Assembly (NCBI GenBank): GCA_964016885.1
Contig: OZ024744.1
Location: 9,486,001 to 9,550,000, forward strand
Source of the DNA: Eledone cirrhosa
Lineage: Eukaryota
Reading direction: 5' to 3'
Length of the DNA: 64,000 bases
Positions within the stretch are counted from its first letter, which is position 1; every line of letters starts with the position of its first letter. Positions 1-64,000 of the stretch are shown here, one piece after another. Below the pieces are notes generated by a model. That model was given only the letters and a program-made list of their open reading frames with translations, ran no database searches and was not told the origin of the DNA. The position numbers and the translations under genes are program-made.

Positions 1-220
1 ATGTGCTACCTGGTTATGTGTTGTATGTTGTCCTAGATGTGTGTATTACCTGCTTGTGTGTTGTATGTAGTCCTAGATGTATGTATTACCTGGTTATATG
101 TTGTATGTGGTCCTAGATGTATGTGCTACCTTGTTATGTGTTGTATGTGGTCCTAGATGTGTGTGCTACCTGCTACCTGGTTATGTGTTGTATGTGGTCC
201 CAAATGTGTGTGCTACCCAC
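1..220. repeat. ~40-bp tandem repeat (ATGTGCTACCTGGTTATGTGTTGTATGTGGTCCTAGATGT-like), truncated by the window start
   Basis: About 5 visibly similar units. Confidence 0.85.
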
Positions 221-232
221 TTCTGTGTTTTG

Positions 233-476
233 TTTAATATTATTAACTCTGGAAAACCAAACTGTTGAGTGCTTCTAATCTATTCTAAAACTCATTCTTT
301 GATTTATTCATTGAACCTTGTTTAACTTTTAAATATATATATATATATATATATTTAATATATATATATATATATATTTAAAAGTTAAACAAGGTTCAAT
401 GAATAAATCAAAGAATGAGTTTTACAATAGATTAGAAGCACTCAACAGTTTGGTTTTCCAGAGTTAATAATATTAA
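233..476. repeat. Inverted repeat with ~100-bp arms centred on a (TA)n tract
   Basis: AATATTATTAACTCTGGAAAACCAAACTG... is mirrored by ...CAGTTTGGTTTTCCAGAGTTAATAATATT. Confidence 0.9.
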
Positions 477-709
477 TTCAAAATATTAACAAAATAGATA
501 TTCTTGTGATCAAGTATATTTTATTATACATATTTCAGAGGTACTGAAAATGACTGAATCTTAACCATATACTATGTCAGGGTATGTCATCCATAATATT
601 ATTTTATCTGATGAGGACGTACTGTTGTAGTTAACTCAGTACCTCTGAAATATGTATAATAAAATATACTTGATCACAAGAATAGCTATTTTGTTAATAT
701 TTTGAATTT
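475..709. repeat. Inverted repeat with ~72-bp arms and a ~90-bp spacer (MITE-like or Penelope-like relic)
   Basis: AATTCAAAATATTAAC...GAGGTACTGA is mirrored by TCAGTACCTC...GTTAATATTTTGAATT. Confidence 0.85.
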
Positions 710-1361
710 ATATTATATATATATATTATACACACACAGACATATATATATATTATATATATAGTAAATAAACATGTGTGTGCGTGTATCAGTTGTCCCC
801 GACCTTTTCTGCTACATGCCCCTCCTCAATCTAAATTATATTTATGTTCCCCTTTAATATAAAAAGAAAGAGAGCCCTGTAAAGGTGTTATTACTGTAAT
901 ATAAAGTAGAAACCCTTTATTTAAACTAAGCTAAGATGCAACGATGATCAAAACAAACCCCAAAGTGTAAACAAACTTCTCGTAGGTGCTGCCAGATACA
1001 CGATAACATGTGTAGACGAAGTGTAACTGGAAGTTGGGTCGTATTATATCACTTTCAAATTGACCCCTATTATATTCAAATTAACCCCAGTGGGGCATGT
1101 ACCCCACGTTGGGAATCCCTGATATATAAATATATGTGAATATGTTGCTGTGACTGCTATTTCTAGCAGGTTTACTGCTGTCCTGTAGAGGCACAACACA
1201 AACCGGAAGTGGCAGCCATTAAAAAAATTTGGCTTAAAATCAGTGAAAATATTTTAAACAATAGAAAATTTAATGTAAACAAACCAGGGTGTAAACGGAA
1301 AAAATGAAACGTAATTTCATATATATATGTACGTATGGATTCACCGAACATTTATTATAAT

Positions 1362-1547
1362 TGTTTCTACTTTAGGCACAAGGCCAGCAATTACCCAGTG
1401 CATTACTGGTACTTTATTTTATCGACCCCGTAAAGATGAAAGGCAAAGTCAACCTCGGCGGGATTTGAACTCAGATCGTAAAGGACGTAACTATGCTGGA
1501 AAGCATGGCGTCCGACCCTCTACCGATACTGCCAATCCACCGCCCTT
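1362..1547 (-). mobile_element. tRNA-derived SINE, family A (conserved central ACCCCG..GATGAAAGGC core), with 14-bp TSD
   Basis: ACATTTATTATAAT is duplicated at 1348-1361 and 1548-1561; the same family recurs at 11885, 15440, 19250 and 34667. Confidence 0.8.
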
Positions 1548-1648
1548 ACATTTATTATAATGTTCGGTGTGTTTGTAAACAAACATCCCGTATTAAGCCG
1601 TAGTGTCCAGCAACCATCGTTGCTCGTTTGTTCAACACTGACAAAGGA

Positions 1649-1691
1649 ACGCTGTACTAGTTTCAAGCTTATTAGCTATCGTCAGCAACGT
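1649..1691 (-). ncRNA. Minimal type I hammerhead ribozyme (inverted copy)
   Basis: Reverse complement of 2063-2105. Confidence 0.75.
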
Positions 1692-2062
1692 ATACCTTCC
1701 TGCCAGATTGTTGAACGTATATACTTACCTTATGCATATTAACGGCTGAGTAGCCCAATTTGCATATCGAGTGGGTTAATCAGCCGGGTGAATCCATACG
1801 TACATATATATATATGTGTGCATGTATGTATATATATATACATACTACTGTACGTATGTATACATATATGTATGTACGTGTACATACTTATATTTAAGTA
1901 ACAGCCGTACTAAGAGTGGGAAATGAAATTTCGTTTCATTTTTTCCGTTTATCGTTTTCGGTGCACCCGGCTGATTAACCCACTCGATATGCAAATTGGG
2001 CTACTCAGCCGTTAATATGCATAAGGTAAGTATATACGTTCAACAATCTGGCAGGAAGGTAT

Positions 2063-2105
2063 ACGTTGCTGACGATAGCTAATAAGCTTGAAACTAGTAC
2101 AGCGT
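2063..2105 (+). ncRNA. Minimal type I hammerhead ribozyme
   Basis: ACGUUG-CUGACGA-UAGCU AAUA AGCUU-GAAA-C UA G-UA|CAGCGU: complete core, stem I, stem II, palindromic 2-bp stem III, GUA cleavage triplet. Confidence 0.78.
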
Positions 2106-2379
2106 TCCTTTGTCAGTGTTGAACAAACGAGCAACGATGGTTGCTGGACACTACGGCTTAATACGGGATTCTTCTTTACAAACACACCGAGCATTATAAT
2201 AAATGTTCGGTGAATCCATACGTACATATATATATATGTGTGCATGTATGTATATATATATACATACTACTGTACGTCTGTATACATATATGTATGTACG
2301 TGTACATACTTATATTTAAGTAACAGCCGTACTAAGAGTGGGAAATGAAATTTCGTTTCATTTTTTCCGTTTAATAGTA

Positions 2380-3003
2380 TATATGCCATACTTAATAAAG
2401 AAATGGCTTCTACAGGACTAAAACTCACTGATTTGAAGGATATTAGTAGATTATATGCAACATTTAATATAGAAATGGCTTCTAAAGGGCAAAAGCTCAT
2501 TAATTCGAAGGAAATAGTACATTATATGCAATATTTAATACAGAAATGGCTTGTAAAGGACTAGAAGTCGTTAATTTGAAGGATATTAGTAGATTATATG
2601 TCATATTTAATACAGAAATGGCTTCTAAAGGACTAGAACTTTTAATTCAAAGGAAATATTACATTATATGCCATATTTAATAGGGAAATGGCTTCTTAAG
2701 AATAAGAACTCTTTGATTCGTAGTAAATAGAGGTATGTATGCAATATTTAATACATAAATAGCTTCTACAGAGCTAGAACCCATAAATTTGAAGGAAATA
2801 GTAGAGTATACGTAATATTTAATGCAGAAATGGCTTCTATAGGACTAGAAATTTTAATTCAAAGGAAATAGTACATTAAATGCTATATCTAATAGGAAAT
2901 GGCTTCTTAAGGACAAGAACTCTTTAATTCGTAGTAAATAGTATTATGAATGCAATATTTAATACAGAAACGTCTTCTACAGGACTAAAACTCTTTAATT
3001 TCT
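2380..3003. repeat. Diverged ~71-bp minisatellite, ~8-9 units
   Basis: GAAATGGCTTCT recurs every 70-72 bp (2401, 2473, 2544, 2616...). Confidence 0.85.
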
Positions 3004-3402
3004 AACTGTGTACATATATGCGTATATATGTAACTGTCTATGTGTAACTAGGTGTACTGCAGCAATGTGAAGTGAAGTGTATTGCTCAAGAACACATTTT
3101 GTGGAGTTATATCATCATTTCTTGTTATAAAGCTACTTATACTACTGGCGCAACAGTCGGTATAGGTGAAAGATGTAGAAATAAAAGGCTGTAGCAGCGA
3201 TATAAATACAGATGTAGTAGTTTTAACACGACCAAGAATTAATGTTTAATGGAATTAAGTGTAATTTAATTAAAAATAAGACGCTAGAGCAGCAAAATGT
3301 TTACGTAAAATAAGAGAACAACAAACAAGATGGCGACACATAAATTTTTGTTTTTTTTTCTCCATATAAAACTTATTTTAAGCGCGATTTTCTTGCTGCC
3401 CA

Positions 3403-3480
3403 CATTGCTCAGTCAGTAGCAGCCCCGCTTACGAACCTCAGGCGACTATGACTTTACATGGTTCGAATCTCAGCCTCTCC
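3403..3480 (+). other. Degenerate tRNA-like or SINE head
   Basis: A-box-like TGCTCAGTCAGTAG and B-box GGTTCGAATC; no convincing cloverleaf. Confidence 0.35.
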
Positions 3481-3639
3481 GCTGTTCTCGAACTATCTCC
3501 TACTCTTTTTACTTAGTTCCAGGTCACTGCAAAAGAGTAAAGAGGGCGCGGCGATCGGCTTTGAGGTGGAGTGGTGAGAGACGACGATACAAGGAAGGAG
3601 CAAAAATAAAGAGAGATAGACAGATAAATAAGAGTCACA

Positions 3640-3980
3640 TTCTCCCCCCTCTTTATATTTTGATGTCTATCTATCTCGTCTTTCTCCCCCTCTCTTTATA
3701 TCTTTTACTCTATCTACCACGTATTTTCACCCTCTCTTTACATCTATTGCTCTATCTACCTCTTCGTTCTGCCCCTCTCTTTACATCTATAACTCTTTCT
3801 CCCTCTTATTTGTCCCCCTCTCTTTAAATCTATTACTCTATATACCTCATATTTCTCCCTCTCTCTTAACATCTATTAATCTTATTCCCTCTTATTTCTC
3901 CCCCTCTCTTTACATCTATTACTCTATCAACCTCTTAGTTCTCACCTTCTCTTTACTTCTATTACTCTATCCTCCTCTTA
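3640..3980. repeat. Pyrimidine-rich ~40-bp degenerate tandem repeat
   Basis: CCCTCTCTTTACATCTATTACTCTATC recurs ~8 times. Confidence 0.8.
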
Positions 3981-4124
3981 TGTGAGTACAAAATTACTTC
4001 CTTTAAATTTTTTTATTTTCAAAATCATACATTTATTAGATTTTCAGAATTTCAACACAATCTTTACAATAGAATTAAAAAGAATATATATTAAACACTG
4101 GTAAAAAAGAAAACATTCTACGTT

Positions 4125-4175
4125 CGAGACTATTATTGTGCAAAACATGGCGGTACACATGTATTGAGGTTCGTA
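4125..4175 (+). promoter_or_regulatory. Candidate TSS / non-coding first exon of BRE1 (YY1-like AACATGGCG, possible donor GAG|GTTCGT)
   Basis: Motifs only. A second YY1-like CAAGATGGCG lies at ~3326. The exon at 10994 has an acceptor, so an upstream exon must exist. Confidence 0.3.
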
Positions 4176-4357
4176 ATATTTTATTTTACTAATTTTTCGA
4201 TGTTAATTTGTAATTTATAATTTAATTTTCTTTGAAAGTTTCCGCACAAAATATAAATTATAATATCCCTTGTTGAGAAAATGACAAAATTATATTTTTG
4301 AATGATGCCATTACGGTAATATAAATGTTTGATTGTTTGGTCTGTCAAGTGATGATT

Positions 4358-4398
<41 letters not shown>

Positions 4399-4453
4399 CG
4401 GCGATGAATTAGTTTAGCGAGGTTTTTTTATATGAAATCGTGTGTCGAAACAA

Positions 4454-4860
4454 ATATTGTTATACTTGGGGAGGGTCATATTTGTGTAATATTGCCAGAA
4501 TTAATAACAGAACACACTCACTGTTTGGTTGGTTTTCGCTTCTCGCTGTCTTTTATATCTGCGATCTAACTTACTCGGTCCTCAATGCTGCCATTGACTG
4601 ACCGACGGTCAAAAATAATACAGATACAATATAGACACAAACACATATATATATGTAAACTATATATATGTGTTTGTGTCTATATTGTATCTGTATTATT
4701 TTTGACCGTCGGTCAGTCAATGGCAACATTGAGGACCGAGTAAGTTAGATCGCAGATATAAAAGACAGCGAGAAGCGAAAACCAACCAAACAGTGAGTGT
4801 GTTCTGTTATTAATTCTGGCAATATTACACAAATATGACCCTCCCCAAGTATAACAATAT
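4454..4860. repeat. Near-perfect palindrome with ~200-bp arms between (TA)n tracts
   Basis: ATATTGTTATACTTGGGGAGGGTC...ACACATATATATA is mirrored around ~4657. Confidence 0.92.
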
Positions 4861-4956
4861 ATATATATATATAGGAGGTGAGTTTTATTGTAGTACAATA
4901 AAGCAATGCAGATATCGGATAAGAAGCACTCTACAGTTTGTAGGACTGGAGTATAC

Positions 4957-5277
4957 ATAATATATAAGGTCAAAAGATGGTTAAATGGGTTCCATGTATT
5001 TTATTATGCGCATTTCAAAAACAAATATCATCATGCAATAACATTTGTGTTTTCATCAGATAAAATAGGAAGACACGATATGAAGGTTAAAAAACACTTG
5101 TGGATAGTGCAGTTTTAAAACTGCACTATCCACAAGTGTTTTTTAACCTTCATATCATGTCTTCCTATTTTATCTGATGAAAACACAAATGTTATTGCAT
5201 GATGATATTTGTTTTTGAAATGCGCATAATAAAATACATGGAACCCATTTAACCATCTTTTGACCTTATATATTATA
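4957..5277. repeat. Spacerless palindrome with ~160-bp arms
   Basis: Centre GTGCAGTTTT|AAAACTGCAC at 5116/5117; ORFs 4906+ and 5369- encode the same peptide. Confidence 0.92.
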
Positions 5278-5374
5278 TATATATTAATAATAATAAATTT
5301 GAAGACTAAAATCCAAAGAGGGCTCGATAAGGATAAATATATATCAAATATATAAGAACCGTAGAGCAAATATT

Positions 5375-5503
5375 TATTAAAATAACAGATTAAAGTTTAA
5401 GCAAAGAATCGCTGCTTTCACCCTTAACGGGATCTTAAATGAACTTCAGAAGATCCCGTTAAGGGTGAAAGCAGCGATTCTTTGCTTAAACTTTAATCTG
5501 TTA

Positions 5504-5511
<8 letters not shown>
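5375..5511. repeat. Palindrome with ~62-bp arms carrying a degenerate hammerhead-like core
   Basis: Mirror arms; CAGAAGA-TCCC GTTAA GGGT-GAAA at 5447-5470; the same terminus recurs at 8500-8540. Confidence 0.8.
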
Positions 5512-5545
<34 letters not shown>

Positions 5546-5793
5546 TGTAATAAACAACATAAGATAATTATTTCATTTACTAGTGGTTTCTTGAAAGCAA
5601 CCAAAATTGCTTTCATTCATCAGAATGAAAACATCCTGGTGTCTTTATTGACTGGATTTGAACAACAAAATTATAACAGGGGGGGGGGGGGGGGGGTAGA
5701 GAATAAATAAGAATATATAACAACACAAACGTACACATATATATATACACATATACACGCACATATACACACATACATGTATTTTTAAAAAAA

Positions 5794-8425
5794 CATCATC
5801 ATCTTACGTCCATCTTCCACGCTAGCATGGGTTAGACGGGAGTTGTCCCACTTGAGGGAAGGTTGGTCGAGTGACCGTGTCTCGCTCATATAGGACTATT
5901 TGGCAGGTTTTCTACGGCTGGATGCCCTTCCTAACACCAACCACATTTACAGTGTGGAACTGGGAACGTTTTACCGTGTTACCTACACGACCACATTACA
6001 GCGTGGACTGTGTTTTTTTTAGGATACCTACATGATCTCGATCTCATTTATTTGGACTGGATGTTGTGGTACCAACTTTACAGAGAGAGGGTGGTGTTGG
6101 TGGGAGTTGGAGGATAGGGTAGGGGTAGTGGATTGGGGTGTATATTTGGTTAAGAGGTGCCTACTGACTATAGTAGGTTTCACTTTGTACTTAGGTAAGG
6201 CGGGTCTTCTGTATTACTGTGTAGCGCCAAAGGTCTCGGTCCAGTGACATTGTCTTGGTGAGGTGTAAGTGTGTGAAGTCGGAATTTATCAAGTCGTCCC
6301 AGGATTTTCTGGGTCTGCCTACTCCGTGGCTACCGTCTATCTTTATTGCCCTGCACTTTGTTATACAGCTGTTGTCTTTCATGCGCATCACGTGACCATA
6401 CCAACGTAGCCTTCTCTCGAGTAAACAACATCTGATCCCTCTTATTTCTAATTTTTTCCTTAGTTCGTTTATGCTTTGCCGTTCACGTATATTACTATTA
6501 CACATCCAGCGGAGCATGCAAGCTTCGTTCCTCTCCAGTCTGCGTATATCCTCTGCACACAATGCCCAGGTCTCACTGCCATGCAACATTGCTGTTCGTA
6601 TGCAGGCATCATACAGCCTGCCTTTCATTTTTAGAGAGAAACATTTAGCGGCTAATAGTGGTATAAGCTCTCTGAACTTTTTTAATCCAGTTCTGACTCT
6701 AGCTACTGTACTTTCAGAGCACCCTCCACCACTGCTGATTTTGTCACCCAAGTAATGGAAGGTGTCCACTATTTCTATAGAACCATCTGTGCAATGGAAT
6801 GAGCTAGTATTCTCTGGGCACTTGCTGCTACTTATTGCACCAGAGCACCGGCCACATGTAAAATCTATATTCTTCTGTGATCCCACTACATCTTTTATGT
6901 ACCCATACTTTGCATTTGGGACATAAAATGGGGTTTCTGCCTACTCCTTTCCTACACACTGAGCATGGCCATCTCCCTGAGGTCACCTGTGCCCTATTTT
7001 CCTTTCTACAAACTAGAACTTTAGTCTTAGACAAGTTAACTTTAAGGCCTTTTGATTCTAGGCCATGCTTCCATGTTTTGAATTTCTTCTCTAGTTCAGC
7101 CATTGATTCAGCTATGAGCGTTAGCCTGAAGGACAATAATAAATAGGAGGGGGCTAAGAACAGAGCCTTGATGAACACCAACTTTTACACTAAATTCTTC
7201 ACAATATTCATTGTTAATTCTAACCTTACTGATTGTTTCATTATACATAGCTTGTATGGCTCTCACAAGCCATTCATCTACACCTAGTTTTCTAAGAGCC
7301 CACCAGATAATGGGGTGGGGGACTCTGTCAAACGGTTTCTCCAGGTCTACAAAAGCTAAGTAGAGGGGTTTACTTTTAGCTAGGTACTTCTCCTGTAGTT
7401 GTCGTACAAGGAAAAGAGCGTCTGTGGTACTTTTACCTGACACAAACCCAAACTGCATTTCATCTAGATCAATTCACTCTCTGATTAGTTGCGCTATAAC
7501 TCTTTCTGTGACCTTCATGACCTGGTCAACTAACTTAATGCCTCTATAGTTTCCCCTATCAAGAGCATCCCATTTACCCTTGTAGCAGTTAATGATGATG
7601 CTGCTACGCCAGTCTTTCGGTATGACCCCATTCTGTATTACTTGGTTAACTATACGGGTGACCGTAGTGTGTTCCACCATACCAGATGCCTTCAACATCT
7701 CAACAACTATCTCCAAATCCCAGCTGCCTAGCCTGTCTTTATATCTTTGATTGTCTTACTTATTATACTACCTTTAACTTGCACCGTTGGTCCTTCTATT
7801 GGATTGATTTGGGGCAGACAACTGTACTTTGCAAAAAGGGTAGCAGAGGATAGGAAGTTCAAGCATGTTCTACAACGTGAGGACCAAAAACGTGAGGTGT
7901 TCAGGATTGCTAGACAATGCGTCAAGGAAAACCGTGATATTGTCAGGGAGAAGTGTGTCCGTAATGATAACGGTGTACTTGCCTGATAAGAAGATAGCCT
8001 GGAAGTGTCACTATGAGTCCTGGCCACTTGATAGTTCTCTCTAATTCCCCCATCCTGCCATACTTTCCAAGCCTGCTTTTTGGCCTTGATTGTCTCCTCC
8101 ACCTTACTGTTCCACCACCAAGTTACTCTCCTCCTGCCAATAGGTCTGCTCCAGCCACAGACTTCATCCGTTGCTTTCAGCAGGTTCACTTTCAAGAATT
8201 GCCACTGTTCCTCTATATCGCACGTCTCTAATTGCTCTTCCTTATTGTTAAAGGCATCAAGTAATAAGCTTTTAAATTTGTCACTGGCCATGGGGTCCTT
8301 CAACTTCCGTATTCTTCTCCTCAAGGTAGTCCTCCTCTGTTGTCGAGTACGTCTATTCCTGACTATGAGGTCACTAACCACTAGGCTATGTTGGGAGGTG
8401 CATTCTTCACGGGGGAGGGATTTAG
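5794..8425 (-). mobile_element. Degenerate 5'-truncated RTE-clade LINE with an internal inversion
   Basis: RT motifs (LAFVDLEKPFDRVP, GVHQGSVLSPLLF, FHYLG), RRLRWYGH C-terminus, (CAT)n tail. Confidence 0.92.
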
Positions 8426-8563
8426 TATATATATCCATACATAAAAATACCAACATATATATATATAGTAATAATAAATTTGATATAGTAATAATAATAA
8501 ATTCTTTGCTTAAACTTTAATCTGTTATTTTAATAAATATATATATATATATATATATACAAG

Positions 8564-8900
8564 CATGTGGCTTAGTGGTTAGAGCATTGGCCTTGCAATC
8601 GAAAGGTTGGGAATTCAATTCTCAGACCTGGTGATGTGTTGTTTCCTTGAGCAAGACACTTTATTTCACATTGCTCCAGTTTACTCAGCTGTAGAAATGA
8701 GATGATAGGGACTGAGGTCCCTATCATTCCACTGCAAAGTGGTCATGGAGGTGCCACGGCAAAAAAGCACCCAGCACTCACTGTAAATGAGGTTGGTGTT
8801 AGGAAGGGCATCCAGCTGTAGAAATCAAGCCAGAATCAGTTCCCGTCCCACCCTTGCATGCAGGGAAAAAGCAGATGTAAAATGAAATGATGATGATGAT
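8564..8900 (+). mobile_element. tRNA-derived SINE, family B, with an RTE-derived 3' tail
   Basis: GTGGCTTAGTGGTTAGAGCA A-box and a B-box; tail AGGAAGGGCATCCAGCTG...(GAT)n is shared with RTE 3' UTRs. Confidence 0.85.
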
Positions 8901-8920
8901 ATATATACATGCACACACAT

Positions 8921-9452
8921 ACATGGTGGCTGCCAACTCGTTTTCGAGTACGGCCACTACTTTATATCCATGTAGGAGAACCCCTACCGATGCGCTGAAC
9001 GAGTGTGACTTTTTAGTCCAGCCAGCGACTTGAAAACTCTGGTACAAACACTACACTTGTGACAATTATTGACACATAGTGCTGGGCCCATGGTACCATG
9101 TGACGACAAGTGCAGAGAGATCTCCAGATATAAAGCAATGCCTGTGCCGTGAAGCTTTTATAGTGAGCAAAGGCACTGCACAAAGCCAGTCCCACTCTCT
9201 TAACCAAGATGATATTTACCAAAAAGAAGAACAAGTCAACATCATTGGACACCATCAGGGTTGCAGGTGTTATATCAGAGTGTTCCTTCTCCTAGAATTC
9301 TGCCTTGACAAAGGCTAAGAGGTCATCTCTCCCGGTGATTTTGGATGGCCATTGACTCTTAAGAGCTCCTTTGCCCTTTGACAGGTTTTGTTTTTAGTCC
9401 TGCAGGATGTCCAAAGTCACCCTCCTCACCAACTTGGTGGGGTTGACCTGAC
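8921..9452 (+). repeat. Unclassified interspersed repeat; inverted copy at 51330-51735
   Basis: Near-identical ORF translations at 9079+ and 51575-. Confidence 0.8.
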
Positions 9453-9478
9453 ATACATACATACATACATATATATAT

Positions 9479-9878
9479 GGCTTAGTGGTTAGAGCATTGG
9501 CTTTGCAATCGAAAGGTTGTGAGTTCAATTCTCTGACCGGGTGATGTGTTGTTTCCTTGAGCAAGACACTTTATTTCACATTGCTCCAGTTTACTCAGCT
9601 GTAGAAATGAGATGATAGGGACTGGGGTCCCTATCATTGAGATGATAGGACTGGGGTCCCTATCATTCCACTGCAAAGTGGTCGTGGAGGTGCCATGGCA
9701 AAAAAAGCACCCAGCCCACACTGTAAAGTGGACGTGGAGGTGCCACAGAAAAACAAAGCACCCAGCACTCACTGTAAATGAGGTTGGTGTTAGGAAGGGC
9801 ATCCAGCTGTAGAAATCAAGCCAGAATCAGTTCCCGTCCCACCCTTGTAAGCAGGGGAAAGCGGACGTAAAATGATGA
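9479..9878 (+). mobile_element. tRNA-derived SINE, family B
   Basis: Same sequence as 8564-8900, with small internal duplications. Confidence 0.85.
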
Positions 9879-9883
9879 TATAC

Positions 9884-9918
<35 letters not shown>

Positions 9919-9920
<2 letters not shown>

Positions 9921-10197
9921 CGGCTTGAGCTCAGCCGTCGGGGTCTTACTGGTTCCTATTACCCACTCTACTACCCCAAGTATTGAGTACTTTGGTGCGT
10001 TATGGTCCACCTGGTTCCTTACCACATTTCCTTCGTTATATATATATATATATATACATACATACATATATATAGATCCGAAGGCCGGAGATCAGCCGTT
10101 GGGGTCCTGACTTTTTTCCTAATACCCACTCTACTACCCTAAATACCGAGTACTCTGCTGCTTTATGGTCCCCTGGTTCCTTACCACACTTCCTTCG

Positions 10198-10200
<3 letters not shown>
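9919..10200 (+). mobile_element. Two tandem ~120-bp Penelope-like terminal fragments in (TA)n
   Basis: Both end ACCACAYTTCCTTCGTTA; the first begins with a hammerhead 3' half AACGGCT-TGAGCTC-AGCCG-TC. Confidence 0.55.
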
Positions 10201-10256
<56 letters not shown>

Positions 10257-10383
10257 TACAGAATGAATAATAAAACAAGTAGACATCATAAAAAGGTAAT
10301 TTATTCCGAGTGCTTACAAATGTTTCTACAGTAGTTACACAGCCTAGTCATGTTCTTCCTAGTCATATGTTCCGAGGCCATAG

Positions 10384-10921
10384 TACCTAGATTAAGGACG
10401 GGTTGGAAGAAGTTTAGGGAGCTGCTTTCTCTGCTGACAAAGAAAGATTTCTCCCTACGAATGAAAGGCCGGTTATATGATGCCTATGTGAGGAGCGTGA
10501 TGCTGCATGGTGGTGAAACATGGGCAGCAACTACTGAGGATATGCGACGGCTGGAGAGAAATGAGGCAAGCATGCTCCGTTGGATGTGCAGTGTCAATGT
10601 GTGTGAACGACCAAGCATGGATGAGTTGAGAGAAACTGTGTATCAGAGGGATAAGTTGTAGTGTGTGGGAGAGAAGACTGAGATGGTACGGACATGTGAT
10701 GTGCATGGAGGATGACCACTGGGTAAAGAAGTGCCAAGAAATCCCAGTAGAAGGAAGACGTAGAAGTAGACCATGAAAAACATGGTGAGAGCAGACCTCA
10801 GATCGCTGAAACTCACGGAGGAGATGACAAAGGGCCATGACAAGCGGAGAGATGTTGTGCTGAATAAGACCCGTCCCACCCTTGCAAGCAGGGAACAGCG
10901 GACGTAAAATGATGATGATGA
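10384..10921 (+). mobile_element. RTE LINE 3' fragment
   Basis: GWKKFRELL...RLERNEASMLRWMC; (GAT)n tail. Confidence 0.9.
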
Positions 10922-11040
10922 TTGAATCTGATAAACACTAACCACCTAACTACATTATTTTTTCATATCCCTTTCTATTTCCTTTCTTTCTAGAGTGTAA
11001 ATGAAGTTAAGGTGTCTCCGAAACTGACCATCCTAACACC

Positions 11041-11145
11041 ATGGCAACAAAACGGCCAGCAGTTGATGATACTGGGGCGGCAGGCCCTTCAGACAAGAAA
11101 CTAACTCGTTTTGACCCTGCAAAGTTAGGCAACATATCTTCCCTT
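11041..11145 (+). CDS. BRE1: E3 ubiquitin ligase BRE1 (RNF20/RNF40-like), coding exon 1
   Basis: ACC-ATG-G start; MATKRPAVDDTGAAGPSDKKLTRFDPAKLGNISSL; donor GTGAGT, phase 0; acceptor CTTTCTAG at 10993. Confidence 0.85.
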
Positions 11146-11180
11146 GTGAGTTAAACCATTTTTTTAATTCATATTGTATG

Positions 11181-11823
11181 CTAGCAGTGGTACCCGGCAT
11201 TGCACGGGATAAGGTATTTTGGAATGTGGGCCACCAACAGACCTAATCGTGGAAAAACTGCATGCCTGGACAATATATAAAGAAAATAAACCGAATACTC
11301 TGATGGCTGGATAATCTTTAAGATTTTCCTCGATGAAGCAGGAAAAATGCAGGTTTTCACCTAATGCGGGCCCTGGGGGATCAAGAAAATGAATTTTTTT
11401 AATGTGCATAATATGCTTTGAAATTTCGGGAAAATTGGCTAGACGTAACGCCTCAAAAAAGCCCTAAAAAGCTGAAAAAATGAAGTTTTTCACCTAATGC
11501 AGGCCCTAGGCCATAAACAAGTTGGATTATCTTTGCTCACGGTATGAAGAAGAGACTGACTAATACATAGTTACAATTTCAAGGAAATCAGTCTGACGTA
11601 ACGCCTCAAAATAACCCTAAAAAGCTGAAAAAACGCAGTTTTTCACCTAATGTAGGCCCTAGGGGATCAAAAATTTGAAATATGTGCATAACACTCCCTG
11701 AAACATAAGTAATACACATGTAAAGTTTGAAAAAAGTTGGTTGGGTACTTCTCGAGTTTTAGGGATTCAAACTCGTAGACACACACACACACAGAAAGAC
11801 ATCCTCAGTTTTATATATATAGA
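11181..11823 (-). mobile_element. Non-autonomous Helitron-like element
   Basis: On the minus strand it starts A|TCTATATATATAAAA and ends with hairpin CCCGTGCAATGCCGGG plus CTAG; internal subrepeats. Confidence 0.7.
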
Positions 11824-11884
11824 TGTCGTGCATGAGGGTTTGTGTCTGTGTGTGTTGGTGTGGGATGTCATTATTTCATCATCA

Positions 11885-12102
11885 TTAGGGCGGTGGATTG
11901 GCAGTATCGGTAGAGGTTCGGACACCATGCTTTGCAGCATAGAGTTACGGCCCTTTATGATCTGAGTTCAAATTCCGCCGAGGTTAACTTTGCCTTTCAT
12001 CCTTACGCGGTCGATAAAATAAAGTACCAGTCACGCACTGGGGTCGATTTAATCGACTTTCCCCTCGCCCAAAATTGCAGATCCTGTGCCTATATAAGAA
12101 AC
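11885..12102 (+). mobile_element. tRNA-derived SINE, family A
   Basis: Reverse complement of the 1362-1547 family. Confidence 0.75.
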
Positions 12103-12379
12103 CATTATTTCATCATCATTTTTTCCATGCTTGCTTTGGTTAGAAGGGCGGTAAGTCTTGCCAGGGTTTGGCCATGTGTCGCACCTTGCTCTGGCAAGGA
12201 CTGTAAGTTTGGCCGGGTATTTAAGCAACCAGTCCACACTGTAAAGTGGTCATGTAGGTGTCACAACAAAAAGCACCCAGTCCACACTGTAAAGTGGTCA
12301 TGTAGGTGTCACAACAAAAAGCACCCAGTCCACACTGTAAAGTGGTCATGTAGGTGTCTCAACAAAAAGTACCCAGACT

Positions 12380-12713
12380 GGGCGCTTTTTTGCCGTGGCA
12401 CCTCCACAACCACTTTACAGTCAGGGCTGGGTGCTTTTTTGCCGTGGCACCTCCACAACCACTTTACAGTCAGGGCTGGGTGCTTTTTTGCCGTGGCACC
12501 TCCACAACCACTTTACAGTCAGGGCTGGGTGCTTTTTTGCAGTGGAATGATAGGGACCCCACTCCCTATCATCTCATTTCTACAGCTGAGTAAACTGGAA
12601 CAATGTGAAATAAAGTGTTTTGCTCAAGGAAACAACACATCACCCAGTCTGAGAATTGAACTCACAACCTTTCGATTACAAGCCCAATGCTCTAACCACT
12701 AAGCCATGTGCCT
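12380..12713 (-). mobile_element. tRNA-derived SINE, family B, with an internal 50-bp tandem triplication
   Basis: Reverse complement of 8564-8900. Confidence 0.8.
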
Positions 12714-12744
12714 CCATTTTATGTTTTTAAATTATTTTTCACAG

Positions 12745-12912
12745 GAAGAACTCGATGTCAAGGTCCTTGTCTTCCAAAACAAGAAACTCTGCGAGCGTAT
12801 TGATCAACGTCGCCTTGCCGAAGACGATCTTCAACGACGTGTTGAGCAACTGGAGGACAGACAACGTCATGATGATGCCATGTTAATGATTGTGAATCGC
12901 TATTGGAATCAG
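12745..12912 (+). CDS. BRE1: BRE1 coding exon 2
   Basis: [18 protein letters not shown]...VNRYWNQ, the conserved BRE1 N-terminal coiled coil; TTTTCACAG acceptor and GT donor; 168 nt. Confidence 0.95.
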
Positions 12913-13065
12913 GTTAGCGAACACTTTCTTTAGTATCACTGTCGCTGTTATCATCTTTTAATGTCCATTTCCTTGCTATAAAGTAAAGAGCCATCTCTGA
13001 TCATCATCATCATTTAACGTCCATCTTCCACACTAGCAAGGGTAGGACAATAATTGCATTTTACA

Positions 13066-14313
13066 TCCATTTACCATTTACATTACTCTATATATACTAT
13101 TGTATTTTCACAGTAAAGGCTTTACCTCACATAATATCTCACATAACATTTACATTACTCTATATATACTATTGTATTTTCACAGTAAAGGCTTTACCTC
13201 ACATAATATCTCACATAACATTTACATTACACTATATATACTATTGTATTTTCACAGTAAAGGCTTTACCTCACATAATATCTCACATAACATTTACATT
13301 ACTCTATATAAACTATTGTATTTTCACAGTAAAGGCTTTACCTCACATAATATCTCACATAACATTTACATTACTCTATATATACTATTGTATTTTCACA
13401 GTAAAGGCTTTACCTCACATAATATCTCACATAACATTTACATTACACTATATATACTATTGTATTTTCACAGTAAAGGCTTTACCTCACACAATATCTC
13501 ACATAACATTTACATTACTCTATATAAACTATTGTATTTTCACAGTAAAGGCTTTACCTCACATAATATCTCATAACATTTACATTACTCTATATATACT
13601 ATTGTATTTTCACAGTAAAGGCTTTACCTCACATAATATCCAACATAACATTTACATTACTCTATATATACTATTGTATTTTCACAGTAAAGGCTTTACC
13701 TCACACAATATCTCACATAACATTTACATTACTCTATATATACTATTGTATTTTCACAGTAAATGCTTTACCTCACATAATATCTCACATAACATTTACA
13801 TTACTCTATATATACTATTGTATTTTCACAGTAAAGGCTTTACCTCACATAATATCCAACATAACATTTACATTACTCTATATATACTATTGTATTTTCA
13901 TAGTAAAGGCTTTACCTCACATAATATCCAACATAACATTTACATTACTCTATATATACTATTGTATTGTCACAGTAAAGGCTTTACCTCACATAATATC
14001 TCACATAACATTTACATTACACTATATATACTATTGTATTTTCACAGTAAAGGCTTTACCTCACATAATATCTCGCATAACATTTACATTACTCTATATA
14101 TACTATTGTATTTTCACAGTAAAGGTTTTACCTCACATAATATCTCACATAACATTTACATTACTCTATATATACTATTGTATTTTCACAGTAAAGGCTT
14201 TACCTCACATAATATCTCACATAACATTTACATTACTCTATATATACTATTGTATTTTCACAGTAAAGGCTTTACCTCACATAATATCTCATATAACATT
14301 TAGATTACTCTAT
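13066..14313 (+). repeat. 72-bp minisatellite array A (~17 units)
   Basis: Unit ACATTTACATTACTCTATATATACTATTGTATTTTCACAGTAAAGGCTTTACCTCACATAATATCTCACATA. Confidence 0.97.
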
Positions 14314-14348
14314 CGACCCCATTTCATTTCATTTAATTTTATTTTCAG

Positions 14349-14412
14349 CTTGATGAAGATGTTCGCGTGTTATTACAACGGTTTGATGCAGAAACTGCTG
14401 ATGATTCTGAAG
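14349..14412 (+). CDS. BRE1: BRE1 coding exon 3
   Basis: LDEDVRVLLQRFDAETADDSE; TTTTCAG acceptor, GTAAAT donor; 64 nt, phase 0 to 1. Confidence 0.92.
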
Positions 14413-14458
14413 GTAAATTATCTGTTTAAACCCTCAACATCTCTATAAAACTGTTTAA

Positions 14459-15678
14459 CCCTTTAGTGTTCAAACTGCCCGAAACCAGCCGAAAGCACCC
14501 ACACTAATATATCGTTCTAAAAATAAACAAACCATCAAACTCTCGTCAATTTGAGATTACTGCGAGATTAGGCCCTTACCACGAAAATTAACACTTAATA
14601 TAGTGAAACAACTTAAAACAAGTGTTTTTTTAACGTTGAAAGTAGAACAGATTTTTTGTGTATCAACATGGCTTATGAAAGTAGCGATACCGACTTTGAA
14701 GGTTTTACACACGACGACATTCAGAATAAACAAGAAACAAAAGATAATATTAGTGATTTATCTTCAAATGTTTACATTACTGAAATTTCATTCGACGATG
14801 ATTGTTTTGAAAGTGAAAACGAAGGAGATCTCCAGGGCGCCATTGAAGATATTACAGCAACATGGTTGAAAAATAGCACACTAATATATGTTCCTGATTT
14901 TATTCAAAATACTGGTCCACAACACATTAGCTCCCGATGATAAAGCACTAGATTATTTCTTTTTGTTTTTACCACAAACTTTCTTCGAAGTTGTTGCAGA
15001 AAAGATTAATCGATATGCCCAACAACAGATTTCAAATCAAGGTAAACCCGATCTGTTTGACGACCGACAGATCCTGCGGAAATGCAAGCATTTTTTACCG
15101 TAAATATTATGTTCGGTATAAAACAATTTCCAAGACTGTTGAATTACTGGAGCACTGATATAAGGTTTAGTGATTCTTATATATCAAGTATTATGCCGAA
15201 AACAACATATTTAAAATTAAACCAGTATTTGCACCTGGTTGATACTTCAGATGCCCCTATTAATTAATTTCACCTGCCCATAAAAGTCAAATTTAACAAA
15301 AAAAATCAGGTAAAATTATATAATTGTAAATTATTGATATTTAAACATCTACTGACAAAATTTCAAGCCTGCACATAGAAAATTAAGAAAATTACAAACA
15401 AATAAAATTGATAACACTCTTGAGTATGATTAACTGAAAATAATTGTTTCTACTTTTTGGCACAAGGCCAGTAATAATCCAGTGTATTACTGGTACTTTA
15501 TTTTATCCATCCCGTAATGATGAAAGGCAGAGTTAACCTTGGCGGGATTTGAACTCAGAATGGCAAGTGCCGTAACTCTATGTCAAAGCATGGCGTCTGA
15601 CCCACTACCGATACTGCCAATGAAAATAATGTGAACAGATAAGCAAGACGTTTGAAAATTAATGCGAATGCTAAAGGG
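14459..15678 (+). mobile_element. Defective piggyBac element with a truncated transposase N-terminus
   Basis: TTAA|CCCTTTAG...CTAAAGGG|TTAA; PGBD-like peptides (FFEVVAEKINRYAQQ, LLNYWSTD, YLHLVD); nested SINE A. Confidence 0.9.
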
Positions 15679-16094
15679 TTAAACTCTCAACATCTAAACT
15701 ATAATAAATAAAGTAAGGTATGGTTTATAATTTTTTATCCCATTAGTAAAATAAGTTGGATTACTTTGAATAAACAATGAATGAATATTACATAATTTAT
15801 CTACTAAATTTTGTGGCTATTGATTAAATATATTTTTTACTTATTTAAAGATTCACTTCTTTAAAATTTCTGAAATGTCAACACTTCCGGCTGGACTGGT
15901 GTAATTCCTTAAAAGGGTTATTATAGTATGATCATTTCAATGACCGGGTTCAGTATGAATCCGGTGACTTCATCAGGTATTCGAAGTATAACAAAGGAAT
16001 ATAATAGACAAAATCCATGGGGCTAAAAATCAGAGACATGAGGGTGTTCGAGCATTTAGCAGCTTTTACCCCGGTCGGCCGCCCTCTCACTACT

Positions 16095-16632
16095 TGTCAC
16101 GGTCCTTCGTCATCTCCTCGGTGAGTTTCAGCAATCTGAGGTCTGTTCTCACCACCTCCGCCCATGTTTTTCGTGGTCTTCCTCTACTGTGATTTCTTGG
16201 CACTTCTTTACCCAGCGGTCATCCTCCATGTACATCACATGTCCATACCATCTCAGTCTTCTCTCCCTTACACTACAACTTATCCCTCTTACCCACAGTT
16301 TTTCGTGGTCTTCCTCTACTGTGATTTCTTGGCACTTCTTTACCCAGCGGTCATCCACCATGTACATCACATGTCCATACCATCTCAGTCTTCTCTCCCC
16401 TACACTACAACTTATCCCTCTTATCCAGTTTCTCTCTCACCACCTCCGCCCATGTTTTTTGTGGTCTTCCTCTACTGGGCTTTCTTGGCACTTCTTTACC
16501 CAGCGGTCATCCTCCATGTACATCACATGTCCATACTATCTCAGTCTTCTCTCCCCTACACTACAACTTATCCCTCTTATCCACAGTTTCTCTCTCACCA
16601 CCTCCGCCCATGTTTTTTGTGGTCTTCCTCTT
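16095..16632 (-). mobile_element. RTE LINE 3' fragment with internal tandem duplications
   Basis: ERRLRWYGHVMYMEDDRWVKKC occurs three times. Confidence 0.85.
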
Positions 16633-17022
16633 CTATGCACCAAACTCTATAACCTGACAAGTGATTGCAATACTCTTAGAGTTTGCAGCAACCATATATT
16701 ATATATAAATTAATTATTTTATTTATTATATATTATTAACAATTTTTGTATAGGCAGGTCTCTCTAGAAATATGGTTGGGCGATTACTTAGGGAGTTATG
16801 AGGCTGTGAGGGACTGGGGTCCCTATCATTCCACTGCAAAGTGGTCGTGGAGGTGTCGCGGCAAAAAAGCATCCAGCACTGACTGTAAATGAGGTTGGTG
16901 TTAGGAAGGACATCCAGCTGTAGAAATCAAGCCAGAATCAGTTCCCGTCCCACCCTTGCAAGCAGGGAAAAAGCGGATGTAAAATGATGATGATGATATA
17001 TACATGTCTCTGTATGTATATA

Positions 17023-17819
17023 CACGAGGTGAGTCAGAAAAGTTCCAGGACTGATGTCACAAAAGATTTATTTCAAACCCAAACTTCACACGAAGAGTTT
17101 TCTGCTTCAAAGTAATCCCCCTGGAGTCTAATGCATCCTTTTCTGCCACGCTTGCATGCACTCCTGGAAGGATTCTTCCGGTTCCTCTGCAGTTCCGTCG
17201 TCACGGCCCTTTTGATGTTGTCCATGTCTTCAAAACGGGTCGAAGATCCATGACTCATCACCGGTGATGACTGTCCCTAGCAAGTCTGGTTCGGTTTCAA
17301 GACACTCGAGGATATCCTGGCACCATCTTCACGCAGACTTTCCGCATGTCCAAATCTTCAGTGAGAATCTTCCAGATGCTGTCCCGATTCATGCCCAGCT
17401 CATTTGCCATCAGTCGAACAGTCAGCCGACGATCGCTAAGCACCATCTGCCTGACGCGCTCAACATTTACCTCAGTCCTGGTTATTGATGGCCTTCCGCT
17501 CCTGGGGTCATCTTGCACCACTCAAAAACACGTGAGCGTGACACTGTCTCATCTCCATACACTTGCTGCAGCTATCTCAGTGCTTCTGACGGAGTTTTCC
17601 CCAACCGTTCGTTGCTCTCTGCTCATTGCTTGACGACCTGAAACAGATGACATGTATATAAAATTATGAAGAAAAAAGTTTGATCGCTGCAGAGAGCTAA
17701 GATTACAGTTACATCCTCCAGGGGGATTACTTTGAAGGAGAAAACTCTTAGTGTGAAGTTTGGGTTTGAAATAAATCTTTTGTGACATCCGTCCTGGAAC
17801 TTTTCTGACACACCTCGTA
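17023..17819 (-). mobile_element. Internally deleted mariner (Tc1/mariner) element
   Basis: Long TIRs (YACGAGGTG.GTCAGAAAAGTTCCAGGAC), TA TSD, peptide DDPRSGRP...DRRLTVR...LTEDLDMRKV. Confidence 0.92.
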
Positions 17820-17823
17820 TATA

Positions 17824-17930
17824 TAACGAAGGAAGTGTGGTAATAAACCAGATGAACCATAATGCACCAGAGTACTCAATACTTAGCCGTCGAAACGGCT
17901 TGATCTCTGCCGTCGGAGTTAAACATTTTC
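17824..17930. mobile_element. Penelope-like terminal fragment with an inverted half
   Basis: Reverse complement of the 9919-family 3' end, fused to forward GAAACGGCT-TGATCTC-TGCCG-TC. Confidence 0.5.
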
Positions 17931-18321
17931 CTATATATATATATATATATATACATGTCTCTGTGTATTTTAATTATTTTTAAGTGAACATGATTTTAAA
18001 AAAATATTTTGAAGCGAACGTGTCCCAATGGGTCACGGGTGGTCTAGTTTCTATAAAACTGTTTAAACTCCTGACATCATCATCCCCTTCGTTTAACGTC
18101 CATCTTACACGCTAGCATGGGTTAGACTGTAAAACTGGTTGCAATGAGCCAAAGACTGCATGGTTGCTCAGCCTGCTAGAAATAGCTGTCAAATCTCTTT
18201 CATATCACACCGTACCTTTTTAAAAAAAAAGAGATGATTCATTGAAAAGTGTAGCTCTACATAAACTATATCTGAATGTGTTTGGTTAGCTCTCACTAGA
18301 TGAGGGCTACCTTGAGATTAA

Positions 18322-18755
18322 CCCTTTCGCATTCGCATTAATTTTCAAATGTCATGCTTATCTGTTCGCATTATTTTCTAAAGTAGCAGTAATGTACTGG
18401 GTATTTGCTGGCCTTGTGCCAAAAGTAGAAACAATTATTTTGAGTTAATCATAATCAGGAGGGTTATCAATTTTATTTGTTTTTAATTTTCATAATTTTC
18501 TATGTGCAGGCTTGAAATTTTGTCTAGATGTTTAAATATCAATAATTTACAATTATATAATTTTACCTGATTTTTTTTTGTTAAATTTGACTTTTATGAG
18601 CAGATGAAATTTAAAAAAGTTAAAAAAACATGTTGTTTTAAGTTGTTTCACTATATTAAGTGTTAATTTTCATGGTAAGGGCCTAATCTCGCAGTAATCT
18701 CGAATTGACGAGATTTTGATGATGGTTTATTTATTTTTAGAACGATATTTTAGTC
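18322..18755 (-). mobile_element. piggyBac deletion derivative (same family as 14459)
   Basis: TTAA|CCCTTTCGCATT end; matches both subterminal regions in reverse. Confidence 0.8.
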
Positions 18756-19249
18756 TAACCCATGCTAGCGTGGAAAATGGACGTTAAGCGAAGATGATGA
18801 TGATATATATATATATAAAGTCGGCTCAAAAGACACACAGAGTGGACTGAGGTTAGCTGGACATACTCACCGAGATCCAGAGTTGACACTGCACTCAGTG
18901 CTCCTGTGGGAGCCCCTGCATGGACACACTGGAAGAGGTAGACCAAGGTTAACATATGTTGATGCCCTAAGGACAGACACTACGCCATTATTGTACTGTA
19001 ATGTCATGAAATATCATCACAGTAACTAACGTCGATTTTTCTTCCTTGTATTCTCCTGACAGAAAAACCATTATTGCCAACATTGGGAAGACCGAGTGGG
19101 GAGCAAAAGTTTGTATATATAGAACTAACTCCGAATTGCAGGTTGGGGTGAAATTTCTAAGATATCTTGAAGTGCAACCCATGCTCGTCCTTGATTTTCT
19201 CAAAATCGTGACAGCTGTGACACCAAATCTTTGTGTAGTGATGTATGTG

Positions 19250-19432
19250 AATTGGCAGTATTGGTAGAGGGTCGGACGCCATGCTTTGTAGCATAGAGTT
19301 ATGGCCCTTTATGATCTAAGTTCAAATCCCGCCGAAGTTAACTTTCCCTTTCATCCTTATGGGGTCGATAAAATAAAGTACCAGTAATGCACTGGTGTAA
19401 TTGCTGGCCTTGTGCCAAAAGTAGAAACAATT
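19250..19432 (+). mobile_element. tRNA-derived SINE, family A
   Basis: Same core as 11885. Confidence 0.75.
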
Positions 19433-19452
19433 ATTGTACTGTAATGTGTTGT

Positions 19453-20375
19453 TCATCATCACTGTTTTACGTCCGTTCTTCCACGCTAGCATGGGTTAGA
19501 CAGGTTGTCCTGTTGTGGGCAGTGTCCGGTCGGCTGACCTTGTCTTGCTCATACAGGAACTCATTCTGGCTTGATTTCTACAGCTGGATGCCCTTCCTAA
19601 CACCAACCTCATTTACAGTGAGTGCTGGGTGCTTTTTTCCGTGGCCCTTACACGTCCACTTTACAGTGGGAGGGTGTGGGGGCATATTGTCTATATTCTT
19701 CAGCTTCAGCTTGTACCCCTGGGGGGTCAGGTCTTCTGTATTACTGTGTGACGCCAGAGAGGTGTAATTGGGTAAGGCCAGCTTTTATCACCTCGTCCCA
19801 GGTCTTCTTGGGTCTCCCCACTTCGCGGTTTCCATCGACTTCTAGTGCTCTGCACCTTTTTATGCAGCTGTCATCCTTCATATGCATCACATGTCCATTC
19901 CAATGCAACCGCCTCTCCTGTACACAGCATTTAATTCCTCTTATGTTCAGTCTCTCTCTCAATTCATTTATGCTTTGCCGTTCACGTATATTACTATTAC
20001 ACATCCAACTGATCATGCAGGTTTCGTTTCTTTCTAATCTACGCAAGTCTTCTACAGACAACGCCCAGGTCTCACTACCATGTAACATTGCTGTTCGGAT
20101 ACATGCATCATACAGTCTGCCTTTCATTTTGAGGGAAAAGCCTTTTGCAGCTAGCAGTGGTAGTAGCTCCCTGAACTTCTTCCATCCCGTTCTTACCCTA
20201 GTTATTGTACTTTCTGAACACCCACCTCCGTTGCTAATTCGGTCACCTAGGTAGCAGAAGCTGTCTACTGTTTCTACAGGGCCCTCCCAGAGATTGGTGG
20301 TGCTTGTTTCCTTTGGCTGTTTGCTGCTTCCTGTCCCAGCACAGCTGCTGCATGTGAAGCCTACATTCTTGTTCT
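19453..20375 (-). mobile_element. RTE LINE 3' fragment
   Basis: ORF 19741-20397: FCYLGD...GWKKFRELLPLL...RRLHWNGH. Confidence 0.92.
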
Positions 20376-20415
20376 GTGGTAATATGTTTTTCTCCAATAT
20401 ATTGTATCGTTACAG

Positions 20416-20745
20416 GTGAGACTCCAGAAACTACAGCATTTCTCACGTTGCTTTCCACCTGGGATAAAGATGAGCTGGAGCAGAAACTTGGCCAGCGTGT
20501 TGAGTTTTCCAAACGTGCCATCGGCCGGCTGCTGCAAGCGTTTGACCGTTTGGTGCAACGTAACGAACGACTGCAGCGCGCCCTACGAGAGCACGTCCTT
20601 GCGTCGGCAACTGAATCGATGGCTGATGACGAGAAACCTCCAGCCCCTCCTCCTCCACCACCTCCACCACCACCACCAACATCAGAGACATCAGTGACAG
20701 GAGGCAGTGATGCCACTGATATTAAAAAGCCCAAATTGGAACTAG
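20416..20745 (+). CDS. BRE1: BRE1 coding exon 4 (includes a polyproline linker)
   Basis: ETPETTAFLTLLSTWDKDELEQKLGQRVEFSKRAIGRLLQAFDRL; TACAG acceptor, GTATGA donor; 330 nt, phase 1 to 1. Confidence 0.93.
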
Positions 20746-20756
20746 GTATGAGAATA

Positions 20757-21756
20757 TTACTGTGAAAATACAATAGTTTATATAGAGTAATGTAAATGTT
20801 ATGTCAGGTAAAGCCTTTACTGTTAAAATACAATAGTATATATAGAGTAATGTAAATATTATGTGAGATATTATGTGAGGTAAAACCTTTACTGTGAAAA
20901 TACAATAGTATATATAGAGTAATGTAAATATTATGTGAGATATTATGTGAGGTAAAGCCTTTACTGTGAAAATACAATAGTATATATAGAGTAATGTAAA
21001 TGTTATGTGAGATATTATGTGATGTAAAGCCTTTACTGTGACAATACAATAGTATATATAGAGTAATGTAAATGTTAGGTGAGATATTATGTGAGATAAA
21101 GCCTTTACTGTGACAATACAATAGTATATATAGAGTAATGTAAATGTTATGTGAGATATTATGTGAGGTAAAGCCTTTACTGTGATAATACAATAGTATA
21201 TATAGAGTAATGTAAATGTTATGTGAGGTATTATGTCAGATAAAGCCTTTACTGTGATAATACAATAGTATATATAGAGTACTAAATGTTATGTGAGGTA
21301 AAGCCTTTACTGTGAAAATACAATAGTATATATAGAGTAATGTAAATGTTAGGTGAGATATTAAGTGAGGTAAAGCCTTTACCGTGAAAATACAATAGTA
21401 TATATAGAGTAATGTAAATATTATGTGATGTAAAACCTTTACTGTGAAAATACAATAGTATATATAGAGTAATGTAAATGGTATGAGATATTATGTGAGG
21501 TAAAGCCTTTGCCGTGAAAATACAATAGTATATATAGAGTAATGTAAATGTTATGTGAGATATTATGTGATGTAAAACCTTTACTGTGACAATACAATAG
21601 TATATATAGAGTAATGTAAATGTTATGTGAGATATTATGTGATGTAAAACCTTTACTGTGACAATACAATAGTATATATAGAGTAATGTAAATGTTATGT
21701 GAGGTATTATGTGATGTAAAGCCTTTACTGTGAAAATACAATAGTATATATAGAGT
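20757..21756 (-). repeat. 72-bp minisatellite array B1
   Basis: Reverse complement of the array A unit. Confidence 0.97.
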
Positions 21757-24700
21757 GGTTTCTTTATTTGCCACTAGGGCACAAAAGGTAGGGACAGATA
21801 CAAGGGGGGAAGTTTACATATAATTAACGAGTACAAAAATATAACAATGAAATAACAACAACAAACGAAGTCCTCAATAGGGAGGGGGCATTAACATGGG
21901 TCGCACACACCCCGGAAAAAATGTGCAACTCTTCTCCTCAGGAGCACAAAGAGTAGGTGCTTCCCTCGTCTCCTCTTTTTCCTCTTCTTTCACCTACAGG
22001 CTGATATAGAGAGAAGACCCATTCACTCTGGCCATTCTCCCTACTTTCACCCACCTTTCATAAAACTTGCTGGGGTAGAGCACCTCTCTCTCCATTCTGA
22101 TCCTTCTTTTAAAATGGTATTTGAAAAAGGGGACCAGTTGTTGGCCGGTGAGAAAGTTGTCTGACCTCAGCCCTTTCAGCCTCGTCCACCATACAACTTC
22201 TTTAGCCATGGCTATCACACAGAGAAAAACCGCCTCTCCTTCGTTTTTGAAAGGGGGAGGCGGTTTGATCGTTACAATGGACTCGGTGGTCAACCGGATT
22301 GGTCCCACCCTCGACAGGTCAGCAATGCCTGGGCAATGTACGAATGCGTGCGCAACGGTTTCGTCATCATGCACGCATCTCGGACAGATCTTATTCAAAG
22401 GATCTCTACCCAGGCTCCCATGCCTGTGGAGCTTGTCTCGAACGGGTAGAGCCCCTCGGTAGCACTGCTAAGCCAGGGACTTTTGGAAGTTGTCCATCGG
22501 TCCAGGGCCAAACGTCCTACCGAACAGACTGGCCAGTTCATCTTCCTCCATGCCTAGAGCTTCTCCGAGAGCATCGTCGCACCTGCTGCGTACCAACCCT
22601 CTATAGAATGTCGAGGTGGAGTCTCCACTGATTGCCGGGTCCGCTTTCCAGAGGGCCGTGAGCGCCTGGGCACATTCAATGTGCCAGTCGCCCACTTTTC
22701 TCGGTCTTTGCTTGACCCAGGATTGCAGCTCGGTGAGCGAGACGAGTCTGGGAAAGGCTCGCCTCACAAACGGGGCCCACACCGGTTGACCGGTGAGGAA
22801 TACCTGGAGGTGCCGTAGCCTTAATGCGTGTTTACGCATCTGTAGCCACGGCATCCCCAGCCCTCCTTTCGAAGGGTGTTGACAGCAGATGGATCTCCTC
22901 ACCATAGGGTTCCGCTTGTTCCAAAGAAATTGGGACAGCGCGCACTCCATTTTGGCGAGTCTTTTCACTGGGCAAGGCATGACGGTCAAGCGGTAGTAGA
23001 TGACGGATGCTATATAAGTATTCGCCACCTCCGCTCGACCTTTCAGGGATAGTTTGCACTGTGCTCACTTCTGGGTGAGTGCAAACATCCTGGCCGTTAC
23101 CTCGTTCCAGTTTTTCTCCACCTGGAGGTCTGGTCCAAACCAGACCCCAAGCAGCTTCACCGGGCCCTCCGTCCAGCGTCCGACGACGTCGTTGGAGGGC
23201 ATCGGTTTGCCTCCATGTTCCGAGTTGCAAACCGATGGACTTGTCCCGGTTCAGCTTGGCTCCTGTAAACCTTTCATATTCCTCCAGTAAGGTGCCGATC
23301 TCACCGATTTGCGAAGTTTTCGACACCATTACTGTCACGTCATTGGCGTAGGCCGATGCCGCTTTCTGCAATCCCGGTTCCAAAGGGATGCCCTGCAACC
23401 GCTCCAACTTCCGCAGTAGTGGCTCAAGAGCCAGCACATACAGTAGGGGGGAGAGAGGGCATCCCTGTCGGATGGATCGCATGATTTGGAACGGCTCCGA
23501 GAGGTGGCCGTTCACCTTGACCCTTGAGCAGACGTTGCTGCTGTGCATCGCAGCAATCCAACCCCTGAAAACGGGTCCGAAGCCTGCCGCCGCGAGCACG
23601 GCATCCAGGTAACGATGGTCAACCCTATCGAAAGCTTTAGATTGATCCAAGTTGATCAGGACCCCACCAAAGCCGGGTTCATTCCCTACCCTCTCTATGA
23701 TGTATCGCATAAGGTGGAGATTGTCGTGAATGGACCTGGATGGGATTGTGCATGTCTGCGCTTCTCCCACCAGGTTTCCGACGACAAGCGCCAACCTCTT
23801 CGCTAACACCTTGGCCAAAATCTTTAACTCTGTATTTAGCAGAGTTATGGGCCTGAAGTTACTTATGTCATCCCCCTTGTTCTCATCCTTCCTCACCAGC
23901 GTAACTACGCCCTTGGTCACAGAACTGGGAATTCTCCCGTTCTGCTGCCAGTTGCAGTAGACCGCTTCGAGGATATCGGAGAACAAGTCCGGCATCTCTA
24001 CATATAGCTCGTATGGTAGACCATCGAGACCCGGGGATTTGCGTTTGCCGCATTGGCTCAGCGCCGCCCCTATCTCAGCAGCTGAAATCGTCCTTTCAGA
24101 GGACTTCGCCTCCGCGTCCGAGAGGCGCGGCAGACCGTCGAGGTATGGATTGAAATCCAGTCTCACCCGGCGGGCCACCCCTCTCGAACAGTCGTGCAAA
24201 GTGCCGCTGAAAGGCCGCACACATCTGCCCAGGTTCAAGGATCACACGCCCATCCTGGTCCTTCAAAGACCGAATCGTGGACTTGTTCCCACTTTTTGCC
24301 TCTGTCACTCGGGCCCAGCTCACAGCTTTGGCTCCCTCATTACCCAGAGCACGTATTTTACTCCTGACAACGCAGCCTTCATGCTTCACCTCAAAGAACT
24401 GGTCTAAGGCCATTCTTGATGCCAGCACGCCGGCTACATTGCCACTCCTAATCGCCTCTTCTACTCTATCTACTAATTCCCTTTCCGTCTTGTTCCTATC
24501 CCTTGCTAATTTCTGACTAAAACCTATCGACTCTATTCTAATTGCTCTCTTAAGAGAGCTCCACCACCTGTTGTTGACAATTGCCCCTGTCAAACTCTGC
24601 TTAACTAACGTGCTAATCCGTTTACTGTAAGCTTTGCTTCTCGGTAAGGACAAGTTCAGCTTCCAGTAACCGGGGTATGGGTTCTATCAAGGTTGGCTAT

Positions 24701-27352
24701 GCAGGTCACTAACTTGTGATCCGAATAGTCAACCATGAACATTTTTGGACAGCTAAATGTGTCCCTATCCTTCTCTCTAACTAGGACCCTATCTAGGTAC
24801 GACCTAGATGTTCCGCTGCGATTGGTCCACGTCCATAGTGGTACAGTCGGAAAATCTAGTCGATATCTATCGGCCAGGTCAAATCGGCCGATTAACCTTT
24901 TGAGGCTTTTACACACCCCTCTATTGGCACATGCCCCAACATAGTCCCAACGTGCATCCAGGATACCATTCCAGTCCCCCACTAAAAGCAAGGAGCGGGA
25001 CGTTCCCAGAAAAGTTTCCAGACGTTGGAAGTATTCCGGCCGCGCTGCCCAAAAAGGGGCGTACACAGCTATTAGTCTAAGGGCTCCACTTTCACTACTG
25101 CCGACGTCTAAAACCACCAGTCGACCCTCCGGGTCCAGGTGCACCTTCTGTATGGCGAGGCCCAGGTGTTTTCGCAGCAGAACGACAACTCCACCCCCAC
25201 CCCCCGGTTGACAGAGTGATGCAAAGATCTCAAAGTCGTCGAAGAGGGGCGCCAGTTGGTGCTCGCTGCTGATCCTGGACTCGCAAATAGCCATTACATC
25301 CATTCTATGCGACCTGAGATCGTTTAAAAGTTTGCCTTGTTTCCAAGACAGTCCCAGGCCGCGTACATTCAGACACCCAACTCTTATATCAGCCATGTTG
25401 GTTAAAAGAGGAAGGACCTACCTGTTCGGCTCCTGAGGAGCAGGTTGCACAATATCCATGGGCGTATTGGAGGGGTTGTTTGGTTGGGTGTTATTCTGTG
25501 GTGGAGTGGGGGTGTTTGGTGAGGTGTGGGTGGGGAAACGTTTCAAGAGGACGCGGTTATAGGGTCGAGTACATGTTTTCCCCACGTCCTCAGGAAAGTT
25601 CTCTCTTAGTTTTGCATAGGTGTCCATTGGGATTCTTATCATTTTTAAATGCGGTTTGTTGGCCGCGCTTGCAAAGAATTGCCCTTCAGTTTCCACCGAA
25701 GGGTCTTTGTGTATTGTTTTTACTAGTTCTTTGTTATTTGTGTTAATGTATGTATACTGTTTTATTTGTGTTGTGTTTGTTTGTTGTTCTTGTGTGTGCT
25801 TACGTTTTGTTGTATGTGTTGTGTTTTGGGGTGGGGCGGATTTTGTTTGTTCTGTTTGTTTTGTTTTTGTTGGTGGTTGTGTGTTTGTTTCGTTTATGTT
25901 CGAGTGGTGCTTTCTTTTTTTCCTTTTTACAGGTTGGAAGGGTTCCCCCTCTTCGTCACTAGGTGCCGTTTCAGCTGGGTCCTCGTCCGTGCTGTCGGGT
26001 AGTGGTGTATTTTGGGGTTTTGTTGTATTTGTGTGTGTTTTGGGAGTTGTTTTGGGTGGGGCCGTGTCTTGTGTTATTTTTCCGTGTTGTTTTTGTTGTT
26101 GTTGTGGTGGTGGTGGTGGTGGTGGTGGTGGCGGTGTGTGGGGTGTAGGCAAAAGAGCCTTTTTTTTTGTCAATTGAGGACAAGCAGCCCTTAGATGACC
26201 CCTGCTTGAACAGTAGTAACATATGGGCCTCCTACCCTCGGCTGAAATGTATATAAATGTTTCTCCATCGAGGGACACCCTCTGTGGTATTCTAGCTATT
26301 CGTTCTGGTCTCATTTGGACCAGAACCTCCACGCTCAAACCGCCGAAAACGTCTGTGGTGACTTCTCCTACTGAGAGGATTCCGTCCTCGTCTTCTAAAA
26401 ATCCTGTTAGTACCCAGGAAATGCATGCATTTGGCCGGATTCCGGAGACCCTTATCTTCTGCGTTCTTTTCCCTAAATATGTGGGGAAAAATGTGTGTAG
26501 CTTGGAAACAATTGGCGCCACAGAGTATTTCCTGGCCATCAATTGATCCTTCATTAGGACCGTTATATTCCCATAGAGTGGCCCTTTTTGTATGAACGAT
26601 ATATCACTCCACACATTTTTTAGGACCAACCAATCTCTTTTTGGGATAATTGAGCTGGTTTCCTTGTTATGTTGGAAATTGTTCTGAAGGATATCGTTCT
26701 TAGCGTCATGTCTCTTTTGATTTCTTGTGGGGAGGTGATTGTGAAGTCTCCTCCTTCTTTGAAAGTTACATACTGTTTTGCTTCCTTCATCTTTTCTCTC
26801 AGAGTTGTAATGTCCAGTTGCTTGCAGGTCTGTGTTTTCCGGACCGCCTGTGCAAAGGAGGCACCAGTAGTGGGTTCGCTTTGTTTGGTGTTTTCGTTAT
26901 TTTTTCCTTGGTTGGTGTTGTGACTATTGCTGTTATTGTCGTTGTTGTTTTTGTCTGCGTTTATGTGACTTTCTGGGTTTTCACCCATTTTTACAAATTT
27001 TTCTTTTAATTCCGTGTTCCATGTTTCTTTTGCAGAAGTGAGGAGGGAAGACTTAGAGCCTTGTGCTTCTAGCTTCTCTGTATCACCTTTCTAAGGGGGC
27101 GTGGCTTTCACGTTAGGATGAGATGTGAAAATTCCGTCCATTTCTATTAGTTTGCCGTAATAAATTTTTAACTGGAAAATTCACCCCAAAAAGGGGCGAA
27201 AATAAATAAACTCAAAGTTTGACGACCAAGACAAGGGGTTAACGTATATTACAGTATAAAAAAATAAATCAAAACTCACTTTTTGAGTAAGTAAATCCGA
27301 CTCGGTAGCCGAGCTTGTTCACACACGTCAACACACGTCTCTCGTATACGAG
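21757..27352 (-). mobile_element. Apparently full-length, frameshifted Tx1/L1-clade LINE
   Basis: ORF1 (~26988-25418) with CCHC knuckle CYYCSSRGHLRAAC; ORF2 (25396-21994) with APE (GCLNVRGL, GDWN, SDH), RT (RQGCPLSP, AYANDV) and C-terminal CPRC..H...C; ends AATAAAGAAACC. Confidence 0.95.
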
Positions 27353-29172
27353 ATGTTATGTGAGATATTATGTGAGGTAAAGCCTTTACTGTGGAAATAC
27401 AATAGTATATATAGAGTAATGTAAATGTTATGTGAGATATTATGTGAGGTAAAGCCTTTACTGTGAAAATACAATAGTATATATAGAGTAATGTAAATGT
27501 TATGTGAGATATTATGTGAGGTAAAGCCTTTACTGTGACAATACAATAGTATATATAGAGTAATGTAAATGTTATGTGAGGTATTATGTGAGGGAAAGCC
27601 TTTACTGTGGAAATACAATAGTATATATAGAGTAATGTAAATGTTATGTGAGGTATTATGTGAGGTAAAGCCTTTACTGTGAAAATACAATAGTAAATAT
27701 AGAGTAATGTAAATGTTATGTGAGATATTATATGAGGTAAAGCCTTTACTGTGAAAATACAATAGTTTATATAGAGTAATGTAAATGTTATGTGAGGTAA
27801 AGCCTTTACTGTGGAAATACAATAGTATATATAGTGTAATGTAAATGTTATGTGAGATATTATGTGAGGTAAAGCCTTTACTGTGAAAATACAATAGTAT
27901 ATATAGAGTAATGTAAATGTTATGTGAGGTAAAGCCTTTACTGTGGAAATACAATAGTATATATAGAGTAATGTAAATGTTATGTGAGGTAAAGCCTTTA
28001 CTGTGGAAATACAATAGTATATATAGAGTAATGTAAATGTTATGTGAGATATTATGTGAGGTAAAGCCTTTACTGTGAAAATACAATAGTATATATAGAG
28101 TAATGTAAATGTTATGTGAGATATTATGTGAGGTAAAGCCTTTACTGTGAAAATACAATAGTATATATAGAGTAATGTAAATGTTATGTGAGGTAAATCC
28201 TTTACTGTGGAAATACAATAGTATATATAGAGTAATGTAAATGTTATGTGAGATATTATGTGAGGTAAATCCTTTACTGTGGAAATACAATAGTATATGT
28301 AGAGTAATGTAAATGTTATGTGAGATATTATGTGAGGTAAATCCTTTACTGTGGAAATACAATAGTATATATAGAGTAATGTAAATGTTATGTGAGATAT
28401 GTGAGGTAAATCCTTTACTGTGGAAATACAATTGTATATATAGAGTAATGTAAATGTTATGTGAGATATTATGTGAGGTAAAGCCTTTACCGTGGAAATA
28501 CAATAGTATATATAGAGTAATGTAAATGTTATGTGAGGTATTATGTGAGGTAAAGCCTTTACTGTGGAAATACAATAGTATATATAGAGTAATGTAAATG
28601 TTATGTGAGGTAAAGCCTTTACTGTGAAAATACAATAGTATATATAGAGTAATGTAAATGTTATGTGAGATATTATGTGAGGTAAAGCCTTTACTGTGGA
28701 AATACAATAGTATATATAGAGTAATGTAAATTTTATGTGAGATATTATGTGAGGTAAATCCTTTACTGTGGAAATACAATAGTATATATAGAGTAATGGA
28801 AATGTTATGTGAGATATTATGTGAGGTAAATCCTTTACTGTGGAAATACAATAGTATATATAGAGTAATGTAAATGTTATGTGAGGTATTATGTGAGGTA
28901 AAGCCTTTACTGTGGAAATACAATAGTATATATAGAGTAAAGTAAATGTTATGTGAGATATTATGTGAGGTAAAGCCTTTACTGTGACAATACAATAGTA
29001 TATATAGAGTAATGTAAATGTTATGTGAGGTATTATGTGAGGTAAAGCCTTTACTGTGGATATACAATAGTATATATAGAATAATGTAAATGTTATGTGA
29101 GGTATTATGTGAGGTAAAGCCTTTACTGTGGAAATACAATAGTATATATAGAGTAAAGTAAAAGCTAAAGTG
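27353..29172 (-). repeat. 72-bp minisatellite array B2 ending in a piggyBac-like terminus
   Basis: About 25 units with 60-bp variants; ends GCTAAAGTG|TTAA (TTAA at 29173-29176). Confidence 0.95.
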
Positions 29173-29197
29173 TTAAATTAAATTGATATTATTACAG

Positions 29198-29493
29198 ATG
29201 CGACTTGTAGCAGCCGAGATGGTGTTGATAGAAAATCTGACTATTTAGACACGGTTGTGAAAAAGGAACCTGCTACATCAGAATCTGTTGATGATGGCAA
29301 CAATGTTAGTGATACAAATCATTGCAAGTTGCATTCAGACTCGGTCGATGTGAAGGTCGCTGTTGGATGTGCGACAACAACAAGCCTTGTTGATCTGCTG
29401 CAGATGGATCTCGCTGATGCACTGCAACAAAACAAACAGCTACATCAGTTGGTGACTCAATTACACCAGCAGCATCACGAGAACAGCCTAAAG
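29198..29493 (+). CDS. BRE1: BRE1 coding exon 5
   Basis: Open in the required phase (1 to 0); ...ALQQNKQLHQLVTQLHQQHHENSLK; TTACAG acceptor, GTTTGT donor. Confidence 0.85.
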
Positions 29494-29532
29494 GTTTGTA
29501 TTTACTTTAATGTGTGTGTATTATCATCTAGT

Positions 29533-30230
29533 ATCTAGAATAAGGACGGGTTGGGAGAAGTTTATGGAGCTGCTTCCTCTGTTGACAAAGAAGGGTTTCT
29601 CCCTACGAACGGTTATATGATGCTTGTGTGAGATGCGCGATGATGCATGGTCGTGAAACATGGGCAGGAACTGAGGAGGATATGCGACGACTGGAGAGAA
29701 ATGAGGCAAGCATGCTCCGTTGGATGTGCAGTGTCAATGTGCGTGAACGACCAAGCATAGACGAGTTGAGAGAGAAACTGTATAAGAGGAATAAGTTGTA
29801 GTGTGTGAGTGAAGACTGCGATGGTATGGACATGTGATGTGCATGGAGGATGACCGCTGGGTAAAGAAGTGTCAAGAAATCCCAGTAGAAGGAAGACCAT
29901 GAAAGACATGGGCGGAGGTGGTGAGAGTGACACTGTATATAAGAGGGATAAACTGTAGTGTGCAGGAGAGAAGACTGAGATGGTATGGACATGTGATGTA
30001 CATGGAGGATGACCGCTGGGTAAAGAAGTGCCAAGAAATCCCAGTAGAAGGAAGATGCAGTAGAGGAAGACCACGAAAAACATGGGCGGACGTGGTGAGA
30101 GCTGACCTCAGATCGCTGAACCTCACAGAGGAGATGACGAGGGACCGTGACGAATGAAGACATGCTGTGCTGAATAGGACCCGTCCAACCCTTTCAAGCA
30201 TGGAAAAATGGACGTAAAATAATGATGAGA
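29533..30230 (+). mobile_element. RTE LINE 3' fragment with an internal duplication
   Basis: The RRLRWYGH segment occurs twice; 3' tail present. Confidence 0.88.
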
Positions 30231-31093
30231 ATGATGGGTGCTTTTTGCCGTGTCTTTTACACGTCCACTTTACAGTGGGTATTTCAGGGCTGGTTCTCTA
30301 TGGTTGGATGCCCTTCCTAACGCCAACCACATTGTGTGCTGGGTGCTTTTTGCTGTGACACCTATACAATCACTTTACGGTGTGGACTGTGGACCTTTGT
30401 TGTGTCACCAACACAACACACTGGGGACTAGGGAGGGTGGAGTAGCTTGGGAAAGAAAATGTGGTCAATTCCATTTTCGTCCACTGTAAAGTGGTCGTGT
30501 CGGTGACACGACAAAAAGCACCCGGTCCACACTTTAAAGTGTTTGTGGAGATAAAAAGGCTCCCAGTCCACACTGTAAATGTGGTTGGTATTAGGAAGGG
30601 CATCCTGTCATAGAAAACGTACCAGAGACAGTTCTGTACGAGCGAGACATGGTCTCACAATCAATCTCGCCTCAAGTAGGACAAAACCGTCCAACTCATG
30701 CTAGCGTGGAAGATAGACGTTAAATGCATCTTTCTTCAAAATTATGGACCCCATCATTCACCATTCCATGCCAACTTTCTCTATCAAGAGCTTCTATCTA
30801 CCCGTCAGCCATCATCAAACCAGTTTTTTTCTATGAGTCCTTTACACAATCCTTGAATCGGAGCCTTGGCTTGTGAGGTGGTCTCTTACACTTACAAAGC
30901 TCGCCATACAAGAGTTGTTTTGGGATTCAATCATCCTCCGTTCTGCAGAGGTGTCCAGTCCATCCCAAACGCCGTTGGTGGATGATACTCTCAATGCTCC
31001 GACACTCACTTCTCTCAAGGACCTCGACATCACTCACATGCATCTGTCACTTGTTGACATGTTACAGAGTTTTCTCCTCTTACTTCTCTTTAG

Positions 31094-31312
31094 GTATCTG
31101 AATTACAAGACAAAGTCACTGCTGCAGAGACTGGCAATGCTGAATTACGAAACAAAGTTGATGACTTGGAGTATGATTATGAAAAGGCTGATCAACGTGC
31201 CAGAAAATTAGACCGACGACTAGCTGACAGTCTGCAGAAGTTGCGGGGTTATGAAGAGGACCCAGTTGTACATGAAGGGGGCCGTACCATCTCTGGTGTT
31301 TCAAAGAATAAG
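31094..31312 (+). CDS. BRE1: BRE1 coding exon 6
   Basis: VSELQDKVTAAETGNAELRNKVDDLEYDYEKADQRARKLDRRLADSLQKL; CTTTAG acceptor, GTAAGG donor; 219 nt. Confidence 0.93.
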
Positions 31313-31461
31313 GTAAGGCTGAATGTTACCTGTTCCGTCGTTCACTCTTTGACTATCTCATTGCTCAGTATGTATACTCCTCCTTCAACCCATATATGTT
31401 AATTCTCGCTTTCTCTCTCTCTAAGTTGTTGACTGTGACATTGAACATCTGACCAACACAC

Positions 31462-32510
31462 GTCTAGAATAAGGACGGGTTGGAAGAAGTTTAGGGAGCT
31501 GCTTCCTCTGCTGACAAAGAAGGGTTTCTCCCTACGAACGAAAGGCCGGTTATATGATGCTTGTGTGAGATGCGCGATGCTGCAAGGTAGTGAGACATAG
31601 GCAGCAATTGAGGAGGATATGCGACGGCTGGAGAGAAATGAGGCAAGCATGCTCCGTTGGATGTGCAATGTCAATGTGCTTGAATGACCGAGAGAAGAGA
31701 CTGAGGTGGTATGGACATGTGATGAGTTGAGAGAGAAACTGTGTCTGAGAGGGATAGAATATAGTGTGCGAGAGAGGAGACTGAGGTGGTATGGACATGT
31801 GATGAGTTGAGAGAGAAACTGTGTCTGAGAGGGATAGAATATAGTGTGCGAGAGAGGAGACTGAGGTGGTATGGACATGTGATGTGTTGAGAGAGAAACT
31901 GTGTCTGAGAGGGATAGAATATAGTGTGCGAGAGAGGAGACTGAGGTGGTATGGACATGTGATGAGTTGAGAGAGAAACTGTGTCTGAGAGGGATAGAAT
32001 ATAGTGTGCGAGAGAGGAGACTGAGGTGGTATGGACATGTGATGTGTTGAGAGAGAAACTGTGTCTGAGAGGGATAGAATGTAGTGTGCGAGAGAGGAGA
32101 CAGGTGGTATGGACATGTGATGTGTTGAGAGAGAAACTGTCTGAGAGGGATAGAATGTAGTGTGCGAGAGAGGAGACTGAGGTGGTATGGACATGTGATG
32201 AGTTGAGAGAGAAACTGTCTGAGAGGGATAGAATATAGTGTGCGAGAGAGGAGACTGAAGTGGTATGGACATGTGATGTGCATGAAGGATGACCGATGGG
32301 TGAAGAAGTGCCAGGAAATGCCAGTTGAAGGAAGACGTGGTAGAGGTAGACCACGAAAAACATGGGCGGAGGTGATGAGAACTGACCTCAGATCACTGAA
32401 GCTCACGGTGGAGATGACGAGTGGGGAGATGCTGTGCTGAATAAGACCTGTCCCACCCTTGCAAGCAGGGAAAAGCGGACGTAAAATGATGATGATGATG
32501 ATGATGATGT
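31462..32510 (+). mobile_element. RTE LINE 3' fragment containing an 80-bp tandem array (~7 units, 31690-32280)
   Basis: The unit derives from the ELREKL...RRLRWYGHVM coding segment. Confidence 0.9.
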
Positions 32511-32632
32511 TGCCATGGGTTAACACACACAGACAGACATCCTCAGTTTTGCTACAGAGTAGGTAGACCCAGAACAACCTGGGATGATCTAATAAATTCC
32601 GACCTCGCACACTTACACCTCTCTAAGACAAT

Positions 32633-33058
32633 GTCACTGGACCGAGACCTTTGGCGCTACGCAGTAATACAGAAGACCCGCCTTGCCTATATACAAAGCG
32701 AAACCTACAGTCAGTAGGCACCTCCTAATTAAAAACACAACCCCGCCCCATCCACACCACCCCTTTCGATGTAAAGTTATGTTGGTACCACGACATCCAG
32801 CCCGAAACAAATGAGGTCGTGTAGGTGTCACGACAAAAAAACACACAGTCCACGCTGTAATGTGGCCGTGTAGGCAACACGGTAAAAACCTCCCAGTCCA
32901 CACTGTAAACGTGGTTGGTGTTAGGAAGGGCATCCAGCCGTAGAAAACCCGCCAGACAGTCCTATACGAGTCAGACAACCAATCTTGCCTCACGTGGGGC
33001 AATTCTCGTCTAAACCCATGCTAGCGTGGAAGATGGACGTTAAATGATGATGATGGTG
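32633..33058 (+). mobile_element. RTE 3' end / 3' UTR
   Basis: Reverse complement of 5800-6260; (GAT)n tail. Confidence 0.85.
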
Positions 33059-33126
33059 ATTTTTAAAAGTTATCTTTTCTAAACTATGAAAGCAATTCCA
33101 GTGCTAACATGTTTCTTTCCTGACAG

Positions 33127-33266
33127 CTTGATGAGATCAGTACGGAATTGGAAGAACAACGGGAGTTTGCTAACACTCGACTTAGTGAATTGGAGACACT
33201 CAGCAAGGACCAACCTCCGCTACCACTCGACTTAGTGAATTGGAGACACTCAGCAAGGACCAACCT
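33127..33266 (+). pseudogene. Truncated duplicate of BRE1 exon 7 (copy 7a) with an internal ~50-bp duplication
   Basis: LDEISTELEEQREFANTRLSELETLSKDQ after GCTAAC...TTTCCTGACAG; the native donor is absent. Confidence 0.8.
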
Positions 33267-33648
33267 CTCCTCTTCTTCCTTTCATTGTGCTCAAATTAGT
33301 GGTGCCAGTCCTGAAGTTTGGAAGTTTACCATAATAGTCGGAGAGGGAAGATGAGTGTGGGTACTTGTGGAGGTGGTTGCTTGCTTTCTGCATCTGAAAT
33401 AAAGGTTTGCATGGTCGCTCAGGAACACGTGGATTCATATTCATATGTTGGGTTGTTCCATCATTGTAGTCCATCCATAATAAACAAAAATAAAGAATGA
33501 TAGTAGCACTAATAATTAATGTTTCGAATAGTGAGTCAAGGTATATATGTATTGCTGTGGTTTGGTTGGTCTGTGAGGGTAAAGTGGTGTGTGGGGCAGG
33601 TGAGAGGGAATGGAGAGATAGAATGAGGTAACTGAATTAGTTTCTTAA

Positions 33649-34861
33649 CCCTTTAGTGTTCAAACCGCCGAAATTATTTCCCCTTCATTTGTTCAAACTG
33701 CCCGAAATCGCCCGATAACACCCACACTAAAAAATCGTTAAAAAAATAAACAAACCATCATCAAAATATCGTCGATTCGAGACTACTGGGAGATTAGGCC
33801 CTTACCGCGAAAATTAACACTTAATATAGTGAAACAACTTAAAACAACAAGTGTTTTTTAACTTTGAAAGTTCAAATAATTTTTTATTTGTAACAACATG
33901 GCTTGTGAAGCGATACCGACTTTGAAGGTTTTACACACGACAACATTCAGAATGAACAAGAAACAAAAGATAATATTAGTGATTTATCTTCAAATGTTTA
34001 CATTTTTGAAATTTCGTCCGACGATGATTGTTTTGAAAGTGAAAACGAAGGAGATCTCCAGGGCGCCATTGAAAATATTACAGCAACATGGTTGAAAAAT
34101 ACCACACCAATATATGTTCCTGATTTTATTCAAAATACTGGTCCACAACACATTAGCTCCCGATGATAAAGCACTGGTTTATTTATTTTTATTTTTACCA
34201 CAAACTTTCTTCGAAGTTGTTGCAGAAAAGATTAATCGATATGCCCAACAACAGATTTCAAATCAAGGAAAACCCGATCTGTTTGACGACCGACAGATCC
34301 TGCGGAAATGCAAGCATTTTTTACCGTAAATATTATGTTCGGTATAAAACAATTTCCAAGACTGTCGAAATACTGGAACACTGATATAAGGTTTAGTGAT
34401 TCTTATATATCAAGTATTATGCCGAAAACAACGTATTTAAAATTAAACCAGTATTTGCACCTGGTTGATACTTCAAATGCCCCTATTAATTAATTTCACC
34501 TGCCCATAAAAGTCAAATTTGACCAAAAAATCAGGTAAAATTATATAATTGTAAATTATTGATATTTAAACATCTACTGACAAAATTTCAAGCCTGCACA
34601 TAGAAAATTAAGAAAATTACAAACAAATAAAATTGATAACCCTCTTGAGTATGATTAACTGAAAATAATTGTTTCTACTTTTGGCACAAGGCCAGTAATA
34701 ACCCAGTGTATTACTGGTACTTTATTTTATCCACCCCGTAAGGATGAAAGGCAAAGTTAACCTCGGCGGGATTTGAACTCAGAATGGCAAGGGCCGTAAC
34801 TCTATGCGTCAATGCGAACAGATAAGCATGACATTTGAAAATTAATGTGACTGCTAAAGGG
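33649..34861 (+). mobile_element. Defective piggyBac element (second copy)
   Basis: TTAA|CCCTTTAGTG...CTAAAGGG|TTAA; near-identical to 14459-15678. Confidence 0.9.
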
Positions 34862-35016
34862 TTAACTGAACTTATAACAGGATAAATAAAATGTCCGAAT
34901 AGGCTATGTTATAACATGGCGAAAAAATTTCAATGCTTGTAAATACGAATGATGGAGAACATAGTTTTTTAAATACTTGAATTCATTCCAGCGCTAACCT
35001 GTTTCTTTCCTGACAG

Positions 35017-35103
35017 TTTGATGAGATCAGTACGGAACTGGAAGAACAACGAGAGTTTGCTACCACTCGACTTAGTGAATTGGAGAATTGCCCTCTGAGA
35101 CAG
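35017..35103 (+). pseudogene. Truncated duplicate of BRE1 exon 7 (copy 7b); possible in-frame cassette exon
   Basis: FDEISTELEEQREFATTRLSELE+NCPLRQ; intact acceptor; CAG|GTCAGG at 87 nt keeps phase 0. Confidence 0.75.
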
Positions 35104-35274
35104 GTCAGGAACATGTCTCATTCACATGTTACAATCTTGGCATGATTTCTATGGCTGAATAACTGTATCAAACCTCTTTAAAGAGTGTACTGGGTGAGGA
35201 CACTTACCCTAACAGCCAGGGTGACCATGGCATTTTGTGGGCTTTCTCCATGAGTGACATTCGGAAAATACCCA

Positions 35275-35770
35275 TCATCATAATCATTTCATTTTACGTG
35301 TGCTTTTCCTTGCTTGCAAGGGTGGGACGGGAACTGATTCTGGCTTGATTTCTACAGCTGGATGCCCTTCCTAAGACAAACATCATTTACAGTGAGGGCT
35401 GGGTGCTTTTTTGTTCCGTGGCGCCTACACGTCCACTTTACAGTGTGGGCTGGGTGCTTTTTTGTTCCGTGGCGCCTACACGTCCACTTTACAGTGTGGG
35501 CTGGGTGCTTTTTTGCCTTGGCACCTCCACGATCACTTTACAGTGTGGGCTGGGTGCTTTTTTGCTGTGACATCTCCACGACCACTTTGCAGTGGAATGA
35601 TAGGGACGCCAGTCCCTATCATCTCATTTCTACAGCTGAGTAAACTGGAGCAACGTGAAATAAAGAGTCTTGCTCAAGGAAACAACACATCACCCAGTCT
35701 GAGAATTGAACTCACAACCTTTCGATTGCAAGCCCAATGCTCTAACCACTAAGCCTTCATGTGCCTCCAT
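35275..35770 (-). mobile_element. tRNA-derived SINE, family B
   Basis: Reverse complement of the 9479 family. Confidence 0.85.
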
Positions 35771-36159
35771 CTACTGAGGAATTTTCTTTTGTTCAACTTT
35801 TTATGTTTGTTGTTTCTGTTCACTATTTTTACACAAAGAAGCCCACATTGTGCCAGCCAGTACTGACTTTAACCATTTAGCATTTACATTACTCTATATA
35901 TACTATTGTATTGTCACAGTAAAGGCTTTACCTCACATAACATTTACATTACTCTATATATACGATTGTATTGTCACAGTAAAGGCTTTACCTCACATAA
36001 TATCTAACATAACATTTACATTACTCTATATATACTATTGTATTTTCACAGTAAAGGCTTTACCTCACATAATATCTCACATAACATTTACATTACTCTA
36101 TATATACTATTGTATTTTCACAGTAAAGGCTTTACCTCACATAACATTTACATTACTCT

Positions 36160-37113
36160 CATCATCATCATCATCATCATCGTTTAACGTCCGTGTTCCA
36201 TGCTTGCATGGGTTTGGACGGGAGTTTTCCCACTTGAGGCAAGAGTGGTTGTCTTGCTCGCATAGGACTGTCTGGCGGGTTTTCTACAGTTGGATGCCCT
36301 TCCTAACACCAACCACATTTACAGTGTGGGGCTGGGAGGTTTTTACCGTGTTGCCTACACGGCCACATTACAGCGTGGACTGTCTGGCAGGTTTTCTACA
36401 GCTGGATGCCCGTCCTAACACCAACCACATTTACAGTGTGGGACTGGGAGGTTTTTACCGTGTTGCCTACACGGTCACATTACAGCGTGGACTGTGTGTT
36501 TTTTTGTCGTGACACCTACACGATCTCATTTGTTTCGGCCTGGATTTTGTGGCACCAACATAACTTTACATTGAAAGGGGTGGTGGGGTGGTGGGACGGG
36601 GGTGTATTTTGTTAGAGATGCCTACTGACTAGTAGGTTTTACTTTGTATTTAGGTAACGCGGGTCTTCTCTATTACTGAGTACCGCCAAAGGTCTCGGTC
36701 CAGAGACATTGTCTTGGAGAGGCGTAAGTGTGTGAGGTCGGAATTTATCAGCTCGTCCCAGGTTTTTCTGGGTCTGCCTACTCCGTGGCTACTGTCTATC
36801 TTTATTGCCCTGCACTTTGCTATACAGCTGTCGTCTTTCATGCGCATCACGTGACCATACCAACGTAGCCTTCTCTCGAATAAACAACATCTGATCCCTC
36901 TTATTTCTAATTTTTTCCTTAGTTCGTTTATGCTTTGCCGTTCGCGTATATTATTATTACACATCCAGCGGAGCATGCAAGCTTCGTTCCTCTCTAGTCT
37001 GCGTATATCCTCTGCACACAATGCCCAGCTCTCACTGCCATGCAACATTGCTGTTCGTATGCAGGCATCATACAACCTGCCTTTCATTTTTAGGGAGAAC
37101 CCTTTAGCGGATA
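36160..37113 (-). mobile_element. RTE 3' fragment nested in the minisatellite
   Basis: ORF 36650-37087; (CAT)n tail at 36160; flanked by TACTCT on both sides. Confidence 0.92.
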
Positions 37114-37558
37114 ATACTCTATATATACTATTGTATTTTCACAGTAAAAGTGTTACCTCACATAATATCTCACATAACATTTACATTACTCTATATATAC
37201 TGTTGTATTTTCACGGTAAAAGCTTTACCTCACATATTATCTCACATAACATTTACATTACTCTATATATACTATTTTATTTTCACGGTAAAGGCTTTAC
37301 CTCACATAATATCTCACATAACATTTACATTACTCTATATATACTATTGTATTTTCACAGTAAGGTCTTTACCTCACATCATATCCCACATAACATTTAC
37401 ATTACTCTATATATACTATTGTATTTTCACAGTAAAGGCTTTACCTCACATAATATCTCACATAACATTTACATTACTCTATATATACTATAGTATTGTC
37501 ACAGTAAAGGCTTTACCTCACATAATATCTCACATAACATTTACATTATTCTATATAT

Positions 37559-38921
37559 GCTCTGTTCTTAGCCCTCTTCTGTTCATCATAGTCCTGCAGG
37601 CAATAACAGAGGAGTTTAAGACCGGATGCCCATGGGAACTCCTGTATGCTGATGACTTCGCACTCATAGCTGAATCTATGGTAGAACTAGAGAATAAATT
37701 CCAAACTTGGAAGCAGGGACTAGAAAGAAAGGGTCTCAAAGTCAACATGACAAAGACTAAGGTCCTTGTAAGTAGACGAGAAAACAGAACCCAGATCCCC
37801 CCAGGGAAATGGCCTTGCTCAGTATGTAGGAAAGGTGTAGGTAGGAACTCCATTCTCTGCCCCAAATGCAAACAATGAGTACACAAGAGATGTAGCGGAA
37901 TCTCAGGAAGCTTAATTAAGAATGTAGGATTCACATGCAGCAGCTGTGCTGATGCAGCAAGCAGCAAACAGCCACAGGAAACAAGTACCACCAATCTCTG
38001 GGAGGGCCCTGTAGAAACAGTAGACAGCTTCTGCTACCTAGGTGACCGAATTAGCAACGGAGGTGGGTGTTCAGAAAGTACAATAACTAGGGTAAGAACG
38101 GGATGGAAGAAGTTTAGGTAACTACTACCACTGCTAGCTGCAAAAGGCTTCTCCCTCAGAATGAAAGACAGACTGTATGATGCGTGTATCCGAACAGCGA
38201 TGTTGCATGGTAGTGAGACCTGGGCGCTGAAGGTGGAAGACTTACGTAGATTAGAGAGAAACGAAGCCTGCATGCTCCGATGGATGTGTAACAGTAATAT
38301 ACGCGAACGACAAAGCATAAGTGAATTGAGAGAGAGACTGAGCATAAGAGGAATCAAATGCTGTGTGCAGGAGAGGCGGTTGCGCTGGTATGGACATGTG
38401 ATGCGTATGAAGGATGGCAGCTGCATAAAAAGGTGCAGAGCACTAGAAGTTGATGGAAACCGCGGAGTGGGGAGACCCAAGATGACCTGGGATGAGGTGA
38501 TAAAAGCCGACCTTACCCAACTACACCTCTCAAAGACAATGACACACGACCGTGACTTCTGGCGTCACGCAGTAATACAGAGTACCCGACCTCCCATGGG
38601 TACAAGCTGAAGCATATAGACAATATGCCCCCACACCCCCCACCTCAAGGTGGTCGTGGAGGTGCCACGGCAAAAAAGCACCCAGCTCACACTGTAAAGT
38701 GGACGTGTAGGCGCCACGAAAAAGCACCCAGCACTCACTGTAAATGAGGTTGGTGTTAGGAAGGGCATCCAGCTGTAGAAATCAAGCCAGATCAGTTCCT
38801 GTATGAGCAAGGCATGGTCAGCCGACCAGACACTGCCCACAACAGGACAGCCCGTCTAACCCATGCTAGCGTGGAAGAACGGACGTAAAACGGTGATGAT
38901 GATGATGATGATGATGATGAT
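37559..38921 (+). mobile_element. RTE 3' fragment nested in the minisatellite
   Basis: SVLSPLLF...LLYADD...RRLRWYGH; (GAT)n tail. Confidence 0.93.
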
Positions 38922-39820
38922 ACTATTGTATTTTCACAGTAAGGTCATTACCTAACATATCTCACATAACATTTACATTATTCTATATATACTATTGTAT
39001 TTTAACAGTAAAGGCTTTACCTCACATAATACCTCACATAACATTTACATTCTCTATATATACTATTGTATTTTAACAGTAAAGGCTTTACCTCACATAA
39101 TATCTCACATAACATTTACATTCTCTATATATACTATTGTATTTTAACAGTAAAGGCTTTACCTCACATAATACCTCACATAACATTTACATTACTCTAT
39201 ATATACTATTGTATTGTCACAGTAAAGGCTTTACCTCACATAATATCTCACATAACATTTACATTACTCTTTATATACTATTGTATTTTCACAGTAAAGG
39301 CTTTACCTCACATAATATCTCACATAACATTTACATTACTCTATATATACTATTGTATTTTAACAGTAAAGGCTTTACCTCACATAATATCTCACATAAC
39401 ATTTACATTACTCTATATATACTATTGTATTGTCACAGTAAAGGCTTTACCTCACATAATATCTCACATAACATTTACATTCTCTATATATACTATTGTA
39501 TTTTAACAGTAAAGGCTTTACCTCACATAATATCTCACATAACATTTACATTACTCTATATATACTATTGTATTTTAACAGTAAAGGCTTTACCTCACAT
39601 AGTACCTCACATAACATTTACATTACTCTATATATACTATTGTATTTTCACGGTAAAGACTTTACCTCACATAATATCTCACATAACATTTACATTACTC
39701 TATATATACTATTGTATTTTCACAGTAAAGACTTTACCTCACATAATATCTCACATAACATTTACATTACTCTATATATACTATTGTATTTTCACGGTAA
39801 AGGCTTTACCTCACATAATA
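38922..39820 (+). repeat. 72-bp minisatellite array
   Basis: Same unit as array A. Confidence 0.95.
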
Positions 39821-40377
39821 ATCCTGTGTATTTTAAAATCCCAGTATATCACTTATTACTGTTATAAGCTTTATTTAAAACCTTCTCCTCGCTTAATATT
39901 AATCTTGGCTGAAATTTTCCAGGATTCATAAAAGTGGCCTCCCTCGTCCCTCTAAATCTCTAACCCCCCCCCCCCCCCCTCTTTATCACATACGTGCCTG
40001 TTGGTCTCTCTCTCTCTCTCTCTCGATCACTCCCTACTCGCACCAAATATAAATAAACCTGTTACGAGGTACGAATTTCAGAATTTGTCAACTCTTATTA
40101 ATGGTCAGTCCACTTCTATGAAATGTAATGTAAAAATACCATTTTCTTCTTGTCTCGCCACCCTTCGGTTCATTCATCCATATATCTGTATCATCGCCCA
40201 GAATCCAATCCTGCTTTCTCAATGCTATTCTATAATTCTGTCTGGTTGTTCTGAATAATCCTGTGTATTTTAAAATCCCAGTATATCGCTTATTACTGTT
40301 ATATGCTTTATTTAAAACCTTCTCCTCGCTAACTACCCCATACCCCTTCCGTCCGCCCCACTCTCCACCATTATTTT

Positions 40378-42916
40378 TTGGAGCAATCACAAGTCAGCGG
40401 CCTATGCTATCACTTCTCCTGGTTGCTTTTCGATATGATGGATGGACTAAGGAATTCTGGAGAGTCTGAAGAATCTGGACACTCAGTGACAATGCCAAAG
40501 ATAACGACAAATTCACCTCATGCTGCTGGACGAAAAGGCAGGGACTCCTCCTCTTTGTTTCGGCCGCGAATGGCCAACATAACCCCAACCCCATCCCCCT
40601 CACCCCTCCCTGCGCCCCACCCACCAAACGCAATCCAAAACTTCAGAGTTGGTACCATGAATGTAGGCACCTTAAAAGGTCGCTCTAATGAGGTTGTAGA
40701 AATGCTTGAACGTAAGGAGGTTGATGTTTGTTGTATTCAAGAGACCAGGTGGAGGGGCGGGTCTGCTAGATTCATTGTAGGTAAAAAACGATGCTATAAG
40801 CTTTTCTGGGTGGGAAATGACAATGGGCTGGGTGGGGTAGGAATCATGGTAGCAGAAAAATGGGTGGATAAGATAATAGACGTAAATAGAGTGAACGACA
40901 GAATAATTAAAATAAGACTTGTCCTCAATAGAACTACTGTGACAATAATATCTGCATATGCACCACAATCCGGACTGCCTGGCACTATAAAAGACAGATT
41001 CTATGAGACACTGATGCTCACTACCTCCCAAATAACCGACAGTGACTATATAATTATTGCTGGCGACCTAAATGGTCACGTTGGACAACATTGTGATGGC
41101 TATGACGGAATCCATGGAGGCTATGGGTTTGGTACTAGAAATGAGGAAGGCTCCAGAATCCTGGAATTCTGTGACGCAAATAACCTAACTATCTGTAACA
41201 CTAACTTCAAAAAACGAGACAATCACTTGATCGCCTATAGATCAGGGGAACACACAAGCCAGGTAGATTATATCCTTACCAGAAGACGTGACAGAGTGTC
41301 TGTTGTAAACACTAAATCCCTCCCCCATGAAGAATGCACCTCTCAACATAGACTCATAATTAGCGACCTCATAGACGTACTCGACAACAGAAGACGACTA
41401 TCCTCAGGAGAAAAATATGGAAGCTAAAGGACCCCACAGCCAGTAATAAATTTAAAAGCATACTACTTGATGCTTTCGACAGTAAGGAAGAGCAATTAGA
41501 GTTGTACAATATAGAGGAACAGTGGGAATTCCTGAAAGCAAACCTGCTGAAGGCGACAGATGAAGTCTGTGGCTGGAGCAGACCTATAGGCAGGAGGAGA
41601 GTAATGTGGTGGTGGAACAGTAAGGTGGAGGAGTCAATTAAGGACAAAAAGCTGGCTTGGAAAGTATGGCGGGATGGGGGAAGTAGAGAAGACTATCAAG
41701 TGGCCAGGAGGGAAGCTAGGAGACAAGTGTACTTCGCAAGAAGGGAAGCAGAGGAAAGAAAGTTCAAGCATGTTCTACAACGCGATGACCAAAAACGTGA
41801 GGTGTTCAGGATTGCTAGGCAATGTGTCAAGGAAAACCGTGATATTGTCGGGGAGAAGTGTGTCCTTAATGATGATGGTGTACTTGTCATCACTGACGCT
41901 GATAAGAAGGTAGCTTGGAAGTGTCACTACGAAAGGCTACTAAATGAGGAGAATAAATGGGAGAAAGACAGTCTCCCCCACATCGATCCAATAGAGGGAC
42001 CAGCAGTGTTAGTCGAAGGTAGTATAATAAGTAAGGCAATCAAAGATACGAAGACGGGTAAGGCGGTTGGGCCTTCGGAAATAGTTGCTGAGATGCTGAA
42101 AGCTTCTGGAACGGTGGTACACACTATGGTCACCCGGATAGTAAACCAAGTTATACAGAATGGGGTTGTTCCGAAGGACTGGCGTAGCAGATCATCATTA
42201 GCTGCTACAAGGGTAAAGGAGATGCCCTAGATAGGGGTAACTATAGAGGCATTAAATTAATCGACCAGGTCATGAAGGTCACAGAAAAAGTAATAGCGCA
42301 ACTAATCAGAAAGTGGTGAATTGATCTAGATGAAATGCAGTTCGGGTTTGTGTCAGGTAAAAGTACAACAGACGCTCTTTTCATTGTACGACAACTACAG
42401 GAGAAGTACCTAACTAAAAGTAAACCCCTATACTTAGCTTTTGTCGACTTGGAGAAAGCCTTTGACAGAGTCCCCCGTTCCATTATCTGGTGGGCTCTTA
42501 GAAAACTAGGTGTTGATGAATGGCTTGTGAGAGCTATACAAGCCATGTATAAAGAAACAGTCAGTAAGGTTAGAATTAACAACGAATATAGTGAAGAGTT
42601 TAGTGTAAAAGTTGGTGTTCATCAGGGCTCTGTTCTTAGCCCCCTACTATTTATTATCGCCCTCCAGGCTATAACAGTGGAGTTCAAGACCGGCTGCCTA
42701 TGGGAACTCCTATACGCAGATGATCTAACGCTCATAGCTGAATCAATGGCTGAACTAGAGAAGAAATTCGAAACATGGAAGCATGGCCTAGAATCAAAAG
42801 GCCTTAAAATTAACCTGCCTAAGACTAAAGTTCTAGTTTGTAGGAAGGAAAATAGGGCACAGGTGCCCTCAGGGAAATGGCCATGCTCAGTGTGTAGGAA
42901 ATGAGTAGGCAGAAAC
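40378..42916 (+). mobile_element. 5' two-thirds of an RTE LINE (APE endonuclease plus RT); 3' end missing
   Basis: VGTMNVGTL...CCIQETRW, AGDLNGHVG, SQHRL; RT QGSVLSP, YADD; a few frameshifts and stops. Confidence 0.95.
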
Positions 42917-42920
42917 GGCA

Positions 42921-45900
42921 GACGGAATCCTCTCAGTAGGAGAAGTCACCACAGACGTTTTCGGCGGTTTGAGCGTGGAGGTTCTGGTGCAAATGAGACC
43001 AGAACGAATAGCGAGAATACCACAGAGGGTGTCGCTCGATGGAGAAACATTTATATACATTTCAGCCGAGGGTAGGAGGCCCATATGTTACTACTGTTCA
43101 AGCAGGGGTCATCTAAGGGCTGCCTGTGCTCAATTGACAAAAAAAAAAGGCTCTTTTGCCTACACCCCACACACCACCACCACCACCACCACAACAACAA
43201 CAACAAAAACAACACGGAAAAATAACACAAGACACGGTTCCACCCAAAACAACTCCAAAAGCACACAAACACAACAAAACCCCAAAATACACCACTACCC
43301 GACAGCACGGACGAGGACCCAGCTGAAACGGCACCTAGTGACGAAGAGGGGGAACCCTTCCAACCTGTAAAAAGAAAAAAAAGAAAACACCGCACGAACA
43401 TAAACGAAACAAACACACAACCACCAACAAAAACAAAACAAACAGAACAAACAAAATCCACCCCACCCCAAAACATAACACATACAACAAAACGCAAGCA
43501 CACACAAGAACAACAAACGAACACAACACAAATAAAACAGTATACATACATTAACACAAATAACAAAGAACTAGTAAAAACAATACACAAAAACCTTTCG
43601 GTGGAAACTGAAGGGCAATTCTTTGCAAGCGCGGCCAACAAACCGCATTTAAAAATGATAAGAATCCCAATGGACACCTATGCAAAACTAAGAGAGAACT
43701 TTCCTGAGGACGTGGGGAAAACATGTACTCAACCCTATAACCGCGTCCTCTTCAAACGTTTCCCCACCCACACCTCACCAAACACCCCCACCCCACCACA
43801 GAACAACACCCCACCAAACAACCCCTCCAATACGCCGATGGATATTGTGCAACCTGCTCCTCAGGAGCCGAACAGGTAGGTCCTTCCTCTTTTAACCAAC
43901 ATGGCTGATATAAGAGTTGGGTGTCTGAATGTACGTGGCCTGGGACTGTCTTGGAAACAAGGCAAACTTTTAAACAATCTCAGGTCGCATAGAATGGATG
44001 TAATGGCTATTTGCGAGTCCAGGATCAGCAGCAAGTGCCAACTGGCGCCCCTCTTCGACGACTTTGAGATCGTCGCATCTCTCTGTCAACCGGGGGGTGG
44101 GGGTGGAGTTGTCGTTCTGCTGCGAAAACACCTGGGCCTCGCCATACAGAAGGTGCACCTGGACCCGGAGGGTCGACTGGTGGTTTTAGACGTCGGCAGT
44201 AGTGAAAGTGGAGCCCTTAGACTAATTGCTGTGCCCCTTTTTGGGCAGCGCGGCCGGAATACTTCCAACGTCTGGAAACTTTTCTGGGAACGTCCCGCTC
44301 CTTGCTTTTAGTGGGGGACTGGAATGGTATCCTGGATGCACGTTGGGACTATGTAGGGGCATGCGCCAATAGAGGGGGTGTAAAAGCCTCAAAAGGTTAA
44401 TCGGCCGATTTGACCTGGCCGATAGATATCGACTAGATTTTCCGACTGTACCACTATGGACGTGGACCAATCGCAGCGGAACATCCAGGTCTTACCTAGA
44501 TAGGGTACTAGTTAGAGAGAAGGCTAGGGACACATTTAGCTGTCCAAAATTGTTCATGGTTGACTATTCAGATCACAAGTTAGTGACCTGCATAGCCAAC
44601 CCTGATCGAACCCATAGCCAGGGACCCGGTTACTGGAAGCTGAACTTGTCCTTACCGACAAGCAAAGCTTACAGTAAACGGATTAGCACGTTAGTTAAGC
44701 AGAGTTTGACGGGCAATTGTCAACAACAGGTGGTGGAGCTCTCTTAAGAGAGCAATTAGAATAGAATCGATAGGTTTTAGTCAGGAATTAGCAAGGGATA
44801 GGAACAAGACGGAAAGGGAATTAGTAGATAGAGTAGAAGAGGCGATTAGGAGTGGCAATGTAGCCGGCGTGCTGGCATCAAGAATGGCCTTAGACCAGTT
44901 CTTTGAGGTGAAGCATGAAGGCTGCGTTGTCAGGAGTAAAATACGTGCTCTGGGTAATGAGGGAGCCAAAGCTGTTAGTTGGTCCCGAGTGACAGGCAAA
45001 AAGTGGGAACAAGTCCACGATTCGGTCTTTGAAGGACCAGGATGGGCGTGTGATCCTTGAACCTGGGCAGATGTGTGCGGCCTTTCAGCGGCACGTTGCA
45101 CGACTGTTCGGGAGGGGCGGCGCTCCGGGTGAGACTATGGATTTCAATCCATACCTCGACGGTCTGCCGCGCCTCTCGGACGCGGAGGCGAAGTCCTGCG
45201 AAAGGCCGATTTCAGCTGCTGAGATAGGGGCGGCGCTGAGCCAATGCGGCAAACGCAAATCCCCGGGTCTCGATTGTCTACCATACGAGCTATATGTAGA
45301 GATGCCGGACTTGTTCTCCGATATCCTCGAAGCGGTCTACTGCAACTGGCAGCAGAACGGGAGAATTCCCAGTTCTGTGACCAAGGGCGTAGTTACGCTG
45401 GTGAGGAAGGATGAGAACAAGGGGGATGACATAAGTAACTTCAGGCCCATAACTCTGCTAAATACAGAGTTAAAGATTTTGGCCAAGGTGTTAGCGAAGA
45501 GGTTGGCGCTTGTCGTCGGAAACCTGGTGGGAGAAGTGCAGACATGCACAATCCCATCCAGGTCCATTCACGACAATCTCCACCTTATGCGATACATCAT
45601 AGAGAGGGTAGGGAATGAACCCGGCTTTGGTGGGGTCCTGATCAACTTGGATCAATCTAAAGCTTTCGATAGGGTTGACCATCGTTACCTGGATGCCGTG
45701 CTCGCGGCGGCAGGCTTCGGACCCGTTTTCAGGGGTTGGATTGCTGCGATGCACAGCAGCAACGTCGGGTCAAGGTGAACGGCCACCTCTCGGAGCCGTT
45801 CCAAATCATGCGATCCATCCGATAGGGATGCCCTCTCTCCTCCCTTCTGTATGTGCTGGCTCTTGAGCCACTACTGCGGAAGTTGGAGCGGTTGCAGGGC

Positions 45901-47553
45901 ATCTTTGGAACCGGGATTGCAGAAAGCGGCGTCGGCCTACGCCGATGACGTGACAGTAATGGTGTCGAAAACCTCGCAAATCGGTGAGATCGGTACCTTA
46001 CTGGAGGAATATGAAAGGTTTACAGGAGCCAAGCTGAACCGGGACAAGTCCGTCGGTTTGCAACTCGGAACATGGAGAGGCAAACCGATGCCCTCCAATG
46101 ACGTCATCGGACGCTGGACGGAGGGCCCGGTGAAGCTGCTTGGGGTCTGGTTCGGACCAGACCTCCAGGTGGAGAAAAACTGGAACGAGGTACCGCCCAG
46201 GGTGTTTGCACTCACCCAGAAGTGGGCCCAGTGCAAACTATCCCTGAAAGGTCGAGCGGAGGTGGCGAATACTTATATAGCATCCGTCATCTACTACCGC
46301 TTGACCGTCATGCCTTGCCCAGTGAAAAGACTCGCCAAAATGGAGTGCGCGCTGTTCCAATTTCTTTGGAACAAGCGGACCCCTTTGGTGAGGAGATCCA
46401 TCTGCTGTCAACACCCTTCGAAAGGAGGGCTGGGGATGCCGTGGCTACAGATGCGTAAACACGCATTAAGGCTACGGCACCTCCAGGTATTCCTCACCGG
46501 TCAACCGGTGTGGGCCCCGTTTGTGAGGCGAGCCTTTCCCAGACTCGTCTCGCTCACCGAGCTGCAATCCTGGGTCAAGCAAAGACCGAGAAAAGTGGGC
46601 GACTGGCACATTGAATGTGCCCAGGCGCTCACGGCCCTCTGGAAAGCGGACCCGGCAATCAGTGGAGACTCCACCTCGACATTCTATAGAGGGTTGGTAC
46701 GCAGCAGGTGCGACGATGCTCTCGGGGAAGCTCTAGGCATGGAGGAAGATGAACTGGCCAGTCTGTTCGGTAGGACGTTTGGCCCTGGACCGATGGACAA
46801 CTTCCAAAAGTCCCTGGCTTGGCAGTGCTACCGAGGGGCTCTACCCGTTCGAGACAAGCTCCACAGGCATGGGAGCCTGGGTAGAGATCCTTTGAATAAG
46901 ATCTGTCCGAGATGCGTGCATGACGACGAAACCGTTGCGCATGCATTCGTACACTGCCCAGGCATTGCTGACCTGTGGGGCTATGTGGAACGACTACTGT
47001 CGAGGGTGGGACCAATCCGGTTGACCACCGAGTCCATTGTAACGATCAAACCGCCTCCCCCTTTCAAAAACGAAGGAGAGGCGGTTTTTCTCTGTGTGAT
47101 AGCCATGGCTAAAGAAGTTGTATGGTGGACGAGGCTGAAAGGGCTGAGGTCAGACACCTTTCTCTCCGGCCAACAACTGATCGCCTTTTTCAAATAGCAT
47201 TTTAAAAGAAGGATCAGAATGGAGAGAGGTGTTCTACCCCAGCAAGTTTTATGAAAGGTGGGTGAAAGTAGGGAGAATGCCAGAGTGAATGGGTCTTCTC
47301 TCTATATCAGCCTGTAGGTGAAAGAAGAGGAAAAAGAGGAGACGAGGGAAGCACCTACTCTTTGTGCTCCTGAGGAGAAGGGTTACACATTTTTTCGGGG
47401 TGTGTGCGACCCATGTTAATGCTCCCTCCCTATTGAGGACTTCGTTTGTTGTTGTTATTTCATTGTTATATTTTTGTACTCGTTAATTATATGTAAACTT
47501 CCCCCCTTGTATCTGTCCCTACCTTTTGTGCCCTAGTGGCAAATAAAGAAATC
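42921..47553 (+). mobile_element. 5'-truncated Tx1/L1-clade LINE, second copy
   Basis: Near-identical to the reverse complement of 21757-26386; intact YADD; ends AATAAAGAAATC. Confidence 0.95.
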
Positions 47554-49337
47554 ACTTTATATATACTATTGTATTTTCACAGTAATGTCTTTACCTCACA
47601 TAATATCTCACATAACATTTACATTACTCTATATATACTATTGTATTTTCACAGTAAAGGTTTTACCTCACATAATATCTCACATAACATTTACATTACT
47701 CTATATATACTATTGTATTTTCACAGTAAAGGCTTTACCTCACATAATATCTCACATAACATTTACATTACTCTATATATACTATTGTATTTTCACAGTA
47801 AAGGTTTTACCTCACATAATATCTCACATAATATTTACATTACTCTATATATACTATTGTATTTTCACAGTAAAGGCTTTACCTCACATAATATCTCACA
47901 TAACATTTACATTACTCTATATATACTATTGTATTTTCACAGTAAAGGTTTTACCTCACATAATATCTCACATAACATTTACATTACTCTATATATACTA
48001 TTGTATTTTCACAGTAAAGGCTTTACCTCACATAATATCTCACATAACATTTACATTACTCTATATATACTATTGTATTTTCACAGTAAAGGTTTTACCT
48101 CACATATCTCACATAACATTTACATTACTCTATATATACTATTGTATTTTCACAGTAAAGGTTTTACCTCACATAATATCTCGTATAACATTTACATTAC
48201 TCTTTATATACTATTGTATTTTCACAGTAAAGGCTTTACCTCACATAACATATACATTACTCTATATATACTATTGTATTTTCACAGTAAAGGTTTTACC
48301 TCACATATCTCACATAACATTTACATTACTCTATATATACTATTGTATTTTCACAGTAAAGGCTTTACCTCACAATATCTCACATAACATTTACATTACT
48401 CTATATATACTATTGTATTTTCACAGTAAAGGCTTTACCTCACAATATCTCACATAACATTTACATTACTCTATATATACTATTGTATTTTCACAGTAAA
48501 GGCTTTACCTCATATAATATTTACATTACTCTATATATACTATTGTATTGTCACAGTAAAGTCTTTACCTCACATAATATCTCACATAACATTTACATTA
48601 CTCTATATATACTATTGTATTTTCACAGTAAAGGCTTTACCTCACATAATATCTCGCATAACATTTACATTACTCTATATAAACTATTGTATTGTCACAG
48701 TAAAGGCTTTACCTCACATAACATTTACATTACTCTATATATACTATTGTATTTTCACAGTAAAGGCTTTACCTCACATAATATCTCACATAACATTTAC
48801 ATTACTCTATATATACTATTGTATTGTCACAGTAAAGTCTTTACCTCACATAATACCTCACATAACATTTACATTACTCTAAATATACTATTGTATTGTC
48901 ACAGTAAAGTCTTTACCTCACATAATACCTCACATAACATTTACATTACTCTATATATACTATTGTATTTTCACAGTAAAGGCTTTACCTCACATAACAT
49001 TTACATTACTCTATATATACTATCGTATTTTCACAGTAAAGGCTTTACCTCACATAACATTTACATTACTCTATATATACTATTGTATTGTCACAGTAAA
49101 GTCTTTATATCACATAATACCTCACATAACATTTACATTACTCTATATAAACTATTGTATTTTCACAGTTAAGGCTTAACCTCACAGAACATTTACATTA
49201 CTCTATATATACTATTGTATTTTCACAGTTAAGGCTTTACCTCACATAATATCTCACATAACATTTACATTACTCTATATATACTATTGTATTTTCACAG
49301 TTAAGGCTTTACCTCACATAATATCTCACATAATATC
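47554..49337 (+). repeat. 72-bp minisatellite array (~25 units)
   Basis: Same unit as array A. Confidence 0.97.
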
Positions 49338-49475
49338 GAATCTATGAGTATTTATTTTGAGAACAATACTATAACATCAGTATAAGCGACCAGTTACAGC
49401 CAGTTTCGCCAGAAAGAGGTAGAGAATTCTGACCGGTTTGAACATTAAAAGGTTAATGTTTTCTTTATTTGACAG

Positions 49476-49601
49476 TTTGATGAGATCAGTACGGAACTGG
49501 AAGAACAACGAGAGTTTGCTACCACTCGACTTAGTGAATTGGAGAAACTCAGCAAGGACCACCACGAGGCACTGAAGGAAATTGAACAACTTAGGATGGA
49601 T
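49476..49601 (+). CDS. BRE1: BRE1 coding exon 7 (complete copy)
   Basis: FDEISTELEEQREFATTRLSELEKLSKDHHEALKEIEQLRMD resembles the RNF20/40 'LEEnkELA..RL.ELEKL' region; GACAG acceptor, GTAAGT donor; 126 nt. Confidence 0.93.
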
Positions 49602-49854
49602 GTAAGTATAATTGTTTCTATGTTTGGTACAAGGCCAGCAATAACCCAGTACATTACTGGTACTTTATTTTGGAAGTATTAATAATGGTGGAGGTAGTCA
49701 TCATGACCATCAGGCAGCCTCAGTCGACTCGGCAATTGATCCCTTTGTGGGCCTGTCATTCATTGCTGTTGCCAAAATCCTGGATTTCAATCCCAGAATC
49801 TCTGGAGATGACATCGGAGTAGGAGACCTTGCGCCCCCTGTTATTAGTAACACT

Positions 49855-51170
49855 AATGGTGACACAGCCTCAGAGGTGACCTGGTGGCAGTGGCCAGCAA
49901 ATCTTACCTTCCTTTTACAGACAACAACAGATATGGGTCGGAGGCTGGCATATCTCTCTCTCAATGGTGACACAGCCTCAGAGGTGACCCGGTGTCAGTC
50001 AACAGCAAATCTTACCCTCCTTTTACAGACAACAACAGATATGGGTCGGAGGCTGGCATATCTCTCTCTCAATGGTGACACAGCCTCAGAGGTGACCTGG
50101 TGTCAGTCAACAGCAAATCTTACCCTCCTTTTACAGACAACAACAGATATGGGTCGGAGGCTGGCATATCTCTCTCTCAATGGTGACACAGCCTCAGAGG
50201 TGACCCGGTGGCAGTGGCCAGCAAATCTTACCCTCCTTTTACAGACAACAACAGATATGGGTCGGAGGCTGGCATATCTCTCTCTCAATGGTGACACAGC
50301 CTCAGAGGTGACCTGGTGGCAGTGGCCAGCAAATCTTACCCTCCTTTTACAGACAACAACAGATATGGGTCGGAGGCTGGCATATCGCTCTCTCAATGGT
50401 GACACAGCCTCAGAGGTGACCCGGTGGCAGTGGCCAGCAAATCTTACCCTCCTTTTACAGACAACAACAGATATGGGTCGGAGGCTGGCATATCTCTCTC
50501 TCAATGGTGACACAGCCTCAGAGGTGACCTGGTGGCAGTGGCCAGCAAATCTTACCCTCCTTTTACAGACAACAACAGATATGGGTCGGAGGCTGGCATA
50601 TCTCTCTCTCAATGGTGACACAGCCTCAGAGGTGACCCGGTGGCAGTGGCCAGCAAATCTTACCCTCCTTTTACAGACAACAACAGATATGGGTCGGAGG
50701 CTGGCATATCTCTCTCTCAATGGTGACACAGCCTCAGAGGTGACCTGGTGGCAGTGGCCAGCAAATCTTACCCTCCTTTTACAGACAACAACAGATATGG
50801 GTCGGAGGCTGGCATATCTCTCTCTCAATGGTGACACAGCCTCAGAGGTGACCTGGTGGCAGTGGCCAGCAAATCTTACCCTCCTTTTACAGACAACAAC
50901 AGATATGGGTCGGAGGCTGGCATATCTCTCTCTCAATGGTAACACAGCCTCAGAGGTGACCCGGTGTCAGTCGCCAGCAAATCTTACCCTCCTTTTACAG
51001 ACAACAACAGATATGGGTCGGAGGCTGGCATATCTCTCTCTCAATGGTGACACAGCCTCAGAGGTGACCCGGTGGCAGTGGCCAGCAAATCTTACCCTCC
51101 TTTTACAGACAACAACAGATATGGCTTGGAGGCTGGCATATCTCTCTCTCAATGGTGACACAGCCTCAGA
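49855..51170. repeat. 108-bp tandem array (~12 units) amplified from within a minus-strand RTE-like LINE 3' fragment (49700-51215)
   Basis: The unit encodes RRVRFAGHC; the flanks continue the LINE (HLDGTYTRLL; AMNDR). Confidence 0.92.
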
Positions 51171-51329
51171 TTGAAGCAGGCGAGTGTAAGTGCCATCAAG
51201 GTGTTTGGACATATAATGATGATGATGTTTCTTAGGTCCTGTAATCTATATGTTTTTCTTCTTTTCCTATCTTCGAAGCATGTGACATGTCTGTATGTAT
51301 ATATGGATATATGTATGTACGGGAGAGTT

Positions 51330-51735
51330 GACCCCTTAGCCTGTGCCAAGGCAGAATTCTAGGAGAAGGAAATCTCTGATATAACACCTGCAACCCTCAT
51401 GGTATCCAATGATGTTGACTTGTTCTTCTTTTTGGTAAATATCATCTTGGTCAAGAGAGTGGGACTGGCTTTGTGCAGTGCCTTTGCTCACTATAAAAGC
51501 TTCACGACACAGGCATTGCTTTATATCTGGAGATCTCTCTGCACTTGTCGTCACATGGTACCATGGGCCCAGCACTATGTGTCAATAATTGTCACAAGTG
51601 TAGTGTTTGTACCAGAGTTTTCAAGTTGCTGGGTGGACTAAAAAGTCACACTCGTTCAGCGCATCGGTAGGGGTTCTCCTACATGTATATAAAGTAGTGG
51701 CCGTACTCGAAAACGAGTTGGCAGCCACCATGTAT
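51330..51735 (-). repeat. Inverted copy of the 8921-9452 repeat
   Basis: Reverse-complement match. Confidence 0.8.
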
Positions 51736-51767
51736 ATATGTATGTATGTATGTATGGATGGAGGGAT

Positions 51768-54700
51768 CACCCTTTCTCCTACACTACACCACACCACCAC
51801 CCTTCCTCCTACACCACACCACAACCCTTCCTCCTACACTACACCACACCACCACCCTTCCTCCTGCACTACACCACACCACCACCCTTCCTCCTACACT
51901 ACACCACACCACCACCCTTCCTCCTGCACTACACCACACCACCACTTTCCTCCTACACTACACTACACCACACCACCACCCTTCCTCCTACACCACACCA
52001 CAACCCTTCCTCCTACACTACACCACACCACCACCCTTCCTCCTACACTACACCACACCACCACCCTTCCTCCTGCACTACACCACACCACCACCCTTCC
52101 TCCTACACTACACCACACCACCACTTTCCTCCTACACTACACCACACCACCACCCTTCCTCCTACACTACACCACACCACCACCCTTCCTCCTACACTAC
52201 ACCACACCACCACCCTTCCTCCTACACTACACCACACCACCACCTTCCTCCTACACTACACCACACCACCACCCTTCCTCCTACACTACACCACACCACC
52301 ACCCTTCCTCCTACACTACACCACACCACCACCCTTCCTCCTACACTACACCACACCACCACCCTTCCTCCTACACTACACCACACCACCACCTTCCTCC
52401 TACACTACACCACACCACCACCCTTCCGCCTATACTACACCACACCACTACCCTTCCTCCTACACTACACCACACCACCACCCTTCCTCCTACACTACAC
52501 CACACCACCACCCTTCCTCCTACACTACACCACACCACCACCCTTCCTCCTACACTACACCACACCACCACCCTTCCTCCTACACTACACCACACCACCA
52601 CCCTTCCTCCTATACTACACCACACCACCACCCTTCCTCCTGCACTACACCACACCACCACCCTTCCTCCTACACTACACCACACCACCACCCTTCCTCC
52701 TACACCACACCACCACCCTCCTGCACTACACCACACCACTACCACCCTCCTGCACTACACCACACCACCACCCTTCCTCCTACACTACACCACACCACTA
52801 CCACCCTCCTGCACTACACCACACCACCACCCTTCCTCCTATACTACACCACACCACCACCCTTCCTCCTGCACTACACCACACCACCACCCTTCCTCCT
52901 ACACTACACCACACCACCACCCTTCCTCCTACACCACACCACCACCCTCCTGCACTACACCACACCACTACCACCCTCCTGCACTACACCACACCACCAC
53001 CCTTCCTCCTACACTACACCACACCACTACCACCCTCCTGCACTACACCACACCACCACCCTTCCGCCTATACTACACCACACCACAACCCTTCCTCCTA
53101 CACTACACCACACCACCACCCTTCCTCCTACACTACACCACACCACCACCCTTCCTCCTGCACTACACCACACCACCACCCTTCCTCCTACACTACACCA
53201 CACCACCACCCTTCCTCCTGCACTACACCACACCACCACCCTTCCTCCTACACTACACCACCACCCTTCCTCCTGCACTACACCACACCACCACCCTTCC
53301 TCCTACACTACACCACACCACCACCCTTCCTCCTACACTACACCACACCACCACCCTTCCTCCTATACTACACCACACCACCACCCTTCCTCCTGCACTA
53401 CACCACACCACCACCCTCCTGCACTACACCACACCACCACCCTTCCTCCTACACTACACCACCACCCTTCCTCCTGCACTACACCACACCACTACCCTTC
53501 CTCCTACACTACACCACACCACCACCTTCCTCCTACACTACACCACACCACCACCCTTCCTCCTACACTACACCACACCACCACCCTTCCTCCTATACTA
53601 CACCACACCACTACCCTTCCTCCTACACTACACCACACCACCACCCTTCCTCCTACACTACACCACCACCCTCCTGCACTACACCACACCACTACCACCC
53701 TCCTGCACTACACCACACCACCACTCTTCCTCCTACACTACACCACACCACCACCCTTCCTCCTACACTACACCACACCACCACCCTTCCTCCTATACTA
53801 CACCACACCACTACCCTTCCTCCTACACTACACCACACCACCACCCTTCCTCCTACACTACACCACACCACCACCCTTCCTCCTACACCACATCACACCA
53901 CCACCCTTCCTCCTACACTACACCACACCACCACCTTCCTCCTACACCACACCACCACCCTTCCTCCTGCACTACACCACACCACCACCCTTCCTCCTAC
54001 ACCACACCACCACCCTTCCTCCTACACCACACCACACCACCACCCTTCCTCCTATACTACACCACACCACTACCCTTCCTCCTACACTACACCACACCAC
54101 CACCCTTCCTCCTACACCACACCACACCACTACCCTTCCTCCTACACTACACCACACCACTACCCTTCCTCCTACACTACACCACACCACCACCCTTCCT
54201 CCTACACTACACCACACCACCACCCTTCCTCCTACACCACACCACCAGGCTTCCTCCTACACTACACCACACCACCACCCTTCCTCCTACACCACACCAC
54301 ACCACCACCACCCTCCTACACTACACCACACCACTACCCTTCCTCCTACACTACACCACACCACCACCCTTCCTCCTACACTACACCACACCACCACCCT
54401 TCCACCTACACTACACCACACCACCACCACCCTCCTGCACTACACCACACCACCACCCTTCCTCCTACACTACACCACACCACCACCCTTCCTCCTACAC
54501 TACACCACACCACCACCCTCCTACACTACACCACACCACCACCCTTCCTCCTACACTACACCACACCACCACCCTTCCTCCTACACTACACCACACCACC
54601 ACCCTTCCTCCTACACTACACCACACCACCACCCTTCCTCCTACACCACACCACACCACCACCCTTCCTCCTACACTACACCACACCACCACCCTTCCTC

Positions 54701-57700
54701 CTACACTACACCACACCACCACCCTTCCTCCTACACTACACCACACCACCACCCTTCCTCCTACACTACACCACACCACCACCCTTCCTCCTACACTACA
54801 CCACACCACCACCCTTCCTCCTACACTACACCACACCACCACCCTTCCTCCTACACTACACCACACCACCACCACCCTCCTGCACTACACCACACCACCA
54901 CCCTTCCTCCTACACTACACCACACCACCACCCTTCCTCCTACACTACACCACACCACCACCCTCCTACACTACACCACACCACCACCCTTCCTCCTACA
55001 CTACACCACACCACCACCCTTCCTCCTACACTACACCACACCACCACCCTCCTACACTACACCACACCACCACCCTTCCTCCTACACTACACCACACCAC
55101 CACCCTTCCTCCTACACTACACCACACCACCACCCTTCCACCTACACTACACCACACCACCACCCTTCCTCCTACACTACACCACACCACCACCCTTCCT
55201 CCTACACTACACCACACCACCACCCTCCTACACTAAACCACACCACCACCCTTCCTCCTACACTACACCACACCACCACCCTCCTACACTACACCACACC
55301 ACCACCCTTCCTCCTACACTACACCACACCACCCTTCCTCCTACACTACACCACACCACCACCCTCCTACACTACACCACACCACCACCCTTCCTCCTAC
55401 ACTACACCACACCACCACCTTCCTACTACACTACACCACACCACCACCCTTCCTCCTACACTACACCACACCACCACCCTTCCTCCTACACTACACCACA
55501 CCACCACCCTTCCTCCTACACTACACCACACCACCACCACCCTCCTGCACTACACCACACCACCACCCTTCCTCCTACACTACACCACACCACCACCTTC
55601 CTCCTACACTACACCACACCACCACCCTTCCTCCTACACTACACCACCCACCACACCACCACCCTTCCTCCTACACTACACCACACCACCACCCTTCCTC
55701 CTACACTACACCACACCACCACCCTCCTACACTACACCACACCACCACCCTTCCTCCTACACTACACCACACCACTACCACCCTCCTACACTACACCACA
55801 CCACCACCCTTCCTCCTACACTACACCACACCACTACCACCCTCCTACACTACACCACACCACCACCCTTCCTCCTACACTACACCACACCACTACCACC
55901 CTCCTACACTACACCACACCACCACCTTCCTCCTACACTACACCACACCACCACCCTTCCTCCTACACTACACCACACCACCACACCACCACCCTTCCTC
56001 CTACACTACACCACACCACCACCCTTCCTCCTACACTACACCACACCACCACCCTCCTACACTACACCACACCACCACCCTTCCTCCTACACTACACCAC
56101 ACCACTACCACCCTCCTACACTACACCACACCACCACCCTTCCTCCTACACTACACCACACCACCACCCTTCCTCCTACACTACACCACACCACTACCAC
56201 CCTCCTACACTACACCACACCACCACCATCCTCCTACACTACACCACACCACCACCCTTCCTCCTACACTACACCACACCACCACCCTTCCTCCTACACT
56301 ACACCACACCACCACCCTTCCTCCTACACTACACCACACCACCACCCTCCTACACTACACCACACCACCACACCACCACCCTTCCTCCTACACTACACCA
56401 CACCACCACCCTTCCTCCTACACCACACCACACCACCACTCTTCCTCCTACACTACACCACACCACCACCTTCCTCCTACACTACACCACACCACCACCC
56501 TTCCTCCTACACCACACCACACCACCACTCTTCCTCCTACACTACACCACACCACCACCCTTCCTCCTACACCACACCACCACCCTTCCTCCTACACTAC
56601 ACCACACCACCACCCTTCCTCCTACACCACACCACACCACCACCCTTCCTCCTACACTACACCACACCACCACCCTTCCTCCTACACTACACCACACCAC
56701 CACCCTTCCTCCTATACTACACCACACCACCACCCTTCCTCCTACACTACACCACACCACCACCCTTCCTCCTACACTACACCACACCACCACCCTTCCT
56801 CCTACACCACACCACACCACCACTCTTCCTCCTACACTACACCACACCACCACCCTTCCTCCTACACTACACCACACCACCACCCTTCCTCCTACACCAC
56901 ACCACACCACCACCCTTCCTCCTACACTACACCACACCACCACCCTTCCTCCTACACCACACCACACCACCACCCTTCCTCCTACACTACACCACACCAC
57001 CACCCTTCCTCCTACACTACACCACACCACCACCCTTCCTCCTATACTACACCACACCACCACCCTTCCTCCTACACTACACCACACCACCACCCTTCCT
57101 CCTATACTACACCACACCACCACCCTTCCTCCTACACTACACCACACCACCACCCTTCCTCCTACACTACACCACACCACCACCCTTCCTCCTACACCAC
57201 ACCACACCACCACTCTTCCTCCTACACTACACCACACCACCACCCTTCCTCCTACACTACACCACACCACCACCCTTCCTCCTACACCACACCACACCAC
57301 CACCCTTCCTCCTACACTACACCACACCACCACCCTTCCTCCTACACCACACCACACCACCACTCTTCCTCCTACACTACACCACACCACCACCTTCTTC
57401 CTACACTACACCACACCACCACCCTTCCACCTACACTACACCACACCACCACCCTTCCTCCTACACTACACCACACCACCACCCTTCCTCCTACACTACA
57501 CCACACCACCAGGCTTCCTCCTGCACTACACCACACCACCTTTCCTCCTACACTACACCACACCACCACGCTTCCTCCTACACTACACCACACCACCACC
57601 CTTCCTCCTACACTACACCACACCACCACCTTCCTCCTACACTACACCACACCACCAGGCTTCCTCCTGCACTACACCACACCACCACCCTTCCTCCTAC

Positions 57701-60700
57701 ACTACACCACACCACCACCTTCCTCCTACACCACACCACACCACCAGGCTTCCTCCTACACTACACCACACCACCTTTCCTCCTACACTACACCACACCA
57801 CCTTTCCTCCTACACTACACCACACCACCACCCTTCCTCCTACACTACACCACACCACCACCCTTCCTCCTACACCACACCACACCACCACCTTCCTCCT
57901 ATACTACACCACACCACCACCCTTCCTCCTACACTACACCACACCACCACCCTTCCTCCTACACTACACCACACCACCACCTTCCTCCTACACCACACCA
58001 CCAGGCTTCCTCCTACACTACACCACACCACCTTTCCTCCTACACTACACCACACCACCTTTCCTCCTACACTACACCACACCACCTTTCCTCCTACACT
58101 ACACCACACCACCACCCTTCCTCCTACACTACACCACACCACCACCCTTCCTCCTACACCACACCACACCACCACCTTCCTCCTATACTACACCACACCA
58201 CCACCCTTCCTCCTACACTACACCACACCACCACCCTTCCTCCTACACTACACCACACCACCACCTTCCTCCTACACCACACCACACCACCAGGCTTCCT
58301 CCTACACTACACCACACCACCTTTCCTCCTACACTACACCACACCACCTTTCCTCCTACACCACACCACCACCCTTCCTCCTACACTACACCACACCACC
58401 ACCCTTCCTCCTACACTACACCACACCACCAGGCTTCCTCCTACACTACACCACACCACCTTTCCTCCTACACTACACCACACCACCATCCTTCCTCCTA
58501 CACTACACCACACCACCACCCTTCCTCCTACACTACACCACACCACCTTTCCTCCTACACTACACCACCACCCTTCCTCCTACACTACACCACACCACCA
58601 CCCTTCCTCCTACACTACACCACACCACCACCTTCCTCCTACACTACACCACACCACCAGGCTTCCTCCTGCACTACACCACACCACCACCTTCCTCCTA
58701 CACTACACCACACCACTACCCTCCTACACTACACCACACCACCACCCTTCCTCCTACACTACACCACACCACCAGGCTTCCTCCTACACCACACCACACC
58801 ACCAGGCTTCCTCCTACACCACACCACACCACCACCTTCCTCCTACACTACACCACACCACCACCTTCCTCCTACACCACACCACCAGGCTTCCTCCTGC
58901 ACTACACCACACCACCACCTTCCTCCTACACTACACCACACTACCACCCTTCCTCCTACACTACACCACACCACCACCCTTCCTCCTACACCACACCACA
59001 CCACCACCCTTCCTCCTACACCACACCACCACCCTTCCTCCTACACTACACCACACCACCACCCTTCCACCTACACTACACCACACCACCACCCTTCCTC
59101 CTACACTACACCACACCACCACCCTTCCAACTACACCACACCACCACCACCCTCCTACACTACACCACACCACCACCCTTCCTCCTACACCACACCACCA
59201 CCCTTCCCCCTACACTACACCACACCACCACCCTTCCTCCTACACCACACCACACCACCACCCTTCCTCCTACACTACACCACACCACCACCACCCTCCT
59301 ACACTACACCACACCACCACCCTCCTACACTACACCACACCACCACCCTTCCTCCTACACTACACCACACCACCACCCTTCCACCTACACTACACCACAC
59401 CACCACCCTTCCTCCTACACTACACCACACCACCACCCTTCCAACTACACCACACCACCACCACCCTCCTACACTACACCACACCACCACCACCCTCCTA
59501 CACTACACCACACCACCACCCTCCTACACTACACCACACCACCACCCTTCCTCCTGCACTACACCACACCACCACCCTTCCACCTACACTACACCACACC
59601 ACCACCCTTCCTCCTACACTACACCACACCACCACCACCCTCCTACACTACACCACACCACCACCCTCCTACACTACACCACACCACCACCCTTCCTCCT
59701 ACACTACACCACACCACCACCCTTCCACCTACACTACACCACACCACCACCCTTCCTCCTACACTACACCACACCACCACCCTTCTAACTACACCACACC
59801 ACCACCACCCTCCTACACTACACCACACCACCACCACCCTCCTACACTACACCACACCACCACCCTTCCTCCTGCACTACACCACACCACCACCCTTCCT
59901 CCTACACTACACCACACCACCACCCTTCCACCTACACTACACCACACCACCACCCTTCCACCTACACTACACCACACCACCACCCTTCCTCCTACACCAC
60001 ACCACACCACCACCCTTCCACCTACACTACACCACACCACCACCCTTCCTCCTACACCACACCACACCACCACCCTTCCTCCTACACTACACCACACCAC
60101 CATCCTCCTACACTACACCACACCACCAACCACGCTCCTGCACTACACCACACCACCACCCTTCCTCCTACACTACACCACACCACCACCCTTCCTCCTA
60201 CACTACACCACACCACCACCCTTCCTCCTACACTACACCACACCACCAACCACCCTCCTGCACTACACCACACCACCACCCTTCCTCCTACACTACACCA
60301 CACCACCACCCTTCCTCCTACACTACACCACACCACCACCCTTCCTCCTACACTACACCACACCACCACCCTTCCTCCTACACTACACCACACCACCACC
60401 CTTCCTCCTACACCACACCACCACCCTTCCACCTACACTACACCACACCACCACCCTTCCTCCTACACCACACCACACCACCACCCTTCCTCCTACACCA
60501 CACCACCACCCTTCCACCTACACTACACCACACCACCACCCTTCCTCCTACACCACACCACCACCCTTCCACCTACACTACACCACACCACCACCCTTCC
60601 TCCTACACTACACCACACCACCACCCTTCCTCCTACACCACACCACCACCCTTCCACCTACACTACACCACACCACCACCCTTCCTCCTACACCACACCA

Positions 60701-63700
60701 CACCACCACCATCCTCCTACACTACACCACACCACCACCCTTCCTCCTACACTACACCACACCACCACCCTTCCTCCTACACCACACCACCACCCTTCCA
60801 CCTACACTACACCACACCACCACCCTTCCTCCTACACCACACCACACCACCACCATCCTCCTACACTACACCACACCACCACCCTTCCTCCTACACCACA
60901 CCACACCACCACCATCCTCCTACACTACACCACACCACCACCCTTCCTCCTACACTACACCACACCACCAACCACGCTCCTGCACTACACCACACCACCA
61001 CCCTTCCTCCTACACTACACCACACCACCAACCACCCTCCTGCACTACACCACACCACCACCCTTCCTCCTACACTACACCACACCACCACCCTTCCTCC
61101 TACACTACACCACACCACCACCCTTCCTCCTACACTACACCACACCACCAGGCTTCCTCCTACACTACACCACACCACCACCCTTCCTCCTACACTACAC
61201 CACACCACCACCCTTCCTCCTACACCACACCACACCACCACCCTTCCTCCTACACTACACCACACCACCAGCTTCCTCCTACACTACACCACACCACCAC
61301 CCTTCCTCCTACACTACACCACACCACCACCCTTCCTCCTACACTACACCACACCACCACCCTTCCTCCTACACTACACCACACCACCACCAGGCTTCCT
61401 CCTACACTACACCACACCACCACCATCCTCCTACACTACACCACACCACCACCCTTCCTCCTATACTACACCACACCACCACCCTTCCTCCTACACCACA
61501 CCACACCACCACCCTTCCTCCTACACTACACCACACCACCACCCTTCCTCCTACACCACACCACCACCCTTCCTCCTACACTACACCACACCACCACCCT
61601 TCCTCCTACACTACACCACACCACCACCCTTCCTCCTACACTACACCACACCACCACCCTTCCTCCTATACTACACCACACCACCACCCTTCCTCCTACA
61701 CCACACCACACCACCACCCTTCCTCCTACACTACACCACACCACCACCCTTCCTCCTACACCACACCACCACCCTTCCTCCTACACTACACCACACCACC
61801 ACCCTTCCTCCTACACTACACCACACCACCACCCTTCCTCCTACACCACACCACCACCCTTCCTCCTACACTACACCACACCACCACCCTTCCTCCTACA
61901 CTACACCACACCACCACCCTTCCTCCTACACTACACCACACCACCACCCTTCCTCCTATACTACACCACACCACCACCCTTCCTCCTACACCACACCACA
62001 CCACCACCCTTCCTCCTACACTACACCACACCACCACCCTTCCTCCTACACTACACCACACCACCACCCTTCCTCCTACACTACACCACACCACCACCCT
62101 TCCTCCTATACTACACCACACCACCACCCTTCCTCCTACACCACACCACACCACCACCCTTCCTCCTACACTACACCACACCACCACCCTTCCTCCTACA
62201 CTACACCACACCACCACCCTTCCTCCTACACTACACCACACCACCACCCTTCCTCCTACACTACACCACACCACCACCCTTCCTCCTACACTACACCACC
62301 ACCCTTCCTCCTACACTACACCACCACCCTTCCTCCTACACTACACCACACCACCACCCTTCCTCCTACACTACACCACACCACCACCCTTCCTCCTACA
62401 CTACACCACACCACCACCCTTCCTCCTATACTACACCACACCACCACCCTTCCTCCTACACCACACCACCACCCTTCCTCCTACACTACACCACACCACC
62501 ACCCTTCCTCCTATACTACACCACACCACCAACCACGCTCCTGCACTACACCACACCACCACCCTTCCTCCTACACCACACCACACCACCACCCTTCCTC
62601 CTACACTACACCACACCACCACCCTTCCTCCTACACCACACCACCACCCTTCCTCCTACACTACACCACACCACCACCCTTCCTCCTACACTACACCACA
62701 CCACCACCCTTCCTCCTACACCACACCACCACCCTTCCTCCTACACTACACCACACCACCACCCTTCCTCCTACACTACACCACACCACCACCCTTCCTC
62801 CTACACTACACCACACCACCACCCTTCCTCCTATACTACACCACACCACCACCCTTCCTCCTACACCACACCACACCACCACCCTTCCTCCTACACTACA
62901 CCACACCACCACCCTTCCTCCTACACCACACCACCACCCTTCCTCCTACACTACACCACACCACCACCCTTCCTCCTACACTACACCACACCACCACCCT
63001 TCCTCCTACACTACACCACCACCCTTCCTCCTACACTACACCACACCACCACCCTTCCTCCTACACTACACCACACCACCACCCTTCCTCCTACACTACA
63101 CCACACCACCACCCTTCCTCCTACACTACACCACACCACCACCCTTCCTCCTACACTACACCACACCACCAACCACCCTCCTGCACTACACCACACCACC
63201 ACCCTTCCTCCTACACTACACCACACCACCACCCTTCCTCCTACACTACACCACCACCCTTCCTCCTACACTACACCACACCACCACCCTTCCTCCTACA
63301 CTACACCACACCACCACCCTTCCTCCTACACTACACCACACCACCACCCTTCCTCCTACACCACACCACACCACCACCCTTCCTCCTACACTACACCACA
63401 CCACCACCCTTCCTCCTACACCACACCACCACCCTTCCACCTACACTACACCACACCACCACCCTTCCTCCTACACCACACCACACCACCACCCTTCCTC
63501 CTACACCACACCACCACCCTTCCACCTACACTACACCACACCACCACCCTTCCTCCTACACCACACCACCACCCTTCCACCTACACTACACCACACCACC
63601 ACCCTTCCTCCTACACTACACCACACCACCACCCTTCCTCCTACACTACACCACACCACCACCCTTCCTCCTACACCACACCACCACCCTTCCACCTACA

Positions 63701-64000
63701 CTACACCACACCACCACCCTTCCTCCTACACCACACCACACCACCACCATCCTCCTACACTACACCACACCACCACCCTTCCTCCTACACTACACCACAC
63801 CACCAACCACGCTCCTGCACTACACCACACCACCACCCTTCCTCCTACACTACACCACACCACCAACCACCCTCCTGCACTACACCACACCACCACCCTT
63901 CCTCCTACACTACACCACACCACCACCCTTCCTCCTACACTACACCACACCACCACCCTTCCTCCTACACTACACCACACCACCACCCTTCCTCCTACAC
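51768..64000. repeat. 30-bp C/A-rich minisatellite, >12 kb, runs off the window
   Basis: Unit CCTTCCTCCTACACTACACCACACCACCAC with 25-29-bp variants; almost no G on the + strand. Confidence 0.98.

Follow-up and report, generated by a model that had tools for sequence, protein, structure and literature searches.

The genome of the octopus Eledone cirrhosa contains a LINE, two copies of which have their 3' ends at one and the same position within a tandemly repeated 72-bp unit. Both copies lie in the window, i.e. the whole 64-kb stretch of contig OZ024744.1 that was analysed here. We consider it probable that they belong to a young Tx1-like family and entered the repeat independently by TPRT, and that the repeat itself is an amplified piggyBac core. 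An initial annotation had proposed a site-specific family that targets a minisatellite; independent site-specific insertion was borne out within the window, whereas the target appears to be an amplified piggyBac core.

Two copies of a Tx1-like LINE

Copy 1 (21757..27352, minus strand) is full length, comprises 5596 bp and opens at its 5' end with a 12-bp palindrome. Its ORF1 (25418..27090, minus) is split over two frames and contains a CX2CX4HX4C knuckle. ORF2 (21994..25396, minus) encodes an APE endonuclease, a reverse transcriptase (RT) and a C-terminal zinc motif; it carries four deletions and two stop codons, and the YADD motif is changed to YAND. Copy 2 (42921..47553, plus strand) is 5'-truncated, thereby lacking the first 966 nt, and its ORF2 contains eight deletions and two stop codons. 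The copies share 97.9% identity (4499 matches, 96 mismatches and 16 indels) and both end without poly(A). RNA folding revealed pairing between adjacent 72-bp units only, and no clear structure at the 5' end of the LINE (z -1.7).

The family is likely a young, APE-type, Tx1-like LINE, whose tentative placement with Tx1 rather than L1 is based on the comparison of RT sequences. Pfam detected an N-terminal endonuclease domain (Exo_endo_phos, E 1.7e-13), followed by RVT_1 (E 1.1e-26) and zf-RVT (E 7.8e-7), and found neither an RNase H nor a restriction-like endonuclease nor any further family in ORF2. The catalytic motifs of the APE endonuclease are present in both copies, and the top PDB matches of this domain are L1-EN variants. 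The RT scores 121 bits against L1 ORF2p and at most 88 bits against R2. It shares 37-38% identity with two proteins that their sources name 'transposon TX1', one of which scores 227 bits compared to 121 bits for human L1, the two values being derived from different searches. In a quick RT tree of 46 rows, for which 44 proteins were taken from a set of 238 and complemented by one RT copy and one RTE, copy 1 groups with P0001 (support 99) and with 18 unnamed proteins (99); the backbone of this tree, which contains neither L1 nor Repbase references, is open. The CCHC knuckle of the separate ORF1 is visible in the translation, its Pfam match (zf-CCHC, E 0.008) lies below the cut-off, and an Atlas search returned CCHC proteins as best matches at 0.92; a link between ZCCHC3 and Tx1 ORF1 was looked for and found no confirmation. 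Neither the LINE protein nor the 3' end of the LINE nor the 72-bp unit has a match in metagenome contigs, viral contigs or prokaryote genomes, as expected for animal DNA.

Public reads, for which four of the 22 listed runs were used, one of them (X6) being shallow with 13 records, suggest that the LINE family is multicopy, with roughly a hundred or more copies. No RNA run is among those listed, which has no bearing on expression. In run X1, contigs covering the UTRs and ORF1 reach a depth of 2166-2696 compared to 7.5-23 for three divergent contigs, a rough comparison as depth is not copy number. RAD reads starting at one internal site amount to 36,965, compared to 87-168 at joints that derive from one to three read starts. 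The first 30 nt of copy 1 are also found in the dominant contig of run X1. A contig from run X5, which carries another species label, has a depth of 45.5 and six substitutions in the 5' UTR, and reaches approximately position 27383; this is 30 nt beyond the 5' junction of copy 1 and hints that the same repeat was entered there.

The 72-bp arrays and their piggyBac-like ends

Copy 1 is flanked by a downstream array of about 14 units (20770..21756, minus), whose first letters are ACTC, and an upstream array of about 25 units (27353..29172, minus). Copy 2 is followed by about 26 units (47554..49333, plus); the arrays on its 5' side (35873-36159, 37116-37558 and 38920-39820, plus) are split by two insertions of 5'-truncated LINEs, which we take to be RTE-like from their anatomy (EN-RT, (TGA)n tail) and not from a tree of RTEs. 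The first (36160..37115, minus) has an apparent duplication of 5-6 bp and lies on the opposite strand, 4-5 nt from the Tx1 site; the second (37559..38920, plus) entered the TATATATA tract at a distance of 9-10 nt from the Tx1 site. A further array of about 17 units is uninterrupted (13065..14313, plus); its left terminus is degenerate and scores no better than shuffles, and no right end was found when looked for.

The 72-bp 'minisatellite' probably represents the core of a non-autonomous piggyBac that was amplified in tandem, judging from its sequence and surroundings. The element that holds copy 2 (35869-49456) has TTAA on either side (35869-35872 and 49453-49456). Its left terminus (35869..35884, plus) consists of TTAA and a piggyBac-like motif with no mismatches, a score reached by 0-3 of 500 shuffles. 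The right end (49337..49456, plus) is composed of unique sequence with an inverted terminus, and its similarity to three piggyBac ends in the window was reached by 0-2 of 2000 shuffles. According to the accessible text of PMC2872659, inverted termini open with CC[C/T]T. Here, the right terminus opens with CCTT and the left one with CCAT, which has one mismatch, and the two form imperfect inverted repeats. At the start of the array upstream of copy 1, a degenerate terminus was found (29161..29176, minus; TTAA and the motif with two mismatches), and a search for the opposite piggyBac end of this array found none. Two of the three array starts thus have no corresponding right end, and 17-135 of 500 shuffles do as well as their terminus sequences, so that these matches are weak.

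The reference for the termini is a defective piggyBac of 1.2 kb (14455..15682, plus), which is flanked by TTAA, contains transposase fragments (DDE_Tnp_1_7, E 1.2e-10) and has a second copy at 33645-34865. Unit positions 37-72 resemble a piggyBac end (1-25 of 2000 shuffles), whereas positions 1-40 match it no better than shuffles (909-1321 of 2000). As the second half of the unit corresponds to sequence just inside the other end, the unit probably derives from the joint of an internally deleted piggyBac: the deletion would have created the joint at which the 72-bp unit arose, and the unit would then have expanded by slippage, thereby multiplying the landing site about 100-fold within the host gene Bre1 alone.

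Junctions at one nucleotide of the unit

The 3' junction of copy 1 (21757/21756) reads ...AATAAAGAAACC|ACTCTATATATAC on the minus strand, and that of copy 2 (47553/47554) reads ...AATAAAGAAATC|ACTTTATATATAC. Both copies share the end nucleotide, the orientation and the phase of the 72-bp unit. The coordinates, the missing poly(A) and the common orientation reported by the initial annotation were all correct on re-reading, as were the junction letters with one exception, a C>T difference at unit position 4 in the flank of copy 2. The chance that two random local insertions both fall into the arrays, which cover 7475 bp, and agree in phase and strand is p ~1.3e-4. Copy 1 has array on either side, and its upstream array stops 7 nt before the phase of the 3' junction, which corresponds to a 7-bp target deletion; in empty-site contigs from public reads, the seven letters are present between 21756 and 27353. 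Copy 2 has no array directly 5'. In the accessible text of Kojima 2015 (PMC4494074), a Tx1 family is regarded as target-specific when more than 20% of its genomic copies have one flank type; one kind of flank was found for two of two copies in the window, which are also the only junctions read directly (n=2).

Insertion could proceed as follows. A first nick would be set by the endonuclease in the G-rich strand, at a T/A step (5'-GAGT|AATG-3') that is located 18 nt inside the left terminus of the piggyBac or at the equivalent phase of any of the tandem units. The 3' end released in this way would serve as primer for reverse transcription of an RNA that terminates with AATAAAGAAA and two variable letters. 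A second nick, placed about 7 nt further upstream, would lead to loss of target sequence rather than to its duplication.

A rather unlikely alternative is that the LINE has a loose preference for flexible AT/TA-rich sites and landed twice in the unit as Bre1 is unit-rich. The 3' ends of the RTE-like LINEs at 36160 and 38920, which are only 4-10 nt from the Tx1 site, could be explained in this way, and so could the fact that other RTE/SINE-type tails adjoin (AT)n, which would make the TA tract generally nickable. The T|A step furthermore resembles the L1 consensus TTTT/AA, as given in the accessible part of PMC1950540. However, both Tx1 ends lie on one nucleotide and one strand, 4 nt outside the TA tract, whereas the two RTE-like insertions differ from each other in position and strand. 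In addition, pure (AT)n tracts in the window hold no copy of the Tx1-like LINE, and an identical 5' junction is hinted at by the contig from run X5. Targeting of U2, 5S or tRNA genes was rejected because an Rfam search of 12900-50000 turned up no small-RNA target. The lone Rfam match was a marginal tRNA match at 35699.

Independent insertions or one duplicated insertion

If the letter of either copy is taken at each difference, a stop-free ORF2 path of 1145 aa is obtained, similar in length to the relative P0002 (1148 aa); therefore, all 12 indels and four stop codons are private to one copy. The initial annotation had stated that the copies carry different lesions, and indeed none of the 16 ORF2 lesions is common to both. 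The pN/pS ratio between the copies is 0.49, and 28 of 65 differences are silent compared to 18.5 expected (p=0.007; expectation split by CpG, other transitions and transversions). Such an excess of silent changes would be expected from different active parents, which is the likely explanation.

The letters of run X1 were compared with both copies for 40 of 1124 rows. Among the rows listed, copy 2 differs at all four positions within its range at which X1 almost lacks the letter of copy 1; it has the X1 read letter at three of them and a gap at the fourth. At seven of the 11 listed positions at which at least 80% of the summed X1 depth differs, both copies agree with each other. Since the X1 depth of these agreed letters is still at least 2780, they are read as subfamily marks, a reading based on summed depths.

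With no lesion in common and a silent-change excess, later duplication of a single insertion, either as an inverted local duplication or by piggyBac hitch-hiking, followed by truncation, is unlikely as far as the sequence can tell. It would fit the distance between the copies, which is less than 26 kb, and the local duplications of the region, which include partial copies of Bre1 exons at 33091 and 35014, and later gene conversion could mimic the excess of silent changes. However, approximately 2.7 of the 16 lesions should be common by arithmetic if the element had already passed the first quarter of its age when it was duplicated, and the letters private to copy 1 are absent from copy 2 at the four listed positions. 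Moreover, the two letters preceding the junction differ between the copies, and the sequences outside the arrays are unrelated. The order of repeat variants contributes little to this question. As had been noted initially, the downstream variants differ: none of the 14 colinear variant units is identical (shuffle p=0.22), and a check of the flanks revealed no common order. This test has little power, however, because the two array halves flanking copy 1 also differ, the T24C variant being present in 16 of 25 and 0 of 14 units; since arrays turn over fast, differing variant order is also compatible with duplication. A third explanation, 3' transduction, in which the repeat belongs to the RNA of the element and gives the same junction in the absence of any target choice, would account for the missing poly(A) and the identical phase in both copies but is very improbable, given that copy 1 splits an array with a 7-bp deletion, that the first downstream units of the two copies are unlike, and that the array after copy 2 leads to a piggyBac right end whose left counterpart lies upstream of the copy.

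Relation to known target-specific LINEs

The target site of Tx1L in the element Tx1D lies in an internal tandem repeat, and the target-site duplication of Tx1L is about 23 bp long. In Xenopus laevis, the APE-type LINE Tx1L occupies a fixed site inside the non-autonomous piggyBac Tx1D (PMC4494074, accessible text), and its endonuclease nicks its own site almost exclusively (PMC1950540, in part). The octopus LINE is likewise APE-type and found at a fixed site in what is likely non-autonomous piggyBac sequence. In contrast to Tx1L, it resides in a mollusc, its site is followed by AATG instead of AGTT (the latter from the accessible part of PMC1950540), and copy 1 shows a 7-bp target deletion. The different target and the deletion therefore exclude that it is Tx1L itself, a distinction drawn from the target and not from sequence identity.

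According to the accessible text of Kojima 2015 (PMC4494074), the preferred site of Tx1-Mar and Tx1-9_AMi lies within a DNA transposon (Mariner-N4_AMi, Harbinger), and the legend of Fig. 3 names satellites among Tx1 targets. These families come from crocodilians, and tandem amplification, as in the octopus arrays, is not described there for their targets. The same text reports tandem insertions and target truncations in SINEs that are likely mobilised by crocodilian Tx1 families; these SINEU partners have poly(A) tails, whereas the octopus copies have none. Tandem arrays of parts of TTAA-type MITEs are known as Xstir in Xenopus (PMC2872659) and CMITE in coral (PMC6947457); in the accessible parts of both papers, however, no LINE is reported to target them. 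For Octopus vulgaris, 13 recently active L1-Tx1 families and six piggyBac families have been counted (PMC13282606, in part). No target-site analysis was found in the accessible material of that survey, one supplement of which gave 0 matches for 'target site', and the likeness to the octopus LINE is one of family counts and not of library sequences.

The LINE thus likely represents a new site-specific Tx1-like family, and frogs and crocodiles are known to have families of this kind. Our literature search, whose coverage excludes Repbase and most subscription journals, found no description of the LINE family or its target, in line with the initial suggestion of a possibly undescribed family; the kind is not new, however, because satellites and DNA transposons have been published as targets of Tx1 families (PMC4494074, accessible text). 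If confirmed, the finding would place a site-specific Tx1 family among the cephalopods, a group in which such elements have been counted but not target-mapped in the literature searched. The arrangement of Tx1L and Tx1D would then recur in a distant phylum, and piggyBac-derived tandem repeats might therefore be recurrent safe harbours. Furthermore, studies of how such enzymes change specificity would gain another natural APE endonuclease, whose 72-bp substrate is defined. It is tempting to speculate, although we regard this as doubtful, that an octopod piggyBac relic amplified the stretch nicked by Tx1 and is now a genome-wide, self-renewing sink in several octopus species, with most of at least 100 young Tx1 copies and some RTEs at one nucleotide, a tail-less APE family of strict specificity and a fixed 7-bp deletion.

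The RTE-like fusion and the host gene

Copy 2 is preceded by the 5' half of a further RTE-like LINE (39817..42916, plus), which encodes EN and part of the RT from 40333 and is itself preceded by 519 bp that contain direct repeats of 82 bp. It is joined to copy 2 via four extra letters that copy adjacent sequence, and the fusion likely arose by a template jump during insertion or by a later deletion. Three more RTE/SINE-type tails in the window, at 8887, 16984 and 18793, adjoin (AT)n.

The host gene encodes the E3 ligase Bre1 (11041..49604, plus), which is 92% identical to Bre1 of Octopus sinensis, with exons near 11041, 12730, 14337, 20415, 29197, 31085 and 49473. Every 72-bp array is intronic in octopod Bre1, and the nested insertions have enlarged two of its introns by more than 20 kb.

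Insertion of two LINE copies at one nucleotide of a tandem repeat

Two Tx1-like LINE copies are located in introns of Bre1: copy 1 at 21757-27352 on the minus strand, and copy 2, which lacks the first 966 nt, at 42921-47553 on the plus strand. They share 97.9% identity, with 16 indels. As stated in the initial annotation, neither carries a poly(A) tail; the 3' ends consist of AATAAAGAAA followed by two letters (CC and TC, respectively), and past this end both copies run into a 72-bp unit, with one substitution in the unit at the junction of copy 2. This unit forms seven array segments in three Bre1 introns (7475 bp in total, 107 unit anchors). The proposal that both copies occupy the same nucleotide of the unit in the same orientation is borne out: phase and orientation are identical. 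For two random local insertions, joint agreement on array, phase and strand would have p ~1.3e-4.

Copy 1 interrupts a single array, whose upstream half stops 7 nt short of the starting phase of the downstream half. In public runs, contigs across empty sites hold seven letters at this gap, and AATGTAA is found at 79 of the 83 intact sites in the window. The insertion of copy 1 is a 7-nt target truncation, an outcome known for non-LTR insertions (PMC4494074). Copy 1 starts with a perfect 12-bp palindrome (27341-27352), the first half of which resembles a rare unit variant; its exact 5' border could therefore be as much as 8 nt more internal. On its 5' side, copy 2 is fused with an RTE-like LINE of which the 5' half is present (39817-42916, plus strand); four additional letters at the fusion duplicate neighbouring sequence. 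The array ahead of this RTE half ends 1-4 nt from the 5' phase of copy 1, modulo the 12-bp internal repeat of the unit, which lends weak support to a single chimeric insertion. Directly before the RTE ORF lies a 519-bp stretch (39817-40335) bounded by 82-bp direct repeats of 95% identity; it may be the RTE 5' UTR or a small element of its own.

A looser preference for TA-rich sites, rather than a strict Tx1 site, is conceivable because the TA-rich stretch also draws other LINEs: two RTE insertions lie 4-10 nt from the Tx1 site, and RTE/SINE-type tails adjoin (AT)n elsewhere in the window. Given the agreement of the two junctions, we consider it unlikely.

Probable independence of the two insertions

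The lesions differ between the copies, as had been claimed: none of the 12 indels and four stops in ORF2 is shared, since a stop-free path of 1145 aa (1148 aa in a relative) can be built with either copy's letter at each difference. Of 65 ORF2 substitutions, 28 are silent, compared with 18.5 expected when CpG, transition and transversion classes are controlled for (p=0.007); thus, part of the divergence arose under selection, which places it in active parents rather than after a duplication. An early duplication of one insertion followed by gene conversion is less likely and, in our view, quite improbable.

Letters in the public run X1 were compared at 40 of the 1124 difference rows, and the 22 within the range of copy 2 were used. 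Among the rows listed, copy 1's letter is absent from copy 2 at all four positions where X1 holds almost none of it, and the copies agree at seven other positions at which at least 80% of the summed X1 depth differs. As the letter common to both copies still reaches a depth of at least 2780 at these seven, we read it as a subfamily mark. The downstream repeat variants also differ, as described initially; their order is not colinear between the copies (p=0.22), so that no shared order was found, but this test is weak because the array that copy 1 interrupts likewise differs strongly between its halves. Judged by two junctions in the window, the insertions are likely independent and site-specific; 3' transduction is less likely and hardly credible.

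The 72-bp repeat as a putative amplified piggyBac core

As the repeat resembles a MITE end, TTAA plus a terminus motif was searched for. The window contains seven matches (1.5 expected): they mark both termini of a pair of 1.2-kb elements, a third fragment, and the points where two of the arrays begin. The 1.2-kb elements carry piggyBac transposase fragments (DDE_Tnp_1_7, E 1.2e-10). Their other end is matched by 120 unique bases past the last array (0-2 of 2000 shuffles), which close in TTAA at 49453-49456, and the unit's second half matches sequence just inside this end (1-25 of 2000 shuffles); its first 40 nt alone match the piggyBac end no better than shuffles. Hence, 35869-49456 is likely one non-autonomous piggyBac with a tandemly amplified core; counted from the phase of its left terminus, the Tx1 site is 18 nt inward. 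This element would later have been struck by three RTE-like LINEs (36160-37115, minus; 37559-38920, plus; and the half fused to copy 2) and by copy 2 itself. In the other two arrays the left terminus is weak, and the window yielded no right end for either; later deletion would be the sole account of this under the piggyBac reading.

Three defective piggyBac copies (14455-15682, 33645-34865 and 18318-18754) retain the transposase N-terminus, and each carries part of a common SINE-like repeat close to one of its termini.

Classification and comparison with known elements

ORF1 (25421-26896) contains a CCHC knuckle, and ORF2 encodes an APE endonuclease, a reverse transcriptase (RT) and a C-terminal zinc motif. 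In comparison with solved structures, the RT is nearer to L1 than to R2; it is 37-38% identical to proteins named TX1 by their sources. An unnamed protein (74% in the RT) is the closest relative, ahead of a group near 50%. As the tree contained no L1 reference, membership of the Tx1 clade is graded as likely. A ZCCHC3 RNA-binding-domain cluster appeared at 0.90 among the Atlas neighbours of ORF1; Pfam reported no such domains in it.

Xenopus Tx1 inserts in Tx1D, a non-autonomous piggyBac, and further Tx1 families favour Mariner, Harbinger and LTR elements, microsatellites or satellites (PMC4494074); the endonuclease Tx1L-EN nicks nearly exclusively at its site (PMC1950540). The octopod LINE would work like Tx1L in Tx1D. 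Tandem arrays derived from MITEs have been described (PMC2872659; table in PMC6947457). In O. vulgaris, 13 young L1-Tx1 families were counted, with no target analysis in the portion of the source available (PMC13282606), and the literature searched, Repbase lying outside it, held no description of the octopod family. The initial annotation proposed a possibly undescribed site-specific family targeting a minisatellite; site specificity is likely, but the repeat is better read as an amplified piggyBac core. This is likely an undescribed family of a known kind, a site-specific Tx1 in a transposon.

Representation in public reads

Four of 22 public runs were compared with 21727-27382. In X1, contigs that cover ORF1 and the UTRs reach depths of ~2200-2700, versus 7.5-23 for three divergent contigs, and in the RAD run X20, 36,965 reads start at one internal site versus 87-168 at joints with one to three starts. 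These ratios suggest a family on the order of a hundred copies or more, depth itself being no copy number. A unit variant missing from the window's 83 sites has a depth of 633 in X1; the repeat is therefore probably abundant elsewhere in the genome. In X5, labelled as another species, a contig with six substitutions in the 5' UTR reaches ~27383, 30 nt into the 5' flank of copy 1, an indirect hint of the same 5' junction in a sister subfamily. At one X20 locus (117 reads, one start), a 3' end adjoins a 5'-truncated copy (truncation point 22489; joint 22489 to 21759). This head-to-tail tandem, present elsewhere in the species, fits both repeated insertion at one site and a template jump.

Host gene and other features

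Bre1 exons extend on the plus strand from 11041 to 49604 (tblastn, window). Judging by exon 20421-20744, with 92% identity to Octopus sinensis Bre1 versus 57% to cuttlefish, the host is an octopod. Intron 20746-29198 is nearly all array and copy 1, with ~24 and ~22 other bases at its ends; an acceptor site likewise lies within ~40 bp of the point where array 13065-14313 stops, and of the piggyBac end at 49456. Two partial duplicates of the exon at 49473 lie in the intron upstream of that exon (33091-33260, with an internal 50-bp duplication, and 35002-35087), at 92-96% identity and each with its acceptor site. A marginal Rfam tRNA match (29.4 bits, 35699-35755) falls in a repeat that occurs four times in the window and is likely a tRNA-derived SINE. 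Other tandem arrays comprise a degenerate 71-bp array (2380-3000), an 80-bp array built from LINE RT sequence (31689-32278), a 108-bp array (49855-51170) and a 30-bp repeat that extends for 12 kb and is nearly G-free on the plus strand (51768-64000). Five near-perfect fold-back palindromes of 150-660 bp (234-716, 1548-2206, 4454-4860, 4952-5281 and 5370-5516) cluster upstream of Bre1, several beside (AT)n.

Follow-up and report, generated by a model that had tools for sequence, protein, structure and literature searches.

Can a conserved coding exon still be spliced after its apparent branch point has been moved 13.6 kb away? Exon 7 of the Bre1 gene of Eledone cirrhosa raises this question. 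We examined it in a window of 64,000 nucleotides (assembly GCA_964016885.1, contig OZ024744.1, positions 9,486,001 to 9,550,000, forward strand), and all positions below are those of the window.

Exon 7 lies intact behind a composite element

A composite element occupies 35873-49452 of intron 6, with TTAA copies on both sides, and ends 23 nt upstream of exon 7 (Table 1). All seven Bre1 exons within the window are open and in phase; gene integrity was assessed through exon 7, exon 8 lying outside the window. Amino acid identity to Octopus sinensis (O. sinensis) Bre1 is 55/56 in exon 2 and 21/21 in exon 3, and on these comparisons exon 7 is conserved at the level of the neighbouring exons. A search with exon 7 (3 matches among 179 candidates) returned no same-species protein, and a search for a same-species protein spanning the exon 6-7 junction found none. 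A genomic open reading frame has the same exon 7 borders and is too distant to reveal the old intron.

Table 1. Positions of Bre1 and transposon-related features in the window.
Feature	Position	Strand	Remarks
B-type terminus of intron-4 satellite element and exon 5 acceptor	29151..29197	+ (element on -)	AGCTAAA (-30), TGTTAAA (-22)
Bre1 coding exon 6	31094..31312	+	open, ends in phase 0; 70/72 aligned amino acids identical to O. sinensis Bre1
Bre1 intron 6	31313..49475	+	18,163 nt
Partial copy 7a	33098..33213	+	acceptor with TGCTAAC at -20 and ~87 nt of exon 7, decayed
Deleted piggyBac relative, 1.2 kb	33649..34861	+	perfect 8-nt ends, transposase remnant; separate from composite element
Partial copy 7b	34988..35103	+	acceptor with CGCTAAC at -20; possible in-frame donor
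Stranded 5' half of putative old acceptor	35857..35868	+	holds TACTGAC (35861-35867; A at 35866)
Left TTAA	35869-35872	.	left edge of element
Left (B-type) terminus CCATTTAG	35873..36159	+	runs into ~4 units of 72-bp satellite
LINE 3' fragment with trinucleotide tail	36160..37114	-	TACTCT on both sides
72-bp satellite, ~6 units	37115..37558	+	
3' fragment of related LINE, trinucleotide tail	37559..38919	+	
72-bp satellite, ~12.6 units	38920..39820	+	
LINE 5' part	39821..42916	+	endonuclease and reverse-transcriptase remnants
Tx1-like LINE, 5'-truncated	42917..47551	+	96.4% identical to inverted copy in intron 4
72-bp satellite, ~25 units	47552..49336	+	
Right (A-type) subterminal region and terminus	49337..49452	+	carries TTCTGAC (A at -44), CATTAAA (A at -28)
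GGTTAAT	49451..49457	+	A at 49456, -20; use predicted, not mapped
Right TTAA	49453-49456	+	inside GGTTAAT at element's right edge
T-rich tract and CAG acceptor still attached to exon 7	49457..49475	+	
Bre1 coding exon 7	49476..49601	+	126 nt, open, GTAAGT donor; 41/42 amino acids identical to O. sinensis

The deleted relative at 33649..34861 defines the two end types of its family, and the composite element carries both types in the correct orientation. Its ends differ at 1 and 2 of 8 nt from an octamer common to the four ends of two intact relatives. The right end aligns with the end of the 33649 element over ~116 nt with 79 identities (0/1000 shuffles as good; 17/1000 against the second relative), and no additional family terminus was found inside the composite element. 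A DDE_Tnp_1_7 domain passes the cut-off in two of five frames scanned, one in the relative at 14459-15678 (E 1.2e-10) and one in the relative at 33649-34861 (E 3.2e-11). No match to the transposase region of these relatives was found within 35873-49452, and the four inner open reading frames scanned, of many, hold LINE domains only. Judged by its ends and reading frames, the composite element is piggyBac-derived and non-autonomous, lacking a transposase gene of its own.

For one relative, a paralogous flank without the insertion holds a single TTAA (18050-18078, 26/29 nt identical), so the family duplicates a host TTAA. Any piggyBac is flanked by TTAA, and the flanks are thus no proof that both ends of the composite element derive from one event. 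The two different family-type ends are better evidence for its boundaries than the match to exon copies 7a and 7b described below.

Satellite and LINE cargo makes up 13.5 kb of the element's 13.6 kb. The 72-bp satellite unit can be aligned to the subterminal region of the family, and the inner arrays share a single direction. The TACTCT pair around the LINE fragment at 36160..37114 is likely a target duplication inside the satellite; since it flanks the fragment on both sides, the fragment is younger than the array. The 13.6 kb is probably a nested pile built stepwise from satellite and LINE fragments, not the product of one insertion event, and the founder element may have measured ~0.2 kb. 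The junctions at 39820/39821 and 42916/42917 look like deletions, and one end is missing from each of the arrays in introns 2 and 4.

The two copies of the Tx1-like LINE together encode Exo_endo_phos, RVT_1, and zf-RVT domains. Among the 120 matches listed, a single one (36% identity, E 7.7e-59) bears the name 'Transposon TX1 uncharacterized 149 kDa protein' and the remainder are unnamed or carry generic names; the Tx1 label, a tentative clade placement, follows this one match name. The 3' junction falls in the same satellite phase in both copies, and the arrays downstream of them share a variant (4/13 and 6/22 units) that two upstream arrays lack (0/24 and 0/12), which points to common descent of the two copies. 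An Rfam scan of 29000-52000 returned a single tRNA-like SINE head and nothing else.

The reconstructed empty site and copies 7a and 7b

A preliminary description proposed that the element splits the exon 7 acceptor. Removal of 35873-49456 (13,584 nt) does yield the 35-nt site claimed there, with exact coordinates, and the acceptors of 7a (33098-33126) and 7b (34988-35016) are as it described them. Copy 7a differs from exon 7 at 5 of its first 71 nt, has a 50-nt tandem duplication after the exon part, and reaches a stop in frame. Copy 7b is identical to exon 7 at 71/71 nt and has a possible in-frame donor (CAG/GTCAGG at 35103/35104) that, with its acceptor, would delimit a stop-free 87-nt exon. 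TTAA is absent from both. When segments of the unique flanks were compared with one another, two of the 56 pairs reached p ≤ 0.05, the chance expectation, and BLAST recovered no further flank copies; on these counts we rejected an origin of 7a and 7b by simple tandem duplication with paralogous flanks. Neither copy represents the ancestral site; both are paralogous patches.

The further claim that these copies independently support the element's boundaries holds in part. In an anchored, ungapped comparison at offsets -4 to +8, an 11-mer of the left flank matches at 9/11 positions, a level that, among the 500 TTAA sites of the window, the true site alone attains (2/500 at offsets -4 to +20; the limits of the motif were set after the fact). 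Longer alignments are at chance. Counting the true site, the number of TTAA sites with local alignments at least as good rises from 8/500 with a 15-nt reference to 22/500 at 20 nt, 52/500 at 25 nt, 163/500 at 30 nt, and 348/500 at 40 nt, and 88/500 sites do as well in a 60-nt global alignment. Extended homology is unsupported in these longer tests. With the tests mixed and flank homology absent, the left-flank match is best read as a real-looking 11-nt patch, and the support it lends is modest.

Branch-point motifs at exon 7 and exon 5

The TACTGAC at 35861-35867, the best U2-pairing motif, now lies 13,584 nt from its empty-site position and out of reach of exon 7; the reported displacement of the apparent branch motif is borne out. 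This motif would have been the old branch point. The likeliest remaining branch A is that of GGTTAAT, with no AG intervening before the acceptor. The element-borne CATTAAA likewise has no intervening AG. We rejected TTCTGAC at -44 as the main branch point: an AG intervenes at -25, and its use would favour that AG, adding 24 nt with an in-frame stop.

The suggestion that the terminal inverted repeat and TTAA supply the new branch point thus agrees with the motif that we predict, but in the reconstruction offered with it TTAAT is host sequence already at -20. Under canonical insertion the terminus contributes only GG, raising the U2-pairing score – a simple count of our own – from 6 to 7. TTAAT is host sequence if insertion was canonical and element-borne if the element was captured as described below; GG and CATTAAA are element-borne. 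The human branch consensus is given as YUNAY, with an optimal spacing of 16-25 nt, in the available text of PMC8624252; GGTTAAT at -20 fits both, under rules that are human and yeast rather than cephalopod.

No CTRAY places its A within 42 nt of any of the six coding acceptors of Bre1, and the best U2-pairing scores at the other acceptors are 6-9, against 7 now at exon 7. By these counts weak branch motifs are the rule in Bre1. A related terminus does lie 21 nt upstream of exon 5, as reported, with its TTAA at 29173-29176. Termini are not significantly enriched near acceptors (2/4 downstream-facing termini against 5/32 unmasked intronic TTAA sites, P ~0.12), and we found no special RNA structure at acceptors (z -1.6 to 0.6 in four regions).

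How the acceptor may have been split

We favour, with a probability of roughly 0.6 for the whole, a founder insertion at a host TTAA, later growth, and continued splicing of exon 7 through the TTAAT at -20. A short non-autonomous piggyBac-type element would have landed at a host TTAA that had the likely branch point on one side and the acceptor on the other, and satellite expansion and LINE insertion would have enlarged it afterwards. Because target duplication regenerates the downstream TTAA, a yUnAy-type core and the 20-nt spacing would survive the insertion, and exon 7 would still be spliced with TTAAT (or CATTAAA at -28) as branch motif. Exon 7 would then have exchanged a strong motif for a weak one, comparable to those of the remaining Bre1 acceptors. 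We infer this order of events, and the present use of GGTTAAT or CATTAAA, from sequence.

The chief difficulty is that 7a and 7b lack TTAA: the reconstruction aligns with them only with a 4-nt gap precisely at TTAA, so canonical insertion needs an unrelated 4-nt indel at the same spot. The old acceptor may instead have had no TTAA; an excised element would then have been captured at a break, bringing a TTAA at each end. Removing 35869-49456, and with it both TTAA copies, closes the gap, raises the alignment scores (30 vs 27 for 7a, 26 vs 19 for 7b), and places the 11-mer match at the exact offset (1/500 TTAA sites); the substitute branch motif may then be wholly transposon-derived. Excised piggyBac bears 4-nt TTAA overhangs, according to the available text of PMC7351741, and non-canonical insertions amount to ~2%, as cited in PMC8717057. 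However, the non-canonical case in the text seen of PMC8717057 still spans a 4-nt target and does not add TTAA without one, and the family control in the window is a normal single-TTAA target. Furthermore, two more 1-nt gaps, within 19 nt, separate the exon 7 acceptor from those of 7a/7b, so indels are common there. Capture would be the strong version of the inference made in the preliminary description, and we regard it as unlikely. A different concern is that the left flank may not be the acceptor's true partner, separate insertions having been joined by deletion or satellite recombination and the 11-mer being a chance match. The longer-window tests (88/500; 52/500 at 25 nt), the deletion-like inner junctions, and the arrays of introns 2 and 4 that each lack one end would fit such a history, but the anchored test (1/500), the complementary end types, and the single direction of the inner arrays make it improbable.

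The insertion could also have weakened exon 7 so far that 7b, whose strong acceptor is intact, came into use as an additional or alternative exon and was kept by selection. At the rate of 7a, the probability of zero differences in 7b is ~0.007, and 7b combines CTAAC at -20 with its possible donor and open frame. Gene conversion or a recent copy accounts equally well for the identity, though, and the donor departs from the consensus at +3; if 7b took the place of exon 7, 18 conserved residues would be traded for 5 unrelated ones, and no protein of that form appeared in the exon 7 search. Selection for 7b is accordingly very doubtful to us. That the old branch point is still in use, the inverted ends pairing in the pre-mRNA to loop out 13.6 kb, is scarcely credible: the ends are partly complementary, but the duplex predicted for them is weak (-6.7 kcal/mol over 16 nt, compared to -17.5 and -18.7 in the intact relatives), and we rejected looping by end pairing on that ground. 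There are also 378 YAG trinucleotides in between, the first AG 14 nt past the old branch A.

Read on the downstream side, each of the eight termini in the window closes with TTAA, and 7/8 have a second YTRA 8 nt earlier. A bolder proposal is that the family's ends are portable branch-point cassettes, able with these motifs to land between a branch point and its AG and to replace the signal that they cut off; that the element brought both TTAAs at exon 7; that this conserved exon of a chromatin gene, and exon 5 likewise, depends on a wholly transposon-made branch point; and that 7b was kept as a strong-acceptor alternative. Taken as a whole, we think this rather improbable.

Known systems and the meaning of the locus

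The available texts of the papers compared here describe several mammalian counterparts. In OGDH, MIR insertions add branch-point competitors or remove them (PMC7969005); in GPR143, an L1 fragment supplies no more than the 5' part of a predicted branch sequence, and in COL4A5 MER58A supplies both branch sequence and acceptor (PMC7951965); MIR/AluSp in BLOC1S2 is a case of a transposon-supplied branch point (PMC6822395). As in these cases, a transposon lies in or near the zone from branch point to AG and would give part or all of the branch motif. The mammalian cases, as far as these texts go, mostly concern new or cryptic exons, some with mapped branch points, whereas the octopod case concerns a conserved coding exon with predicted use, a piggyBac-derived element, and a core motif that is the TTAA target itself.

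The element resembles non-autonomous piggyBac elements (mechanism in PMC7351741) in its TTAA on both sides, short inverted ends starting with CC, and relatives with transposase remnants; it departs from them in its decayed ends, the absence of an inner transposase remnant, and a cargo of 13.5 of 13.6 kb. In Xenopus, a Tx1 LINE is inserted in Tx1D, a non-autonomous piggyBac (PMC4494074, in part). Here, too, a Tx1-like LINE sits inside a non-autonomous piggyBac-type element, in the same satellite phase in two copies, but unlike in the Xenopus account the two copies could stem from one event rather than from targeted insertion. In the tandem-repeat MITEs DTC84 of Donax trunculus (PMC3879986) and Xstir of Xenopus (PMC6947457), as in this element, a tandem array between the termini has grown out of an internal part of a small element; as described in the text seen, DTC84 has at most 5 repeats and an AA target, compared to up to ~25 units of 72 bp and a TTAA target here. 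An open-access full-text search requiring all five terms together found no paper on the combination.

Since transposons that add or remove branch points are already documented, a single case changes little, and a split acceptor with a surviving motif is a tidy but ordinary outcome for repeat-filled introns. The locus would matter more if such termini were enriched genome-wide at this position, or if both TTAA copies had come with the element. If confirmed, it would offer a clean natural example of a split acceptor whose two halves are both still legible, and would indicate that TTAA-targeting transposons are tolerable 20-25 nt from an exon, their target duplication keeping a yUnAy-type core.

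Setting and identity of the exon 7 element

The first seven coding exons of Bre1 (RNF20/40) lie on the plus strand inside the window, with AG/GT borders, open frames and consistent phases; exon 8 was not found within it. Against Octopus sinensis Bre1, identity is 92% for exon 4 and 41 of 42 residues for exon 7, which marks the source as an octopod; the borders of exon 7 recur in a more distant genomic ORF. This conservation of exon 7 suggests that it is still spliced in. Intronic sequence is mostly repeats (4,448 of 37,253 nt left unmasked), and at five of the six coding acceptors a repeat edge lies 23-45 nt upstream.

The exon 7 element – a 13.6-kb composite in intron 6, 23 nt before exon 7 – is a non-autonomous piggyBac derivative that splits an acceptor. 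Two 1.2-kb relatives have the same terminal octamers, piggyBac transposase remnants and two distinguishable ends (A and B), and the exon 7 element has one end of either type in the correct orientation. Its left end is similar to the B end, while its last 116 nt share 79 identities with the A end (no shuffle out of 1000 did as well; against the second relative, 17 of 1000 did). One of its terminal octamers has 1 mismatch and the other 2; no further terminus was found inside it.

Inside, four arrays of a 72-bp satellite make up 3.4 kb and a Tx1-like LINE 4.6 kb; three further fragments come from LINEs that have a trinucleotide tail and are provisionally named RTE. The satellite unit can be aligned to the subterminal region of the piggyBac family, and TACTCT lies on either side of one LINE fragment. 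These features suggest a short founder of perhaps 0.2 kb, later enlarged in place; the founder alone would already separate the branch point from exon 7. Molluscan MITEs bearing tandem repeats are described in PMC3879986, and insertion of Xenopus Tx1 into a non-autonomous piggyBac in PMC4494074.

The two Tx1-like LINE copies are 96.4% identical and joined to the satellite at the same phase, yet within the first 22 nt the B-type ends of their host elements differ at several positions; the insertion may have been targeted, or the LINE may have been transferred from one array to another. The region of the exon 4 donor is similar to a satellite variant, so even the 5' splice site there could be satellite-like or could mark a microhomology deletion. 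Other repeats are listed in the table.

Coordinates and properties of features in and around Bre1
Feature	Position	Property
Exon 7	49476-49601	
Exon 7 element	35873-49452	
Flanking TTAA copies	35869-35872; 49453-49456	
7a; 7b	33098-33213; 34988-35103	
Candidate exon in 7b	35017-35103	87 nt, in frame, no stop
TACTGAC	35861-35867	candidate old branch motif
GGTTAAT	49451-49457	-20 of exon 7; U2-pair score 7
CATTAAA		-28 of exon 7; U2-pair score 7
TTCTGAC		-44 of exon 7; U2-pair score 9; AG at -25 between
1.2-kb relatives	14459-15678; 33649-34861	
TTAA before exon 5	29173-29176	
Tx1-like LINE copies	21758-27352 (-); 42917-47551 (+)	
80, 132 and 156 bp arrays	31689-32278; 16166-16631	built from trinucleotide-tailed LINE 3' region
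Intron-2 array	13067-14313	opens with CCATTTA end like exon 7 element; no flanking TTAA or second end
Sense satellite units	13075-14313 (intron 2, 16); 35881-49336 (+) (intron 6, 45)	acceptor-like motif in each, stop in exon 6's frame directly after
Inverted satellite units	20760-29162 (-) (intron 4, 30)	donor-like motif in each
Intron 4	20746-29197	8,452 nt, nearly all satellite and LINE element; 36 nt unmasked
Satellite variant like exon 4 donor	about 21481	
SINE	12546-12744	stops 27 nt before exon 2
Palindromes upstream of Bre1 (by eye)	230-720; 1300-2370; 4400-4860; 4900-5530	near-perfect fold-backs, mostly AT microsatellite at centre
Intron 7 108-bp array	49855-51170	12 copies, spanned by 509-codon open frame
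Intron 7 30-bp array	51768-64000	about 419 copies, continuing past window edge

The empty site and copies 7a and 7b

Taking out 13,584 nt yields the 35-nt empty site that the preliminary description had reconstructed; the observation itself is confirmed. The related terminus, a B-type end of the intron-4 satellite element, likewise lies where it had been placed, 21 nt before exon 5. The element boundaries had also been said to draw support from 7a and 7b – partial exon 7 copies with their own acceptors inside intron 6. The left half of the split acceptor does agree with their motif at 9 of 11 positions, and this support is real but short, fading with longer alignment. With motif limits set after the fact, this is the only one of 500 TTAA sites in the window to reach 9/11 within -4 to +8 nt, and one of two within -4 to +20 nt. 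In local alignment 8, 52 and 348 of the 500, the true site included, do as well (references of 15, 25 and 40 nt), and 88 do so in 60-nt global alignment. No homology was found among the flanking unique segments.

The 7a and 7b acceptors are without TTAA, and the 4-nt gap to them closes once both TTAA copies are taken out. This mismatch can be read as a 4-nt indel older than the insertion, or as capture, without a target, of an excised copy with TTAA overhangs, which excised piggyBac is described as carrying (PMC7351741). One family relative in the window has a paralogous empty flank with a single TTAA; the family here therefore normally duplicates the host target. Were capture true, the earlier inference of an element-supplied branch motif would hold in full. 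Over 71 nt copy 7b does not differ from exon 7, yet its acceptor groups with that of the decayed 7a, making both copies imperfect stand-ins for the ancestral site; the identity could come from conversion, recent copying or selection on 7b. The candidate exon in 7b likewise pairs an exon part that equals exon 7 perfectly with an acceptor matching that of 7a.

Branch-point motifs and a possible role of the termini

By U2-pair count, a simple score devised for this analysis, the stranded TACTGAC and the TGCTAAC of 7a each reach 11. For TTCTGAC, splicing to the intervening AG adds an in-frame stop; AGs more than about 8-12 nt beyond a branch point are described as selected (PMC7969005). A TTAAT is already present at -20 in the reconstructed empty site, where it scores 6. 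Under canonical insertion the core would therefore come from the host, and the terminus would contribute a single extra G-U pair. The proposal that exon 7 now depends on a branch point from the element stands in part: the acceptor is split, but on canonical insertion the TTAAT core would be the host's. The exon 7 motif is no weaker than those in the rest of the gene, because the other five coding acceptors have top scores of 6-9 and a CTRAY whose A lies within 42 nt is missing from all six. The -20 site fits the consensus YUNAY and 16-25 nt spacing (PMC8624252), a human rather than cephalopod standard; no cephalopod branch-point map was found among the literature matches listed.

Counted from its A (35866), the stranded TACTGAC is followed after 14 nt by an AG that belongs to the element (35880) and after 53 nt by a CAG of the satellite (35919), possible cryptic acceptors that both lead into stops. 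In a parallel to exon 7, the SINE gives the exon 2 acceptor its two best branch-like motifs (-43 and -50).

Transposons are reported to add, remove or partly supply branch points (PMC7969005, PMC7951965, PMC6822395). We found no open-access paper uniting piggyBac, TTAA, terminal inverted repeat, branch point and splice acceptor, nor one uniting branch point, transposon insertion, splice acceptor, intron and aberrant splicing, which is weak evidence of absence. Two YTRA motifs are present in seven of eight termini, and the two near-acceptor termini in the window are not beyond chance (P about 0.12). On a bolder and less likely reading, termini of this piggyBac family would be portable branch points. 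At exon 7, splicing was likely preserved through the TTAA left in place.

Follow-up and report, generated by a model that had tools for sequence, protein, structure and literature searches.

A 72-bp tandem array within a TTAA-bounded piggyBac-type element of an octopod BRE1 intron as the likely target of a Tx1-like LINE

The Xenopus Tx1D element carries internal tandem repeats, and Tx1L insertions are accompanied by a 23-bp target-site duplication. The pair represents a Tx1-type LINE that resides at a fixed site within a non-autonomous piggyBac element (PMC4494074, PMC1950540). Target preference is common among Tx1-clade families; the crocodilian families Tx1-Mar and Tx1-9_AMi favour a non-autonomous DNA transposon that is old and abundant, and target truncation has been described for Tx1-related insertions (PMC4494074). 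Tandem amplification is documented for Xenopus Xmix, a TTAA MITE with an internal segment that has been amplified to a tandem repeat, Xstir; the family is found side by side as MITE, as array and in composite form (PMC6004289, PMC12628747). Xenopus miDNA4 is a MITE with either one monomer or an array, and its terminal segments are lost in long arrays (PMC12628747).

Here, we describe a locus in the octopod Eledone cirrhosa; "the window" denotes the whole 64,000-nt stretch that was analysed. Within it, a 13.6-kb interval (35873-49452) is bounded on either side by TTAA and piggyBac-type ends. We consider it probable that this interval is one TTAA-bounded piggyBac-type element in a BRE1 intron that was swollen by its array and invaded in place by LINEs, of which the Tx1-like LINE likely recognises a site within the repeat unit. 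The left TTAA (35869..35872), a likely target-site duplication, precedes an 8-bp head (CCATTTAG; 35873..35880, forward strand) that resembles the right end of piggyBac-like copies in the window. The far end (49334..49452, forward strand) is homologous to the left end of these copies and belongs to a high-copy family in public sequencing runs; it abuts the right TTAA (49453..49456), 19 nt upstream of a BRE1 exon. Between the two ends, 72-bp array accounts for 3.4 kb and LINE pieces for 10 kb; three of the pieces are RTE and one is L1-group/Tx1-like, which confirms the four pieces reported by the first-pass annotation.

PiggyBac termini follow the pattern C[C/A/T][C/A/T][T/G/A][T/A/G][T/G/A] (PMC5381638); both element ends satisfy this 6-mer, and 8 of their first 12 bases agree. 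The whole window was scanned on both strands for TTAA followed by the 8-mer taken from the copy at 14459, allowing up to two mismatches. All eight matches fell at element ends, and none was an additional one within the 35873-49452 interval; seven had at most one mismatch (one of them by construction), compared with about 0.17 expected over 500 site-strands. The left ends of the copies at 33649 and 14459 both align with the far end: for the former, over 107 nt, the score was reached by 0/500 shuffles, and for the latter by 3/500. The similarity of the head to the right ends of the copies at 14459 and 33649 is weaker (4 and 5 of 500 shuffles), and its alignment with the copy at 18318 is non-significant (29/500). 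Since the ends align with the copies at 14459 and 33649, which match PF13843, they can be tied to piggyBac. TTAA at both ends, the terminal motif and the ends shared with transposase remnants characterise a non-autonomous member of the piggyBac superfamily, and the reading of the array as internal cargo of such an element is supported. Kolobok or T2-MITE membership (purine AG/RR termini with TTAA) was ruled out, the element termini starting with CC. The notion that a CCT terminus marks a dead copy is weakened, and the changed third base is no proof of immobility, because functional piggyBac elements with non-CCC termini exist (PMC5381638).

The array is divided into four forward-strand segments, C1 (35881..36159; 72/60-bp units), C2 (37115..37558), C3 (38918..39820) and C4 (47554..49333), and the unit lies between head and far end. 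The window holds two more carriers. The second (20751..29176, reverse strand) begins with TTAA at 29173-76 and the head CACTTTAG, followed by array (29164-27353), a Tx1-like LINE and further array (21756-20751); the third (13067..14313, forward strand) consists of a decayed head, CCATTTAC, without TTAA, and 17 units without a LINE. The TTAA and head at 35869, the reverse head at 29176 and the TTAA closing the far end were all found as previously annotated; the decayed head placed near 13066 is present at 13067, but it lacks TTAA and has two mismatches. All three arrays share one register, beginning at unit position 1, and the 8-mers that precede them deviate from the piggyBac-like terminus by 1, 1 and 2 mismatches. 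Arrays are thus bounded by a head in 3/3 cases, but the far end is absent from those starting at 13067 and 29172, so that the proposal of element ends on both sides holds for one of the three carriers. LINE content differs among them (none; one LINE; four pieces), and the window contains no second copy of the 13.6-kb content. Divergence of the 105 unit cores from the reference unit is low, at 1.3-4.7% per segment. A metagenome scan with a 26-bp unit motif returned 0 matches.

Copy B of the Tx1-like LINE (21757..27352, reverse strand) is apparently full-length, and copy C (42917..47553, forward strand) is a 5'-truncated L1-group (Tx1-like) element; they are 96.4% identical, with 101 differing positions and 16 gaps over 4.7 kb. 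ORF2 matches PF03372, PF00078 and PF13966, which correspond to the endonuclease, RT and zinc motif of the Tx1 clade, and among solved structures human L1 ORF2p is its best relative (E 5e-34). An ORF1 with a CCHC knuckle is a Tx1-clade feature; ORF1 here shows atlas matches of 0.90-0.92 to CCHC and ZCCHC3-type clusters and a zf-CCHC match (E 0.008) below the cut-off. No relative named Tx1 appeared among the 120 matches listed, nor in eight clusters. Judged by its sequence, the LINE is likely to be a Tx1-like member of the L1 group.

In both copies, the 3' end meets the unit at position 11, with the same junction base and the same orientation relative to the unit; at copy B, 7 bp of the unit are missing and there is no target duplication. 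ORF2 of copy B contains three frameshifts and two stops, that of copy C six frameshifts and two stops, and 0/13 lesions are shared. Because both copies meet the unit at the same base without a shared ORF2 lesion, target preference is favoured, and the LINE likely prefers unit position 11 (n=2 copies, 20 kb apart). An alternative accepts the carrier and treats the LINE as non-specific: one insertion, made by chance, would have been transferred at an early stage to the second array, which is inverted, through gene conversion or break repair; the transfer would have ended prematurely, leaving its product fused to the RTE piece. Such copying would account for the identical 3' junction at two sites 20 kb apart and for the joining of the 5'-truncated copy C to a 3'-truncated RTE piece, a junction at which a short motif is repeated (42916). 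Shared ancestry of the arrays also fits, because the variant 46C>T recurs in the array downstream of either copy (4/14 and 6/26) and is absent upstream of copy B (0/26). However, the lack of shared lesions means that copying would be needed soon after insertion, each downstream array carries private variants (52C>A, 5/14; 45G>T, 5/26), and Tx1-clade families often prefer a target (PMC4494074). We regard a non-specific LINE as a credible but unlikely alternative and retain target preference.

The other three pieces are RTE-like. A 3' fragment with a CAT tail (36160..37114, reverse strand) is flanked by a 6-bp duplication of unit positions 10-15; another with a TGA tail (37559..38917, forward strand) has no clear duplication and an overlap of at most 2 nt. 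The third is the 5' part of a LINE with endonuclease and RT (39821..42916, forward strand); its 3' side is cut off, and a direct repeat of 73-77 bp occupies the start and end of 39821-40330. The best named match of the endonuclease is from Octopus bimaculoides (61%), in keeping with an octopod host without proving it. The CCCTTTAG immediately before segment C2 was set aside, being part of the RTE piece and lacking TTAA. After removal of matches ending before query position 45, 2/14 RTE tails in the window lie at arrays, which make up 14.5% of its sequence; this is no enrichment. RTE targeting of the array was rejected on this comparison, and the pieces, once taken for targeted cargo, fall in the arrays of the window at no more than the chance rate.

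Public reads from 4 of 18 listed runs were examined over the region 49262-49700. Unit and far end together form a high-copy family in three organisms that ends at TTAA: between 49442-56 and 49457-71, depth drops from 741 to 34 raw reads in run X16, from 43,785 to 395 in X1, from 331 to 7 in X4 and from 16 to 0 in X6, where contig depths do not equal copy numbers and an EcoRI site within the far end apparently anchors X16. The tandem joint was seen in 4/4 runs, as were reads passing from the unit into the far end and also back to the unit start; array and non-array forms coexist, as in a MITE-derived tandem repeat of the Xmix/Xstir type. These depths do not show that single-unit copies dominate, contig depths being sums and the raw run being of reduced representation. 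The far end in the window differs from the family majority at seven listed positions, including the third terminal base, and lacks 10 letters present in many reads; position 49450 is G in 718/741 X16 reads, unlike the window copy.

The two ends could also derive from separate insertions, with different MITE copies joined by recombination or by array conversion into old copies. The family is very abundant, decay has gone further in heads than in units, 2/3 carriers are without a far end, segment variants differ, and the RTE/Tx1 junction has lost some sequence. Against this, the four segments are co-oriented between correctly paired ends, the 6-bp duplication links C1 with C2, and the flanks weakly resemble continuous pre-acceptor sequence. 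The downstream exon has two partial duplicates, and the 12 nt that precede their pyrimidine tracts agree at 9/12 and 8/12 positions with the 12 nt flanking the first TTAA on its left (null 0.00035 and 0.002); the register was chosen after inspection, and the duplicates have no TTAA there. An unanchored local test of the flanks was non-significant (0.23, 0.81), and of the two duplicates only one gave a global alignment in favour of the left flank. No empty site was seen directly in the four public runs, and the paralogue comparison was mixed. Separate insertions appear improbable to us, and a single element remains our preferred reading.

The piggyBac-like copies are a 1.2-kb deletion derivative with TTAA at both ends and only an N-terminal transposase remnant (14455..15682, forward strand) and a second 1.2-kb derivative (33645..34865, forward strand) that is 90.7% identical to it. 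Although previously called transposase-bearing, what they retain is an N-terminal stretch of some 200 codons, interrupted by frameshifts and matching PF13843 positions 34-97 of 349, without the catalytic core; their likeness to the array ends stands, clearly for the far end and more weakly for the head. Six longer relatives align to the window only up to residue 165-214, and nothing in the window matches them beyond residue 214, hence no DDD transposase core. Two full-length relatives carry PF13843 plus PF13842. No close full-length transposase partner was found, the best showing 65% identity over 65 residues. With N-terminal remnants only, a piggyBac transposase source in the window is not supported; the proposed three-part system modelled on Tx1D/Tx1L is reasonable for the L1-group LINE, but targeting of its RTE pieces is not supported. 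Likewise, the 13.6 kb are TTAA-bounded with paired ends, as expected of one DNA transposon, but movement as a unit is not supported. The strong form of this claim, a composite transposon that moves or moved with its LINE cargo, has both termini and both TTAAs in its favour, which fit the superfamily terminal motif (PMC5381638). It is nevertheless very improbable: the three carriers differ in content, the far end has drifted from the family, and the window holds neither a transposase core nor a second copy with the same content.

The host BRE1-like exon (49476..49601, forward strand) is in frame with five upstream exons, and elements of these kinds account for 87%, 99.6% and 75% of the sequence in three BRE1 introns. 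An assembly artefact, in which arrays of different origin were stitched together, is hardly believable: the arrays are long and near-identical and the 1-2 bp LINE indels could be read errors, but the six host exons are ordered, in frame and stop-free, and X1 contig 7 crosses the right TTAA into the exon, with 24 letters on the element side, below the 31-letter bar. In organisms B and C, the contigs containing the exon extend by another 137 and 58 letters, unplaced on the element.

In the account that we favour, head, unit and far end make up a single element with one orientation, and in its high-copy family the far end terminates at TTAA. The ancestral form was likely a MITE of about 200 bp inserted in the BRE1 intron, the first 72 bp of which were tandemly repeated; this short form would have been mobilised by a transposase encoded elsewhere. 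Units would have expanded via slippage or unequal exchange, staying uniform across arrays while the ends decayed. Three RTE pieces and one Tx1-like LINE were likely inserted later, in place, and the Tx1-like endonuclease may nick beside unit position 11 and prime reverse transcription there. The swollen copy would no longer be mobile, and its two sister carriers would have lost their far ends. In weighing this account, we counted for it the uniform unit cores (1.3-4.7%) against the drifted far end, the array starts and the read-depth drop at TTAA; counted against it were the unseen empty site, both ends in 1/3 carriers only, targeting at n=2, copy B without target duplication and the distribution of 46C>T.

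If targeting is true, the locus provides a non-frog case of a Tx1-type LINE specialised on the internal repeat of a non-autonomous piggyBac element, enables a test of inherited versus convergent LINE-carrier pairing, and supplies a new endonuclease with site specificity, for which the 72-bp target is known. The BRE1 elements illustrate one route of intron swelling. A far-reaching extension, which we hold to be doubtful, would be a genome-wide three-tier parasite stack in octopods, made up of piggyBac, the MITE-borne 72-bp repeat and a Tx1 specialised on it, in which LINE nicks at the unit also drive array growth and homogenisation, multiply the landing sites of the LINE and inflate introns, such as those of BRE1, up to the splice signals.

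Overall, the locus is likely a MITE-borne minisatellite of the Xmix/Xstir type targeted by a Tx1-like LINE of the Tx1D/Tx1L type, in an octopod. Each ingredient is already known, and it is the combination that may be new; it was not found in the literature searched, with Repbase, Dfam and the supplements of PMC4494074 and PMC13282606 outside its scope. As in Xenopus Tx1D/Tx1L, the carrier is a non-autonomous piggyBac element that houses a Tx1-type LINE, here at a putatively fixed site (2/2 copies at unit position 11); the likeness, across phyla, is one of layout, and here there is a loss of 7 bp instead of a target duplication, and unrelated RTE pieces make up more than half of the inserted LINE DNA. 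With Xmix and Xstir, the element shares the amplification of an internal segment of a TTAA MITE as an array, whereas Xmix has AGGRR ends and a presumed Kolobok affiliation in place of the C-C-N-T-T-T ends and PF13843 (piggyBac) remnant found here, and the targeted LINE proposed here has no counterpart mentioned for Xstir in the portions consulted of PMC6004289 and PMC12628747. Terminal segments have been lost as in miDNA4 (2/3 carriers here), but miDNA4 is a Tc1/mariner element reported to have captured a pre-existing repeat, whereas the present unit starts directly behind the terminus. Finally, as for crocodilian Tx1-Mar and Tx1-9_AMi, the likely Tx1 target is a non-autonomous DNA transposon; theirs are Mariner and Harbinger elements, whereas here it would be a tandemly amplified piggyBac segment.

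The carrier in the BRE1 intron (35873-49452) comprises 13,580 bp, of which 3,406 bp are array and 10,047 bp inserts. As the first-pass annotation had proposed, it is delimited by TTAA and a piggyBac-type terminus: TTAA 35869-72 is followed by CCATTTAG and the 72-bp unit, and the last unit by ~120 bp, the far end, closing in TTAA 49453-56. A scan with the TTAA and 8-mer of the piggyBac-like copy at 14459 (≤2 mismatches) returned eight sites, every one at an element end; seven have at most one mismatch (one by construction), compared with ~0.17 expected. In a 107-nt alignment the far end matches the left end of the copy at 33649 (0/500 shuffles); it also aligns with that of the copy at 14459 (3/500), and the 8-bp head aligns with the right ends of the copies at 14459 and 33649 (4 and 5 of 500 shuffles). 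The carrier therefore combines a left-type and a right-type end, oriented as expected. The likeness does not extend to the head and the copy at 18318, where alignment was not significant (29/500). The further proposal that the arrays start with a degenerate piggyBac terminus holds for the 8-mer, behind which all three arrays in the window begin at unit position 1, but TTAA precedes only two of the three and a far end closes only one. Both carrier ends match the terminal motif C[C/A/T][C/A/T][T/G/A][T/A/G][T/G/A] in the accessible text of PMC5381638. Since functional copies with non-CCC termini exist according to the same text, the changed third terminal base is drift and does not prove the element dead. 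Kolobok elements also use TTAA, but their purine termini (PMC6004289, accessible part) exclude this identity.

Four of the 18 public runs listed were aligned to 49262-49700, and coverage of unit plus far end is deep in three organisms (A, B and C). The family boundary lies at the right TTAA, where depth (49442-56 versus 49457-71) falls from 741 to 34 (X16, raw reads), 43,785 to 395 (X1), 331 to 7 (X4) and 16 to 0 (X6); such depths cannot be read as copy numbers, and X16 seems anchored at an EcoRI site (49424-29, with 537 read ends falling at 49428); they therefore give no ratio of single-unit to array copies. All four runs contain the joint of unit end to unit start (28, 25 and 3 contigs; 173 reads). 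Among the far-end positions listed, at least seven distinguish the window copy from the family majority, and it lacks ten letters present in many reads; at 49450, 718 of 741 X16 reads have G, which would give a CCC terminus. Short TTAA elements with termini of this kind are probably abundant in octopus genomes.

The two copies with TTAA at both ends (14459-15678 and 33649-34861; 90.7% identical) had been taken as transposase-bearing, which they are not: each retains only ~200 N-terminal codons, interrupted by frameshifts (PF13843 positions 34-97 of 349). PF13843 and PF13842 are both found in two full-length relatives, and in 6/6 relatives tested the window match stops at residue 165-214, before the first catalytic aspartate, 268 in the reference enzyme (PMC5381638, accessible text); there is thus no transposase source here. 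A third derivative (18318-18754) is reversed, more deleted and interrupted by an RTE tail. The flanks of the derivative at 14455 (14425-14454, 15679-15705) are alike over ~25 bp, as would be expected if it were flanked by a short duplication.

The L1-group LINE has endonuclease, RT and zf-RVT domains and a weak ORF1 CCHC; its nearest solved relative is L1 ORF2p, a 912-residue relative matches at 74%, and Tx1-like is a putative clade label. Copy B (27352-21757, apparently full length) and copy C (42917-47553, 5'-truncated) both sit inside arrays; they share one orientation relative to the unit, and the 3' end of each is at unit position 11. Where copy B inserted, 7 bp of target are missing and there is no duplication. 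They are 96.4% identical, and because none of 13 ORF2 lesions is common to both, two insertions from an intact lineage are favoured. The same lack of a common lesion counts against early copying of the LINE between arrays, which may nonetheless have occurred, since the copies are only 20 kb apart and variant 46C>T occurs downstream of both (4/14 and 6/26; 0/26 upstream of B). Under the favoured reading of two insertions, the LINE would have targeted the unit. Copy B starts at its 5' end with a 12-bp palindrome (27341-27352), which is in addition similar to the end of a variant unit.

The RTE pieces, in contrast to their supposed role as targeted cargo, are not targeted to arrays, as 2/14 RTE-like tails fall in arrays that make up 14.5% of 1-51767. 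On either side of the fragment at 36160-37114 lies a 6-bp duplication of unit sequence, the signature of insertion into a pre-existing array; the fragment at 37559-38917 has no clear duplication. Octopus bimaculoides supplies the best named match to the RTE endonuclease (61%), which makes an octopod the likely host. A 510-bp piece ahead of the third RTE (39821-40330), with a 73-77 bp direct repeat at its two ends, is possibly the 5' end of that RTE; apart from 23 bp it matches nothing else in the window. Local tandem repeats of RTE- or SINE-like fragments (31689-32278, 16166-16631, 35386-35594 and 36265-36495; 80, 132/156, 51 and 112 bp) indicate that pieces of mobile elements are commonly amplified in tandem in the region. 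The next intron holds a 108-bp array of 12 copies (49855-51170) and 12 kb of tandem copies of a 30-bp CA-rich unit (51768-64000), and several long inverted duplications are visible by eye upstream of BRE1 (4560-4870, 400-720, 5070-5290).

The window contains the 5' part of BRE1 in six exons (12745-12912, matching human BRE1B at E 7e-16; 14349-14412; 20416-20745; 29198-29493; 31094-31312; 49476-49601) with AG/GT borders, consistent phases and zero stops. The array reaches to within 5 nt of exon 20416-20745, whose donor GTATGAG may be array-derived: the unit at 21550 has identical final letters, and the minus-strand reading of 20746-20765 resembles the unit end. TTAA 29173-76 and 49453-56 lie 21 and 19 nt upstream of an exon, within the usual branch-point zone, and TTAA+T at 49453 could preserve a branch point by itself. 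At 49432, where most of the family has G, the A of this copy also creates a CTGAC motif, but an AG at 49450-51 intervenes before the acceptor. Truncated duplicates of exon 49476 with intact acceptors (33095-33270 and 34985-35087) flank the piggyBac derivative 33645-34865; their intron parts are closer to each other than to the functional copy.

These two partial duplicates, in the carrier's intron, served as a paralogue comparison, which points tentatively to a single insertion. When the 12 nt preceding the pyrimidine tract of each duplicate are set against the 12 nt on the left of the first TTAA, 9 and 8 positions agree (null 0.00035 and 0.002; register chosen after looking), and the duplicates have no TTAA there; global alignment favours the left flank for one of the two, and an unanchored test of flank against duplicates was not significant (0.23 and 0.81). 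No empty site was directly observed. Exon contigs of organisms B and C have 19 differences each, a divergence at which introns may not align; they carry a further 137 and 58 letters outside the alignment to the element.

The most likely history begins with the insertion of a short piggyBac-dependent MITE at TTAA. The first 72 bp of the MITE would have expanded in tandem and stayed uniform while the ends decayed (the 105 cores deviate by 1.3-4.7% per segment from the reference unit), the RTEs would have fallen in by chance, the Tx1-like LINE would have chosen the unit, and deletions would have removed the far ends of the two sister carriers. The data show how the element is built and where its family ends; we infer the order of events, as well as the targeting and the immobility of the carrier. 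The three carriers in the window differ in content, so there is no sign that the 13.6 kb moved in one piece. Overall, the first-pass observation is confirmed in part and its interpretation supported in part.

Literature searches listed no description of the system, Repbase and Dfam lying outside their scope. In a 2026 Octopus vulgaris annotation (PMC13282606), piggyBac and L1-Tx1 families are listed as active in recent times; its accessible text has no such pairing of the two, and the accessible parts of PMC6947457, PMC5753468 and PMC4625184 hold nothing decisive. The comparison with known systems concerns their mode of working rather than membership in any of these families. The array side of the carrier works like Xmix/Xstir or miDNA4 (PMC6004289, PMC12628747, accessible parts), and the LINE side likely works like crocodilian Tx1-Mar or, in the analogy originally drawn, like Tx1D/Tx1L (PMC4494074, PMC1950540, accessible parts).
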